From assembly GCA_051362555.1 (NCBI GenBank), contig CM120642.1, positions 28,954,001 through 29,018,000 on the forward strand: a stretch of 64,000 nt of DNA. The letters are read 5' to 3'. The notes beneath the pieces are model-generated. The model worked only from the letters and a program-made list of their open reading frames with translations, had not been told where the DNA came from and searched no databases. The translations under genes were made by a program, and so were the position numbers. Within the stretch, counting starts at the first letter, position 1, and each line of letters begins with the position of its first letter. This document shows, piece by piece, positions 1 to 64,000 of this stretch. Origin of the DNA: Lingula anatina. Taxonomy: Eukaryota > Animalia > Brachiopoda.

Positions 1-1516
1 ACGGGTCCATCTAAATCTCTGGGAATGCAGTCTATGTAAAAAAGAGTCACCTGTCACCCCTCCCCGCTCTGTTGCTTGAAATCTTCCTGCTTGCTTGTCT
101 CTCTCCCTTGATTTGTGCAGCGTCTTGGTTCTTTTCAGCATTCTGCAGCTTACTTTTATTTTTATTTTTTATATAGACAGGCATTTTACAATTTAGTTTT
201 ATTATCTCTCCTTGTGCTTCATTCAGTTTGATTGCAAATTTATTGTTGGCTTTTTATATGGTGAGAAGTTTTAGACCATTCTGGCAGTGGTCACCTATGA
301 AGTCTGTACTGCTTAGATTCACTGTCACCCAAATGCATGGTTTTGACAACTAATTATTGTTACATCCTCTGCCTGTGCTTTGTGTTCATAGTTTTGTCCC
401 CAATCCTCTGGGTCACTTATTTTTTCTTAGTTGCATCACATTTTTTTCATTTCTTACTTATGATGTTACACAATTAAGGCATATTAGTTATTGGTGTTTT
501 ATAGTTATTCAGTGCACTCGATCCTTCATAGTATGGGTAATCTGTATCATGAAACATTGTGCTTTTATCACAGGTTATAATAAAACTTTTAGCAAAAGAC
601 TGGGGCACTTGGTTCTGTCCATCTTATCTTGGTCACTGGTTGTGGTATGTAGTTTCTATGTGGGCACGTTGTTTTAGCATTTCCTTCTTTGGGATCACCT
701 TTTGTTGTACATAGCTATATGGAATATAGTCACTTAGTGTTTTATACAACAGCACCACCTATAGTGCATATTGTGAGTTATTGTTGAATGCATCCTATGG
801 AAAATGGCTTGATGTAATGACACCTTCACTGCTTGATACCTCACAATCCAATCCCTAGCTTTTGCTCTGTGGTTGTTTATAAGTAATATATCTTTAACGT
901 GGTTAGTTTTCTTAAAGTATTAGGTCATAATTTAGGACTGTTTTTGATAAATGATTAACTCATAACTCAGGGAAACGAAGATGGTAAAGTGCAGTATATG
1001 TCAACTTTTTATCAGCATGCATGCTCTTTATTTGGCTTTTTGTTATAATGCTATTTTAAGATAAAAATGATGATTTTATCAATAAGTTGTTATTACTGTT
1101 GCATGGTCCTTTATTGGTTTGTTCTTCCATGTTTATTTTACATGATGGCAGAAATATTCAGCAAGATTGACCTGTTCAAGTCACACTGCTTTTGGTTAGA
1201 ATCAGAAAGATAAATGATTCTATTGATCTTGAAATTGTACTAAAACAACTGATGTTGCAGTTATTTAAATGAAGAGACTGCACCACAGAGTTGCCAAATC
1301 AGTGGACTCAAAATACCTTAAGTAATTGTTTAACATACTGTTCATTATAAAATCATTTCTGAACTTGAAAACAATTTGAAACTAAACTGGAAAAGGTGTG
1401 AGAATCTCAATAATGCAAAGATTTGGCAAATATGGCCCTTTTGAAAAAAGCAATATATGTATTTAAGCATGTCATCATCTCTCTCTCTATATATATATAT
1501 GTATTGTGCCCTACAG

Positions 1517-1702
1517 GAGGACGAGAGGGGAGATCTGTTGAACCAGTATCGGGTCCTCAGTAGGGAGGCGGAGAGGTACGAGACACAGACCCACCAGCTG
1601 GAGAGCGAGGGCTCAAACCTACGTCTAGAACTCATGTCACGAGACTCCGAGGTCAGGAGGTTACGAGATAAAGTAGAGCTGATGGAACGCGAGATACAAG
1701 AA
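1517..1702 (+). CDS. CEP135: CEP135-like centrosomal coiled-coil protein, internal exon (EDERGDLLNQYR...MEREIQE)
   Basis: ctacag acceptor before 1517 and gtgagt donor at 1703, phase 0/0; coiled-coil sequence that splices in frame with the following exons. Confidence 0.8.
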
Positions 1703-2185
1703 GTGAGTGGTTGGTCTTGGTTCTGGTTGGCAAATGTGAGGATTTGTTTATGAGAGTATTAGAAGAGGGGCATAAGGCCAAGATTGGCAGATATAGAGCT
1801 CATTCCTGTTCTTAGACTACCTTAAATTGATCCAACTCTGCAGGGACTCTCTGAATGCAGTCAGGTCAACAGATTAACACGCCTCCTCCTGGCATTGAGT
1901 AGAATACAGAAAAGCTGTTGATTACATGAGTATGTTGGAAATAAGAGGAGGCATTTTAATCTGTTAATCTGATTGCATTCAGCAAGAGTCTCCCCAGAGT
2001 TGGATCATTCTTCATTAAATGATAGTTTCTTTGGAAATGAGCCCTTAGCATACCCAAATCATATATCATTTGAGTTTCCCAGTCAAAGTTAGCCAAATTT
2101 GCGGAAATATATTTGTTTGAAGTTCCTAGAATAAAAAGTTTTTATTAATTTGGGAATTTTATTGATTTGCCGTATTCTCTCCCAG

Positions 2186-2395
2186 CACCTCCATGCTCAG
2201 CAGGCCTACGAGACCCAGGTGTCCAGTCTGACGCGGTCCGTCTCTCAGCTGGAGGACAACCTACGGGTCACAGAGGACGAGCGTCTGAGTGTGCAGCAGG
2301 ATCTGGCGGCTGTGCGCGACCTGTGTGCTAAGCTGGAGGCCACCAAAGACTCACTGCAGAGACAGTTGACAGGGAAGACCCTGGACCAGGAACAG
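2186..2395 (+). CDS. CEP135: CEP135-like internal exon (HLHAQQAYETQV...TLDQEQ)
   Basis: tcccag acceptor and gtgggg donor, phase 0/0; DLAAVRDLCAKLEATKDSLQRQL resembles the CEP135/TSGA10 C-terminal region. Confidence 0.8.
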
Positions 2396-2785
2396 GTGGG
2401 GTGTTAGGTCCTGCAACATCATGTTTATCCATAGTTAGGACTTTTTTGAGATGGATATTGTGTCAGATACTCTAAATTCACTTGCTTTATGATGTTTTAT
2501 ACAGCCCCATGTTTTATGAGACAAGTTCACTGTGAAACATAATGTTTATGTTAGTTTTGAATGTTTGAGATAATACACTGTTACTCGAGCGATATATACC
2601 AGAACAACTAAGAGGGTCTGCGAGAGGTGTTCAAGGCCTTTGAGGGGAGAGGGTCACAATGTTTTTTTAGATGTGTTTATCAAGAGAAAGTACTCATATT
2701 TCACTTAAAAAATGTCCCTAAAACCGAATAAAGTTTATATTGCCATGGTCACAAAAACATATCCAGGTATTTGTCATATCTTCAG

Positions 2786-2988
2786 CTCCAAGCTGCCCTG
2801 GACGAGCTGAAAGCAGACGCAGACGCATTACGAAGCCAGGTGAACAGCGAGCGCGGCACAGTAAGGAACCTGGAGGGTCTACTGTCTTCCAACAGAGAGA
2901 AAGAGTTCCAGACCCAGCTCAGTGCTCAGGAGAAGAATGCTGAGATACAGCTTCTCAAGGATAGGTTGACTCTGAATGAGAGTAAATT
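2786..2988 (+). CDS. CEP135: CEP135-like internal exon (LQAALDELK...NLEGLLSSNREKEFQ...LNESK)
   Basis: cttcag acceptor and gtgagt donor at 2989 (phase 2); LEGLLSSNREKEFQ recalls the conserved CEP135 motif. Confidence 0.85.
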
Positions 2989-3217
2989 GTGAGTACAGAA
3001 CCTGATGTTGTAGTTTGTTAAGATTTAAATGGGAACCCTATTGGTTAAAAAGTAAATGGTCTCTAAAGAGACAAAATAATTTTTTACCTGTGAGGCATTA
3101 TGTGTGTGACATTATGACTCGTCTCTATCTGATGCATTTTCATTGACTCTCAGTATATGAATACAGTTTAAAAATAACACTTTTGTTAATAGATAGTAAC
3201 CTTTGTGTCTGTTTTAG

Positions 3218-3322
3218 ACAAAGTCAGAACAGAGAGATGTCGACATTGAGAACCAAAAACATGGAGTTAGACTCGGAGGTGGAGAGATTAAGAAGACAAC
3301 TCACTAGTGAGAGATTTGAAAA
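3218..3322 (+). CDS. CEP135: CEP135-like exon (QSQNREMSTLRTKNMELDSEVERLRRQLTSERFE), not in ORF track
   Basis: ttttag acceptor and gtaaga donor at 3323, phase 2/2 compatible with both neighbours; LRRQLTSERFE followed by ERTVQEMRRHGL is the characteristic CEP135 C-terminal motif. Confidence 0.85.
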
Positions 3323-3649
3323 GTAAGAGCATTATGATTTTTTTCTCATTGGTGGTGAAAACCACCTTTGCAGTGTTTGAGGTAGACATGTTATGTTTTT
3401 ATACATACAATATCATTTCTGAATTAAAAAATCTATTTTCTTTCTTACTTATTAATTTCCTCACAGAGGCCGGAATATAAGTTATTTGCTGATATTTTGA
3501 GTTTGCTTGGTAAATATTTTTATGGTACAAAGATAATAAAAAACATCTAAAACTTTAACTTTGATAATTGTGGTATTTTTATTAGGTGTATGTATTGATT
3601 GTTCAAAAATAGATACCAGAAAAAGTTCTGACATTGATATCTATTTCAG

Positions 3650-3778
3650 AGAACGCACAGTGCAGGAAATGCGGCGACACGGCCTCACTCCTCCCGCAGA
3701 CACGTCAGGACGAGCGATGTCGCGTAGTTCACTCGGTCGCAGTTCCACCCCAGCGCGTAGAGTATCCAGTCCAACAAG
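3650..3778 (+). CDS. CEP135: CEP135-like exon (ERTVQEMRRHGLTPP...RRVSSPT)
   Basis: tttcag acceptor, phase 2; ends at an ag|gtagta donor at 3779 or reads on to TAG at 3780-3782. Confidence 0.8.
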
Positions 3779-4106
3779 GTAGTACTGCTTAGAACCAAGC
3801 TATGAAATTCTTTGTACCTCAGTTGCCCACATTTCTGCAGTCATATTTTATATTTGTTGCAGATGTGAGGGCGACAGGCTTAATGCTATCTTCTGCTTTG
3901 TATAGAACCTCTGTGAAAACTATATGAACTATATGATATAATATCATACTGTAATCTTGCTAGTTTTAATGCTTGGGTGTAGCATTACACAATACTGTGT
4001 CTTAAATTTTGATACTAGTATCTTGTTGCTTACTGCTACATGTGTGACTTCTGCTCTAGCTACCTTGACTGAATAGGAGAGTAAAATGACAAAACTTTCT
4101 CCACAG

Positions 4107-4188
4107 GTCAATTCTCAGGTCACCTGAAAGAAGGAGGTCACCAGAGAGAGTGACCATCAGGTCTCCACGGAGTCATTCCAGAGCTGAG
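4107..4188 (+). CDS. CEP135: Probable CEP135-like exon encoding an RSP-rich tail (SILRSPERRRSPERVTIRSPRSHSRAE)
   Basis: ttctccacag acceptor and gtaatg donor; phase 2 start matches the previous exon; Ser/Pro/Arg-rich like CEP135 tails. Confidence 0.6.
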
Positions 4189-4241
4189 GTAATGGGGATA
4201 GACATACATGCACGTACGCATGCACCCACCCACCCACCCAC

Positions 4242-4272
<31 letters not shown>

Positions 4273-6416
4273 TTCAATTTCAAATCCAATTTCAATTACC
4301 ATTACTGTGATGGGCACTTTTTGTGATCTCTTTGATAGAGTTCTAGCATGGAGAACTATGTCCTGTTATAAAGCATGGGTTAGTTCTGTATAATTATAGC
4401 CTATTGTACTACCTGTTTTAATGCAATTAGGCTGTCTCATCTTAAACTTAAACACTCCTTACATAATAGGTCTGAGAGGCTCTACTGGTACTGCTTCAAG
4501 TGTTAACAAAAGAAGACACATGTAGTATTGTTTGTCCAGATGTTATTTATGTTACTACAACAAATCTGACAGTTGTTTTGTTTTAAATTTATAAAGTGCA
4601 ACCGTTTAAATCTTCAGGATTGACAGTAGTACTCCAGCAATACAAGAGCAATGAAAGCCAAAGGTACATGCAGCATGGCACTGGTTTGGCTGCTGAACAC
4701 TATGCACTCACAGTCGCTTGTATTTTGATTTGTTGTTTTGGTTTTCAGTTGCAATTCTCTGCACCGATGCAAGACTAAATGTTTTTTCCATAGCATTTTT
4801 ACATGTAATATGTAGTGTTTGCATGTCTTCACCGGTGACTCTTAATTCTGGAGTAGTACCAGACTGTTGTTTGTTTGGCATGCTTCCTAACACCATTGGC
4901 CCAAGCTGGTAAATTATACTTAGCTTACATTGTTACTATCAGCAATTGGACACCTATTTATGATACTAATTGACATCATATTTAAGCTCCAATACTTCAC
5001 TGCCCCCCCCCCCCCCCCCCCCAATCATGACCTTTGAAATATTCCACATTTAGTATACTGAGTTTTAATTATGTTATGATTAACAATTTCGACTAACACC
5101 GAGATATTTTGCCATTTTTTGAATCAGCACACAGTTAAATCTATGTAAGAGTCCGTAAGAACAGAGCTTTATTTCTACCTTGTTTTTGCATGTAGAGGGA
5201 GGAGGATGGTTGGGAGGAAGAGATAAAGGGAGACATACAAATTATCAGTAAGTTTTTTTGGGGGAAGTAGCAGTGCATTGACTTGGTTGGAGTCTCCCTT
5301 TCCATTTCTTGCTATTCCATCTTTAGTTTTTGCCGTATCTTTTCTGGCGAAACCTCTTTAAGTTTGTTTGTGATAATGTGCTGTCATATTTTTGAAATTG
5401 ATTTTGGAATTGATTTATGATTTTGTTCCTGTCCCATTATTTTTGACTAACTAGTAAGTGTGCGGTAGTTGCTTTAGCACTTATTTATCACCCTTGTGTA
5501 GATTTGGATCATTATTTCATTCAAATATTGCATAAATTTCCAACAGCTTAAAGCAGCATCTACACAGAGAACTGTGCAATGCAGAAAGTATGGTCCAAAT
5601 GAAACGAACTTCATGTGTGAGAAGTATGGCAACAAGTTTTTTTTTTCAATTTTGATTTGAAAATAACACCATGTCCTTGTTAAGATATCCTATGTTGTGT
5701 GCTACTTGGATGGAGCTCATTTCTTACTACAGTAACTGTGTGTAAATGCTACTTATGTTGTTAATTCATTTTACTGTGGCTTTTATTAACCTTACACTAT
5801 AATGTATACACAATGACTGATGATTTGTCCAATTTGTGTTTAACCCAACATCAGAACCTTTCTGCACTGCACCTCTACTGATGTGTTGTCAAAGGAGGGG
5901 TGTGTACTTAGTTGGATTACATCTGTGATTTAGTTTTTGTCCAAGTTAAATTAGCGTGTCTTCTTTATGGCCCTTTTTACATCATGGGGTATACTTTAGC
6001 AATACAGTCTGTGTCTGTACAGTTTGAGAGATCCTAAAATGTAGCTACACTACAGGGGATTTTACTCGCAAGTTTACTCACTTGCCTTGTTGAGCAAGGT
6101 AGGCTCTGTTTGGAGACTCTCTTATGTGGCAGCTGAACTATTGAGTTATCAGTCTCTAGTCTCTAGAAACGTACTGGTACAGGGTGTATTGCTTGTACCT
6201 CTTCATGTGAAAAAGACTTCTCACAAGTAAAAACGATTTGGAATTTGGTGACTGATGATACCCTGCGTTGTTTCAGTTGCTAGAAAAAACAGTTTGTGGT
6301 AATACTTTGTAGGGGCTATACTATAAATTATTTCATGACATTCCCTTTGTAAATGACACTGAAGAAATAGCTCTTTATCTGACCATTGTGACCAGGAGTA
6401 CTGTTTTTCTTTTCAG

Positions 6417-6497
6417 GAAGAAGTCCCACTGAATAAATCCCTGCTGGACTGGATAGAGGATACTGACCAGGCTGTGGCTGAGATGACTTCTGTGTAG
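6417..6497 (+). CDS. Candidate terminal exon of the CEP135-like gene (EEVPLNKSLLDWIEDTDQAVAEMTSV*)
   Basis: Strong polypyrimidine tttcag acceptor; phase 0 fits exon 4107-4188. Alternative candidate exons start near 5196 and 7750. Confidence 0.3.
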   Translation, partial: EEVPLNKSLLDWIEDTDQAVAEMTSV

Positions 6498-7200
6498 GAT
6501 ATTTATTGTTAAATCTGGATAACGGATACCAGACTGTGGCTGAGATGACTTCTGTGTAGGATAACTATTGTTGAATCTGGATAACGGATATCAAGCTCCG
6601 GCTGAGATTACATCTGTGTAGGATACTGTTTTTGAATCGTGGTAACGGATACCAAGCTGTGGCTGAGATGACATCTGTGTAGGATAACTGTTGTTGAATC
6701 TGGATAACGGATACCAAGCTGTGGCTGAGATTACTTCTGTGTAGGATACTGTTGTTGAATCAGGATAACGGATACCAAGCTGTGGCTGACATGATATCTG
6801 TGTAGGATACTGTTGTTAGTGTGTATAATGGATACTGGCCAGGCTGTAGCTGATATGACACCTGGATAATGGATATTGACCTAATTGTTGATGATATGAA
6901 ACTGTTTAGGATATGGATATTAATATGGGTAACAGATACTAGCAAAGTTGTGGATGATATGACACCTGGATATTGGATATTGGCCAAGCAGTGGCTTAGG
7001 TGACATCTGTTAAGGAGACTGATGTTAATGTGGATAATGGACACTGACCAGGCTGTATCTGAGATGATATCTGCCTAGGATACTGCAGTTTATGTGGATA
7101 ACGGATACTGATTGGGCTGGTATCGACATGATACCTGGATAATGGATATTGGCCAGGCTGTGACTGATATGACCTCTGAATAATGGATGCTGATCAGGCT
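6450..7200. repeat. Minisatellite, ~61-bp unit (ggataacggataccaagctgtggctgagatgacttctgtgtaggatactgttgttgaatct), degenerating into shorter units 3'
   Basis: Well-conserved tandem copies at 6450-6830, then truncated and diverged copies to ~7200. Confidence 0.9.
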
Positions 7201-9898
7201 ATCAGGTTGGATACATATGCCTTGCCTGAGAGAGAGAGCAAGGACCAGTGACTGAGGCAGTTTGAATACATCGTGTTGGTTTTGTGCAGAAAAAATAACT
7301 GTATGAAGTCATGCATTATGTTTGACAGTCCATAACTGAGTCATTCACTTTGTAAAACCCAAGTGACCTAGTATGAGTGACAAAAAAGGCTCTGTACTAA
7401 TTGAAATGGAAGATCTCACAGCAGTATTTTTAAAACAAGATTTAGTGGTTTTTTTTAAAGTGATTTATATTTTTAAAATTTGTAATTATTATATCCGTCA
7501 GAGAGTCATTTTGGTAAAAGTCACAGTAAATGGTGTAACGTTGGGTTCTCCCAGGCCAGTGAATTAAGCGGTATAGTGTGCGTGGTTTGAAATAGTGACT
7601 CCCTACAGGCAGGATAGCGCCATTAAATTGTGGTATGCATGAGGAATATTTACAGCTACGTGGAATACATGCCGCCTTTGTGTGGTCAATTAACATATAT
7701 ACGACCACAAATGTAACAGCTCCAACTGCAAAGGCAGCAATTTCTTCAGGTCACTTGATGCTATCTATGCATGGAGAACTAACAGAAGCAGGGAGTTGAG
7801 GAGGACGCTTTGTCTGGAAGACTGGACGGTATTCTGACCGTGGTTAACATTGCGGTGATGTCTTGTCCACTTAAATGAGACTACTTCATGCTACGTCCAC
7901 TGCCATGCCGGATTTCACACTCAGGACAATCAACAGCCAATAATAACGTACATATATCTTATGACGTGTAGAATTTAATCATTGAATTTTTAGGATTTAT
8001 ACTATGATCATATAATACATGTAAATCTGTGATTCCAGTGTTTTTTTATTGCGATGTGAACTTGTATTTGGCACGTTATTTTGTGCATTTTAACGCGTGC
8101 CTTAAATGAAGTATTTGTAAAATGAAAATCCTTGTCTTATGTTTTAAGGGTATGATAGTTCACAGAGTTCACAGAAATGTCATTTTTAAATCATTGAATG
8201 TATATTTTATAGTTTTATGTTCGTTGAGTTTTCATTTATTCGTCTATGTTTTCTCCCCATTTCACGTTATGGAAATACAATTATTTAAACCACGTATGGT
8301 ACGATGGTATTTATGTGTACAGATAATTTTAAACGCTTACAAATACTGCATGCATTTACTGAGTGTAGATATTTTATTATTTTATGAATAAATCTAATTG
8401 TTTGATAAAAACGCACTTTTTGCTCTCTGTGAATGACGACATCGCTCTGTGGCTGTTTCGCTGTCACGTGTAGCCGAAAAAATAAGGGCGTTCCGCCTGA
8501 TGACCGTTGCTTCTAGACGGTTTTTTTGCAGTCGGCTGCGGCTAGCCAAGATAGCGAAACGCCTACAACAGGGCAGCAATTTCAGTTGGGTTCTTTGTAT
8601 AAAAATGCCATTTATCCCTTAGTTGAGCCAACCTGATGAATGGTACAAAAGTATGATCAAATTTTGGCTTGGAGCGGACCTTTTGAAACTCGTCCCCCTC
8701 CACCCTGCCCCCACCCCACCACTTGCACCTATGTGTCTGTACATGTATTCACGCGACCCGTTTTGAAGTAAATAACAAAAAAAAAAAAAAAAAACGGCAT
8801 TTGAAGTCAGACAGAGAAAACAATATAAACTGCTATAAATATCAATTTATTTGGATAATAATAATCAATGCATGCATGTATCTTAGAGCTGTCCGAGTTT
8901 GGTGCGTGCTATTAACATGGCCACGTGCGTCTATGGACAGACAGCATGTGGGGCGTACGCTATCATGCTTAGAAAAATAAGTCCTGTCATAAGTCCTATC
9001 ACTAAATCAGTTACACCTTACACCCTTGTCCATTCACACTTAGGGTGTATCATGTCCACTGAGAAGCAGTATCTACTGTCCCTGTTTAATTGACGGTGGA
9101 AACAAATCGTTCTCGTCACGTCACTGAAAGGAAAATTGTCCCTGTAGCGATACTATATAGAGCCAATTACAACAGTGTTCTTAGAAAATTCTTTTTAATT
9201 AACAAGCAGTACTAAGAGATGGATAAATTTGATTCCATAAGGATTTTTCTCCGCCAAAATGGATTTTCCTCGGGAAAAAGGAATTTTTTCTCCTTCTCAC
9301 GAATCATTGCTTGACCCGTCTCTGCACTTATCCTGAAGAAACGGACAAAAGCTCATAACTTTCTTTTTAATTCAACGGCCCGTGCCAGTTAAACTTATTT
9401 AACCTGTGCCCCGTCAAATTCACAAATAAAAAAATTCTAGATCAATTTAGGCAAATAAATACGACAAAGACGCATTATAAATGAACCACAATCACCTTAA
9501 AAATTACACATTGGTTGCTATATTTAAATTGACATATTTTATTACAGAAAATACTTAGAATACTTAGATTAACACATTCCTCAAACATATTTGAGGAAGA
9601 GCTTTTTGAGAGAGCTTTGTTACAAAACAAATATTTCAGTTAATATATAGGCTTATGCATGTGGTTTCCTATTAGTATCAGGTTATTAGTGTTATTAGTG
9701 GTACTCGCATGTGCCAAGCCATCTTCACCGTCTGACTCTCTCATAGCGTATACTTAAAATGAAAACCTATTTAGCGACAAAGTCCCTTTTATTCCTTTGT
9801 TGTTTATTTTTTTCATGATTAGATAGTACACGACACTTAAATGCGCAAAGCTTTAATAAGCCGTCCCTGAGTACAAATGTTTCAATATACGACAGGGT

Positions 9899-9905
9899 TA
9901 TATAA
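9899..9905 (+). promoter_or_regulatory. TATA box of cluster gene 1
   Basis: TATATAA about 150 bp upstream of ATG 10055. Confidence 0.6.
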
Positions 9906-10054
9906 GGCAGGTGTCCAGGGGGATGTAAGGCGGGCTCACCTGTTAGAAGTCTTCAGATAGCTGCAGTGGTCTCTTGAAGGAACCAGGCAGCGGTGCTAGA
10001 TATTTGACGCGTTACAAAGTGAAACGACTTCCATCAAAACTGTACAGGAAAACA

Positions 10055-10483
10055 ATGGGCCCAAAACGATTCATCTTAGCTTTCCTTGTGATTGTTTCCG
10101 TTGGAGCCGCTTCAGCCCAGAAAGAAGGAATCAGATACTTGCTGTTGGACTACAGCCCCGACATTCTTTCTGAAGAGGTGCACGGGTTAGATGAGCAGCC
10201 GCCATTGAGTGGAGTGCCAGAGTTCGGGGAGCTCCCTGAGGAAGAAGAAGAAGAAGAGAAAGAGGAGAAGCTGAGTCAGAGCACAGAACCAAGTGCCGAA
10301 ACCTCAGATGACAGGACCTTCGTGGTCCCGCTCCGTGCCCAGCTGCGTGGGCAGTACGGCAGTCCTATGGCCTACAGTATGTATACAGGGGGGCTGAGGA
10401 GATACGTGGACATCTATAACCGCGTCATCGGGAACAACCAGAGATACAGGGGCCAAAAATATGCCGCCACTTACAACTACTAG
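10055..10483 (+). CDS. Cluster gene 1: secreted 142-aa protein with acidic poly-Glu core and basic Tyr-rich C-terminus
   Basis: Signal peptide MGPKRFILAFLVIVSVGAASA; EEEEEEEKEEK tract; tail RYRGQKYAATYNY*; gtgagt donor at 10499 and ttcag acceptor near 10782 (3'UTR intron). Confidence 0.85.
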   Translation: MGPKRFILAFLVIVSVGAASAQKEGIRYLLLDYSPDILSEEVHGLDEQPPLSGVPEFGELPEEEEEEEKEEKLSQSTEPSAETSDDRTFVVPLRAQLRGQYGSPMAYSMYTGGLRRYVDIYNRVIGNNQRYRGQKYAATYNY

Positions 10484-13400
10484 TGATGACAATACTGGGT
10501 GAGTTGTGAGATTTTACTTCTTCCCTCCCTCTCTCTCTCTCTCTCTTTTCATATATTTTATACATACATAGATGGATAGGTATATTGCTACTTTTCCCGA
10601 AATGCCTTTCAATACTTGTCAATAACCGTCTTCATCTAGTCTGATTAATGCACGCCTTTTTGAAGTGACGCGTGTATCATGAGATGTATTTTTGACAGAA
10701 AAATGTCATGATTGGTTATTAACGCGCACATTTTGTTTGTCTTTTATGAGATGTGTATTGTTATTATAAACTCAAATTTCAGGTTTCAGCCAGCCAACAC
10801 CTTATACTGGATAACTGAACCAACCCGAGTTACGTACCCGCACCCCATTACTTCTGAAGATGAACTCATTTAACAAGAAGGTCTGGTTGGTATTTTTCGT
10901 GACTGTGAACGCCACCACAACTTTCGATGTTTCCGACTGTAATGAACAATTACATTTTGGAATTTTCCCGGGCAAAATGCCAGCACTGTACCCATTTGAG
11001 TCATTTCAATGGTAGTTGCTTCCAGATTCTAAACATACAAAAACTGCATGGAAAACGAAACAGATTGATGGACCTTTGGGAATTATAAAAATGAACTATG
11101 GTCTCTTTTCTTGAATACTGTACTTTTTATATACAATGCATAAATAAGGAATCGACTAGGGAGAGGGAAGCAAAGTAAAACTATTTTATCTTAATTCTGT
11201 AAGCCCTTAAAAATAAACAATAAAGACCGTAACATTCTGAAGTCAAACTTTCAGAATCTAATAACATTTTTTATATAATTTATAATTGTAATTGTCTTAA
11301 GTGTAAATAAGATGAAATCTATTACACTAAAGGCATTGTTTAACTTTATTAAAATGAACATTATTATTATTATTGTGTGATACTTGTTGTTTTTCATGTA
11401 AGGCCAAAAGATGCATTATGTATACACGTACGATGTAACGTATAGAGAGTACTGGCATGAAACACTGCTCTCTGAACATCATACTATTATATCATAAAAA
11501 GTGCTAAAAGTGGTATCTCAATCTCTCCGTACTTTGCTTGATAAATTTGTACACGTAATTTTTTGTAAAGACAAAGATCTAATCGATATTCCGCACGCCA
11601 GTAAGCTGCTTTTTCGATATGAACTTAGTAAATCATTGCAACGAACATACTCAAATGCAATCTACGTGGCTTTCATTTATGTGAATAAATATAAAATATA
11701 AATATATAAATATAAAATTTGATTCACACCTCACTCCGCAACCCACTACTGAGTTTTCATATCCATAATAAGGCTAGAAGAGACATCGGTATATTAATCT
11801 TAACAGAGGGATTTTGATAGTGTTTTTGCTTGATTTTTCCCTGTAGCCACTCTAGCCATATGTATTTATTCAGGGCACTGTCATCCAAATGTGTGAATAT
11901 GTTTTGCTCCCTAAGAAATAAAGTGTCACTTTTGGACCCCGAATTGCAACTTTTTTAAAGTTTCAATTTTTAAATTAAATTCAATTAAAATTTCCGTTTC
12001 TATTGATTCAGTGGGTAGGCTTATATCAGTCATATTTCTTTTGAATCACAAAATTTTCTTCCATTTGTCACGAATAACTTAAATGTTTATGTTTATAAAA
12101 TAACTAAATGAGTGTTAGTTTGTATTTGTGTGCGCACGTGTGTGCGCGTGTGTGGTTTGGGTCGGGTGCTTGTGATTGCAATCAACAAACCTATTGCCTT
12201 TCTGCGTAAAGAATTGGTATTATTCAGTCTTTTTTGCAATATGTAATAAAACACTATCTAAACGATCGCATTAGAATCCTTCTTTTGTTCTTTGTTCTTG
12301 GTTCTTCTTTTAAATTGCTATTGTGACATTCTTTTGATTAAGTTAAGATTTCCGCCCTCTAGAGATTGGTATCTTCTACCGATTTCGAAAACTAAACGAT
12401 TGACGAAAGGCACTCAGGACTCTGCACCCTGTGACACCCGGAAAAAATACTCTAAAAGTCAATGTCGAAGATTTATACACTCTCCCGTTAAGCACGTTGT
12501 CTACAGCATTTGAATAGTGAAGACAATTTTTACAGCTTAAAAAATTTGCATGCTTTGAGGCTGATGCCCCCCACCCTCGCCAACTGCCCCAGCTTTCCAA
12601 AACAGAATGGCAGATTCAACCCCAGTCCATAACCAAAAGAGAAGATCATATCAATAGGAATCAACTCTTCCCAGTGAACTATGTTCGTTAAATCCGAGAT
12701 AACTGTTCCTCAACGTCATAATGAATCTATATCTGGCATAAAATGATATTGTAGGATACAAACTATTACATGTCAAGACGTGAAAATTGTGTTGGGTGTG
12801 GTTACCATTGTGACGGTGTTAATTCGTTAAAAATGAATGTTCTATACGTCCAAAATATACATACAAAGGAAAAACGCCGATAGCAAACCGCAATTAAAAA
12901 GCGGCGAGAAAACGCTGAGGTCTTCATCGATGGCGTTACATTTACTTAATTTTTTTTTTAATTCTTCATAAATGCATATTATAGTGAAAGGTGCATGACA
13001 GAAAAGGTCCCGTCAGGTGTTTGACATGAAAGTGTTTTCTAGAATTTAAAGCCAATTTTTTTCTAAAATAATACAAAATATTTTAGAACTCAACAATACG
13101 TCCTTGCCATTTGAAGTGAAAATTTCAAAAACTTATCACAACAGTAAAATTTACAAGATGGCAAAAGCAGTTTGTTAGTGGTAATGAACCGTTTCTCGTT
13201 AAGTTTTGAATATTTGGCAACGTTTCAGGATATCGTGAAATGTACTAAGTCATCCAGCGTATAATCCTCATCATTAAAAAACGCAGTAAAAAGATAAACC
13301 AATTCTCTTAAGTATTCTAATGCTTTTTAATATTTTAGTATTTTTAAATACGTATTTTTAAAACGATACACTATAATGCCGCATTTATATGGAAGCAAGA

Positions 13401-15074
13401 ACGGCAAGTAAAATGTCTTAAGACTTATTGTCCAAAGACTTAAAAACATCTAATCAGGACCAAATAACATCAGGGATAGACGGAATAGCCCTTTCTATAA
13501 ATGACCCAATACACGCTACTTTGCCCTTGTCTAGACACCTTAATGACAGCCCAGTCGGTACCACGGGCATGGGAGGGGGTGTCAGCCAATATCTTGCTCA
13601 CGGAGGCTTGTTTTCACAATGAAAACAATAAAGAAAAGCAAGAAGCGAAATGAAAAAGAAATGGCACTGAAATCATGCATTGCTAGCAAGAATGGTGCCT
13701 AGGCGAATCTAACTAATCTAATCTAAGAGTACGACTCTGGACCTTCTTTTGGTTATTGATGACTTTGAGTCTTATCTTTTGACAAATTGGCGTAAATTCC
13801 GGCCATCTCCCGCACACTTACGAGTGCCCTTGATGTCGTGTGTTTCGTCAGGATTATGTATCCCTTTTCCGATTTTTTTTTTGTGAATTTCTAGGTGTGG
13901 CTCCCAGATAGGAGACTGGTTTAAAATTAACTGCATACCTGCCTAATTATTGAACCCATGTGGTTCTTTACTTTGTCAAAAGTTAAGAGTAATTAAAATA
14001 CACATCGTTTGCGAAGTATTGTGCCAACTATTGGAATGAACAAAATATAGCGTGAAAGTTAATGTATTTCCCACGATTTTCCCACGTATTCTCAAACGAT
14101 ACACGTGCTCTTGGCATTTTAACCTTACGTGTTATCGCTTCACAAAATGTACGCTTAAATTTAAAGAAGTTAAACGGAGCTACGCTAAATGCATAGGTCA
14201 GGTGAAAAAATCATTTATGAAAAGTATTTAGTGCTTGCTATCCGCGTTTTGATCAAGATTTAAAGATTTGCTCTGATGATTAATTATATGTTAAGAGGTG
14301 GGAGGGTGATGAATGAATATTATTTATATTTCGGCAGACAGCACACTTTTACTCTCTTTTTCCAATAAATAGACAAATGTTTTATTTTTTATTTAGTCGA
14401 ATTGACATTCAATTACTCACCTGTTTGTGTATGCCATGCACTGTGTGTACTGTATATACATATTATCACGTTTGACAGCGCTCGTAAGATTATAAACTGA
14501 ATTATACTATTGCATAATATCAGGGAAAGGGTTTGAGTCAAGTACTCTCAGTAATGTAGAAACAAAATAATTGGTATTTTTTTGGTCATTCTCCGTTAGT
14601 AGAGTCTGTATTGTTCTAGATACATAACATAAAGGCAACATACCCACGACCTTGAGCAACAAAGAGAGCAAAGGGAGTTCTATCCGTGCAAGATATCGCT
14701 AATAGGAGTTATCTTTTATCATGGCTTCACACATTATAACAGTAATAAAGCACACTCACAACGCTGTCTACCCTAATAACTGCGTAAGAGTAGGCGGAAT
14801 GACTGATAACCCGTTAGATCGTATGTTAATTATTTGAAACAATGATGTCTTCTCTCCAAAGAAAATTTGATGCCCGACCATAGACTCAATAGTTCACATT
14901 ATGTCAGATTGGCAGAATATATACAGGTGCTCGGCAAGAAAGATTTTACATGGGCCCTGTACATGTATAAAACTGGCCTGCTGCTGACTAAAATCCTCCC
15001 TACTAAATATACTTGTCCTTTGAAGAATAAAATAAGAAGTGGAATTGAAATGAACAGTGAGGTGTAACCTCACG

Positions 15075-15082
15075 TATATAAA
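15075..15082 (+). promoter_or_regulatory. TATA box of cluster gene 2
   Basis: TATATAAA about 185 bp upstream of ATG 15262. Confidence 0.6.
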
Positions 15083-15261
15083 TGCCAAAAACTTCTCCCA
15101 GGTGCCCGCCCCTTCTACGCCCTGTTTAGTGGTAACGTCCAACCTTGCATTATATCATTTCACCTCACACTTGCCAGAAGGAGAAGACAGAAACAAAAAA
15201 CAATATGGTGTGTTTCAATGCAGCCTGAAAAGACACAAAAAAAGGTGAAAAAAGGCAAGAC

Positions 15262-18200
15262 ATGGTGGTCTCATTGCAACTCGCTCTTCTCGTGGCATGC
15301 GCGATGTCAGCACGTGCGACGTTTCTTCCGGCCAGTCCTCCATTTAACCCTTATCCGGGGTTGAATGGTCCAGCACCGCCATCACAACTTGTTACAGAGA
15401 TTGACCTCGGCTTTTTCCCATTTTTTCCGACTGGTCCCCTAGACAATGATTTTGGGGCTTCGCCTGGAAATTTTAACAAGGTCCCAGGGGCCGTGTCTAG
15501 GAGGGTAAATACCGGTGCGGTCAATAGTGCTGGTTCAGGTCAGAAGTTGGGCTTATCACGGACAAGCACATTTGGAGCTTCTGCTGCTGGCAACGCCAAT
15601 ACGGTACCCAATGGCTTACCTCCAGTTTTTCCTAAAACAAGTGCTTCTTCTCAGAATGCATATACCGCAAGGTTCCTGGGAATGCAGAGATCTGGGACGG
15701 TAAGCAAACCCGATAGAAATCAGGCCAATCAAGCCAACATGGCAAATATGGGACGGTCCCCAGTTTTTCGTAGGGTCTCTGAGGTTCCGTTTATTAGCAA
15801 AGGAAGCGTTCCTGCTCAGCCTTTGGTGACAGGTGGAAAATCTATCACCATGCAGTATACAGGCAATACCAACCAGGGAAGTCTTCCTCCTATTACAGGT
15901 GCTACATCCCGAAGTAGCCAATATGGAGGCAACACCAACCAGGTGGTCTTTCCTATTCTTCCAGCCAGAAAACCCCCCCACCTCCAATATGGAGGCAACA
16001 CCAACCAGGTGGTCCTTCCTATTCTTCCAGCCAGAAAACCCCCAAACATCCAATATGGAGGCAAAACCAACCAGGGAAGTCTTCCTCCTAATACAGGTGC
16101 TACATCCCGAAGTAGCCAATATGGAGGCAACGCCAACCAGGTGGTCCTTCCTATCCTTCCAGCCAGAAAACCCCCCAACCTCCAATATGGAGGAACCGCC
16201 AACCAGGGAAGTCTTCCTCCTAATACAGGTGCTACATCCCGAAGTAGCCAATATGGAGGCAACGCCAACCTGGTGGTCCTTCCTATTCTTCCAGCCAGAA
16301 AACCCCCCAACCTCCAATATGGAGGCAACACCAACCAGGGAAGTCTTCCTCCTAATACAGGTGCTACATCCCGAAGTAGCCAATATGGAGGCAACGCCAA
16401 CCAGGTGGTCCTTCCTATCCTTCCAGCCAGAAAACCCCCCAACCTCCAATATGGAGGCACCGCCAACCAGGTGGTCCTTCCTATCCTTCCAGCCAGAAAA
16501 CCCCCCACCCTACAATATGGAGGCAACACCAACCAGGGAAGTGTTCCTCCTCTTACAGGTCGAAAGTCCCTAACAAGCCAGTATGGAGGCAACAACAACA
16601 AGGTGGCCCTTCCTTTTCTTCCAGCCGGAAACCCCCCAAACAGCCAATATGGAGGGAACACCAACCCGGGAAGTGTTCCTTCTCTTGCAGGTGCTAAATC
16701 TCCAACTAGCCAATATGGAGACAAAGCCAACCAGGTGCACATTCCTATTTTAACAGGTGGAAAATCCCCAACCAGTCAATACGGCGGCAACATAAACCAG
16801 GGTAGCGTTCCAGGCGGGAAACTCTCAACCATCCAATATGGCAGTAACTCCAACCAGGGTAATATTCCTATTTTGACAGGTGGGAAATCCTCAACCATCC
16901 AATATGGAGGCAACACTAAGCAAGGAAGCGTTCCTATTTTTGCAGGAGGAAAACCCTCCGCCATCCAGTATGGAGACACCATCAACCAGGGTAGCGTTCC
17001 TATACTTCCAGGCGGAAAACCCTCCACTAGCCAATATGGAAGCAACATCTACCAGGATAGCATTCCTATTCTTACAGGTGGAAAACCCTCCACAAGCCAA
17101 TATGGAGGCAACATCAACAAGGGAAGTGTTCCTCCTCTTACAAGTGCAAAATCCCCAATCAGCCAATATGGAGGCAACGGGAACCAGGTGCACGTTCCTA
17201 TTTTAACAGGTGGAAAATCATCAACCAGTCAATACGGCAGCAACAGCAATAGCAATAGCGTTTCTATTCTTCCAGGCGGAAAACCCTCCACTAGCCAATA
17301 TGGAGGCAACATCAACCAGGGTAGCGTTCCTATTCTAACAGGCGGAAAACCCTCAACTAGCCAATATGGAGGCAACCTCAACCAGGGTAGCGTTCCTACT
17401 CTTACAGGTGGAAAACCCTCCACAAGCCAATATGGAGGCAACATCAACAAGGGAAGTGTTCCTCCTCTTACAAGTGCAAAATCCCCAATCAGCCAATATG
17501 GAGGCAACGCGAACCAGGTGCACGTTCCTATTTTAACAGGTGGAAAATCATCAACCAGTCAATACGGCAGCAACATCAACCAGGGTAGCGTTCCTATTCT
17601 AACAGGCGGAAACCCCTCCACTAGCCAATATGGAGGCAACATCAACCAGGGTAGCGTTCCTACTCTTCCAGGCGTAAAACCCTCCACCAACCAATATGGA
17701 GGCAACATTAAGCAGGGTAGCGTTCCTATTTTTACAGGCGGAAAACCCTCCACTAGCCAATATGGAGGCAACATCAACCAGGGTAGTGTTCCTATTTTTA
17801 CAGGCGGAAAACCCTCTACTAGCCAATATGGAGGCAACAACCAACAGGGGAGCGTTCCTATTTTTACAGGCGGAAAACCCTCCACCAACCAATATGGAGG
17901 AAACACCAACCAGCATAGCGTTCCTATTTTAAAAGGCGGAAAACCTTCCATCAGCCAATATGGCAGCAACACCAATCAGGGAAGCGTTCCTATTTTTCCA
18001 GGCGTAAAACCCTCCACCAACCAATATGGAGGCAACATCAACCAGGGTGGCGTTCCTATTCCTCCGGGCGGAAAACCCTCCAGCAGCCAATATGGAGGCA
18101 TCAACAAAAAGGCAAGCGTTCCTGCTCTGTCTTTGCCGACAGCTGGAAAAGTCAGAAAGGTTTCAATTATAGACCAAGACAAGAAAAAATATGTAGCTTT

Positions 18201-20115
18201 GCCCCCCTTGGTGAAAGGTGGAAAACCCGTTAAGGTCCATAAAAGAGGCAGAACCAACCAGGGCCAAGTTGCTCTAGAGAGAAACAAGTCCAGCAGGTTA
18301 GTAGGTGGAAATAACGGCGAGACCCGGAAAAGAAGCAAGTCCAGCCAAAGGAAGACTTCTTCTTTGATGACAGATGGAAGAAACGGTCAAATCCGGAAAA
18401 GAGGAAAGACCAGCCAAGGCAAGATATCCAACCTGCCTTTAAAAAGCAGTAAGATCCAGAACAGAGGCAAAACCAACCAAAAAATGTATACCCCGCCTTT
18501 TGCGACAAAGGAAAAAAACAGGAACAGAGGAAAATCCAACCATGGAAGCATTTCAATTCTGACAGCTGGAAAACCCTCAACCATGCAATATGGAGGCAAC
18601 ACCAACCGGGGAGGCATTCCTGCTCTGTCTTTGGCGACAATTGGAAAAGTCAAAACGGTTTCGAAAAAAGACCAGGGCAAGAAGAATTATGTTCCTATAT
18701 TCCCCTTGGAGAGAGGCGGAAAACCCGTGAAGATCCAGAAAAGAGGCAGGACCAGCCAGGGTCAAGTTGCTATAGTTGCTGCTATAGAATCGTTAAAAAG
18801 CGCTAGTATCCAGAGGAAGGACAAGACTAGCACCTTAGAAAGAGAGATCCGGAAAAGAAGCAGGGCCAATCAAAGGAAGATTTCAGGCGGAAAATCCTCG
18901 AGTATCCAATATGGAAGCAACACCAACCAAGGAACTATCTTGACAAGTGGAAAACCCTCCGCCATTCAATACAACACCAACCAGGGAAATTACGGCGAGA
19001 CCCAGAAGAGAAGCAGTAGCAGTCAAAGAACGATTTCTATTTTGCATCTAGCGACAGGTGGAAAAGCAAGTAAAATCCATAACAGAGGCAAGACCAACGA
19101 AGGTAAGCAATATATCCCGTCTTCTGTGGCAGATAGAAATATCAGGAAGAGAAGCAAGCCCAACCAGGAAAAGGTCTCTATTCTGCATTTGTTGACAGGT
19201 GGAAAAAAGGATAGTAAGCAGGACAAGAACAACCAAAGGAGGGTGCCAACAGAGGGTGTGGCGAAAGGTGCACCGCATAGCAAGACCCTGCAGGTAGGCA
19301 AAACTAACAAGAAACAGATTCACGTGAAGACTGTCGCAGGAGGCCGCATAGTGGCATTCAAACGAGATGTGCCTGCAGCAAGTAAGCCACAGGCTCTTGA
19401 CACTTCTATTGTAAAAGTTAAATCAAAGGGATTGTCTTCAGTCATAGGAAGTGGTTCACAAAACGTAAATGCTTCTTATGGATCGTTGACTCTGCAAGGA
19501 GTGGCCAACCCAAATGTCAATGGAACATACCTGTTAATTGGCAGTTATGGATCTGACTCTAGCAAGGGTGTAAGTGTCCGATGGGTTCGTCATGACACAG
19601 TGTTTCCCTTCACCAGCTACTCCACTGGCAAAAACCCAAATTCTGACGGTCACCTAAAACCTCAGCCACCTGGCACTTCAGACCGGAGCTTCACACCGCA
19701 AAAACTTGTTACAATGTTAATGTTAAGAAGTGGTTCACAAAATGAAACTGCCTCTGACAAATCATTACACGTACCGCATGTCGCTAAACCGCATGTCAAT
19801 GAATCAAAATTGATGGCCGTTGTTAATGGATTGTTAAATGCCCAACGAATCGCTGTTCCGTATGTCAATGAATCAGGAATCAATGATGATGGTGATGAAG
19901 GTTCAGGTTATTCCGATGGCCCAGATACACCACTCACATATGTCACTGATGCCCCTGCAGTCGGCGTTGGGCACGAAGAGTCAGATTCATCCATTTCTGC
20001 TAAGACATCAGGGTTCGTGGAGAACATGATTCCAGGCACCCTGTATGCGTCCGGTAACAAGGCAGGAAGCATAATGTACAGGGTACCTCGGAATAGCGAG
20101 GAAAGAAGCCGTTAG
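15262..20115 (+). CDS. Cluster gene 2: 1617-aa single-exon secreted repetitive protein (21-aa QYGGN repeats, Lys/Arg-rich domain, unique C-terminus)
   Basis: Uninterrupted 4.85-kb ORF; signal peptide MVVSLQLALLVACAMSARA; roughly 35 repeats like SQYGGNINQGSVPILTGGKPST. Confidence 0.92.
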   Translation: MVVSLQLALLVACAMSARATFLPASPPFNPYPGLNGPAPPSQLVTEIDLGFFPFFPTGPLDNDFGASPGNFNKVPGAVSRRVNTGAVNSAGSGQKLGLSRTSTFGASAAGNANTVPNGLPPVFPKTSASSQNAYTARFLGMQRSGTVSKPDRNQANQANMANMGRSPVFRRVSEVPFISKGSVPAQPLVTGGKSITMQYTGNTNQGSLPPITGATSRSSQYGGNTNQVVFPILPARKPPHLQYGGNTNQVVLPILPARKPPNIQYGGKTNQGSLPPNTGATSRSSQYGGNANQVVLPILPARKPPNLQYGGTANQGSLPPNTGATSRSSQYGGNANLVVLPILPARKPPNLQYGGNTNQGSLPPNTGATSRSSQYGGNANQVVLPILPARKPPNLQYGGTANQVVLPILPARKPPTLQYGGNTNQGSVPPLTGRKSLTSQYGGNNNKVALPFLPAGNPPNSQYGGNTNPGSVPSLAGAKSPTSQYGDKANQVHIPILTGGKSPTSQYGGNINQGSVPGGKLSTIQYGSNSNQGNIPILTGGKSSTIQYGGNTKQGSVPIFAGGKPSAIQYGDTINQGSVPILPGGKPSTSQYGSNIYQDSIPILTGGKPSTSQYGGNINKGSVPPLTSAKSPISQYGGNGNQVHVPILTGGKSSTSQYGSNSNSNSVSILPGGKPSTSQYGGNINQGSVPILTGGKPSTSQYGGNLNQGSVPTLTGGKPSTSQYGGNINKGSVPPLTSAKSPISQYGGNANQVHVPILTGGKSSTSQYGSNINQGSVPILTGGNPSTSQYGGNINQGSVPTLPGVKPSTNQYGGNIKQGSVPIFTGGKPSTSQYGGNINQGSVPIFTGGKPSTSQYGGNNQQGSVPIFTGGKPSTNQYGGNTNQHSVPILKGGKPSISQYGSNTNQGSVPIFPGVKPSTNQYGGNINQGGVPIPPGGKPSSSQYGGINKKASVPALSLPTAGKVRKVSIIDQDKKKYVALPPLVKGGKPVKVHKRGRTNQGQVALERNKSSRLVGGNNGETRKRSKSSQRKTSSLMTDGRNGQIRKRGKTSQGKISNLPLKSSKIQNRGKTNQKMYTPPFATKEKNRNRGKSNHGSISILTAGKPSTMQYGGNTNRGGIPALSLATIGKVKTVSKKDQGKKNYVPIFPLERGGKPVKIQKRGRTSQGQVAIVAAIESLKSASIQRKDKTSTLEREIRKRSRANQRKISGGKSSSIQYGSNTNQGTILTSGKPSAIQYNTNQGNYGETQKRSSSSQRTISILHLATGGKASKIHNRGKTNEGKQYIPSSVADRNIRKRSKPNQEKVSILHLLTGGKKDSKQDKNNQRRVPTEGVAKGAPHSKTLQVGKTNKKQIHVKTVAGGRIVAFKRDVPAASKPQALDTSIVKVKSKGLSSVIGSGSQNVNASYGSLTLQGVANPNVNGTYLLIGSYGSDSSKGVSVRWVRHDTVFPFTSYSTGKNPNSDGHLKPQPPGTSDRSFTPQKLVTMLMLRSGSQNETASDKSLHVPHVAKPHVNESKLMAVVNGLLNAQRIAVPYVNESGINDDGDEGSGYSDGPDTPLTYVTDAPAVGVGHEESDSSISAKTSGFVENMIPGTLYASGNKAGSIMYRVPRNSEERSR
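15850..18110 (+). repeat. Coding tandem repeat, ~63-bp unit with higher-order structure
   Basis: agccaatatggaggcaac recurs every 60-63 bp. Confidence 0.95.
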
Positions 20116-22195
20116 CTCTGACCAAACCGTGCCCTCTGTGCCCGTGAATAGAACTTGATCAAACCTCATTGTAGCACCAGCTTTTACAACAGAATTTACC
20201 TCTGACTTTCTTTTTTTTTGTTCTTATTCATTTAAAATTTAAAATTTTCTCTCTTTTTGGGTTCATGTTTTCTTATTATCCAACGGGATTAGTGTAGTAA
20301 TTACCTTTGCCCTGTGCACGCGTTGTCCAACCTCGAGCCTATTTACGGCGGTGGTAATAAAGCTACGCCAAAAACACATTTACTTAGATTATTTTCTAAC
20401 GCAATGCGTTGGCAAAGCGGTATGACAATAGACGTCACCTCTACTGCATTCAGCATCAATTTTGCTGGGAAGATGGGTATTGTGTTAGAAAATACCTTAA
20501 GAATAAAAAAAATCCCGAGCATAAATCTAATATTAGGATCGTTTCTCTTAATCGATTTTAGTTAACAATTAAAAAATGAATAACATTACACTCTCTTTTA
20601 TCTGAAATAAAATGCCATAATTTTGAATGATGTCAGTTTATTTTTATTGGATGATTTGAATCAAGTAATGGATCGGTCGATGGTTTTGAATGAGAGAAAT
20701 CGTTTTAACCTTTCTTAACCTGCTGTCGAGCGCCTGCAATGACTTAAAAGGTATTTTCCTTCGAGTACGCTTTCCAAGCTCGTAGTTAAAACTTACTTCC
20801 TGCTCTTGCTTTTGCAGTTCTGACCACGTGCCACGTACACCGGGTGTGGGATAGGTGCGCGCACCCCCTCGACTTCTTAAAGCAAAATGCATACTTATAT
20901 CAAACTGAATTAATTAAGTCGAGGGCCGTGACCCATGTCAAGCGTTGCTTAATTTCAAGTGCACGATTTTGCCGTTATCTCCTCCGCATTGCTAATTTAT
21001 CTTTATATTTCTGAATCTTTAACCACCGCACCTTAGAGGTTTCAAACGTTTTCTAAATTTCATCTATCACCGTAATTTAATTCAAGCAGCCAAAGTTTTA
21101 AATATGGCAATATTACAAGATCTTAAAACTTTAAATGTCAAAAAATATGTTCGTGCGCACGTGTTTTATGCATTGCTAATTGACAGAAGATTGCTTCTTT
21201 TAAGTTACAATGTGGACCTATATTTCTCCTTTCTGTAAGCCCCCTTGAGACTGCAACAGACGCAACTGTTAACGGATAAGAATCTTATCAAGATTAGCCC
21301 CTCCCTCAAACATAGGTAGTACAGAACTGTCAAGTGTTTTAGCAATTGAGTAAAATCTACATTTTTTGGACCACATCTCATAGAGGGTTTGCGAAACCAT
21401 TATTGTAAAAAGAAATATAGAATCAATTATGAAAAATGTTACCATTTGAGCAATACGTAGTGACGCGTATATCTTAACTGTATCTTTTTAAAGGTAAATA
21501 CACAAATAAAGTCCTGTCATTGGACAGCGCACTTGTCGAAAAATAGCGTGCTTGATATAATTTTGCTACGAGGAAGTGCAGCGGTGGGTGGTTACTGTCA
21601 AGCATCACAATTAGACTATCGCACAGGAAAAAAAATATACTTTTATTTAGGAATGCAACAGATAAGAAGAAAATAACCCCCTTTTGGAGTCCACGCATAA
21701 ATTACAGCCCAAAAAGCGATAAGGAACCACCAATATTAGCGGGAATCGGAGACTGCCGTCTGCCTGGCGTTAATTTTCCATTAACTTGAAAAGATTTTGG
21801 TAAATGATTTCTTAAATGCTTTTTTATTTATCATTAAGCGACGAAATGGTTGCTATAGTCTAAAACACTTTTTATTCCTGCCCAAAACTGGGTGGTTTTT
21901 ATGGGGCTTGCATTTATTTGTCTAGGATGTGGACAAAGTTTTGATGGGAATACGGATAATTCAGGCATTAATTTTGAGAATACGAGAAATAGGGAGGCAT
22001 AAATTCAACCTGCACAGCCCCACCCATTAATACTTTCACGTTGTCTGATGCTCTCGGCTCTCACGCCTTGGACCTTTTTGCCAACCACGCATTAACTTAT
22101 TCCCACGCCGTATTCGATTAAACAATGTTACATACATTATCAAGGATATTGCATTTTATGTATGTTTCATCCCTGTCTTCAAGTATGCATTTGTA

Positions 22196-22231
<36 letters not shown>

Positions 22232-22237
22232 ACTATC

Positions 22238-22503
22238 TTTTTTTCAATTATTCTAACTCGTACTTAAACGAGAGCAACTGTTGTATAAAGCCAGAAAAGG
22301 TTTTTATATACACATGTACGTGAACGTGAGACACGATTGTTTTCTCTTTCTTCAACTCGTTAATTTTTTTTCAATTATTCTAATGCTTTGTACTTAAACG
22401 ACTTAAACGAGAGCAACTGTTGTATAAAGCCAGAAAAGGTTTTTATATACACATGTACGTGAACGTGAGACACGATTGTTTTCTCGTTCTTCAACTCGTT
22501 AAC
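22238..22503. repeat. Tandem direct duplication of ~130 bp, preceded by a poly(A) run
   Basis: tttttcaattattctaa...gagcaactgttgtataaagccagaaaagg...cttcaactcgttaa occurs twice, nearly identical; poly(A) at ~22197-22227. Confidence 0.9.
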
Positions 22504-23347
22504 TATGTATCTGGAATGCTTCCGTGGTAACGTTTTTTTTTTCGTCAGAGGGAGACAGTAGCACTTGCTGTGCCTCAATTATTGAAACTCTATTTCAAGA
22601 CGTGAAGTTGCCAAATTACTATCTGATTTTGTCCTAGTTGACAGGCATTTGCTCATCTTCAATGTACCCTTCGTTTCATGCCATGTCGGTATGCCAGCGG
22701 AGATATTAGCTTGGTGATCACCGATCAGATCTTGACTTCCTCGTATTGAGGATCACCTTAAACGTAAAAACTCTGCACGTTCTGTACTCTTTTGTCTCAG
22801 TTCACACTGTGGCGTCGTTTATGGGAACGCCCTAATTTTAGTGTCTCGTTAACAGGAAGCAGTCCGGGTCACACGCAATTGCCACTTGTCACAATGTCAC
22901 AATGTTTCTGAAATGATATGAGGGCAAAACCATCAGATTCATGACGTAAAGGGGGCATTAACAAATGGATGACATCATTAGACACGTTAAACATTTTATC
23001 ATCTGATAATACAAAAACTGATAGCCTGTTAAGGATGTAGGCTGAGGAAAGGGGATACAGAGAAAAAGATACTTTTGAAACAAATTTGGGAGAAGGGTCT
23101 TTATAAAGTTTTAGCCTTTTCCTTTCTCTTAGTTCATCAAAAGTCTTAATTTTCCTTCAGCCATCGTCTAAAATTAGTGCCACAAATGGCGGTACAAATG
23201 ACCTGCTTTCATGTATTGTTTTTGTCGTGTTAAGAGGGTAGAAGTTTTAAGTTTTTTTTCATAATTTTACATTTAATATGGAGATAATTGCATCCCTGTT
23301 TTATTACCTTTTTATTCCTGTCATCTGTCTCTTGGATAGCAACGCGA

Positions 23348-24687
23348 TTATCCCTTGTAGCCTGGGGCTCCGTAACCCAGGTAACCGTTCCCATAGTTAC
23401 CAGCCTTGATCCCGACGCCATAGTGTCCTCCTAGGTAGTAAGTTCGTGCATACGGCTCATACCCTCCGCCATATCCTAGGTCATGACCATAGCCATATTC
23501 GCCTTTGAGACCAGCTCCGTAGGGGCCGTACATACCGCCGTGTCCGCCCTTATATCCGGCGCCGTACGCTGAATGCGGGTACGGAGAGTACTTGTATTGC
23601 ATTGGCTGTTTGGTCTCGTAATGGCCGCCACCGTGCGCCCAGTAAGGGGGTGGGGCTCCGTAAAAGGGTTTTTGATAGGGCATGGGGGGAGAGGAGTGGA
23701 AATATTTCTTTGGTGGTAGAGGGGGAGGGGGGTAATAAGGTTGAGGTATGGGGATGATGGGAGCCGGCGTGACATTGTTATTATTATTATTGTTGTTGAC
23801 AGTTGGGAAATGTTTACCGTAGTCGATGAAATAACGAAATCTGCGATAACTGTGTTTTTTTGCTTCGTTGTCTTTGTATTCCGGGTCTAAGGGTTCCTTG
23901 TCTTTGTAACCGTACTTGAAGTAATCTGGATAGGAGTAGTCTATAGACTTAGATAGGCCGTACAGCGGGGGTGGGGCTACTGGAGGGCCGTAGTCAGGGT
24001 AGGAGTAGTCTGGTAAAGGACCTGCCGGCAAATGATAGGCAGTGGTCAGCGACATAATGGACAATGCGGACATCACCGCTGCCACAACCTTACTGGACAG
24101 TCCTGTAATTACATAAAGGTGAACATTTATTAATGCAGCTGACATGTTCACGTATCCAAGCAGACACAGGCACGCGCGCGAACGCACACACACACACACA
24201 CGCACACGCACACACACACACGCACGCACGCACGCACGAGGTCAAGTGAAAGCGACAGACAGGAATACTGTTTTCACTACCTGTATACATGCACTTAATT
24301 CATAATTTAATTAGAACTAAATTTTATGAAATCATAACATATCCACTAAAATTTTAGTCCTATAGCAGCCGAATCTTTAATAAGATTAATTGATAAGAAT
24401 ATCCTAGGAACCATCAAACTAACTTGTTTAATGGATGCTAGATTGAACCAATTATTTCACCGATCTGAAAATGCATTAATATGAGCCAAAAGAATGATAT
24501 GCTTCTAATTTGACATACTCTATTATGGGCCACAATGAAAGACAATGAAAAAGACATCAAAATCAATAAAGATTAAATAGAAGAAAATCAACATTTTGGT
24601 TCTTTGAATACGTAGAAAAAGAAATGTTAAAATTCAACGTTTTAAGAACGCTGGATAATTACCAAGGGTTCCCATGCCGGCGACCAT
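23348..24687 (-). CDS. Cluster gene 3: secreted 259-aa Tyr/Pro/Gly-rich protein ending GYKG* (exons 24687-24663 and 24102-23348)
   Basis: Exon 1 MVAGMGTL-G|gtaatt joins ttacag|GA-LSSKVVAAVMSALSIMSLTTA in phase 1, giving a signal peptide; YSYPDY repeats, poly-Asn, poly-Pro and a GYG-rich tail follow. Confidence 0.85.
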
Positions 24688-26806
24688 ACCAATCCGCTCA
24701 AAACTGTCCAGCACCAGGCGTTGTGTTCCTTAGTCCTCTTCAAGTCAACAATATGAACGCTTATCCTATCTTATTTGGGCAGGCAGTATAAAACTTTATC
24801 GGCATTTCATTAATTTGAATTTAATACAGGGAAATGTCAAAGCCTTTTTTAGCGAATACTTTTTTCTTTAGATGCTGGTGTCACGGTTAACGCCTCGTAA
24901 TTGCTAATTGATATGTAATCTTTTATCATTCTTTGACCTCTCACCTTAAAGGTCATTGTGGTGTCGTACTTTTTGTCCAGAAATTCACATATTTCGAAAT
25001 ATTTTGACGATGATGATGCCCCTGTTTCTTAACGTTCACACAGTTTTACTCATAGATATTGGATACATGTACATGCGTAGTATCGATAACAGGACGAATT
25101 TGAATGCATTTTTTTTTCTCAAAGCAAACATTTCGATACATCGAGATAAAAAGTTTTTAGGAAAAAATGCAGTCAGTTATTTTTTATTAATCTTTGTTAA
25201 AAGTACACTATACGCGTTTGAAACATTTGAAATTAAATAATTAAGTAGAAATGATATAAAACATTGAATTTAAGGGCAGGGAAGGATCAAGTTTTAATTT
25301 GTGGTAGAAGAATTTCTTAAAGGTGAAAATCGATTTGGCGCGAATATCTCTGATGAGATAACTTTGAGTTGAATATTACCGTGTGTATCTTTGTCCTGCT
25401 CAGACTGCTCAGAGTTGAAAAAAAGAAGAATTTGCGAGGAAAAAATAAAGCGTATGGTATAAAAAAACAGTTGATGAGAAAGTATATCTGAAATATAGAA
25501 ATTAAAGGATAAAAGAGCCATTCCAAAGTTAAAAACTGCTTTTTATCATAATGCGCCAAATCAGAATGAAATTAACACCGCGTAACAAAGGTTTTGATCT
25601 TTTTAACATGCAACAAGTTGTAGATTTTTTAAATCAGGACGCACAGCTCATTTTCGTGAAGCGTTTCAGTTGAAAGCAGTTTGTGGTTTTCTCAGCACGT
25701 TTGGTTCGTGCCGTGGTTTGACACAGGGTGGATTAGGTTGAACTACATATGATAACGAAGGCAGCTGGGTACTTGATTTATCTAGATACCTCGCTTGTCA
25801 AATTAATAAAAAAGTTAAAGTAAAACTGAAGTATGTCTTACTTTCTAAATAGTTAAGGCAGGCGTTCAAGAGGAAGATAATGTAACGATTTTATGAGACG
25901 AAATTATAGGGCGCCAACTCTGGAGTTAAGATTTTACGTGGACGTTAGCTAATGACACGGCTTAGTTATCAAAAATTGAAAGTGAATAATGATTATATTT
26001 ATCAATATGACTAACTTTGCACAGACCACGTTAAGGAAATTCTGAAAATGTAAACTGCACTGCATTATTAACTGACAGAAAAGGGGTTTGCACGTCGCTT
26101 TGTTTTCGGTAAAAGATGAAATATCGGGTGCTCACTAGGTGGTGGCGAGAGAAAAAAATTCAAGTAATAATGACACGAGCATAAATGTCGTCGACAAGGC
26201 ATATTTATTCACTGGCCTTAAAATAAGTTTGAAACATTTACAGTAATATTGACTAAGCGTAATGACTTTATCTCTACATTCGTGTACGCTGATGGCTGTA
26301 GATCTCCTCGTCATAGCTTCCAGTGTATTCTACAGCAGGTTAAATGTCTTTGTAAGATGGTTTTGTAGCAGCAATATGCTTTACTATATTCTACAGCATG
26401 TTCAACATTGAGGACTATTTCAAGGGTAGGGCATTATTGGTTAATGAGTTTGAAAAACAGTTAAACATTAAAGCGAAAGAGTTATAAAAAACGGCGATTT
26501 CACATCCTCAAAGTAGGCTCGTCAACAATGCCATAGGAATGTTAGTATCTCTTTGTAGGTGAAGATGCAGTCCTCTGTTATTCTTGTTCTACGTTCTGGG
26601 CGTGAAACAAATCCGTGATCTGCAAACAAAATGAAGTAAGTTGCATGAACGAGGAATTATATGATGCTCCAAGGAAATATATATATTTTTTTCGTAAAGA
26701 ACAGCGGCCGTGGTAAATAACTGTTTCAAATGTTACATAGGCTTACCACAATGAAACAAAGCAATGCTGATGGCGAAATAAATACTGACCTTTTGTAAGG
26801 ATCCGC

Positions 26807-27169
26807 CTACAGATAGAGAGCAGAGAAGTTAGGGTATCCGTAATTGTACGGCCCGTACCCAGGAATACCATATGCCGGGTATCCCACTCCAGGATAGGCT
26901 GTCCCGGGGTACACGTATCCCGTCACTGGGTATCCTGTCCCGGGGTATCCTGTCCCGGGATATCCCGTCCAGGGGTATCCCGTCCCGGGGTATCCTGTCC
27001 CAGGATATCCCGTCACTGGGAAACCATATTGTGAGTATATCGGCGGCTGCAAGCCATATGGGTCCCCGGGGTATGGCACGCCAGGCCCAGGGAGATGCAA
27101 GCAGAGTGCGAGATCTAGGCACGACAGAACTAATAGAACGGAGACATAAACCCTCAGCAAGTAAAGCAT
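26807..27169 (-). CDS. Cluster gene 4: secreted 120-aa protein with (YPGTG)n repeats
   Basis: Signal peptide MLYLLRVYVSVLLVLSCLDLALC; 15-bp coding repeats; TATAAAT at 27237-27231; gtcagt donor at 26789. Confidence 0.85.
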   Translation of the reverse strand: MLYLLRVYVSVLLVLSCLDLALCLHLPGPGVPYPGDPYGLQPPIYSQYGFPVTGYPGTGYPGTGYPWTGYPGTGYPGTGYPVTGYVYPGTAYPGVGYPAYGIPGYGPYNYGYPNFSALYL

Positions 27170-28020
27170 TTTGATTCGACAATTGCAACGGTACCTTAAG
27201 TACCACAAAGATTGAACGGGGTTCAGTTTAATTTATAGACTATTTTGGTGAAGGAGAGCCAGGGGCACCATGCAATTTATATATATATAGATATCGAGAA
27301 GGAAGTGAGTCACGCTTGATATCACATTTATAATATTATGCTTTCTAGTACACTAAGGCTCTGTTCTCACAACTTTTAGATCGATCTATCACCGCGGGGA
27401 GTCTCACTAGATTACTGTCAGATAATCCCCCTTAAGTGTCCGTCCCCGCCTACTACAAGCTTTAAGGGGTAATTAACTTTCGTGTCCGCCCGGCTGACAG
27501 CTATTTAGCGTGAACCCCCAGGGAGTTAGGTCGATCCAATGTAGGTCGATCTAATCTATGAGAATGGGGTGTAAGGCGTTGCTCCACTCACATCAGGCAG
27601 TTTTTAAGGCTAATTATAAGAAGCTGACACAAGGTCGCTGGACTAAAAGCGTTTGCTATGCTCATGTTAGTTATTATCAGATAAAATATAGTACAACACG
27701 ATATCGTTCACCGCATTTATTTCATTGTTTTAGAAAAACCTATATTTGTCTAGCATGATGTGTTAATAAAATTACAATCGATGAAGTCATGAATCATGAG
27801 AAAACGGCCGAACTATATTTAATATGTCAATGAAGATAATTTTTTGTTGAAAAGGACAAATTTATGCTCGCCACCTTCACCTTTGTCATATACTGATAAT
27901 AATAGTTCATGGCAGAATTCAAAATAGCTGTAATAAAGGTTCTCTTCAAACTATTGACAAGTTGGGAGATGAATGGACGGTTGATTATACGAGGCATGAC
28001 CAAACTCTTCCCTGGTAAAA

Positions 28021-28118
28021 ATGGCAAGATCTCATGGAGTAGGGGTCCTGGTGGCAGCCCTTGTGGTGCTACTGATGCTCCCTGGGGAAGACAGAATATG
28101 GAGGCACATATGGGTAGG

Positions 28119-28161
<43 letters not shown>

Positions 28162-28256
28162 GACGGTAGTCTGCGTATACTCCCGCTTTCATGGTTACAC
28201 CCAAGCCAGATCTGGACCCTATTTCTGTGGCAATGTACAGCATATGTACAGCAAAG

Positions 28257-28287
<31 letters not shown>

Positions 28288-28379
28288 ACCGGCCGCCGAT
28301 TTACAACAAGCCGCAATTTTACAGCCAACCGCCAGTGCTACATGTACCTACGAACCCGCCGATACCATATAAAGGGTAG
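28021..28379 (+). pseudogene. Cluster gene 5: frameshifted or mis-assembled secreted-protein gene ending IPYKG*
   Basis: Signal peptide MARSHGVGVLVAALVVLLMLP and family tail NRPPIYNKPQFYSQPPVLHVPTNPPIPYKG* lie in different frames, separated by (TA)n at 28121-28158 and poly(G) at 28256-28285; gtaagt donor at 28405. Confidence 0.6.
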
Positions 28380-29769
28380 ATAATTTATTGTGCACAATAA
28401 ATCTGTAAGTTGCGTTCAGAAAGTTCACGATGCTGAATTTAATTTAGCTATTTGCGTTTTTCTATAAGATGAATGCCTATTTTAAATGTCAACTGATAAA
28501 ACTACGAATTAGATAAAAAATTAATAAATCAGAGAAGAGAAGACTGTTTGAATAAATGAATGAAGCTTGAACACAATCTTAAATAATGATTTTCTCAGAC
28601 CTAAATCTTTATTTTCAAAATAGAAGGGCATTTGCTTTTGTATGAAGGCAAGATTTCCGATATTTGCGATAGATGCCTCCAACACAATGTTTTTTGACCG
28701 TGTTGTGCTTATTTTGTTGCAATATTTTGCATCGATGATTTATTACTGGTCGACGTTTCTCGAAAAAGAAGTACTAACCATTTAGATTTTTTATATTATT
28801 TGAATGATATAGAACAGTATATGCTTATTGTATTATTGCTTCACTTAAACACCACAAAAACTAAATTTGGACAGTCGAAAAAGATTTTTAGCAGAAATGT
28901 TTTAATAATGTCGAACATCAGGAGCATCACATTGAATCGGTTTTATCATTTCCCAGTTTTGATAAAAACATCGTTTGTTCTCTGCAACAATTAAATTGAC
29001 ATATACACGGAGTTCACTCAGCACAACGTTTGTGCATAGTATCCAGCCACTTGGTTTTTTACATATTTTAATGGGAAAAAAACCTAAATGAATATTTGAT
29101 GAATTGGAATAAAATTACAACATTTGTAGAAAAAATATTTACAATGTCGGGGATGATTAGGGCGGACATCTACGTAAACATATAGGTGGCTAAAAATTCA
29201 ATACATTGTGCGGACTAATGATCCTTTATTGAACGAGATGAACAAATAGTTGTGGTACATCTTATTTTTTGCCACTTGGTAGATTTCTTTTGTCCGTTAA
29301 GGACAATGTTTTTGTAATACAATCTATTTGATTATTGTTCCAAATTGTAACCCCGACCGCTTGTCCATAAATGATACGCAAGTCAATAATGCCAATGTTT
29401 TTTCGTGTAATGTGTCTTTCTCATCATGGCCGAAATTTGTACAGTGTATTGCTTTTGCGAAGCCGAAAATTCTAGCCTTTGAAATAGAACTTTAGAGAAG
29501 TCATCCGTAGAAGTCATCTGTAGTATAGTCGTTCTGGTCAAAGCCGCTGGTTTCTAGGTACCTAAAAGTATTAAAAAAAGATGTAAGTGCGTGAAACATC
29601 ACAAATAAAAAGTGCATTCTTAATTTGGGAAATGGCTATATTCTTAATGACTGATCTTAGTCTTAGTCGTATTGAAAGGTATTGGTATATTTGCATGCCA
29701 ACATAATCTGGCTATCGCTTCTCCTCCCTATAATTTAAACAGCAGTCAATAATTACCTTGGGACAAATT

Positions 29770-29988
29770 TTACCCAGAACTCCGAAGGTTTCGAAGGTAG
29801 ATGAAGAGCCTTACGAGAGAGCGTGGGTCGGTCCGTGCCTTGTTGTACAAGAAAATTCGAAGTAGATATCTCTGAAGCGGTGGGTCGTAGGTGTAGCCCA
29901 AGTAACCTTCTGATGACACAGGCGTTGTGACACAAAGCAGAAGCCATGCCATGGCCAACAGAGCGCACCACTTCTGAACGGCTGCCAT
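29770..29988 (-). CDS. Cluster gene 6: secreted 72-aa basic Leu/Arg/Tyr-rich peptide
   Basis: Signal peptide MAAVQKWCALLAMAWLLLCVTTPVSS; TATATAT at 30044-30038; donor caag|gtaatt at 29756 and a ttttag acceptor near 29562. Confidence 0.75.
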   Translation of the reverse strand: MAAVQKWCALLAMAWLLLCVTTPVSSEGYLGYTYDPPLQRYLLRIFLYNKARTDPRSLVRLFIYLRNLRSSG

Positions 29989-31599
29989 TACGACGCTGAG
30001 GCTTTTGAAACGGTGCAAATTTTGTGCAACGTTGTGAATATATAGGGCGGTAAGTTAATTCTATATCAACGATGAGAACAAAATCATGGTATTTTTCGAA
30101 GCTTATCAGTGCCACTTGGATGCCTCACGCAATATTAAATTTTGTGATGTCCAATTAAATCATACACAATGTCTAGACGGCAGTATTTTGGCACAGGAGG
30201 GTAATTTTGAAACTCTAAAGACAGGGGTCTGTTTTACATACAGGGGTCATGGTAACTTGGGAAAGTGCCATTATTATTTCGCAAGACGATAAACGTGCCC
30301 GTGAAGTTCAAAGTTGAGGGCGTTTTTGTTTTTTTTTTTTCCACTTCTACACCTTACAGATAATGGTTGTCAAGAACAAATTCTCACGTCAAGTGTAGTT
30401 GAAAAATAAAAGCAATTTATAGATTAGTAAAGATGCTGACACCGGAACTTGTGATCGAGTGACGTAATCACACCGTTTTATCGAAAAGGTTATACCTTAA
30501 CTAGCTCAGGAATGATTTTGAGAATGGACCTTTAAGTCCTGCCTATGCCATCTCTTATTACTTATTGCAGGACGGTCCATCAGTGAGACGGTAAAAAATG
30601 CACCTTTTATGATATCCCTTCCATTTTCTTCTTTCTTTCTTTCTTTCTTTTTTTTTTTTGTACGTATTTTCCAATTCTTTCAAATTTCCTTTATAAATGG
30701 TACCATGCATACCATGCTAAATTAACAAAGCGTCGAGACTGAAAGTACTAATGCATTGCTTTTACCTGCTATAATGTTTTCAAGTCAGCATTATTCTGAT
30801 TGTACTGCTCAGTTTTAGTTTATGAACTGCATAACAAAGACTAAAATTTGACTGAGAGAAAAAAATCTTTATTGAAAGACAGTCCAATGTAAAACGTGAC
30901 ATTTCAGCTGCACGCCAGTCCACAATAAACAACACAGCAGAAACCTTGAAGAGTCCATGTGCAATGTTTGCGTTTCTCCAAGCTTAGTTAGTTCATCTGA
31001 GACTGTACTGCACATTGGCAAGAGTTTTAACTTCCGTAGTCTATAGGAAATCCACTGTTTACAAATAAACAGGTTTTCTTGACTCAGTCTAGACGATATT
31101 GTTATGTTGTAGATGGCTCAACCGTTTCTCTGCGCATCGCCGTCTGGAACGAAAAACGTCGGTAAGATTATTCACCACAGACTGTGACGGCAAGTTGGCC
31201 AAGAAGATGCAGTGATAAATGATTACAATGAAAACTACAATTATAATAAAGGCAATAAAATAGTATAAGATTGGATTAACTGCTTTGTTATGTTGTCTCT
31301 TTTCGGATTTAAAACAGAAAAATTGTACTAAAATTGTAAACAATATTCATAATGAAGATTTTTGTCAGCAGCCGTTACGACCAATAAGGAAAATCAATTA
31401 CAATTAAAGGTCTCATTGTAGCACTACCCAGTACATCAGAGGTTCCTCGTAATAAGATATAATAAAAAATATTAATTGTCACATTACACTTAAGGAAACA
31501 CTCATATACCGTTTTCTATCGTAACAGATCACTGCCCAAACTCGTATGTAATAAATTTAATGATATCCAACACACTCACGTACCAGCCGTGGCTCGAGC

Positions 31600-31830
31600 T
31601 TAACCCTTGTAAGGGAATGGGTGTGGATAGTAAGGCCTCTTGTAGTAGGGTCTGTAAATTGGTCTGTAAATTGGCCTGTAGATTGGTCTGAAGTAATTCC
31701 CATGGTAGATACGACCACGTCCATTGTAGTTGTCATAATAGTAGCCCCTAATTCCCAGCTCCCCGGACACAGAGCACAGGAGCAGGGTGGTCAAGGCGAG
31801 GACAGCGAGCAGCTTCTGGAAACTAGCCAT
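31600..31830 (-). CDS. Cluster gene 7: secreted 76-aa Arg/Pro/Tyr-rich peptide, (RPIY)n, ending FPYKG*
   Basis: Signal peptide MASFQKLLAVLALTTLLLCSVSG; TATAAAAA at 31884-31877; gtgagt donor at 31579. Confidence 0.88.
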   Translation of the reverse strand: MASFQKLLAVLALTTLLLCSVSGELGIRGYYYDNYNGRGRIYHGNYFRPIYRPIYRPIYRPYYKRPYYPHPFPYKG

Positions 31831-32382
31831 CGTGGTGGAGATCTCTTAGATGGAGGTGTCAGGATTCTCTCTCCCGTTTTTATAGACTTGGCCAGCACCG
31901 CTAATCACGATGGTCCGCCGTCCTCACGGCAACAGTCTGGCGCAGAAAAAACATTTGTCATTTTTTGATGGGATGTAAGCGATATTTAATGGTAGGTTGT
32001 GTTTTAGATCGTTTCAGAAGTGCTTCATTACTTGTGTCACGAAAAGAATAATGATTATTCCAGAGAACTGGTATTGTGAGTGGATGTTCTGAGAATCACC
32101 ATTATTGAAGAGAGAGAGATTAAGAATTAAGTAATGGTATCATCTGAGAAATAGCAAAATAACCCTGTTGTGAATGGGACAAATGTGTCCATTTACTAGA
32201 AAACCATTACAAATGATCAGATTCAAAAACATTATAATTAAAGATAATAAGTGCTGTCCAATGGGGATCATCTGCTTTTGCTTTAATCGAGGCCATCTGT
32301 ACTACATGATGTCATACGTGACAGGGGCGTAAGGGGAGGACAGCTTCTGAACGACAGAGGTTGAAACTCAGACAGGTAAATG

Positions 32383-32542
32383 CCAGTGTGACAGGAATGA
32401 AAGTCCGCTAGAAACCATAGTCCGCTTCCTATCACTTAGTACAGGTGACATTCGTCCTATATACTAACCTCAATTCTCCAACTAACCCTAAACTGTACTA
32501 ATCATAAGGCAGCCGCCCAGACTTCCATTCCTGTAACACCGG
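32383..32542. mobile_element. Putative MITE (160 bp) with 23-bp terminal inverted repeats
   Basis: Left end ccagtgtgacaggaatgaaagtc versus right-end reverse complement ccggtgttacaggaatggaagtc (20/23 match); internal ctaaccctaa motif; no clear TSD. Confidence 0.6.
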
Positions 32543-35500
32543 GAATGTCTTTAAAAAACAATACAAGAGTCTGCCAGTATACTGTATGTACAAGGTGACG
32601 TCCAAAACATGGTGAAATCGTACTATTTTGCAGTCAATAGTAATTCAACAGAAACTACGAAAACACAAACAAAATGCGGAAACATTCGTTGTGCTTTGTA
32701 GTCTTATGAGATTCATTTTTTCCATCCAAAAGAAAACGAAGTAAAAGATGTTTAACTACCTGTATGTGCAGAAATTTTCAACTGCTCTTTGCTAACATAA
32801 TTTTTTTGTGTTTTCATGTCCACAGAAATAAATACAAAATCCTTTACAGTGTCCAGTGATAAAAAACATGCTGTCAGTTTTGATAAAATGATTCGTCTAG
32901 AGATTTTTAAATATTGAAATAGGTCAAAGGTGAGACTAATGAGACTTCGGGAATGTGGGTGGCCTTTAAACAACTGGGGCTCGAATGTAAAGAGAAAACT
33001 TCCCAAAAATTAAAGACATGGATAAATCGTCGCTTTCATCGTTGGGGCACCCGAACCACGGCACGTCTCATAATAATTACAAAGCCCCAGACATAAAAAG
33101 CTGACAATTCAATGTCAGAGGTCGTCATCAAGAAAAGTGTTAAGAGGTGTTTGATTATTGGTCATATTTCCACTTACTGTCATGTACAATGAATGGAACG
33201 TTTATATTTAGAATAATGATGACAATGTGACTCGAACCTCTCAGTCCTGTTGTGTGTATCTGATGGAGTAAATGTTACCTAATTGAAAAGTATCAGTTAA
33301 TGAATCACCCCATGGGTGTCACTAACACGCTCGGTAGGGAGGTTATCGGAACGGCCATCTGGCAACTAAGAAGTCAAGTAACCGCAGGTGCTGTGATAAC
33401 ACGTAATGTGTGGATGTGGCTGTCTCTCACGGTGCTGGGGACAAAAAGGTTGTTTCAGTTTACGTGTGCAGAAATAGTATCCGGGGGAAAAAAACTGATG
33501 TAGACTGTCTTCATTTCGTCAGTGAGATGAGAGATTTGGAACTTAAACTGGGTAACAATAAATTGATTCATGTAAAATGGTGCATTCAACTGTCTAAGTT
33601 GATATCTCATCTGAGTAATTATAGCGTAGGGCAGTTTTTGGCGTATTTCTCTAACCGCCGAGTGAGACGAGTGTTGAATATTTCGAGCCTGATCAGAAAG
33701 GCGCTCCACTATCTACGGCGTTGATTTTTGAGCATAACATTTTCTCTGGGTGTCACAGTACAGAAATGTGCAAGAATATCTAAAGAAACATTAATCTCAT
33801 TTCTGTGACCTTGTAGGGGGCAGGAGGGCCCACTTTCGGTCAAAACGTGCTGCCTACATGTACAAGGTCATGCATTCCCAAAATTTTAATATCGCATGTC
33901 CTATATACTTAACCCACAAAATATATATTGATGATTAGATTTATAGGTATAATAGATTTATAAGTATACTTAGCTTTGCTTTATTTCATGTGTGTGACAT
34001 CTTATTTTCATATTTTGCGATGTTATGATTTTTCCGATATGTAGTTTATATTCATATATTCATAAAGTAACAAAAACATTCAAACCAGCTGTTTTTATTC
34101 TTTTTATATATATTTATATATTTAATTCTACATAATTATTAAAATTGCTGGCGTTTACGCAGCCTTAAAGGGTACTTCGTTTTTTCGTACATATGATTTT
34201 TCAGAAATCTTTTTTACTATATTATGCGGTCCAAGCCAAGGCATTTCCCCTTTCTGTCTTTTCTGTCTCTTTTAGGGCCCTTGGTGCTTACAGGTATTAC
34301 TGAATAAAAATAACTTTGAAAATAAATAAATAATGAAAAAGGACAATTCTAACTAAATAAGTACATTTAAAGGGATATATTTTATAAATGTCAGTTCATA
34401 ATTTGAACAAATTTTATTTCTTTTCACAGGTAAAGAAGAAGAAGTAATTCTATAACATATATACATATTTAATGTTTTTTTCTTATGGGCATGCTTCTTT
34501 TGTCCTTTTTGCACATTTTCAATTTTTCTTTTTAAGTTTCATTTCCAACCGATTCTCTCAACCCGGTTATCCTGTCACTAATTTCCCCTTGACATTCTTG
34601 TTCTGTAGGTTTGTTATCTTAATCTTCCTCATTAATATCTTTTGAAAAATAAAGGTATTATACCGATAGCAAGATATGTCTGTGTGTGAGTGTGTGTGTG
34701 TGCGTGTGTGTGTGTGTGCGTGTGAGTGTGTGTGTGTGCGTGCTTATGTTTGCGATCTTTATACCTAAATGCACCGTTTACGCTGGTAGATCAAACGAAC
34801 AAACAAGTGTAAGACTGAGCCGTTGCATGGGATCGAACATGCATCTTCCCATACTAACCTTTTTGACTTGCAAGCTAACCACTATTACACACAAGAGACG
34901 ATCTGATCAAATTTGGTTTTTCCATCATATTTATAGCTCACTATGCAATGAATTGTATACTTGTAACATTTCAACATGTTATTGCATAATGCTAGGACTT
35001 CAAAATAGACGGCGTAGATTACTGTCATAGGTTGAGCAGGATTAAAAGTCTGGGAATGATGCAAGTCCTACCTATTATATCAGTAAAAATTATAATAGTG
35101 AGCCAGGAGCTAAGGTCCTACTAGAACTACTGTTCCTAGGTAATAAAGTATGGTCCGTAGGACTTGGTTAACTGTTCCGCCATTTCTACTGACATTTGCT
35201 CCTTTAATTAAATATCAAAGCCAACGGTAATTACATAAAATGTTTTAATTATTATTATATTTTGACAGAAATATTGTCGGTAGAAATGTAAAGCAGCTAC
35301 TTGAAACAAAATACTGAGCATTTCCCACATTTCTTCCCACATTAATCAGTATTATACATCTTAGCATTTGTACCAGCGAACCATTTAGATTTATCCTTGA
35401 TTACTATGGCTAAACCACAGACGATATCATATTTTTGATCACACGAGCATTTGTCCCTGCGTTTATAGTTGACTCAGATCGATATGTGCTTAGTGACAAC

Positions 35501-36826
35501 CAAAGTGTGTTAGTTGAGCTTCTTTATTGCAGTTGCTGTCCAGCATTTCTTCAGTCTCACGCAATGACCTCTGTCGCAATCAGGAGTCTCCTTATACAGG
35601 TGATAATTATTATATTATCGACATCAGTGTCGATACGTCATAGACAACATTGAAATAACCAATTATAACAGATTTGACAAGATACGTTATAATAAGCACG
35701 AGGCCTATCTTATATAATCTATAAAGAGATCTTTATAATAACGTATCTATTAATTTTAAAACAGAAACAGAAACAGAAATACTTTTATAGCTTTTTTTAA
35801 AAGCTTTAAACTTCAGATGAATGATCTTATATCAGGACAAAACCAAACACCTTTGTCAGAATTAACCTCATTATAAGAATAAGATTAAAAAAAACATAAT
35901 ACGAAATAAAATATTCCGACCTTGTACAGCAAAGGAATGAAAAAAAAAACAAAAACATGAGCACGACCAGAAAACAAAAGAATACATATCACATAAACGT
36001 TTATTGTTACCCAGTCCAAAAACTGCAAACAAAATGTGTTTATAATCTTGTCGAATGAAGCAAATGGCTCTTACTGCACTATACATATGTAGCATTTGAG
36101 AAATAGGCGCTAATGACCATAGCATCTGAATAATCGTTGTGAAGCAGAACGCGCAACTCGAAAATCAAACCACATGTATTCGTCAAAATAATAATAAATA
36201 TAATTATAGTTCAATGAACTGGTATATAAGACACTGAAAAAAATGAAAAGTGAGAGCAAAAAGCGAAAACAGATCACGGCATTTTAATGGAAGTCTTATT
36301 TTCATGACAACAACAATTTTTGGTGTGCCTCCATGCAAGCAGCATTATTTATCTATATGTATAATTGATACCCGGTAAGTGTATACATGTACTAATGAAA
36401 CGGGCCCTCTCTCGGTATTCAGTTCAAATATGAACTAGCGTCCGGGTAGGTTTTACTGGTTCTACTGGTGGAGCTTTTATAGAGAGTGGATGATGCATCA
36501 CAGATTAGTTAAAGCTTGAACGCGTCTTTGGTCCCTTGTGGTCAAACTGCAATGAAAACATTGTCTTTGTTACAATAGTACACATTGTGCTCTGAAAATT
36601 GAAGTTGATTCACATAGTCTTACTTAGTTTAAAGGTGACACAATATGGAGAGGATAGGTAATAAAGTTATTTTAAACAAAACAAACAGAAACGACCGTAA
36701 GGATTGATGTTCAGTATTATTATATCAGTCATAAAGGAATGACAAAAAATAAACGACAGTGACCAATAGTCAAATAAATGTGGAATTTAAAAAAATGTCT
36801 TCAGTAATGTCTACAGTACCTTAGAT

Positions 36827-38656
36827 CTAATAGCGAGTGTTTCGTAAGCTATTGGGTCCATATGTTGGTAGCCCGTATCCGGTTCCATACCCGCCGTAAG
36901 GGTTACTAAACTGTTGAACGCCGTATGGGTTAGCATTTAGCGGTTGGGCCCCGTAAGGACTGCTGTACTGCTGTGAACCATATGGATTGCCATACTGCTG
37001 CTGGGCACCGTAAGGGTTACCGTACTGCTGTTGGGTCCCGTAAGGGCTACTGTACTGCTGTTGGGGTCCATATGGGTTGCCATACTGCTGCTGGGCTCCG
37101 TATGGGTTGCCATACTGCTGCTGGGCCCCGTAAGGATTGCCATACTGCTGCTGGGCTCCGTAAGGATTGCCATACTGTTGTGGGGCTCCGTAAGGATTTC
37201 CGTACTGCTGTTGGGCCCCGTATGGGTTACCGTACTGTTGTTGGGCTCCGTATGGGTTGCCGTACTGTTGTTGAGCTCCGTATGGGTTGCCGTATTGTTG
37301 TTGGGCCCCGTAAGGGTTGCCGTATTGCTGTTGACCCCCATAAGGGTTACCGTACTGTCCTTGGCTCCCGTAAGTTGGCTGTCGACCGGCTGAGGGCGAG
37401 GTAACTTGGGCAGGGGCGTTTGCTCCGTACTGGCCGCCAGCGCCACGAGGGATGTTACCAAAACTTCCTGGAACCAGAATTTTACATCAGTTACATCTCA
37501 TGTACATTGGCACGAATCGCACATAGTTATCAAATACGACGAAAACACTAATAAAAGCATTTCATTAACGAAATAAAACTAACATCAGTATAGTGATCTC
37601 ATTTCAAAAAGTGACACAAAAGCAGCGTACTTTCTCGTGTTCACAAAATATGGTCGCATTGTTTGTAAGTATGAAAATGTAAGGGACTGTATATCGTTTG
37701 TGATCTGTATTCTAGGTACATGTGGCCGTTCAAGCAAAGGCCAAATTATGCAAAACTGGTCCTTAAACCACGTAAAGTGAATTTTTACTTTGGCACCGGA
37801 CTGACCAAGTAGTAAAACCTATTAACAAACGGACGGGAACATAATCTACAGGTGCAAAAACACACACGCACACACACACACACACACGCACACACAATCA
37901 CACGCACAAGAACACAGACACCTATTTTACCTTGATATACACTGTTCACACCGCCCTGTGACGACAAATATCCCTGCGAGTCATAATCATGCTGATTACG
38001 GGGCAGGTATGGATAGTTAGCCTATAAAATAAAGAATTATAACAGAATAGCTCAAACATTTATAAGAAAATAAATGAGTCTATTTGTCTTCTGTGTATTT
38101 TTTTTATCTTCTTAATGAATGAGTGTAGACCATGGCTGCTATAATGGCCAGCGTTCTCCACTTTCTTTTAGACTAGAATCGTCTAAAACGTTCTATGATA
38201 AAGCGGCTACGTGCGAAAGCTGTTTTTTATTCTAATTTCCGTGATAAAAATTTAACAAAGTCCATTACAGGTTGCCGTAACCATGATATATTTTTCAAAT
38301 TTCTTATTATTGCCGACTAAAAAATTAATTTGATTTTTACGTTTAAACGATTGAATTGCCAAGCTGCTATTAAGCGACTAGTTGGGATGAAAATTAGTAG
38401 ACAAACTGATAATTTCAACAAATAAAGTTCAATGACATCACAAAGTAACCAATGTACAAAGTAAATGATATTGTAGAGACAAATAGCCGGGTAAACTGGG
38501 TCGCGGACCAACTAACTTCCCTCACAGTGTCTGCCTACGCATCATGTCTGCGTATAGACGACGACCTACCTCTCCAATGTACCCGTGTGTGGACTGCAGT
38601 AGTGCAAGGACAGCCACCACTACAGAGGTCACTCCCAGACAGCCGTGGTTCTTCAT
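36827..38656 (-). CDS. Cluster gene 8: secreted 272-aa protein with (QQQYGNPYGA)n repeats; exons 38656-38570, 38021-37931, 37467-36827
   Basis: Exon 1 MKNHGCLGVTSVVVAVLALLQSTHGYIGE|gtaggt; exon 2 ANYPYLPRNQ...SVYQG|gtaaaa; exon 3 GSFGNIPRG..., about 13 30-bp repeats, ...GPNSLRNTRY*. Phases 0 and 1 are consistent; the true frame of exon 3 is absent from the ORF track. Confidence 0.85.
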
Positions 38657-39756
38657 CTTGTTCCAGGAGCTGTTTCTTGCCCCAGCCTGTCCCGTTAAAT
38701 GTGACGATCCCGTGGCCAACAATGACGGATTTAATGTTGGGGGACGTGGAAAAGAACGCGCGCACCTTGGCCAGTAATCATATTCACGTTTTCGTTTAAA
38801 AAGTTCCTGGTTACTTAACTAGGAATTAGGACATGATCCCCCCCAGGACTGTCATTACCTCGATAGCAACTGCCCCAGTGGGGAATACATTAACATTTAA
38901 TTCGAGCTCCGCAGAAAGAAGGGTTAAGATAACGGGTTTATTAGCATAGATTTGTCACGCATCCATTAAAATATAGACTTTTAAAATTGTTGCCACTTGA
39001 GATACAGTAATTTCCATGTCTACTTACTACCATTTTTGTGCGTGCACAACTTTACCATTAGCTTTTCATTAATCCATGACGGCAAAAGTTAACGTAAGGA
39101 CAAAATGTACCGCATAATTAAGAAGATATTATCAGCAATCTCGTATGTAAATAGTTTTCTTTCCTATCAGTAATAGAAGGCTGGGTATGATATTCTAACG
39201 ACTTGAAAATGCATCTTTCTATCAAACGAAATGTTGTGTACGTGGCTGATGCGACACGTTGTTCAGTGTTTCATTGTACATGTAGTTCTAAGCACAATGA
39301 TGCAGTGGGCAGCAGCGTTTTTAAATACGCATTCAAATCACTGAAATACGTCTAGTTCAAATACAATTATAAATGCAACTCTTTTAATTTATGACTGAAC
39401 ACCCTGAGAACATTTCAAGTTAAAAGTTATTATTTTTTTCAATGAATTAAGCAGTCATTTTTTTTATTCAATCAACAACTAGAATTGAAATTATTAACTC
39501 GTACGGACAATATTTCGATATTAATTTAGAGCATCTCCATCATGAAAGTGCCCAGGTGAATAGCTTCCATCCAGGAGAAATACGCTAGTCTGATATCACG
39601 CCCACTTCTCACTGCTTTCGATTTAATATACCCCCCCCCCCCACTCTCTCTTGACTATTGTCAATATGCGCTGTTAAAAACGTTTGAAGAAAATATGCCA
39701 AGGTTTGGTCCTGACATTACTTGTAAGTTGTACAAGAAAGACAACACTTTAAAAGT

Positions 39757-39861
<105 letters not shown>

Positions 39862-41773
39862 TGAGAATGAATAACATAATTCCACAGAAGTCTTTGCCTG
39901 GACTGGGGAAAAACATTGCACATGTTTCAGATCCGATATTCCTACGAAAGTGGAAAGGGAAAACGCGACTTTTTGCTATACTGTGTTAATGAATGCTTTG
40001 AAGGCCACGTGAATTGTTACAACAGCTTGTTAAATCAAACCGTTGAGATGCCAGAGGTGATATCATGTCCCGGTCCTAAGCGAGCCCCCTGTACATGTTC
40101 TTTCGTTTGAAAGGTAAAGTCCATGAAATTAATGCCTTTGGAGTAGATAATCTAATTGTGAAATCATCCGACTGTGGGTCTTTTGCAATAGTGAACCTCA
40201 AAGACTTGTTTATAGGGCCAATATAGATTAGCTATATGTAAAAGTCAATGATCCGCTACTTTTACTACGTACGGTTTATACACATTGCTGGAATCTTAGG
40301 ATGTGTTCACAATGAAACTTTTACTACTTCCGTAGGTGGTTCGAACAAACTTCGCAGGGACTCTCGCTGAATGCAATCAGATTAAAAGATTAACGAGGAC
40401 ATTTTGTCCGGTTGGGTAGGGCGTGACCTTCGTGAGGTAATACAACCATTGGAGTTACTTAGATAAAACGATTTTTGGTCGCGTACCTTAGTGTAGCGTG
40501 GTAGAATTGACAAGCGTATATAATTATCACCGTTACATTTGTGATAAGTGGATGTTATTTTTATTACCAAGACCAGCAACTTCGCTGTATAGGATAGTCA
40601 GTATAAAATGTGTACGATTTCGAAACTTTTAAAGGTCATTACGGAACTTTGGAAAAATTGCGTTTTAGTACAGATAATGCATCTTTTGGATTAAATTAAC
40701 CACGATAAGTTTTACGACAGCGACTTAACATTGGTACTGATCATATTGATGTTAATGCTGTTTTTTTATTTCAGGATTTTTTTGAGCGTGGCAAAAGCAC
40801 TGAAGCATATTACAGCGCAAACTTCGCGAGCATTTGTTTGAAACTACGATGGAGATCAAAAGTAGAAAAAGCGAATTATGATCGGACAAAGGTGAAATAG
40901 GGCTTTGAAAATAAAAGAACACGTGTGCAGAAAATTGAGTGACGTTAAAAAAAACAGAGAAGAGCTTGTTTTATCTTTCAGATGACTAAATCTATTCTTG
41001 TTGGTTTCTAAATCATTTCAAGAATTCGACTCAAAAGCAATCACTCCCCAGTTTTATGGTAAATTCCTTTATTCTGATCACTGTTTTGCCCATCGAGCAT
41101 TAAATAAGCGATAGATACCAGTATAGGAGGATTTCCATTACCTGTATCTCTTGCTGGAAAACTCACAAATCCATCTACTTTTTATTTCCCTCTTAATTCA
41201 AATTCGAAAAATAAAGCTATTGATATGTCAAGAGGTACGCTCTTCATGTCGTTACATTGGCGGCTCTTTCAGTCGCTTTACGAAGCTCCCCAGATGTGGA
41301 TATTGTCTTGCTTCAGAGATCTTCTACTTGGCGCTTGCCGCTGAAATTAGATGCAAATCGGTTTTAATGATCAAGGTAACATATCTGTGGGACATCATGA
41401 TCTTATTGGCTTAACATGTATGAGCATGTAAAAAATAACCAGCTGAGAGCACTGCTACAGTTCTCTATGCATCGATCTTGTGTTTTCTGGCGTAATTTCA
41501 TACGTCTCATTTTATCACATGAAATCTAACACCGAGCATACAGTCCACTTTCTTTGACTCCCACATCCCACATATGAAACTTATAATGGAAACATACTTT
41601 ATGTGATAAAAATATTATTTACCCCTAAAAAATTTAAGGCTGTGTCCCCCCCTCCCTCTTCTGAATTACTCTGCAAGCTAAGCATTACCGTAGAGAATTT
41701 CCAATATATCGCACACCAGTGATTCCACCGACCACTTAAGCGTTAAAATGATAAAACCACGTTTATGCCTACC

Positions 41774-42877
41774 TTAGTCATACCCATGGTAGAAATTTCT
41801 CGGCTTCTTGCTCCTGAAGACTCCTGTAAAGCCAGACTTGTAACGGGGCCTAGTGGGAGCACTGCGGGCCATGTAATAGTAGCCTTTAATCGGGGTACTA
41901 GGGAGACTGTAGTACCCAGTCGAAGTAGGACCAAAGGATGCACCGAAAGTAGGAACGAAAGATGAATCTGGAGCAAAAGAGGATCCTCCGGCCGCGATTG
42001 TGCCACCGGCGCTGCCACCGAATAAGGCCTGGGTACCCGCTACGCCGCTTTGAGCTGGACCAGCAGGCATACTTAACCCCGCTGTGGTGACACCATTGTT
42101 GTTCGAAGCGGCCGATCCGGTCAAAATAGAGAGGAGAGAGTTTGGAGATGCTGTGATTCCAGGTGCAGTTGCGGCAGGGGGGAGGCTACCAGGCACACCG
42201 GTCATTAAAGGAAAGCCAGACGCAGCAGTTCCCCCGAAATTCATCACGTTTGCTGGACCAGGAATTGGTGCAACGGGTGCCGTAGTAGCGGTAATTGGGC
42301 TAGAGCTGACTGGTCCCCCTAAACTCTGGAGGATCGCGGCTGCTTGGGCAGCTGTTAACGGTTGAATTCCACCAGCAGGTATACTAGAGATTGAACCAGT
42401 ACCGGGCATAGTTGCTGCCCCTAAATTCAGAGGCACCGTGTTCATTTGACCAGACGCTGGTAGAGGTCCACCGGGGACACTAGAACTTGTTGCAGTCCCG
42501 GATGAAGCTGTTCCCACCAAAATCTGAAGAAGCGTGCTTATTTGAGCAGGAGTTAGCGCTTGAATTCCACTAGTAGGTATTGGACTTGGCCCAGGTAAAG
42601 TTGGAGTCCCGGGTGAAGCTGTTCCCCCCAAAATCTGAAGAAGCGTGCTTATTTGACTAGGAGATAACTGAATTCCACCAGTAGGTATAGTAGTGGCTGC
42701 ACCCGGAACAGTTCCTCCCCCTAAATTCTGAAGCAACGCGTTAATTTGAGTTGGAGTTAACTCTCCACCATTCGGATTCGGCGGTAAAATGACTTGGGCA
42801 TCTGTTGGCCACATGGGTGCATTTGTTAACAACAGAAGCATGCAGACGATGGGTCCCCGAGAAATGGAAATTGCCAT
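41774..42877 (-). CDS. Cluster gene 9: secreted 367-aa Gly/Pro/Thr/Ala/Ser-rich protein with LTPxQIxxLLQxLGG repeats and basic KKPRNFYHGYD* tail
   Basis: Signal-like N-terminus (PIVCMLLLLTNAPMWPTDA); TATAAAG at 42970-42964; donor TAA-G|gtaggc at 41772. Confidence 0.88.
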   Translation of the reverse strand: MAISISRGPIVCMLLLLTNAPMWPTDAQVILPPNPNGGELTPTQINALLQNLGGGTVPGAATTIPTGGIQLSPSQISTLLQILGGTASPGTPTLPGPSPIPTSGIQALTPAQISTLLQILVGTASSGTATSSSVPGGPLPASGQMNTVPLNLGAATMPGTGSISSIPAGGIQPLTAAQAAAILQSLGGPVSSSPITATTAPVAPIPGPANVMNFGGTAASGFPLMTGVPGSLPPAATAPGITASPNSLLSILTGSAASNNNGVTTAGLSMPAGPAQSGVAGTQALFGGSAGGTIAAGGSSFAPDSSFVPTFGASFGPTSTGYYSLPSTPIKGYYYMARSAPTRPRYKSGFTGVFRSKKPRNFYHGYD

Positions 42878-43517
42878 TTTTCCGATTAACTCCGATTTGT
42901 TGTCGTCGCTTCTCTCTCGACTCTTGCCAGGACTAAGGTGTCAGATTCTCAGCACCTTGTTCTCTTTATATCCGCCACCAAGATCTGCCACCCTTCAAGA
43001 AGGAAATAAATCTAATGGCCCCGCCCAAAATCACTCAATCGTTTTAGTGATATTATGTATCTTGTCTCTATATCAGGAGAGAATCGTTAAAAAAGCGTAG
43101 TTACGGATAAGTGAAGTTAACAATTACCTCTTATCAAAGGTACAACGATGTCGTGTTTCTGTATCTCGAGTTTTTACTGTAACATTAAGTCACAGGTTTC
43201 CTTGAGGTCAAACTTTATCACTTTCAGAAGTCATCCATTGGCACGCCTCGTGGTTGTAAACACACTATTGGTTAAATCAGCGTCTTTTACAGCGCAAGCT
43301 GTCTTAACGGCTGCAACGGGTACGATTATCCCAGCAACGAGAATACAAAGCCCAGAGCACATTTTACAGCCAGATGAAAGTGCTACAGACATGAACAATT
43401 CAGTCAGTTATGTCTGCTATTGGTTGAAATATCAGAAGAAAGATATATTTGAAGATGTGATTCCTTGAACATACACGGCATGGGAGGTGATGACGATGAT
43501 GATGTTGATGATGATGA

Positions 43518-43554
<37 letters not shown>

Positions 43555-45138
43555 CATACTTGAAAATAAGAAAATAGACGAATCTATGACAGAAGTATAC
43601 CTAATCTGATGGTATATATTTTTCAAATATTTTCCTTATAAATTTCTGGAATTTTAAACCCCAATTGGAATTGTTTCAACAAGTTATGCATCTCAGTTCA
43701 AAATTCAGAAAATTAGATTTAGATGCTACCCATGTATTTAATAGTTACTGCCTTAATAAACACAATCGTATGTCCTTTAGGTCTCAACTTTGAACTAAAC
43801 AATACATATTGGACAAGTAGTGTAGATTATTATTATTACCTTATATTGTAGTGTAGAATATTGTTCATCAGTAATTTTGGACGTATGTTTCTTAATTTCA
43901 TAGATACCGCGACCATTACTAAGTTGCCCTCGCCGTCTTCTATAATGAACATCTTTGACACCGATATTAGGCAGCCTTACATAGACAATTTTCTCTAAAA
44001 AAAACTTCAAATTTAAGAGCATGTGCATTTTTCGTTCAATGATACCCGAGGTAATTTCCATTTCAATCGACAAAGATAAGCTACATGTATATGAACACAG
44101 TTTTTCAAAAAATTCTGTTAAAGAAATTTTTTAATATCTTACAATTAGCTAATTCCGTGCACTGCATGATTTGTAGATTTCTACATAATTTGTAGATTCA
44201 AAAATTAAATATCCATTCTGAAAATTTCTTTCAAACTGTAGGACTTCAGAAATTCAAAATCATTAGTATTTCCAATTTAGATTCGAGTATTACTTGTCAT
44301 CTTACTTACTAATTTTCTTTTTTCCAATACGATTCATGCCATATAAGTTCCTAAATGACGGATAAATTTGGTTTTGTGTAAAACATTATCACTAGATTCC
44401 TGCAAGTGTAAAACAAGCTTGTGGTGAAACTTACATATAAACTAAAAACAAAAAGATGTTTTAACGTCAACAGCAGTTTATTGCATAGCCTTCTTTTAAT
44501 CAGAACACTACTTTACGGTGCCCTACGAAACCAATGCTAATTTTTTTGTAAAATTGTTAAGAGATACATTACCTAATTTATAATATGTAACTGTCGAAGA
44601 GGCAGAATACGTGATTCTAAAGATAAATAAATAGAGTCAACGACTTTTTTGAGAGTATTTCTTTTTTAATGACCAAAATGAAAAATACATTTTACACCAC
44701 AGTGAATGAGTTTTTGTTAAGTCATAATTCCAGATAGCGGTTATTTGAACAACTTGAACGACTTGCAAAATTTACGTAGCGGATGATAATTCCACTACCG
44801 AACCTACATTAAGAAACCTTTGGCATTAATGTAAATAAAACAAGTCATCTCAAACAAAAATTGGAAGATTTAAAACAGTAAGTCGCGTATATCTTTAACT
44901 GAAAACACGATGAAATACCGGCAACAGTGCTGAAGCACCGGTGCTGTGTATACAGGCAACAATTCACTGAGCACAATGTTTTCATCAATGTAGAACAAGG
45001 ACGCATAAAACAAATTAGATACTAAATGTGTAACTATAACATCATGTGACGTCAAAACCAACAAAAAAATCCATATTAGTAATATGTCTCTTTTCAGTGT
45101 CTTATTTCAGCTTCACAGTGATCAAACTGAACTTGTCC

Positions 45139-46149
45139 TTAGCCGCCGTTTTGTCCGGATGGGGGCGCTCCCAGGGTCGACAACAAATTCTGCATGCTGC
45201 TGGAAACCATTAGAGGAATACTGGACCCTAGATTCGTTCCCCCGGGCTGATTAAGACTCGGGTTGGTGAAGAATGATGACGCCGGTATGGCGCCATTCGC
45301 GGGTTGCACGTTAGCATTGCCAGCAGCGTTCCCCGGAACACCTAGGACATACACAGGGACTATTGCCTGTTGTCCAGGACCTGCAGCACCGTTGGAGGCC
45401 GAACCCAGGGAGCTCAGAACGGACAGTGGTGAAGTCGGGCTTGCTGGTGAACCCGCCGCAAGGCTAGGGTTGGTGTTGCCATAGCCTAGCAGCGACCCTT
45501 GGGGAACAGCGCTTCCTGCTCCAGTGCCAGAAGCCGCGTTCTCAATGAGGATCCCGGAACCATAGGGTTGGACTTGGTACGGCCCGCCATTTCTGAAGGG
45601 TGTGGCTGAGGGCGTTGTCCCAACGCCGTATGGACTTGGCGTATATCTGTTTCCAATACCGTATGGACTGGCCGGATATGCACCACCGTTGCTGTAATAC
45701 CTAGTTCCAGCGCTGTATGGATTTCCTTGGTATGTACCGTAGAGGCTACTGGCATAAGGGCTGGCTGGGTATGCTCCAGTGTTGCTGTAGCTACCGCCAG
45801 GGCTGCCTTGATAGCCTGAACCAGCAGCGTAGGGGCTTGGCGGGTACGTGCCGTGCCTACTGTACGGCATGTTGGCATAGGGCATACCGGACCCGGGGGA
45901 GGGCTCTGGTCCACCGTACTGTGCGCTGGTCATTTGACCGGGTCTGAGGTTCCTTGGGTACCGCAGGTAGTTGACAGAAGGCCCGGCCACCATCCCTGGG
46001 GCCCCTGGTGACCCAGCGGCATACGGACTAGGTGGGTACTGCGAGTAGAAGTAACGACCCTGGGGAGGCTCGGGTTCCCGGGGATCTAGGTGATTTCCAT
46101 GTGCTTCGCTGAGAGCCAATGTTACAATGAGAAAGGTGATTGAGATCAT
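45139..46149 (-). CDS. Cluster gene 10: secreted 336-aa Gly/Pro/Tyr/Ser-rich protein with YP(P/A)SPY repeats
   Basis: Signal peptide MISITFLIVTLALSEAHG (an in-frame ATG at 46197 is an alternative start); TATATATA at 46276-46269; single ORF. Confidence 0.87.
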   Translation of the reverse strand: MISITFLIVTLALSEAHGNHLDPREPEPPQGRYFYSQYPPSPYAAGSPGAPGMVAGPSVNYLRYPRNLRPGQMTSAQYGGPEPSPGSGMPYANMPYSRHGTYPPSPYAAGSGYQGSPGGSYSNTGAYPASPYASSLYGTYQGNPYSAGTRYYSNGGAYPASPYGIGNRYTPSPYGVGTTPSATPFRNGGPYQVQPYGSGILIENAASGTGAGSAVPQGSLLGYGNTNPSLAAGSPASPTSPLSVLSSLGSASNGAAGPGQQAIVPVYVLGVPGNAAGNANVQPANGAIPASSFFTNPSLNQPGGTNLGSSIPLMVSSSMQNLLSTLGAPPSGQNGG

Positions 46150-48290
46150 AATGTTCCTTGAAAATTTCTGTCGATCAGGATTGTCGAGAGCACACATAAA
46201 GTGAATTTTGGGGTTTCTCTGCCTTTGAGTGTTGAACGTTTGTAAACCTTGATCCCGTCGCACGGGTCTATATATAAAGCTGTGCCTACGTAAAAAGTTG
46301 CAATCATTTCCTTAATATAGTAAAAACCTGCACGCCCATCATTGCTTATCTCTGCTTTCTCACCAAAATGTGACCACATATTACCACGGTTGGAGTTAAT
46401 TACTTCGTTTGGCAGAGATGTGTGATTTCAATTACTCCAAGAGGGCATCAAATGTCATCGGCAATCTTACGCACTGTTGCCGTCCAAGGCAGCAGGTACC
46501 TGTAGACAGGGAACTGGGTTTCACAGTTTACAGCAGAGAAGCTAGACAAGGCTATGACAAGGAGGGGCGTCAAATATAATTGTTTATAAATTTGTCACTT
46601 TTTATGTCTGTGTGCGTGTGCGTGTATGTGCGCACGTGCGTCTGAAGCAGAATATAACTTTTTATACAGTCTCTTAAAGCGTACGCATTCATATAGATAT
46701 CAAATGCCAGAGTATATGATTATACATTGAATACGCGTGCGTGCTCACTCCAGGCTGATACTCTCCACCACTGACCAGCTAGGTGGTGACGTCATTTCTG
46801 ACATTCTGTGCAAAAATTCTGTCACAGTACACAAATGTACACAGATTTAGCCAGAAATTGTATGTGGGTATCTTGTGAGAGTCTTGTGGTCGGGTGGTTT
46901 AAAATGCTCCAAACTTCAAAGTCTTATCTCTCAAAATTTTCACTCATTACTTTCTACATACATTGTGTAGCTCCACAGTTTTGTTTTAAAGAATATGATC
47001 GCGATTGAACAATAATGTCCACGTGACATTCAATAAAAAAGAGGCGGACCATAACGTAATGCCGGGTGTGCGCGCTTCGTCCAGACTACAACAGCTTCCT
47101 TTCTAGTTATCGTAACTTTAAAGTTTGTAATGAACAACACCAAATTTTACTGGATGTCAGTGGAAAGAGGAATGTGCAATAAACTGGTGGTGGCGTCATC
47201 TTTTTTTCTTAGTTTTCATGTTAGTTTCACCTCAAACCTGTTGCACATTGATTGGAATCTCAAAAATTACTCTTCACATAAACCTAACAAACAATATGGC
47301 CTCCATTTAGATACCTTTATGGCATGAAGAATGTGCATTTTGTCCGAAAAAAAAGAGAATTAAGAAGATGGAACGTAAGCCTAATCCTCGAATCTTAGTT
47401 GGGAACACTAATGAAATTTGAATATCTGAAGTCCTACACTTTGAAATAAGCTTTCAGATGAGGCGTGGCTTTAAGGTCCTCCATCAAAGGGCTTTGATCA
47501 TGTAAGTGCCTCCAAGATGTGAGCCCCGGATATTGAATTTTTTTTTTCACAGTATTACTTGTATGCTGGGTTGTTAATCATACACTGAAAGATACCTGGT
47601 TTGGGGGACCACGGCCAAATTATATTGTAGAACAAAAGATAGAAAGTTAAAAAAGCTATGCCCAGTGTATTATCTGTATGCAGTATTTAATTTACTAGCA
47701 ATTACTGGTACCCGTACCTACCACGGTAAAAACTGTTACTTCCATATTTGTATAAATCTAATACACTTACTCTGAAACTAAGACGATGCGTATAAAGATA
47801 AAGGTGACATTTATTTAACATATAACAAGCATATGCCAGTACATGTACATGATTCTTTTATGTTGTATATACATAGAATACATGTTCTTTCTTTTTCTAC
47901 TGCAGTAAATGGTTGGACAGTCAAAATGATCTCCTGAATGTCTATCTGAGCTACGCCACTCTATAAAGGGCACTCGGATTTACGTGAATGTTCACATTTG
48001 CTGGTGACTGAATTGTCTTTGAATAGCCGCAGTGATTGATGGATTTCACCAAAAAGCCGCGAGTTGTGGGCTTAGAAGACATGGAGGTTTTACTGTATGT
48101 GTTGTTTAAAACCCTCATCCCCGTGGTCAGTTTCTCCCCTTGGTGTCTTATACACAGAAAATGCCGACAGCGTCACATCAAGTATGTTCTCCTAGTGTTC
48201 ATCCCCGGCTGTCCCTGACACAGCTTTGTACGACTGGCAAATTTGAGGTACGTGGTTTTCCCAAAGAATTAACAATAAATATATGGATGT

Positions 48291-48728
48291 TTATTGGAGA
48301 TTGCTGTATGCATCCTGGAACCACACTTTTCCACTCTTCTTCTTTCCCTTTAAGGAGCCCCTCGGCAGGAGGCCATTCACTGGTCCATTATTGTGTTTTT
48401 GGTCGTGATAGGAGAAATAGATATCAGGTGTCAGTTCTTTATGCTTAATGGCGTGCCTCCCACCCGATTTTTTCTGGGAAACGTTATAAGCAACGAGACT
48501 CTTGTAACCTCGACCGACGCTTGTGTTGGAATTAGAGGTAGACTTCCCTCCTCGCCGGCCGTAAACGATGTCCCTCGTGCGTTGAAACAGATTGAAATTG
48601 TACTGTGGTCCTGATAGAAATATACTGTAAGGATCCCGTAAGATGTTGGAAAACGGCGCACTTACGGTCCTCTCAGTCCAAACAAACAGAAGTCCCAGAA
48701 AAAGAACATATTTTGGGAGAAGAACCAT
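48291..48728 (-). CDS. Cluster gene 11: secreted 145-aa basic (Lys/Arg/Gly/Ser) protein
   Basis: Signal peptide MVLLPKYVLFLGLLFVWTERTVSA; GC-richer coding island; same strand as neighbours; no obvious repeats. Confidence 0.7.
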   Translation of the reverse strand: MVLLPKYVLFLGLLFVWTERTVSAPFSNILRDPYSIFLSGPQYNFNLFQRTRDIVYGRRGGKSTSNSNTSVGRGYKSLVAYNVSQKKSGGRHAIKHKELTPDIYFSYHDQKHNNGPVNGLLPRGSLKGKKKSGKVWFQDAYSNLQ

Positions 48729-50487
48729 CGTCCAACACAGCTCTGCTTTCTTGCAGCACTACACGTGTTTACTGTGACCTTCCCCGTCTCAAACGCGCCT
48801 GTTTGTTTCCATGACAAAGGACAATTGTGAAACCAATGAGGAAATAAACCGGCCAAACAACACTTTACACGAGCGAACACTTCCTTGCGATCCGAGCCCC
48901 CTGATAACAACGTATACACATATATGACCACGCATGCTAAATACAGTTCGCGTGACAAAAAGGGCAAGATTAAATCCTGACTAAGTGCCGGTCAAATTAT
49001 AAGGCAGTTATAATGTATAAGGCAATACGCCTTCATCGTGCTTAGAAGGAAATAACTGTATATGGGCCCATAGAGCGTGACACTTTTTACACCTTACTCC
49101 GGTCAATATTCTTATTACAACTACCAGAGATATTCATGTAGCCACAATAAGTATGTGTAACGCATGAGAATCGTGCCTGATATCCCGGCAGTTTCATGAC
49201 AGTATGGGGAAATCACGACAGGTCTTAAATCATGAATGGATTCATAAATGGCAAAAATAACATCTTATTAACGTTATCTTTTTAATTAGACCGTTGGTCC
49301 ATCTTTAAAGATACTGTTAATGGGTTACTGTTGTTGGAATTATATTCATTACCCCTCTAGCAAGTGTGCATTTGTTAAACAGGATGGCAGTTAACAATAT
49401 TTATTTGAAAACCTAAATAAGTTGTGTTGATATAGACTAATAAATAACATAAGCAAATAAAGTGAAAATTACAGAGGAAATTTATAAATGGGAAGATAGT
49501 TTGACAAACAAGTGTACTTATAACACAAATTAGAATTATATTTAAGATAAGTTAGCATTCGTACATGTAAACAGGGTGAAATATACACGAAGACATGGGG
49601 GTACTGGTACATGTACTAGGGGGATGAACCCCCACGAACAAGGTATGTTGAGTAGATTGATAATTCTAGTATTTTGTCTCATTTAAACACAGTGCACTTA
49701 AAATGATATGTGCACCGAGTAACTACGCACATTGGCTTTCTACGTCCCAAATGCGCCCATAAAATATAGCAAACGTCCAGGACTTACTTCTATTCCGAAT
49801 TGGTGAGCCTTTCAAAGTTCACTAACATCGGGGCATAAGTAACTTAGCTCACATATATATACGGTGTGAAATATAAATGGCCCTGCAGGTGAACGCCACT
49901 TATTAAATACACAAGGAAATAAAAGGGAATACGTTAAAACAAATTCGGCGGTAAATTAAATTCTGTTGGCTGTATTAAAAGATGCATATTAGGCTAGTGT
50001 TTATATCGAGTTATTGTCGCTAAAAGCCACCATTAATTTTCAAATAGTTTTGCTTAAAACAGCAGTTTCTTTACATTATTGCCTGGAATACTGTATATGA
50101 TTTTTGCTGTATATGATTTTTGCATTTTGTCTTACTTTCTGTGCTTTACGGACTGGAAGGGAAATCAGTAGGTCAGATTTGAAAAGGGGCTAATTTAATT
50201 TCTTTCTTTTTTTTATTGCCCGAGAGATAAATTTCGAGGTTCTTTTGGCAGGGTTTATTTTTGTGTAACAAAAAAGCAACTCGATGAGTACATTATAATA
50301 ATAAGTAGATAAATGAATCAATAGATTAATTAAGAAAAAACATGTACAGTGTATTAGGAGACCTATTAATCAGAGGTGCGTTTTAGGGTGACTTTAAAAG
50401 AACGCTGCCAAAATAAATAATTGTAGAGTAGCGATAAAGTCAATTCGATATATCAAATGTCGAATAAGTTTGATTCTGACACATGCA

Positions 50488-50685
50488 TTATTTTATCATC
50501 TAAAAACATGAAATTATATAGAATTTGATTTGATTTGATTCTTACGCATGCTATTAGCCCTGCATATGACAATTTTGAAATCTTCCTGTTTTGCTATTAA
50601 AAACACATGGGCATGAAGATTTATGAATAAAAAGTTCAAACAGTGAAAATAATTCCATAAGCTTTCTTCTGTAAATGCAGTCTTG

Positions 50686-50723
<38 letters not shown>

Positions 50724-51005
50724 AAAAAAAAAAATACTCCAAACATTTCATGCCAAGCAGACTATTGTATATTATCTTATCACCTAAAACCATGAAATTA
50801 TATGAAAATTGATTCTGACGCGTGCTGTTAGCCTTGCATATGGCAGTTTTGATACAAAATTCCTTTTTCGCTATTAAAAACTCATGGGCATGAGGATTTT
50901 TGAATAAAAAGGTCAAACAATGAAATACATTCTTTCTTTTATAAATGCAATCTTGTTCCCACGCGCATCCTCCAAAGAAAATATCCCTAACATTTCATGC
51001 CAAGC
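50488..51005. repeat. Diverged tandem duplication, ~250-280-bp unit
   Basis: catgaaattatat...gctattaaaaac.catgggcatga...aacatttcatgccaagc present at ~50490-50758 and ~50770-51005. Confidence 0.85.
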
Positions 51006-53258
51006 GTTTCGCAGTCTATTTTCTAATGACCTTCATCTAGACTCTCGCAGCTTTTTACCAACCAATACTGCGCCTTAAATAAGTCCACGTGCCATACCAT
51101 TTAGGGCACTTTGGGGCTAATTTAACAATGTGAATCTGAATAAATGGAGACGAATAACAGGCTTCACACCCATGGATTTGTAATTTAACTGATCACCATA
51201 GCTTCTATAGATGGAAAAAGGCTAGTGTTCGGTGTGTCACGAACAATATGAGACGAATTTTAAAAGGGACTATATTTCCAAATTTTGTCAAGTTGTTTTA
51301 AAAACAGAGTTCGAGATATGTCTCATAAAGGAAATGGACAGTTGGTCGTATGAGGGAAACCTTTTTCTGAGTGTTAACATGAGAAACTCCGATTGCGGGG
51401 CGCTTAATTCCGGCATTGCGTTCTTGAAATGTGATTTTTGAATTACATTGAATTATATTATAATTATATATATATATATATATATTATAGAGACATTCTG
51501 AACTATCACGTCAACTCATTTCTGTGACACAGATTATGTTGATATATTAGATCTTTTATAACCAAATATTCTGGCGGCTTTGTTTCTTCTCTTTCTCTCT
51601 TTTTTTTCTTTTTTTCGCGCGATCACTTATTGAAACTACCCTCTACCAGGGTGGCAGATATTATAGACAAATTTCAAAAAGCAGAGAATCAAATGACTGT
51701 CTATCTATCTAAAGACATATCTGTGAATATCTTGTGAAAAATCAGTCTGTCGGTAGAGGGTACACTGAAACCCTGTTTTTATAATTCACCAACCAAATAC
51801 GCCATAGAGTGTCTACAATTATGATTAACCAAACAAAACACGAAATTTATAAATACAACATAAAATAGATTTATTCATTTGTTGTTCACCGATGGTGTTA
51901 TTTTGTTTTGCACATTAAAGCTGTAAGTGCTGATTATTTTGGATATGTTGGACAAACTTCTGCCAGTTATACATCGAGAATGGAGGTGTCATCACTTTGA
52001 TAGTCATCGGGAAGTGCTCCAGTCCTTTTCAATTTTAAATATTTGGCTTATTAAATGATTTTGAAAATAAATAATCAACTTAATGTCTTTGACAACAATG
52101 CGTCTATATACACAATGTGTTCTGATTTCCGATGGAATGTCGAAAAAGCGTCACGCCGTCGTCGTTTCCGGTGGTCTCAGCCCTCTTCTCTTCCCTTCTT
52201 TCTTCTCTCCATCTCTCCTTCTCTCCTTTCTTCTGAGCACGTCGACCCCAGCACGAAAACGGTGATCCCAAAGAATAACCCCTGAAATACAATGAAAAAT
52301 TAATGTCATTATAGGCAATTAATAACTCTCGAATTTCATAAGAGGGGGGTTGACTGTACATGACCTTGTCCACTTGTCAAGTTATAAGGAAACATGAAAC
52401 TTGCATACACTACTGAGGGTCATTAGCATATCGGAGGGTCTTCGACGTGCACTACGTACCATGCAATGCATTGATATAAATTCCATCTCTATATCTTTTA
52501 GACATATAATTTAAAAGTCCCTAATGTATGTGGATTTATCTCGTCACTGGACGATGACCAAGTCGTTTAATTTGCAGAATGAGGAAGTCGACTTGATGCA
52601 CGAGAATCAACTTATGAATATTAATAATTTGACCTTGGGTTAGGCCGAGAGATAAAATATATAATTGATGCAGTACTTTATATTTACGGTACTTAATACA
52701 TTATCCATGGGTTACAATATACATAAGAAAAAATAATGAATTTTCCACTGCATTCAACCGGGTAATGAGTATTTAGAAAAAAAACAGTTCAAATATGATC
52801 TACTTTAGATAAATGTTCAACCACAATATGCAATTAATTTTCTCTTTTCGAATAGATAGATATAATAAACTATGCTGCTACTCTTTTTTATGACAACAGT
52901 ATGAGGCTGGTTCCTTGTGTTCTGAATATTTAGAAAAAGAGAAAAAGTTGACTTTGCAGATGACCTATTAATATCTGCAGTTACTTTGACTCCGATTGGA
53001 CTTTTATATAGCGACGTAATCTCGAGTCACAATTAGCTGCCATTTTCTTGCAAAAGCCAAATATGTGAGATTCATAGGATTTGACAAAAAACAAAATGAA
53101 TAAAAACGAGTGAAAAAGAACGAAGAATATATATAAGTATGAGTCGTTTGTCAAAATGTACAAGAAATAAATGAATGAGGTCAAAACACAATAACTTCAA
53201 ATGTAAATGAAACAAAATACACATAATTTATGATATCTAAAATTATTTTCATCTCACC

Positions 53259-53597
53259 TTAATGATATCCTTTGTAGTAGTTTCTTGGTTTCTTGCTGTT
53301 ATAGCCAAGAGTAGCACCGTAATATTTGGCGGTTGGAGCTTGGTAACTTTGGTAGCCAGTGCCATAGCTGGGGCCGTAGCCATAGCTGGGACCGTAACCA
53401 GCGCCGTACATGTTGCCGCCGAACCCGAGGCCATATGGCATGTTGTAGCCAGAATAAGGCCCGTAGTTGCCGTAGCCGCCGTAACCGCCGTAGCCGCCGT
53501 AGCCGTATGGGCTGCCGTAACCGTATGGTCCAAAAGCTGTCACCACGGTCAGTGAAACCAGTGCGACCAGAAGGATGGACTTCACGTTTGCTGCCAT
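53259..53597 (-). CDS. Cluster gene 12: secreted 112-aa Gly/Tyr-rich (GGY)n protein ending KKPRNYYKGYH*
   Basis: Signal peptide MAANVKSILLVALVSLTVVTA; TATAAAA at 53697-53691; donor TAA-G|gtgaga at 53257; shematrin/prisilkin-like composition. Confidence 0.9.
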   Translation of the reverse strand: MAANVKSILLVALVSLTVVTAFGPYGYGSPYGYGGYGGYGGYGNYGPYSGYNMPYGLGFGGNMYGAGYGPSYGYGPSYGTGYQSYQAPTAKYYGATLGYNSKKPRNYYKGYH

Positions 53598-54715
53598 TGC
53601 TGTGTTTTGAGTGGAATGAGCGGTGTTCCTAGACTAGGCCTGAGCAGTGGACAGTGCTGGACAATGCTGCTGAGGGAGAGGGAGCTGGCGTTTTATACTC
53701 CTTGCGGCTTCTTCATTATGCCCCTCTGAGCGCTACCCGGTCATTTTCAGCCTCTGGACACTCCTACGGATAAGAAATATGGAAATGCCTAATTTACATA
53801 GTATACTTGTCATGGAGCTGACCGCCAATTAAGGCGGTAAAGAGCGTTTTATTGAAGAACAATGTATCATTAAGCGTGGTCACGCCTTATTAACTAAGGT
53901 CCCTGGTCTTAGAGTGGGTGCTCACCCGCGGTCACCTTTACCCCTGTGGGCAGTCGCCATATTTCCTGGTGTGGGACTTAACAATGACCGATACAAAGTA
54001 ATTAAAATGAAGAACAGAGCGGTATCAGGACAATTAGTTATAATACAGGTCTAACACTGCATGTGTGAAGACAGAATGCGACAGAATGTGGTGTATAATA
54101 TTGAGTAATGACATCGACCGACTTTGTCATAATAAAAAAATAAGCTTAAGAAACAGTTACTGATTAATAGGCAATAAAGAAAAAATATCAAAATACCTCT
54201 CTTTCACGATTTTAGTGGACCGGCCGTGCAGCACGCTTTACTTTATTTTAATGTGATATCCAAGGTAAATAAACGTAACAAAAGCAAAAAAATAAATTCA
54301 ATTTTCCCTCCCATCTCAGATAAAGTGTTTATTGTTTTCAAACAATATTTTTCTCAGGACTGTAACTAAAACGCGTATTTTTTTTCAGTTTTTAGCAAAG
54401 ATCCACTGACATATCCCCAGCTGTCAGTGATTGATGTGAATTTCATTTTTTTTTTTTTGTTGTTTAATTTGCTAAGAACGCCTACAAGATACCAATATTA
54501 AATACGGCACTAAAAACTAACAAAATAAAATCAAAAGTCGCTGGATGGACCAAAGCACCCATGTTTAAAAAAATTCATGCACTGTCAAAACAATAAAAAT
54601 AGATTTGGATTTGAAAATTGATTTAATTGTGGTTCTTCAAGTTTAGAAAGCTTAAAGATTTTAGTAGAATATTTTTGGGTTTAATTTTCTATCAGAATCA
54701 AGGCCCAGAAGGGAA

Positions 54716-54960
54716 AAGTCTCGTGCTGTTTAAAATTGCAGATGAGATCGACAAAATCTTACTTAGAGTAAGATAATCTTGGGAAACATGCCTCTTTCTG
54801 TGGCATGTTAATAATTTTGGGATCCAAATTTCCATCAAAATCTAGATCCAGAGGGGTAGAAGTCTCGTGCTTTTATTTTAATTGCAGCAGAGATCGACGA
54901 AATCTTACTTAGAGTAAGATAATCTTGGGAAACATGCCACTTTCTGTGACATATTAATAA
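54716..54960. repeat. Direct duplication of ~100 bp
   Basis: aagtctcgtgct...aatcttacttagagtaagataatcttgggaaacatgcc at ~54716-54813 and ~54860-54960. Confidence 0.85.
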
Positions 54961-57575
54961 AATATGAGACCTTGTTAAATTTAAATGTCATGAATTAAAG
55001 AATCTTATTCAAAGAATGCAAATTAATTCAAAGATTCACGTACTGTTTATCTGTCTATATCTTCACTTGCCATCGTAGGATGTGAATTCGGGAACCGCAA
55101 AAGTATCTCGTGAGAACACTTCTGTTCCTAATTAAATACGTATCTTAGAATAATTAGAATCTCTTCACGTACAGGTTGGCTGAACTTTAATGACTATCAA
55201 GGATTCATCTGTCATAATTCTTATTAGTCACGCTGTATCCCTTACTTGCCAGGTACCTAGTTAATTCTGACGGCGCGCAACTCTAGAACGCAACCATTGT
55301 GATGTTTGCAATTATTTTTACCGTGTTTGTGAAAATGCAAATGTCATATTCCCCTAATACAGCATTATACATCCCGTAGTAACAGCACAATTGACGGTAG
55401 AGCTTCGCAGGATGTTAATGTTCTGGTTAGCTATCAGATGGCAAGAGGTGGGCGTCTGGACGAAGACACGTTAACATGCACGGTATTTCCCCCACAGGTT
55501 GACAATTACATGTATAACGACAGGTCACGCGGGATAAAGAAAGGTTCTCAGGTCAGAAAAAATACTGCTTGACCTTGGTATAAGGTTTGATAAGATTTCT
55601 TATTCTATCTAGTGCTAATGAAATAAAATGAAAACGCTATTTATCTATCGTTCTTATAAGGCTTAGTACGCGTAAGCTGTGCAGGATAAAGGTGTAAATC
55701 AGATATCTATAGTGTCACGGCGTGTTGTGCACTTTTTCTACTCTCTGAACACAGGGTGCGCTAGTTATCCGTAACAAAATTTTTGTTTTACTTATACTTA
55801 AAATTGGTATACTATTTTAGAAGCCTCTGATATCAGGAAGTAATATTCTTTTCCTCGAATGACAGATTTTCTTTTGAAATAATGGCTTAGTCGGACAGAC
55901 AGTTTGTTTTGTTCTTATGTAACAACATCCAGGCCACGATATATCTTTATTGTTAGCTTGTAGCACTCCAATATTACTACTGATGAAAAAATAATAATAA
56001 TAAACGTTAGATTCGTGGAATGGACCGTGAAAAGGGCTATTTTGGATTTCAATCGTGATTTTGTTCATGTGTAGCCTGTTTTTTTAAGTCCCAAGCTGAA
56101 GGAAATGATTTTTCTTTAATTATATATATATGTCTTCCAGTATTTGTTTTTTTCTTAGTTTGCAGCTAAAAAAAGTGCTGATAGGGAAATAAGGCCTATA
56201 AATGGTCATGGTTGACAGAAACTTAGGATAACACAAGACCGTGATTAAGACCTGGTAGTCACACAAAAAGGGTTGATTACAATTCTCAGTCTTGTTTTTC
56301 ACTCTTCATCTAACTTTAAAATCGTGTTACGTGAATATTTAACCATAAGCATTGCACTTGTGTGGGCATGTAAACGTAATGAAGTATAGTTTAAGCCATT
56401 TTACGGCTGTGGAAACAGAGACATGCATTTTCAAATTTAATTCGGAATTTGTGCTGTCGACAAATTTGTCTGAATATTTCAATGATATCATGAACATAGC
56501 GTGCACCGTTAATCTAGTGAAAAAAAAACCAAGACAATATTTTTAGAATAAATACACACAGTGTTTATCGAGTATCAGTATGGAAAGATATACATTATGA
56601 CAGATAACGTTAAAACATACAATATCATGGCTTTGGTCAGTACATTCTTTTTTAAAAAATTCTAAAGTAAGTTTTAAACTTGGACAAACTTATATTTTCA
56701 GGTGTACATGTACATATTGAGATTTTAGAATTATATACATGGTGATATAAGTTTTAAATGCCCCCATTAGCTTACATGTGTGACGAATTCTTTCAGAAAA
56801 AAACTTTTTAACACAAACAGTTAAAAGCGGATGGTTGTTAATATTATGATAGATGATAAATGTAAACAGTGGGAGGTCGTATGGACGTCCTGGCGAAATA
56901 ACTTTGGAATGGAACGTAACTGTGGATTTCCTTCACCTCTCAATCATTGTCAGACCTGAAACGAATAATGATAATGGTTAATATAATAACAGTTTTTGAT
57001 ATGATGACAATGATGGTTTTACCCGCCATTTAATCGTATTCGAACGACTCGTCTAAGCCAATCAAAATATCAACACAGTCATAGGTATACTGTAGGCTAT
57101 ACTAGAATGATCACAAATCACATGAGCGATGTATGAAGTTAGAGAGGAATACATATTCACAAAGGCCTGTACGTTATAGGAACAATCAAATTAAAAACAA
57201 AGTTCAAATTATAAACATAAAAGTTTTTTTTTATAATTATAATGATGTTAGTGAAAAAGATTAAGATGTCATGTATTTGTATCATCATTTTCAGAAGTCT
57301 ACACATCGTACGCTAGGTGGGGGTGGGGGTGGGGGTGGGGGTGGGGTGGGGTTAATGCCCTCTGTACGCTTTTGGAAAAATAATAAAAAATGATCCAAAT
57401 TGATGTCAAAGGTCATCTTTGAGCTTATCACCTTTGGGTGACCCCCTCTGTGGGGGGGGGGGGGGTGACTGGAAAATAATCTACTCTTTGTAGACTGGAG
57501 GAAATAATGATAAAATGGATGACGCCTAACTGAGCATTCACCAAGCTTCCATCATTATTATAAAAACTCACCAGT

Positions 57576-58682
57576 TTAACCATAGAAGTAACCTGGGCCG
57601 CCGTATCCGCCAAAATTGCCTTGGTAACCACCGTAGTTTCCATAGCCAGTTGAAGCGCCTGATGAAAAAAAAGTGCCGTGGTTATCCAGGAGGAAACAGA
57701 AGTACATAAAAGTTGGAATTATAATCAACGCAGCATTTTTTAAGGATTTTCTAAGAAAAACAATTAAGATACACAAACAATGGATGTACGTGAATCGTAC
57801 TTCTAAGAAATAATAGCATTATGTCATCATTAGAATGCTTATCTCAATGTGTAAATAAGCACTTTCCACACGTAATAGATAATCTGTCAACGTGTTCATA
57901 TTTCGTTTGATGTCTAGAGGGATATCAAGAGGCCAATTGTCGACTTGCTTTTGCAAAAAACTGTCATTTCAAAAGGTACCTGGGTATCCGAAGCCTGAGT
58001 ACTGCGAGCTTCCTCCGTACGCATTAGATCCATAGCCGTACTGTGGCGCGCCATAGTTGCCATAGTAACCGGCCCCGGTACCGTAGCTACCAAAGTTACC
58101 GCCGAAGTTACCATAGTTACCATACCCTGTGCCGTAATTACTTCCTGTGAAAATAATAGAAAATATATAGGCCTACATATTGGTAACTCCAAAGGAAACG
58201 AGAACCAGAACTGCCTGTAAACAAAATCTGTTCCTATGACTTTAATTACTCTAGAATATGTATCTTGTTCATTTATGTATTTGATATCCAGTTTTAATAC
58301 AAACTCTTTTTTTTTTTTTGAAAAAATAACGATATAACTATGTTTTATTTGAGTTCGTGTTTTCATGCCCCAATCATCAGCTGTGTTCGTGCACGTTTGC
58401 TTGTTTGCTTGCATGTCTGCGTTCGTGTGTGCGCGTGCAAGTGCGCGTGTGTATGTGTGTGCATGCACCCGCGTGTCTCACGGCCAGACTCTCACCATAG
58501 TACGGTCCCCCGGGGCCGTAGAGTCTCCCCTGGTCCGGACTGTCCTCTACATAGTACCCTCTCCCTGCCTGGTTCCTGGGGATATAGGAACGGTACTGGT
58601 AATAGTTCTGTCCTATTACGGCAAAACACTGCGGCAAGTAGAGACCCAGAAGGCAGAGTATCACAGCTGTGGTAGTGGACAT
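57576..58682 (-). CDS. Cluster gene 13: secreted 144-aa Gly/Tyr/Asn-rich protein; exons 58682-58496, 58144-57980, 57658-57576
   Basis: Signal peptide MSTTTAVILCLLGLYLPQCFA; phase-1 introns (G|gtgaga...cacag|GA and G|gtacct...catcag|GC); GNYG/GNFGG repeats; ends GPGYFYG*; gtgagt donor 4 nt after the stop. Confidence 0.85.
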
Positions 58683-60764
58683 GTTGACCTAGTAGTGACA
58701 GCAGGTTAAGTGAGAAGAGGTACGACTTTGGCAATCACGACGCCTTTGGAACGAAAACTTTGCCTAACACCTAAGAGCTCGTCTCGCCTCTCAGTCACTA
58801 TTACCATACCTCTCCCCTTATCTGAGCTCCCAGACAGCATGGCGTGTTAGAAATACCGCAACCTTTAATTTGAATATGATTTGAAAGCAATTGCTTGCAT
58901 TACTGTTATCAGTTTTAATCTGTGTAAGGATCAGGCTAATTGCAGCGTATTCCCTGTATTTTGTGAAAATCTGGCCAGATTTCTAATTCAAGGGTATGTT
59001 TGCCTACACGGAAATATGAAAACAAAGATAAAAATTATACAGATTATAATTCAACTACGTTGAGACTGTTATGAAAATAGGCTAAATTTGGACAAGAAAC
59101 AGTTACGCGCATATTATTTTTTTCTTTGAATAATAATCCATACATATACTTAAAGGGATAATAACTCTTCGTATGAGATCTATATTTCACAATAAAAACA
59201 TTGTGAATAACTCATAGAAATATAATATATTCTGTTGTACCACAAAAACGGCAGCTATAGCTATTATTCTGATATCTGGGCTTGTCTTTAGACCAAGTGA
59301 CCTCCATTGATGGCTATACTCTGTTAAAATCTCTTAAGAGATTTTAACAAAAAACCAAACTTTTTAGAAAAAAAAACAGGGACTAACTTTGAATGTAAAA
59401 ATGGATTCATTACCCATTGGTAAGTATGGGAAAATTGTTGTTTACTCCAGGAAAATTCATTTTTTGGCCGAAACGAAGAGTTATTATCCCTTTAATGTAG
59501 TAAAGCCTCAACGGTCGTAATTAGTTCTTCATTTGTGCACTTTATACTTTAGTTAAGATAAAAGTTCATTTGGAGGGCAAGGTTGAATATGGGTGGAACA
59601 TAATCGTTTCTCTTTGGATTATGAATAAATGAACAGCGTAATGCATGGAACAGTTACTTATGACAGTAAGGGAGACGTACTCCTGAGAAAAACTCTCGTT
59701 ATGTCATCAACAAAATGTTTATTTCAATATGTATATGAAAGCTTTAGAATAACCTGAAGACGTATTCATATTTTGTCGAAGAGATTTTAATCAAAATGAC
59801 GTAAACTTTCACAAGGTATCAAGTACAAATGTAAGTTTTGATCCCACAAGAGGATACATAGCCGCTAAATAAATGGTATTTTTCATTTTTCCCTTTTTAA
59901 ATGAATACAGTATTTAGGATAAATTACTCACACTGTATGTCGTTTTTCATTTTTTACATTACACATATAATTGTGCCTCTGAAAATAATTTTAAGGAATA
60001 TATAAATCAAATAACATCTTTCTTTTCAAGTTGTAAGAGAATATAAATGACATTGGCAGGCATCGGCTGGCTTAGAAAAAGATGCAAACCGGATGTTAAC
60101 CAGAATGCAAAAGTGTCCACACACCAATATTTACCTTCTGCATTGAATCAAAATAAATTGGTCGGTCTCACGGCTCAACACATGAAATGGCATTTGTGAA
60201 AAAAAGACTGAGAAACAAAATGGTCGTTAGTTGGAGATAAACGAAGTGAGTGACTTTAGAAGTAGAACATTTCAAGCATTGCTTCGTGTTTGTCCACTCA
60301 GATACCATTTTCCTTACGTTCACCCATCACATTAAAATGCACATTACGCTAACTACCCCTTTATTGTTTATCATTTAAGAAAAGTCTCGAAAAGTTTGAT
60401 ACCATACGCATTTGCGAACTTCCAGAGGTGGAAAAATCGCTAATGTATCTGTGCAGCAACGGTAGCTGTTGTACCTCATATTGTGTTAGATGAGAAATTT
60501 GGGGTTGGATTCGCACAATCGTGAATGCTGTAGTCGCTTTCTATGGTTACTTTAACCATGGAAGCATTATTCCATAGTTTAAGCAAGGAGTTGTGTGACC
60601 CCTTGGTTTAACTTATCAGTTTCTACATTCGACTTAACTTGAGAGGCTGCTATGGGAAATATCATTTTAGAAGGTAAAAATAAATAACTTTGTGGGCTAT
60701 GTGAGAGAGGGTACACATGTAGGTCGCTGTGTGGAAGGAGTGCTGCATGTAGATGGGAGTGTTT

Positions 60765-60836
60765 CGGTGTGTGTGTGTTTTAGTGAGTGAGTGTGCGTGC
60801 GTGCGTGTGTGTGTGTGTGCGTGTGAGAGAGAGAGA

Positions 60837-60889
<53 letters not shown>

Positions 60890-60890
60890 T
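60765..60890. repeat. Compound (GT)n/(GA)n microsatellite
   Basis: Read directly from the sequence. Confidence 0.9.
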
Positions 60891-62689
60891 AGGGTTGTGG
60901 ACATGCAGTGTTGGGACCACGCGAGTGCGAGTCTATAGAGGGCTGCGTGGGGAGGAGAGGCGTTAGATTTGTTTCGATAAAGACGATGTGTTTGATGTGA
61001 AAATAATTTAAAAGAATAAATTAAGATTCAAATATTTTTAATTGTGCTTGTTCATCTCAAACAGTGTGACGCTTAAATGAATAAAACTAAATATTTGGAA
61101 CAGTATATGCACATCACTGCAAGATATGTAATCATATCTACCTGTCTTTACCTGTTAAATCTCTTAATTATATATGACCTGCCTTCATTTTTATTTTGAT
61201 AAAGAATTCCAAGATTATGAGATTTGTTTAATTTTACTACTTTCATTTAATTGTCTAGTGAAGCAATTTTTGTGGGATAACCTTTAATTCTACGGGAGTT
61301 TTATGATTGATATCAAGACAATATAAGGGACAGTAAACAAAATTGGCATTACCTTAGATCTCGCCGTTTTGCCATTAACTTTCCTTTACTACAAGTACAT
61401 TTGTATCTCTCATGGCACAGCGTATTCTTTGTAATCATTGGACACCCTCAGCTTAAAGATTTCTCATTTTAAAGTATAATTTTCTGTTTACATATTTAGG
61501 TGGTCACTTTTCGGCGTGACGGCCTAAGGACCCGGAAAATTTAGTAAATTGTTTTTACTCCCAAATAATTATTCACGATATTACATTCACAGATTCCTTC
61601 AGACACCAGAAAGTGCATCTTATCATTTTTTTTTTTGGGGGGGGAGGTGTCTCGAAATATGCCACATTTCTATTACTTTAAAATTCTTTTAAATTTCTTG
61701 ATCTGTGTCTCAGAGTCGTCCGTTTATTATATTAATAGTGTGTCACAGGCATAACTTCTAAAAATCCATCTATTATTATAGCAATCAAATATTTAATGTA
61801 AGTGTGAATGAAGAAAAAACAATATAGTAAGATAAAATGATTTTATTCGCTTTGTTTGTACAGTGTAAAACGAAAAGATTATTTCCAAAATTCCACCTCC
61901 TGTGATTCCGAAGAAAAATAAGTGACTCGTCAAAACTGAAATATAAATATCCCATTCTCTTACGATGTTCTCTCTTCTCTGAAGGGAATCCACGAGGAGA
62001 ATCGGGCTGCTGAGTTGAGGCGACAACATTTGAATCTCAAAGTTGCACAAATGCTTCTTACCGTCTCAAACATACTAGTAAACACAGGGAACATTAATGT
62101 TTTAGTATGCATCGTTCTCCTGTAGTACTGTGAAAAACGCTATATCCCCTTCTTTTGGTGTTAGGGAACGGATGAGCCTAAAAAACTAACGACTTAATAG
62201 AAATGTGTATACTGCTCTTTTTCCACTAGGAATGTGCTGCACTTCTTGTGTAACGTTTTTTCTTTATCGCTCGCGCTTGAAGGTGCCCGCCCTTTCAATT
62301 TTTCGCTTGGTACTAACCGTCTATTTTAGGTAGTAGGGGTAGTAGGGGTCCCTGAAAGATATTTGATACATAGTTTTAGTTTGATTGATGTGATTATTAA
62401 GAGAATACGATAGGCGCTCATTTGCCTTTAACCCTACATAAAAATGTTAACTGATAACAAACGTGAGCTTTCTTTTCTCGCGCATCTTTGAAAGGGTACA
62501 ATTCTTAGTTCGAGTAAAATTCACTTTTTCTTCTTAACTATTAAAGTATTTTCGAGGGAAATGAAATCATTTTAATAATATTAGAGATTCGAATACGATA
62601 GACATTTGTAAACTACTGGTAGTTAAAAAAATTAAGCAAAGTAAATGAGCAGACAAGTGTTAAAATAGATAAACAAACTTAAAAATTAA

Positions 62690-63208
62690 TTAAGAAATGA
62701 AATAATTGACGCTTGAAAAAAAACTCCACCTACCAGGGTTTTGCCCATATATGCTGCTGCAGTATTCGGGATAGTAGTAGCAGTATTGGCTGTTAGGTGG
62801 ATACCCCGGATACGACGGATAGCCGGGGTAAGACGGATACCCTGGGTAACTGTGATGGCCACCAGTAGGTGGATACGACGGATATGTTGGATATCCAGGA
62901 TAGTAACCAGGGTAACCATGGTTAGTATTTTGCCCGGGGTAATACGGGTATCCGGCGTAGGATGGATAACCACTGTAGCCTGGGTAACCGAAATGGCTTC
63001 CTCCGCCGTAGTACTGTGGTGCACCATAGTTCAAGCCATAGGGCTGACCGTAGTTCAAGCCATAGGGCTGACCGTAGTTCAAGCCATAGGGCTGACCGTA
63101 GTAGCCGCCGGCGTAGTACTGGGGCATTTGCTGACCACGCACGCCGGTGTTCACTGAAACCAAGAGGACCGCGATGACTGCGGCACACACGCCTCTGAAA
63201 GCCTGCAT
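62690..63208 (-). CDS. Cluster gene 14: secreted Tyr/Gly/Pro-rich protein with (YGQPYGLN)3 and (YPG/YPS)n repeats plus a CYYYPEYC motif
   Basis: Signal peptide MQAFRGVCAAVIAVLLVSVNTG; TATATAAA at 63274-63267. It probably splices at CCT-G|gtaggt (62733) to a mini-exon 62127-62102 giving ...QNPVLQENDAY*, instead of reading to 62690. Confidence 0.88.
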   Translation of the reverse strand: MQAFRGVCAAVIAVLLVSVNTGVRGQQMPQYYAGGYYGQPYGLNYGQPYGLNYGQPYGLNYGAPQYYGGGSHFGYPGYSGYPSYAGYPYYPGQNTNHGYPGYYPGYPTYPSYPPTGGHHSYPGYPSYPGYPSYPGYPPNSQYCYYYPEYCSSIYGQNPGRWSFFSSVNYFIS

Positions 63209-64000
63209 GGTGATCTGGTAGCTGACAACTCACCCTATTTTACTGTTTACTGTCAAGTTGAACTTCTTTATATAGGTATATGTTTGTCTAATCACTTTGG
63301 TATCTGAAACTAAAGAGGAGTGGGGGCACGGTTTAAATATGTCATCTAGCTAATTAAGTCGTTTAATTGACAAACTAAATACCGTTGTACGCTACTTAGG
63401 GTCGTAGGTCCGAATATCGCGACCAAGAGGCGTGGACAGGTGTAACCGCAACAGTGATTTTATGGTTCAGGGACAAGTTCTAGCAGGCATAAACAGCAGT
63501 ATCACAGACCTGGATCTTTTCAAAGTATGCAGCATTTACCGTTGACACTACAAGGACAGGTGTCAAAACCAAGAGAACCACATCATTTCAGAGAGTAGAT
63601 ACAGTAGTGTCCGTACCAGCGGTCACTTATTGACGCCGTAAAAATACATGGAATAAGTACGTCGTCAGGATTAGGAAATGCTTCACGTTGTCGACGGAAT
63701 GTTTGTGCATGCGTAATAAGAGTTGTGAAAGCCAAGCTATATTTGAGGTCTGAACGTCTGTTTAAGACACGAGTATTTTATTTATATATTACGTGCAATT
63801 ACGACTGCTAGATAGAAGGGGGAAGGGAGGTCACTTACCTGAAAACAAGGCCAAACTAGTTAATTTTATAATGCCCACCTTTTGGTTCTGTGTTCGTGCT
63901 GGTACGGTCACGGTATTGACGGCGATGCTAAAGACTGATATATTTGTAATTGTTTATCTGTGTACTGGGTGGGGTAAAACAACGGTCATTAGTTCGACTA

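Follow-up and report, generated by a model that had tools for sequence, protein, structure and literature searches.

A cluster of predicted secreted protein genes after CEP135 in the brachiopod Lingula anatina, likely born by tandem duplication

Introduction

Loci of the kind of the vertebrate epidermal differentiation complex (EDC), the SCPP cluster and the chorion-type clusters of insects are defined by co-expression in one tissue. Genes of the EDC typically carry an intron in the 5' untranslated region (UTR), and most of their products are intracellular. In molluscs, shematrins end in one of the signatures RKKKY, RRKKY, RRRKY, IRRKK or PRKKY (PMC3896809), the Gly/Tyr region of KRMP-3 binds chitin (PMC4498902), and shematrin-like genes of the zebra mussel are among the highest mantle transcripts. 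A study of Lymnaea describes secreted basic Gly/Tyr proteins expressed beside peroxidase near the periostracal groove; it proposes the Gly/Tyr mantle proteins Lstag-sfc-6, -7 and -8 as peroxidase substrates, of which Lstag-sfc-7 and -8 were picked bioinformatically and not by shell proteomics (PMC6007483).

The periostracum of Lingula is a chitin-organic layer of about 4 um, and a mantle-expressed peroxidasin is found among the shell proteins; the animal also has a tyrosinase. Collagens and Ala-rich proteins dominate the proteomes of bleached Lingula shell, and the papers that we consulted do not name any structural protein of the organic outer layer. Whether brachiopod shells have a common origin with those of molluscs, and brachiopod chaetae with those of annelids, is stated as open (10.64898/2026.03.09.710468). 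Here we describe a locus that we read as a new instance, from a brachiopod, of a known kind.

Results

Layout of the locus

We analyzed a stretch of 64,000 nucleotides (the window), in which the 3' exons of CEP135 (one exon 99% identical, Lingula anatina) are followed by 14 gene models spanning 53 kb (10055-63208), 13 of them intact and one (G5) frameshifted. The cluster of predicted secreted-protein genes after CEP135 that a sequence-only reading had proposed, with about 14 members, is real. Its count of 11 genes on the minus strand was also correct (G1, G2 and G5 are on the plus strand). The genes are spaced 0.9-5.0 kb apart, and no other genes were found interspersed among them within the window.

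1514..6497, plus strand: 3' exons of CEP135 (last coding exon 6417-6497), flanking the cluster and outside it
10055..10483, plus strand: G1, 142 aa; signal-like start, then an acidic middle of poly-Glu and a tail of Tyr and Arg; donor predicted 15 nt past the stop
15262..20115, plus strand: G2, 1617 aa in one ORF; a 22-aa repeat, QYGG...KPSTS, present about 34 times
23348..24687, minus strand: G3, 259 aa; exons 24687-24663 and 24102-23348; Tyr/Pro/Gly-rich, ending in YKG
26807..27169, minus strand: G4, 120 aa; GYPGT repeats, 20% Tyr; donor predicted 17 nt past the stop
28021..28379, plus strand: G5, frameshifted model; signal-like start, RPIY-like motif, ending in PYKG like G7
29770..29988, minus strand: G6, 72 aa; basic Leu/Arg/Tyr peptide, Gly-terminated
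31600..31830, minus strand: G7, 76 aa; RPIY repeats, 26% Tyr, net +8, ending in YKG
36827..38656, minus strand: G8, 272 aa; exons 38656-38570, 38021-37931 and 37467-36827; QYGNPYGAQQ decapeptide repeat
41774..42877, minus strand: G9, 367 aa; body of Gly, Pro, Ala and Ser carrying short helical repeats, then the Tyr/basic tail SKKPRNFYHGYD
45139..46149, minus strand: G10, 336 aa; YPxSPY repeats, then an Ala/Gly/Ser/Pro tail
48291..48728, minus strand: G11, 145 aa; basic (net +14), without TATA box
53259..53597, minus strand: G12, 112 aa; GGY repeats, 27% Tyr; tail SKKPRNYYKGYH in common with G9; donor predicted 1 nt past the stop
57576..58682, minus strand: G13, 144 aa; exons 58682-58496, 58144-57980 and 57658-57576; GNYG repeats, 22% Tyr
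62326..63208, minus strand: G14, about 166-172 aa; YGQPYGLN and YPG repeats, 26% Tyr; 3' end uncertain (a donor at 62733 scores 4.76, with a likely exon from 62351)

In G5 the RPIY-like motif runs into (TA)19 at 28121-28158 and a second break is G30 at 28256-28285, so that the model represents either a pseudogene or an assembly slippage error. Coding evidence comes from G8, whose decapeptide units (n=12) differ 2, 2 and 42 times at codon positions 1, 2 and 3, with 40 synonymous against 4 non-synonymous codon differences; the repeat is under purifying selection. Differences among reads of G7, G9 and G10 fell in 18 synonymous and 9 non-synonymous codons, counted among the 40 best supported in each listing. 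G9 is present letter for letter in NCBI. Ten models were tested from their first ATG, and 8 of them lack an exact database record, although allelic differences may explain some of these. A search with G12 returned no match at all, and none of the three cluster proteins searched had a homologue outside Lingula. The locus illustrates how such genes escape annotation.

An intron just past the stop codon

A splice donor scoring at least 4 lies within 45 nt past the stop in 7 of the 14 genes (strong donors at 17 nt or less), compared with 2.3% of 5104 background windows drawn from random non-coding DNA of this window rather than from other Lingula genes (p 1e-8). Such donors are absent in G2, G10, G11 and G14 and weak in G5 and G8. 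RNA reads reveal a 3'-UTR intron at most 40 nt past the stop in five genes, with joints that begin exactly at the predicted donor: 40 nt in G3 (joint at 23308, run X7), 13 nt in G6 (29757, X7), 16 nt in G7 (31143-31584, GT-AG ends, X7), 1 nt in G9 (41340-41773 in X7, X8 and X6, with a single read in X6) and 4 nt in G13 (56954-57572, 6 reads, X8).

Clear protein-sequence homology within the cluster is confined to one pair, and DNA self-comparison gave no gene-to-gene match. The C-terminal tails of G9 and G12 are similar at z 7.1 against shuffles, and G3, G5 and G7 have the YKG ending in common. The stop-adjacent 3'-UTR introns, taken together with the G9/G12 tail, indicate a common origin, and the cluster was likely born by tandem duplication, as judged from these sequence features. 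The stop-adjacent donors, the RNA-confirmed 3'-UTR introns and the G9/G12 tail are new in this analysis.

Properties of the predicted proteins

All 14 models begin with a signal-peptide-like segment as judged by a hydrophobicity heuristic rather than SignalP (11-aa Kyte-Doolittle mean 2.35-3.41, with no acidic residue before the end of the stretch), in agreement with the sequence-only reading. Hydrophobic starts of at least 2.0 occur in 24 of the 125 ATG-started ORFs of at least 70 aa in the window, the cluster genes among them. The proposed lack of recognizable domains was borne out too, none of the 14 proteins or their exon pieces exceeding the curated Pfam cut-off (G5 was not scanned and G13 was entered as two exons). 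Every repeat motif quoted earlier could be located in a gene model: QYGGN in G2, YPGTG in G4, RPIY in G7, QQQYGNPYG in G8, YPxSPY in G10, GGY in G12, GNYG in G13 and YPG in G14. GGY itself occurs three times in G12, twice in G13, once each in G3, G8 and G14, and in no other member.

The description of these proteins as Tyr/Gly/Pro proteins suits only about half of them. Tyr makes up 16.8-27% of 7 of 13 proteins (G3, G4, G7, G8, G12, G13 and G14), the remainder being lower (G6 12%, G1 9.2%, G10 8.9%, G11 6.5%, G2 3.4%, G9 2.3%); over 12 mature chains (G2 left out) it averages 13.6%, against 1.7% in CEP135. Many of the tyrosines have a Gly neighbour: 19 of 24 in G12, 35 of 42 in G8 and 20 of 27 in G13. 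The acidic G1 and the basic G11 are not of low complexity (entropy 3.9 bits), and G11 is the least typical member of the cluster. Mean pLDDT is 37.8 for G9 (single-sequence prediction) and 0.39 for G3, low values which suggest that both modelled chains are disordered.

Expression and promoters

RNA reads were sought for 11 genes (G2-G7 and G9-G13) in 7 coded runs that carry no tissue names. Run X7 contained reads for 8 of the 11, with nearly none for G4, G5 and G12, and most tested genes were near-silent in X1, X3, X4 and X6. Reads were sparse over the 3' part of G2 (X7 and X9), present for G10 and few for G11 (both in X7 and X8); G12 was nearly absent in X7 and X8, with a few reads in X3, G4 had zero reads in all four runs examined, and G5 had none in the runs tested. 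Read depth amounted to a low 1.5-10 or so per kb per million records, and it is underestimated because the reads are only about 90% identical. RNA support for the cluster is therefore low-level and run-specific.

In 8 of the 14 genes TATA[AT]A[AG] occurs 30-200 nt upstream of the ATG, whereas only 10.5% of random windows contain it (p 2.5e-5), in line with the earlier mention of TATA boxes in most genes. No promoter k-mer common to the cluster survives multiple testing; with the uneven reads, the co-regulation that had been postulated remains a hypothesis.

Comparison with known proteins and loci

Like the shematrins and KRMPs of pearl oysters and the shematrin-like proteins of Mytilus and Dreissena, the cluster proteins are predicted to be secreted, lack domains and are mostly basic, and about half of them are strongly enriched in Gly and Tyr. 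As in shematrins and KRMPs, members often have a basic, Tyr-containing tail, and G12 has GGY runs and comes within two mismatches of GGGYGGYGK. The differences lie in the details: the shematrin/KRMP C-terminal signature is found in 0 of 13 C-termini (G14 left out, its end being uncertain), the Lys/Trp-rich domain of KRMPs is absent in 13 of 13 (the 25 residues that follow position 22 contain at most one Lys and one Trp), and the repeats are mostly of YP, PY and QYG types. The host, moreover, is a phosphate-shelled brachiopod, which removes the mollusc framing of girdle, radula and operculum. Seven shematrins lie on seven scaffolds of the 2012 Pinctada draft, unlike the clustered genes here, although that draft is very fragmented. 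Lstag-sfc-6, -7 and -8 are likewise secreted (predicted here for the cluster), basic, rich in Gly-flanked Tyr and absent from other shell proteomes; they differ in having known mantle-zone expression, and the likeness is one without demonstrated sequence homology.

Plant extensins are marked by Ser-Pro3-4 repeats. G3 is 95% identical to RefSeq XP_023930141.1, labelled 'extensin-3-like', and the nearest Atlas cluster bears the label prisilkin-39. Extensins and prisilkin-39 resemble the cluster proteins in a Pro/Tyr or Gly/Tyr bias, but the Ser-Pro3+ motif occurs 0 times in 13 cluster proteins. The prisilkin-39 label was rejected, its Atlas score of 0.83 being within reach of shuffled sequences. 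Both labels mirror composition only.

Within Lingula, the Ala-rich shell proteins 18759-18761 (Luo 2015) are also Lingula-specific, secreted, tandem and endowed with a GYGY motif, but they contain 43-57% Ala and belong to the mineralized shell, whereas the cluster proteins contain 3-12% Ala and are not in the mineralized-shell set. No cluster protein was found in the two Lingula shell proteomes (2015 and 2026), both from bleached shell. Compared by length, pI and composition, none of the 14 matched any of the novel shell proteins (also 14) described in Luo 2015, and the accession prefixes XP_0133867 and XP_0239301, which only stand in for members, occur 0 times in the 2026 supplement (773 XP_0133 entries). 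The nearest candidate, protein 14146 for G1, was rejected: its Gly content differs and it has a Shisa hit that G1 lacks. In both studies the shell had been treated with NaClO, and one of them mentions removal of the periostracum, treatments which would explain the absence of cluster proteins.

The EDC, the SCPP cluster and the chorion and cuticle clusters of insects resemble the locus in layout, with short, fast-evolving, adjacent genes united by position and exon layout and with little protein similarity. They are not homologous to it, and the mark of the cluster is an intron just past the stop.

Discussion

The earlier view of these products as structural proteins remains the best one, tissue and cross-linking being the parts that we infer. 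Our leading reading, quite possible if slightly short of probable, is that this likely tandem-duplicated cluster encodes proteins that would be Tyr-cross-linked into an unmineralized chitin-protein layer, most likely the mantle-edge periostracum. The ancestor would have been one small gene whose product was secreted and whose 3' UTR contained an intron; after repeated copying, the bodies may have been rebuilt by internal repeat expansion, with only exon layout and some tails staying alike. Signal peptides would direct the secretion of disordered chains by a narrow band of epidermal cells; Gly-flanked tyrosines could then bind chitin and be oxidized by peroxidase or tyrosinase into dityrosine or quinone links, with the Tyr-poor G2, G9, G1 and G11 perhaps acting as fillers, spacers or charge partners. 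A bolder version seems rather doubtful to us, namely a 'periostracum differentiation complex' in which one co-regulated locus, derived from a single small gene and marked by the post-stop intron, would encode most of a Tyr-cross-linked outer coat onto which the phosphate shell is deposited, independent of mollusc shematrins and missed by shell proteomics and largely by annotation.

Expression sits uneasily with a periostracal role, given low levels compared with the top-ranking shematrin-like transcripts of the zebra mussel and the near-silence of G4, G5 and G12 beside read-bearing neighbours.

The same chemistry may serve another structure. The chitinous chaetae and pedicle of Lingula (PMC4595640) suit it equally well, a small cell population such as that of chaetal follicles would yield the low and patchy RNA depth observed, and the Atlas proteins that come closest are of the arthropod cuticle type (0.76-0.83, lead level only). 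The closest documented analogues by composition are nevertheless mantle-edge proteins, and we consider it unlikely that the proteins harden chaetae or pedicle cuticle instead of periostracum. Heterogeneous composition, uneven expression and the lack of a common promoter k-mer would also fit a mixed neighborhood of fast-evolving secreted genes, in which the small cationic G5, G6, G7 and G11 would act in host defence or signalling, perhaps as amidated peptides. A C-terminal Gly is the substrate for amidation. Gly ends 6 of 13 chains against 2.0 expected (p 0.008, in a test chosen after data inspection), and the predicted mature chains of G6 (46 aa, net +5) and G7 (54 aa, net +8) are short and cationic, each being amphipathic in places. 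Yet the stop-adjacent intron is common to G6, G7 and large repeat proteins, G7 has its YKG ending in common with G3, and the large G2, G8, G9 and G10 resemble fibres or fillers, which leaves the mixed neighborhood distinctly unlikely.

Mussel and tubeworm glues contain comparable high-Tyr, basic repeat proteins, and the Tyr-rich proteins of typical wet adhesives are not poor in Lys or Arg. A DOPA-type adhesive or mucus, binding sand to the pedicle tip or lining the burrow, would accord with high Tyr beside Gly, Lys or Arg and with the giant, very basic G2 (net +128 in its C-terminal half), but Lys and Arg are nearly absent from the Tyr-richest G4, G8, G13 and G14 and no Ser-rich acidic partner was seen, so that we hold this to be very improbable. 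Insect chorion is built by clustered Gly/Tyr genes, and mollusc egg-coat proteins usually carry ZP domains. The chorion parallel and the near-silence in X1, X3, X4 and X6, which suits a stage-restricted programme, could point to an egg coat or unmineralized larval shell, as could the chitinous shell of Lingula embryos (10.1101/2024.05.28.596352); ZP domains were not found in the Pfam scan of the cluster proteins, and the chances of this reading appear slim.

The stop-adjacent intron offers a means of tracing paralogy where protein alignment fails, and for the organic outer layer the 14 genes provide a concrete set of candidates, ready for use as probes. Should they localize to chaetal follicles, the cluster yields candidate chaetal matrix proteins. 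Should they localize to the periostracal groove, molluscs and brachiopods would have reached the same Gly/Tyr tanning with unrelated genes.

The gene cluster and its composition

Six-frame scans combined with reading of the sequence placed 14 gene models (G1 to G14) between positions 10055 and 63208 at a spacing of 0.9-5.0 kb, 11 of them on the minus strand and 13 intact. A signal-peptide-like start, as judged by a hydrophobicity heuristic, was recovered in all 14, and none of the proteins or exon pieces passed the Pfam cut-off, which confirms the original observation of a cluster of adjacent genes for predicted secreted, domain-less proteins. TATA boxes precede 8 of the 14 genes (10.5% by chance), and no tRNA genes were found in the window. 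The description of the cluster as 'Tyr/Gly/Pro' fitted seven members, with tyrosine contents of 17-27%, and failed for six others (2-12%); the cluster is therefore more mixed than its first title suggested.

The one broken model, G5, is either a pseudogene or an assembly error, since its interruptions sit at (TA)19 and G30 runs that are both prone to slippage. Within 28100-28290, the (TA)19 microsatellite of G5 starts inside codons reading RPIY, a motif that forms the repeats of G7; it looks as though a coding repeat had seeded it. In the 22-residue repeat of G2 (15850-18100) two unit types alternate in the first part, and the period is kept over about 34 units while the residues drift at a near-neutral ratio.

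Coding constraint and transcription

Most of the cluster models are real genes. Differences between the repeats of G8 fall 2/2/42 on the three codon positions (40 synonymous versus 4 non-synonymous), and the repeats of G4 and G7 show the same third-position trend on few units. The G2 repeat lacks synonymous bias (77 synonymous versus 198 non-synonymous), so that support for this gene consists of an open 4.85-kb frame, the fixed period of 22 residues, and sparse reads. Among the read differences listed for codons of G7, G9 and G10, 18 were synonymous and 9 non-synonymous, compared to roughly one in four synonymous under neutrality.

Seven of nine runs of raw RNA reads labelled Lingula (X1, X3, X4 and X6-X9) were between them mapped to 11 genes: G2 outside its repeat core, G3-G7 and G9-G13. 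Run X7 placed reads on 8 of the 11 (G2 in its 3' part, G3, G6, G7, G9, G10, G11 and G13), with sparse support for G2 and G11 and with the G13 bins lying near repeats. Run X8 covered G9, G10, G11 and G13, and run X9 left traces on G2, G3 and G7. Almost no reads were found over G2-G7 in runs X1 and X4 or over G9-G13 in runs X3 and X6; in the runs mapped, G4 and G5 received none and G12 almost none. Transcript depth was about 1.5-10 reads per kb per million records, an underestimate because the reads derive from a lineage only about 90% identical to the window.

RNA peaks at 27374-27575, 32400-32500, 51659-51732, 57381-57527 and 59150-59496 were rejected as gene expression, since most of their reads continue into unlike sequence, as expected for dispersed repeats. 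The first three and the last of these intervals are dispersed repeats of short length, in some cases with inverted ends. RNA depth over them climbs to about 2500 in every run, and they resemble MITEs present in many other transcripts. An RNA joint in G10 (44752-44856) was likewise discarded as an intron, given that 21 unmatched letters separate its sides and that the splice sites which the window offers for it are weak.

Shared exon layout and probable common origin

Alignment of proteins and DNA revealed few links within the cluster. One protein pair is clear: G9 and G12 have in common a tail, some 30 residues long, that closes with SKKPRN[FY]Y[HK]GY[DH] (z 7.1). For the next-best pairs z reaches 4, which may be an effect of composition. 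A YKG* end is common to G3, G5 and G7, and RPIY-like motifs to G5 and G7. DNA self-comparison gave no gene-to-gene match, and no promoter k-mer was significantly shared (best p ~0.001 among 1800-4800 tested).

Exon layout is the stronger signal of shared origin. Seven of the 14 genes (G1, G4, G6, G7, G9, G12 and G13) carry a splice donor scoring at least 4 at 1-17 nt past the stop codon; of 5104 background windows, taken from non-coding DNA behind stop-like triplets, 2.3% do so (p 1e-8). The donor matrix gives six real CEP135 donors scores of 0.7-6.1. RNA joints start exactly at the predicted donor in G6 (+13), G7 (+16), G9 (+1) and G13 (+4); in G3 the joint uses a weaker donor (+40). The donor is weak in G5 and G8 and absent in G2, G10, G11, G14 and the flanking gene CEP135. 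Common descent of the cluster genes thus appears likely rather than proven, as the intron control is drawn from non-coding DNA of this window.

The reach of searches for relatives was reduced by the low complexity of the three members searched, which appear Lingula-restricted as far as those searches extend: G3 matched its own Lingula record only, G12 matched nothing among 3262 candidates, and a search of 1.84 billion representatives with G9 recovered that protein alone. Exact look-up matched one of ten first-ATG models to a record. Atlas look-alikes of G12 and G3, mostly arthropod cuticle- and prisilkin-like clusters, scored 0.76-0.83 and serve as leads only; none reached 0.9.

The flanking gene

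CEP135 ends at position 6497. One of its exons matches Lingula anatina proteins at 99% identity, compared with 54-68% for the five other hits. The RefSeq records for the CEP135 3' exons, for G3 ('extensin-3-like') and for G9 share a length of 148,601 bases and therefore most likely represent one scaffold. RefSeq lists alternative 3' exons (5196-5252 and 6417-6497) for isoforms X1 and X2. The 3' UTR contains a 62-bp tandem array that repeats the end of the coding sequence with its stop (...QAVAEMTSV*) six times (6466-6835 and 7013-7137). The gene is distributed over several RefSeq records. A partial CEP135 clusters with CaMKII isoform XP_023933563.1 and a 1356-residue record, a grouping that hints at a chimeric gene model in Lingula.

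Site and function of the products

The sequence-only reading had admitted molluscan structures among the possible sites. Since the animal is a phosphate-shelled brachiopod, radula, girdle and operculum fall away, which leaves as possible sites the periostracum, chaetae, pedicle cuticle, burrow mucus, egg coat and larval shell. Shematrin and KRMP signatures (PMC3896809, PMC9210306) were not found in the 13 cluster proteins compared. Luo 2015 (PMC4595640) reported 65 Lingula shell proteins, including collagens, Ala-rich tandem proteins, peroxidasin and peptidylglycine hydroxylase; none of the 14 novel ones, as available from that source, matches a cluster model, and this comparison led us to reject an identity of G1 with SMP 14146. 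In the accessible part of a 2026 proteome (PMC13425148), none of the accessions begins with a prefix expected of this scaffold. Absence from both proteomes argues against a role within the mineral layers. It would be expected of proteins with a role in periostracum, chaetae or pedicle, because the periostracum was removed with NaClO in the 2026 study, the shell was bleached in 2015 too, and several members yield at most one tryptic peptide of 7-30 residues (none in G4; at most one each in G6, G12 and G14).

A tyrosine-cross-linked, unmineralised chitin-protein layer best explains these patterns, and the periostracum is the leading, though tentative, assignment, held at a little under an even chance. 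Chaetae or pedicle cuticle, which the proteome absence would also accommodate, form an unlikely alternative site. That the genes make up a mixed neighbourhood including defence peptides we regard as rather doubtful. An adhesive is improbable, and an egg coat or larval shell, both still among the sites open to a brachiopod, is improbable to the same degree.

For a periostracal layer, a narrow band of epidermal cells would most likely secrete disordered chains, as indicated for G9 by its low-confidence predicted fold (pLDDT 37.8). Gly-flanked tyrosines would adhere to chitin, and a peroxidase or tyrosinase would oxidise them into a tanned sheet, where Tyr-poor members would serve as filler or as partners in charge pairing. 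A Gly/Tyr region has been described to bind chitin (PMC4498902), and a peroxidase-substrate model has been put forward for Gly/Tyr proteins (PMC6007483). The proposal of a co-regulated locus for a cross-linked structure held in part: genes, composition, transcription and exon layout are established, secretion is predicted, and site, cross-linking and co-regulation we infer.

Post hoc, a C-terminal Gly was noted in 6 of 13 chains (G3, G5, G6, G7, G10 and G13; 2.0 expected, p ~0.008) and a Tyr within the last three residues in 9 of 13 (4.6 expected, p ~0.008). Amidation of the Gly-ending chains is possible, because the 2015 shell proteome contains peptidylglycine hydroxylase (gene 05602; PMC4595640).

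The locus is not mentioned in the accessible portions of PMC3325083, PMC9057340, PMC4453069, 10.1101/2024.05.28.596352 and 10.64898/2026.03.09.710468, and the PMC13121700 supplements, as far as accessible, lack entries for CEP135, extensin, prisilkin and shematrin. In the full-text literature searched, with subscription papers and bioRxiv supplements outside its scope, we found neither a published description of the locus nor any Gly/Tyr cluster of this kind in a brachiopod.

Loci at which lineage-specific Gly/Tyr structural genes cluster are known as a kind. This one provides candidates, ready for use, for a layer so far unstudied; the stop-adjacent intron, as a likely mark of shared ancestry, is part of its value.

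Follow-up and report, generated by a model that had tools for sequence, protein, structure and literature searches.

In shematrins and KRMPs, Gly/Tyr domains described as cross-linking are followed by RKKKY-type tails. Little is known about the tanned, Gly/Tyr-rich fraction of brachiopod hard parts. For Lingula, a published shell-proteome table, derived from NaClO-bleached shells, lists PHM (one peptide) and peroxidasin, and a Lingula tyrosinase shows high expression in larva and mantle. We analysed a 64,000-nucleotide window of the Lingula anatina genome (contig CM120642.1, positions 28,954,001 to 29,018,000; all coordinates below are those of the window) and found a run of about 14 genes, g1 to g14, next to CEP135, that code for predicted secreted, mostly tyrosine-rich proteins. 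All 14 carry an N-terminal hydrophobic stretch (maximum nine-residue Kyte–Doolittle value 2.5–3.6), which is a predicted signal peptide. The Tyr-Lys-Gly (YKG) end found in a subset of these genes is likely to be a selected tail. As a broader family mark, an intron just past the stop codon serves better, the YKG tag marking a subset only.

The exact YKG ends belong to g3, g5 and g7. On the reverse strand, g3 (23348..24675) is modelled as a Tyr/Gly/Pro-rich protein of 255 amino acids ending APGYKG, with a 13-nt first exon that is predicted only (24663–24675) and a second exon at 23348–24102; its tail (23348..23359) reads TAC AAG GGA TAA. Also on the reverse strand, g7 (31600..31830) encodes a basic protein of 76 amino acids with RPIY repeats, ending PFPYKG (31600..31611, TAC AAG GGT TAA). 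On the forward strand, g5 (28021..28379) has a signal peptide, (TA)19 and G30 runs and a last coding stretch leading to PIPYKG (28368..28379, TAT AAA GGG TAG). The signal peptide and the last coding stretch of g5 are not linked by any clean frame; either the frame is damaged or the gene model is provisional, and g5 may be a pseudogene.

Across the 14 gene models, three terminal YKG tripeptides were seen against 0.009 expected. The probability that any terminal tripeptide is common to at least three genes was 7.4e-4 when whole proteins were shuffled and 5e-4 when the last 30 residues were, and the three YKG-stop sites among 7102 six-frame stops were all gene ends. The codons of the three tails differ at all third positions (TAC/TAT, AAG/AAA, GGA/GGG/GGT; stops TAA/TAG), so YKG is a protein-level feature, neither a DNA repeat nor a recent copy; a DNA or RNA element underlying the motif is ruled out by the same codon differences. 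As the tails align over their last three to four residues at most (z 2.0 or less), common descent of YKG is unproven. Diverged RNA reads on g7 (approximately 10 reads) kept the position of the stop; among the changes listed, the last 13 codons had four synonymous (one of them TAA to TAG) and no replacement changes, and codons 55–64 had three replacements.

Two further proteins share a longer tail. Those encoded on the reverse strand by g9 (41774..42877; 367 amino acids, Pro/Gly/Ala/Ser-rich), ending SKKPRNFYHGYD (NFYHGYD), and by g12 (53259..53597; 112 amino acids, GGY-rich), ending SKKPRNYYKGYH (NYYKGYH), carry a homologous 12-residue basic-Tyr tail of the pattern SKKPRN[YF]Y[KH]GY[HD] on unlike bodies (z 9.1, the best of 91 pairs). 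Because two residues follow the Gly in g9 and g12, direct amidation could apply to g3, g5 and g7 only; amidation alone leaves g12 unexplained, since its YKG is kept away from the end.

The first-pass annotation had quoted the C termini of g3, g5, g7, g9 and g12, the final Gly of g6, g10 and g13 and the final Tyr of g1 and g8, and every one was confirmed. It had also taken YKG to define the family, which does not hold: YKG or YHG is missing from 9 of the 14 genes, and the other termini cited in support are at chance level (final Gly, 3 in the 11 other genes versus 1.93 expected, P = 0.30; final Tyr, 2 versus 1.56 expected, P = 0.48). The idea of a selected C-terminal tag survives for the subset, given the YKG excess and the synonymous divergence, but not as a cluster-wide feature. 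The description of the proteins as ‘otherwise unrelated’ is also right in part only: the signal peptides of g6 and g7 are homologous (z 8.2), the tails of g9 and g12 are related and half of the genes share the post-stop donor. We infer that most cluster genes arose as tandem duplicates whose mature regions then turned over rapidly.

A splice donor or intron lies 1–17 nt past the stop codon in 7 of the 14 genes (P = 3e-8). RNA reads from run X7 confirmed it in three reverse-strand genes: g6 (29770..29988; 72 amino acids, ending SSG), whose 3′ UTR intron begins 13 nt past the stop (joint 29558/29757, 3 reads); g7, with an intron at 31144–31583, 16 nt past the stop (joint 31143/31584, 5 reads, 2 starts); and g9, with an intron at 41341–41772, 1 nt past the stop (joint 41340/41773, 6 reads). 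Donors also lie 15 nt past the stop in g1 (10055..10483, forward strand; 142 amino acids, signal peptide, Glu-rich acidic middle, ending YNY), 1 nt past it in g12 and 4 nt past it in g13 (57576..58682, reverse strand; 144-residue Gly/Tyr-rich model with three coding exons, ending YFYG). A weaker donor lies 7 nt past the stop in g8 (36827..38656, reverse strand; 272 amino acids in three coding exons, QQQYGNPYGA repeats, ending TRY), whose two coding joints are spanned by 7 and 8 reads in run X7. The stop of g4 (26807..27169, reverse strand; 120 amino acids, PGTGY repeats, ending LYL) is followed by in-frame ADPYK and a donor. No donor follows the stop in g2 (15262..20115, forward strand; 1617 amino acids, basic, QYG repeats of 22 residues or 66 nt, no tag) or in g10 (45139..46149, reverse strand; 336 amino acids, ending NGG), where reads continue through. 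Also on the reverse strand are g11 (48291..48728; 145 amino acids, basic, no tag) and the Tyr/Gly/Pro-rich g14 (62321..63208), which ends TPTT or PYYLK according to donor choice. The post-stop intron offers a means of finding family members beyond the reach of alignment.

The RNA reads, drawn from 6 of 9 raw-read runs (6–30% of each; g1 and g2 outside coverage), showed low-level spliced expression of some cluster genes in some runs. Run X7 had reads on g3 (at low depth), g6, g7, g8, g9, g10 and g13, the last also at low depth in X7, X8 and X9; g11 and g12 had trace reads, those on g12 mostly from run X2. Run X4 had none on g3–g9, and g4 (26335–27001), g5 (28112–28295 skipped as repeat) and g14 had none in any of four runs. 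Read depth was low (bin means of about 1–11; run tissues unstated) and does not resemble that of a structural gene where it is normally expressed.

Searches found no homologue. None of 13 proteins reached a curated Pfam cut-off. The 10 matches to g12 (E 1.9–9.3) were all generic GYG-rich proteins without the tail, and the last 40 residues of g9 retrieved only g9 itself among proteins of 201–643 amino acids, the 12-residue tail being near the detection limit. For g7 there was no PDB match under E 0.27; its best ESM Atlas score, 0.78, was to unnamed arthropod clusters and is a lead only. An exact look-up in a collection of 15 billion sequences, which left out spliced forms of g3, g5, g8, g13 and g14, found 1 of 10 predicted proteins (g9); seven further forms, with alternative starts or frames, had no exact match. 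With one in ten present there, the cluster proteins are ready candidates, which proteomics relying on databases could have overlooked. The 14 novel shell proteins of the Lingula proteome were compared with the cluster by eye, on length, pI and Ala/Gly content and without sequences, and no cluster protein had a match; the nearest pair is g1 and 14146.

At slightly short of an even chance, we propose that the cluster proteins build a tanned organic layer, with the Tyr-Lys-Gly end as a cross-linking site that is trimmed to an amide in g3, g5 and g7. The roughly 14 secreted low-complexity proteins would contribute to periostracum, chaetal or pedicle cuticle. They would leave the cell by the regulated pathway, where PHM/PAL would take off the terminal Gly, and the predicted products of g3, g5 and g7 would end in Tyr-Lys-amide. 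A tyrosinase or peroxidase might then oxidise Tyr, which would couple to a Lys or a Tyr in an adjacent chain, making the tail a predicted terminal cross-linking site. By signal peptide and C-terminal Gly, the predicted PAM substrates are g3, g5 and g7, and also g6, g10 and g13, but not g9 and g12. The YKG-tailed proteins are a possible substrate of the shell-proteome PHM, and the tail makes a sharp prediction for mass spectrometry, namely Tyr-Lys-amide. The terminal pair is not required for tanning, because Tyr and Lys are common inside g3, which has five YK pairs and one internal YKG. For amidation of a matrix protein, neither LICP nor the bivalve shell-proteome paper supplied a precedent, apart from the title of a reference concerning an amidated osteocalcin peptide.

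The main rival is a host-defence cluster, in which YKG-stop would be the amidation donor giving a cationic Lys-amide on Gly/Tyr-rich or Pro/Arg-rich antimicrobial peptides; we consider this unlikely, though worth weighing. Among Gly-rich defence peptides, serrulin (ending KIKG) and the acanthoscurrins have an amidated C-terminal Lys, and the ctenidins are also C-terminally amidated. The best fit is g7, followed by g12, g6 and g13: the mature region of g7 has a net charge of +8, and its RPIY repeats include the C-terminal hexapeptide of astacidin 2. Amidation is predicted for the Pro/Arg/Tyr-rich myticalins, nematode Gly/Tyr-rich NLP/CNC peptides occur in clusters, and the low, sample-dependent expression would suit such a role. 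However, g2, g3, g8, g9 and g10 are repeat proteins of 255–1617 amino acids, and the long ones (g2, g8 and g9) have a structural look. The Pro content of g7, 15%, is short of the 25% cut-off for proline-rich antimicrobial peptides, g4, g8, g13 and g14 are near neutral (net charge −1 to +2), the cluster lacks an anionic propeptide of the myticalin kind, and g9 and g12 could not be amidated directly. Neuropeptide-like precursors releasing YK-amide peptides, which we regard as very improbable, would share the signal peptide and terminal Gly, and amidated brachiopod neuropeptides are known. Yet G[KR][KR] is missing from g3, g5, g7, g9 and g12, repeated Gly-dibasic cassettes are lacking, and a survey of brachiopod neuropeptides mentions neither ‘YKa’ nor ‘Kamide’ in its main text.

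The tail might also have no specific role, being a remnant of an ancestral tail or arising by compositional chance in genes rich in Tyr and Gly. The absence of YKG from most of the cluster would fit, as would the PYK past the stop of g4, which may be a decayed tag. Without g5, the exact-terminus test for a tripeptide common to two genes gives P = 0.068, and that for any tripeptide in the last five residues common to three gives P = 0.016; with it, P is about 7e-4. The synonymous divergence of the tails, the stop held in place through TAA and TAG in diverged reads and the conservation of g9 and g12 over 12 residues make this explanation improbable. A tail that sends unlike cargoes to one secretory granule, or binds a common scaffold (chitin, glycosaminoglycan or apatite, for example), would account for unalignable bodies that share a short basic-aromatic end, and for one run with reads on several genes. 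It would call for a putative receptor or scaffold, for which three residues are short as a binding site, and the majority of the co-expressed genes lack the tail; we think it quite improbable.

Among described systems, the vertebrate SCPP clusters resemble the locus, by analogy only, in their fast-evolving secreted disordered proteins, their kinship in exon–intron structure and their presence in an apatite-forming animal. P/Q-rich SCPPs have an untranslated last exon. To our knowledge, SCPP coding introns are all phase 0, whereas those of the cluster are mostly phase 1 (g8, 0 and 1, RNA-confirmed; g13, 1 and 1, and g3, 1, both models), which excludes SCPP membership; within the window no SPARCL1 link is apparent, the neighbour being CEP135. 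No SPARC-type Pfam match was found among 13 window proteins, the right flank lying beyond the window. SCPPs were not found in Lingula by the authors of its genome paper. A Lingula-own SCPP-like radiation of unalignable secreted matrix proteins, with a post-stop intron and with amidation, otherwise typical of hormones and defence peptides, as a maturation step of structural shell or cuticle proteins, appears rather unlikely; if true, it would account for PHM being among the shell-proteome entries.

Acanthoscurrin precursors end in Tyr-Lys-Gly. The predicted Lys-amide of g3, g5 and g7 recalls that of acanthoscurrins and of serrulin, whose sequence ends KG, but the arachnid poly-Gly haemocyte peptides are of 3.5–10 kDa and the Lingula tail carriers are Tyr/Pro-rich and reach 255 amino acids. 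Like astacidin 2 and the myticalins, g7 is cationic and Pro/Arg/Tyr-rich, with RPIY repeats, but its Pro content sets it apart from proline-rich antimicrobial peptides. Myticalins have a dibasic site, an anionic C-terminal propeptide and an intron before the ATG, whereas g7 ends in YKG with its intron past the stop; without that propeptide and with a different intron layout, g7 is not a myticalin. The shematrin-like/prisilkin-like cluster of the cnidarian Hydractinia likewise consists of tandem, secreted, poorly alignable Gly-repeat genes, with neither a common tail nor a post-stop intron in the part of its description available.

Shematrins and KRMPs are themselves not represented: the RKKKY-type signature was found in none of seven Lingula proteins tested, the remaining termini differ too, and no cluster translation has the KRMP Lys/Trp-rich domain directly past the signal peptide. 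The Lingula bodies are very variable in size and composition and no sequence homology was found. The layout is nevertheless similar, with a signal peptide, a low-complexity Gly/Tyr-rich body and a short basic-Tyr C-terminal signature, which is Tyr-final (RKKKY, RKYKY or RRKY type) in shematrins and KRMPs and YKG or the g9/g12 pattern in Lingula. XGnX glycine repeats, which in shematrins are flanked by Tyr or hydrophobic residues, number eight each in g3 and g12 and one to four in g4, g7, g8, g13 and g14 (seven proteins counted). The best reading is that the cluster encodes Lingula lineage-specific matrix proteins in which the basic-Tyr tail may act like that of shematrins and KRMPs.

The left end of the window carries the last CEP135 coding exons (1518-4200, +), by which the species is identified; a 70-residue exon among them matches CEP135 of Lingula anatina at 100% identity and a pearl oyster protein at 67%. 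A tandem array of ~62-nt units lies downstream of them at 6444-7200. Fourteen gene models for predicted secreted, mostly Tyr-rich proteins (g1-g14, in window order) span 10055 to 63208, with g1, g2 and g5 on the + strand and the other 11 on the - strand. Each of the 14 proteins opens with a hydrophobic stretch, and none of the 13 cluster proteins scanned reached a Pfam cut-off. A repeat array is present in g2 (15262-20115, +), a 1617-aa basic protein from one exon, with a QYG repeat of 22 residues in more than 30 copies followed by a Lys/Arg-rich region. The gene cluster is real and apparently undescribed, and may extend beyond the window. Titles and abstract openings in the literature searched, which covers subscription journals sparsely, describe neither the cluster nor a brachiopod YKG tail. 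Exact look-up in a protein collection retrieved g9 only (one of 10 proteins), g2 being absent as an exact sequence, and none of seven alternative starts or frames; homologue searches found nothing for g12, for the g9 tail, or for g7 in ESM Atlas and PDB.

The first-pass annotation had proposed that C-terminal Tyr-Lys-Gly immediately before the stop (YKG) defines this family, and every terminus it quoted is found in the sequence. Terminal YKG occurs three times (g3, g5 and g7) versus 0.009 expected when each mature region of the 14 genes is shuffled. A terminal tripeptide of any kind common to at least three of the 14 genes has P = 7.4 × 10−4 (200,000 shuffles), or P = 5 × 10−4 when the last 30 residues alone are shuffled. 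YKG precedes 3 of the 7102 six-frame stops in the window, and all three are gene ends. The statistic depends on g5, because dropping this gene weakens the P values: two genes then share a terminal tripeptide (P = 0.068), and three have one tripeptide within their last five residues (P = 0.016). The g5 model (28021-28379, +) is inverted relative to neighbouring genes; between its signal-peptide segment and its final coding segment come a (TA)19 run, a G30 run and what looks like a break in the frame. No reads fell on it in four of four runs (28112-28295 left out as repeat), and a pseudogene and an assembly error are the candidate readings. Additional termini offered as support add nothing, with Gly last in 3 of the 11 other genes (1.93 expected, P = 0.30) and Tyr in 2 of 11 (P = 0.48).

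The three YKG tails (TAC AAG GGA TAA, TAT AAA GGG TAG and TAC AAG GGT TAA) are identical as peptides and unlike at third codon positions. Among 91 pairwise tail alignments only g9/g12 was significant (z = 9.1; g5/g7, z = 2.0), which separates two tail types, YKG at the stop and a basic-Tyr tail of 12 residues that has YKG or YHG within it. Among the differences listed for RNA reads on g7 (~10 reads), the synonymous ones fall at codons 68, 71 and 73 and at the stop codon, where TAA becomes TAG, and the residue-changing ones at codons 55, 62 and 64, a pattern that fits constraint on the tail; the YKG codons show no change among these differences, which by itself is uninformative. Compared with the window, reads from runs X7 and X8 on g7 and g10 carry differences at several percent of sites, almost all of them fixed within a run, suggesting a diverged population carrying the same species label. 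The YKG motif is real and probably selected, and it marks a subset, a minority of the cluster genes, rather than defining the family.

A second feature recurs past the stop. By a frequency-based donor matrix, seven of the 14 genes (g1, g4, g6, g7, g9, g12 and g13) have a strong splice donor 1-17 nt past their stop codon, versus 2.7% of the 7095 stop triplets used as background (P = 3 × 10−8). Weaker post-stop donors are present in g8 and g14, and of the three genes that end exactly in YKG, g3 and g5 offer weak candidates only, at +40 and +25 nt. Run X7 confirms 3′UTR introns with 3 reads in g6, 5 in g7 (from 2 starts) and 6 in g9, as well as both coding introns of g8. In g8 (36815-36829, -), an in-frame TAA two codons past the stop is followed by G/GT, as at the g9 and g12 stops; g10 has TAAG/GA at the corresponding place (45130-45141, -) and reads run through it, as if the donor had been lost. 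The g4 frame continues past the stop as ADPYK up to a donor (26789-26830, -; no reads), and the stop itself has acceptor-like surroundings (CTAAC, pyrimidines, TAG); this may be the remnant of a PYK tail, or a micro-exon that went unrecognised. The signal peptides of g6 and g7 align (z = 8.2) and their mature regions are unlike, with Gly last in both; judged by signal peptide, the two are clear paralogues. We infer that the cluster arose by tandem duplication, with the mature region turning over rapidly.

RNA reads were aligned over g3-g14 from six of nine listed runs (6-30% of each), which carry no tissue labels. X7 gave low depth on g3, g6, g7, g8, g9, g10 and g13; depth on g10 was greatest in X8 (bin means up to ~11), g11 and g12 had trace reads, X4 had none on g3-g9, and none were found on g4 or g14 in the runs aligned. 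In g14 (62321-62734, -), alternative donors 4 nt apart, in a stretch free of reads, would yield a C terminus of TPTT or PYYLK. Reads skip 44753-44855 in the g10 3′UTR, which has GT..AG ends and is replaced in the reads by 21 other letters, either an intron or an allelic replacement. Most aligned reads fall, with loose ends, on dispersed repeats rather than cluster genes. These short repeats lie at 27374-27575, 32390-32510, 40350-40400, 51640-51740 and 59148-59496, the last copy having inverted, MITE-like ends.

What the tail does can be argued in several ways. As the likeliest reading, though with confidence a little short of even, we take the cluster proteins to be matrix proteins of an organic coat, whose tail would place Tyr and Lys at the chain end for oxidative coupling; in g3, g5 and g7, removal of the last Gly would leave a Tyr-Lys-amide. 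The long repeat proteins in the cluster argue for this, as do g12, which keeps YKG away from the C-terminal end, and the finding in Lingula shell or mantle data of PHM (a peptide-amidation enzyme), peroxidasin and tyrosinase (PMC4595640). Against it stand the low read depth, the absence of matches among 14 novel Lingula shell proteins (compared by length, pI and composition only; shells bleached) and the single peptide that represents PHM in the shell data.

The main rival, amidated defence peptides, is less likely. Serrulin has a KG end and is Lys-amidated, acanthoscurrins are likewise Lys-amidated, and nematodes have Gly/Tyr-rich defence peptides in clusters. The composition of g7 (31600-31830, -) resembles that of astacidin 2 and myticalins, and its RPIY repeats include the C-terminal hexapeptide of crayfish astacidin 2, which would make it a candidate antimicrobial peptide. 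The matrix and defence readings may each be true of different genes. That the tail has no role is improbable; the sorting tag also proposed at first pass is more doubtful still, and a neuropeptide precursor is very improbable.

The cluster fits into no named family considered here, shematrins and KRMPs included. By analogy, the YKG tail of putative coat proteins may act in the manner of established basic-Tyr tails or of amidation donors. The literature drawn on comprises several papers (PMC4595640, PMC6784228, PMC3896809, PMC11876637, PMC13080008, PMC5854119, PMC13367325, PMC7736402, PMC8557429, PMC5577615, PMC2453101 and bioRxiv 10.64898/2026.03.09.710468). In the proposed coupling role, the tail would resemble the RKKKY-type tails of the shematrin and KRMP families.
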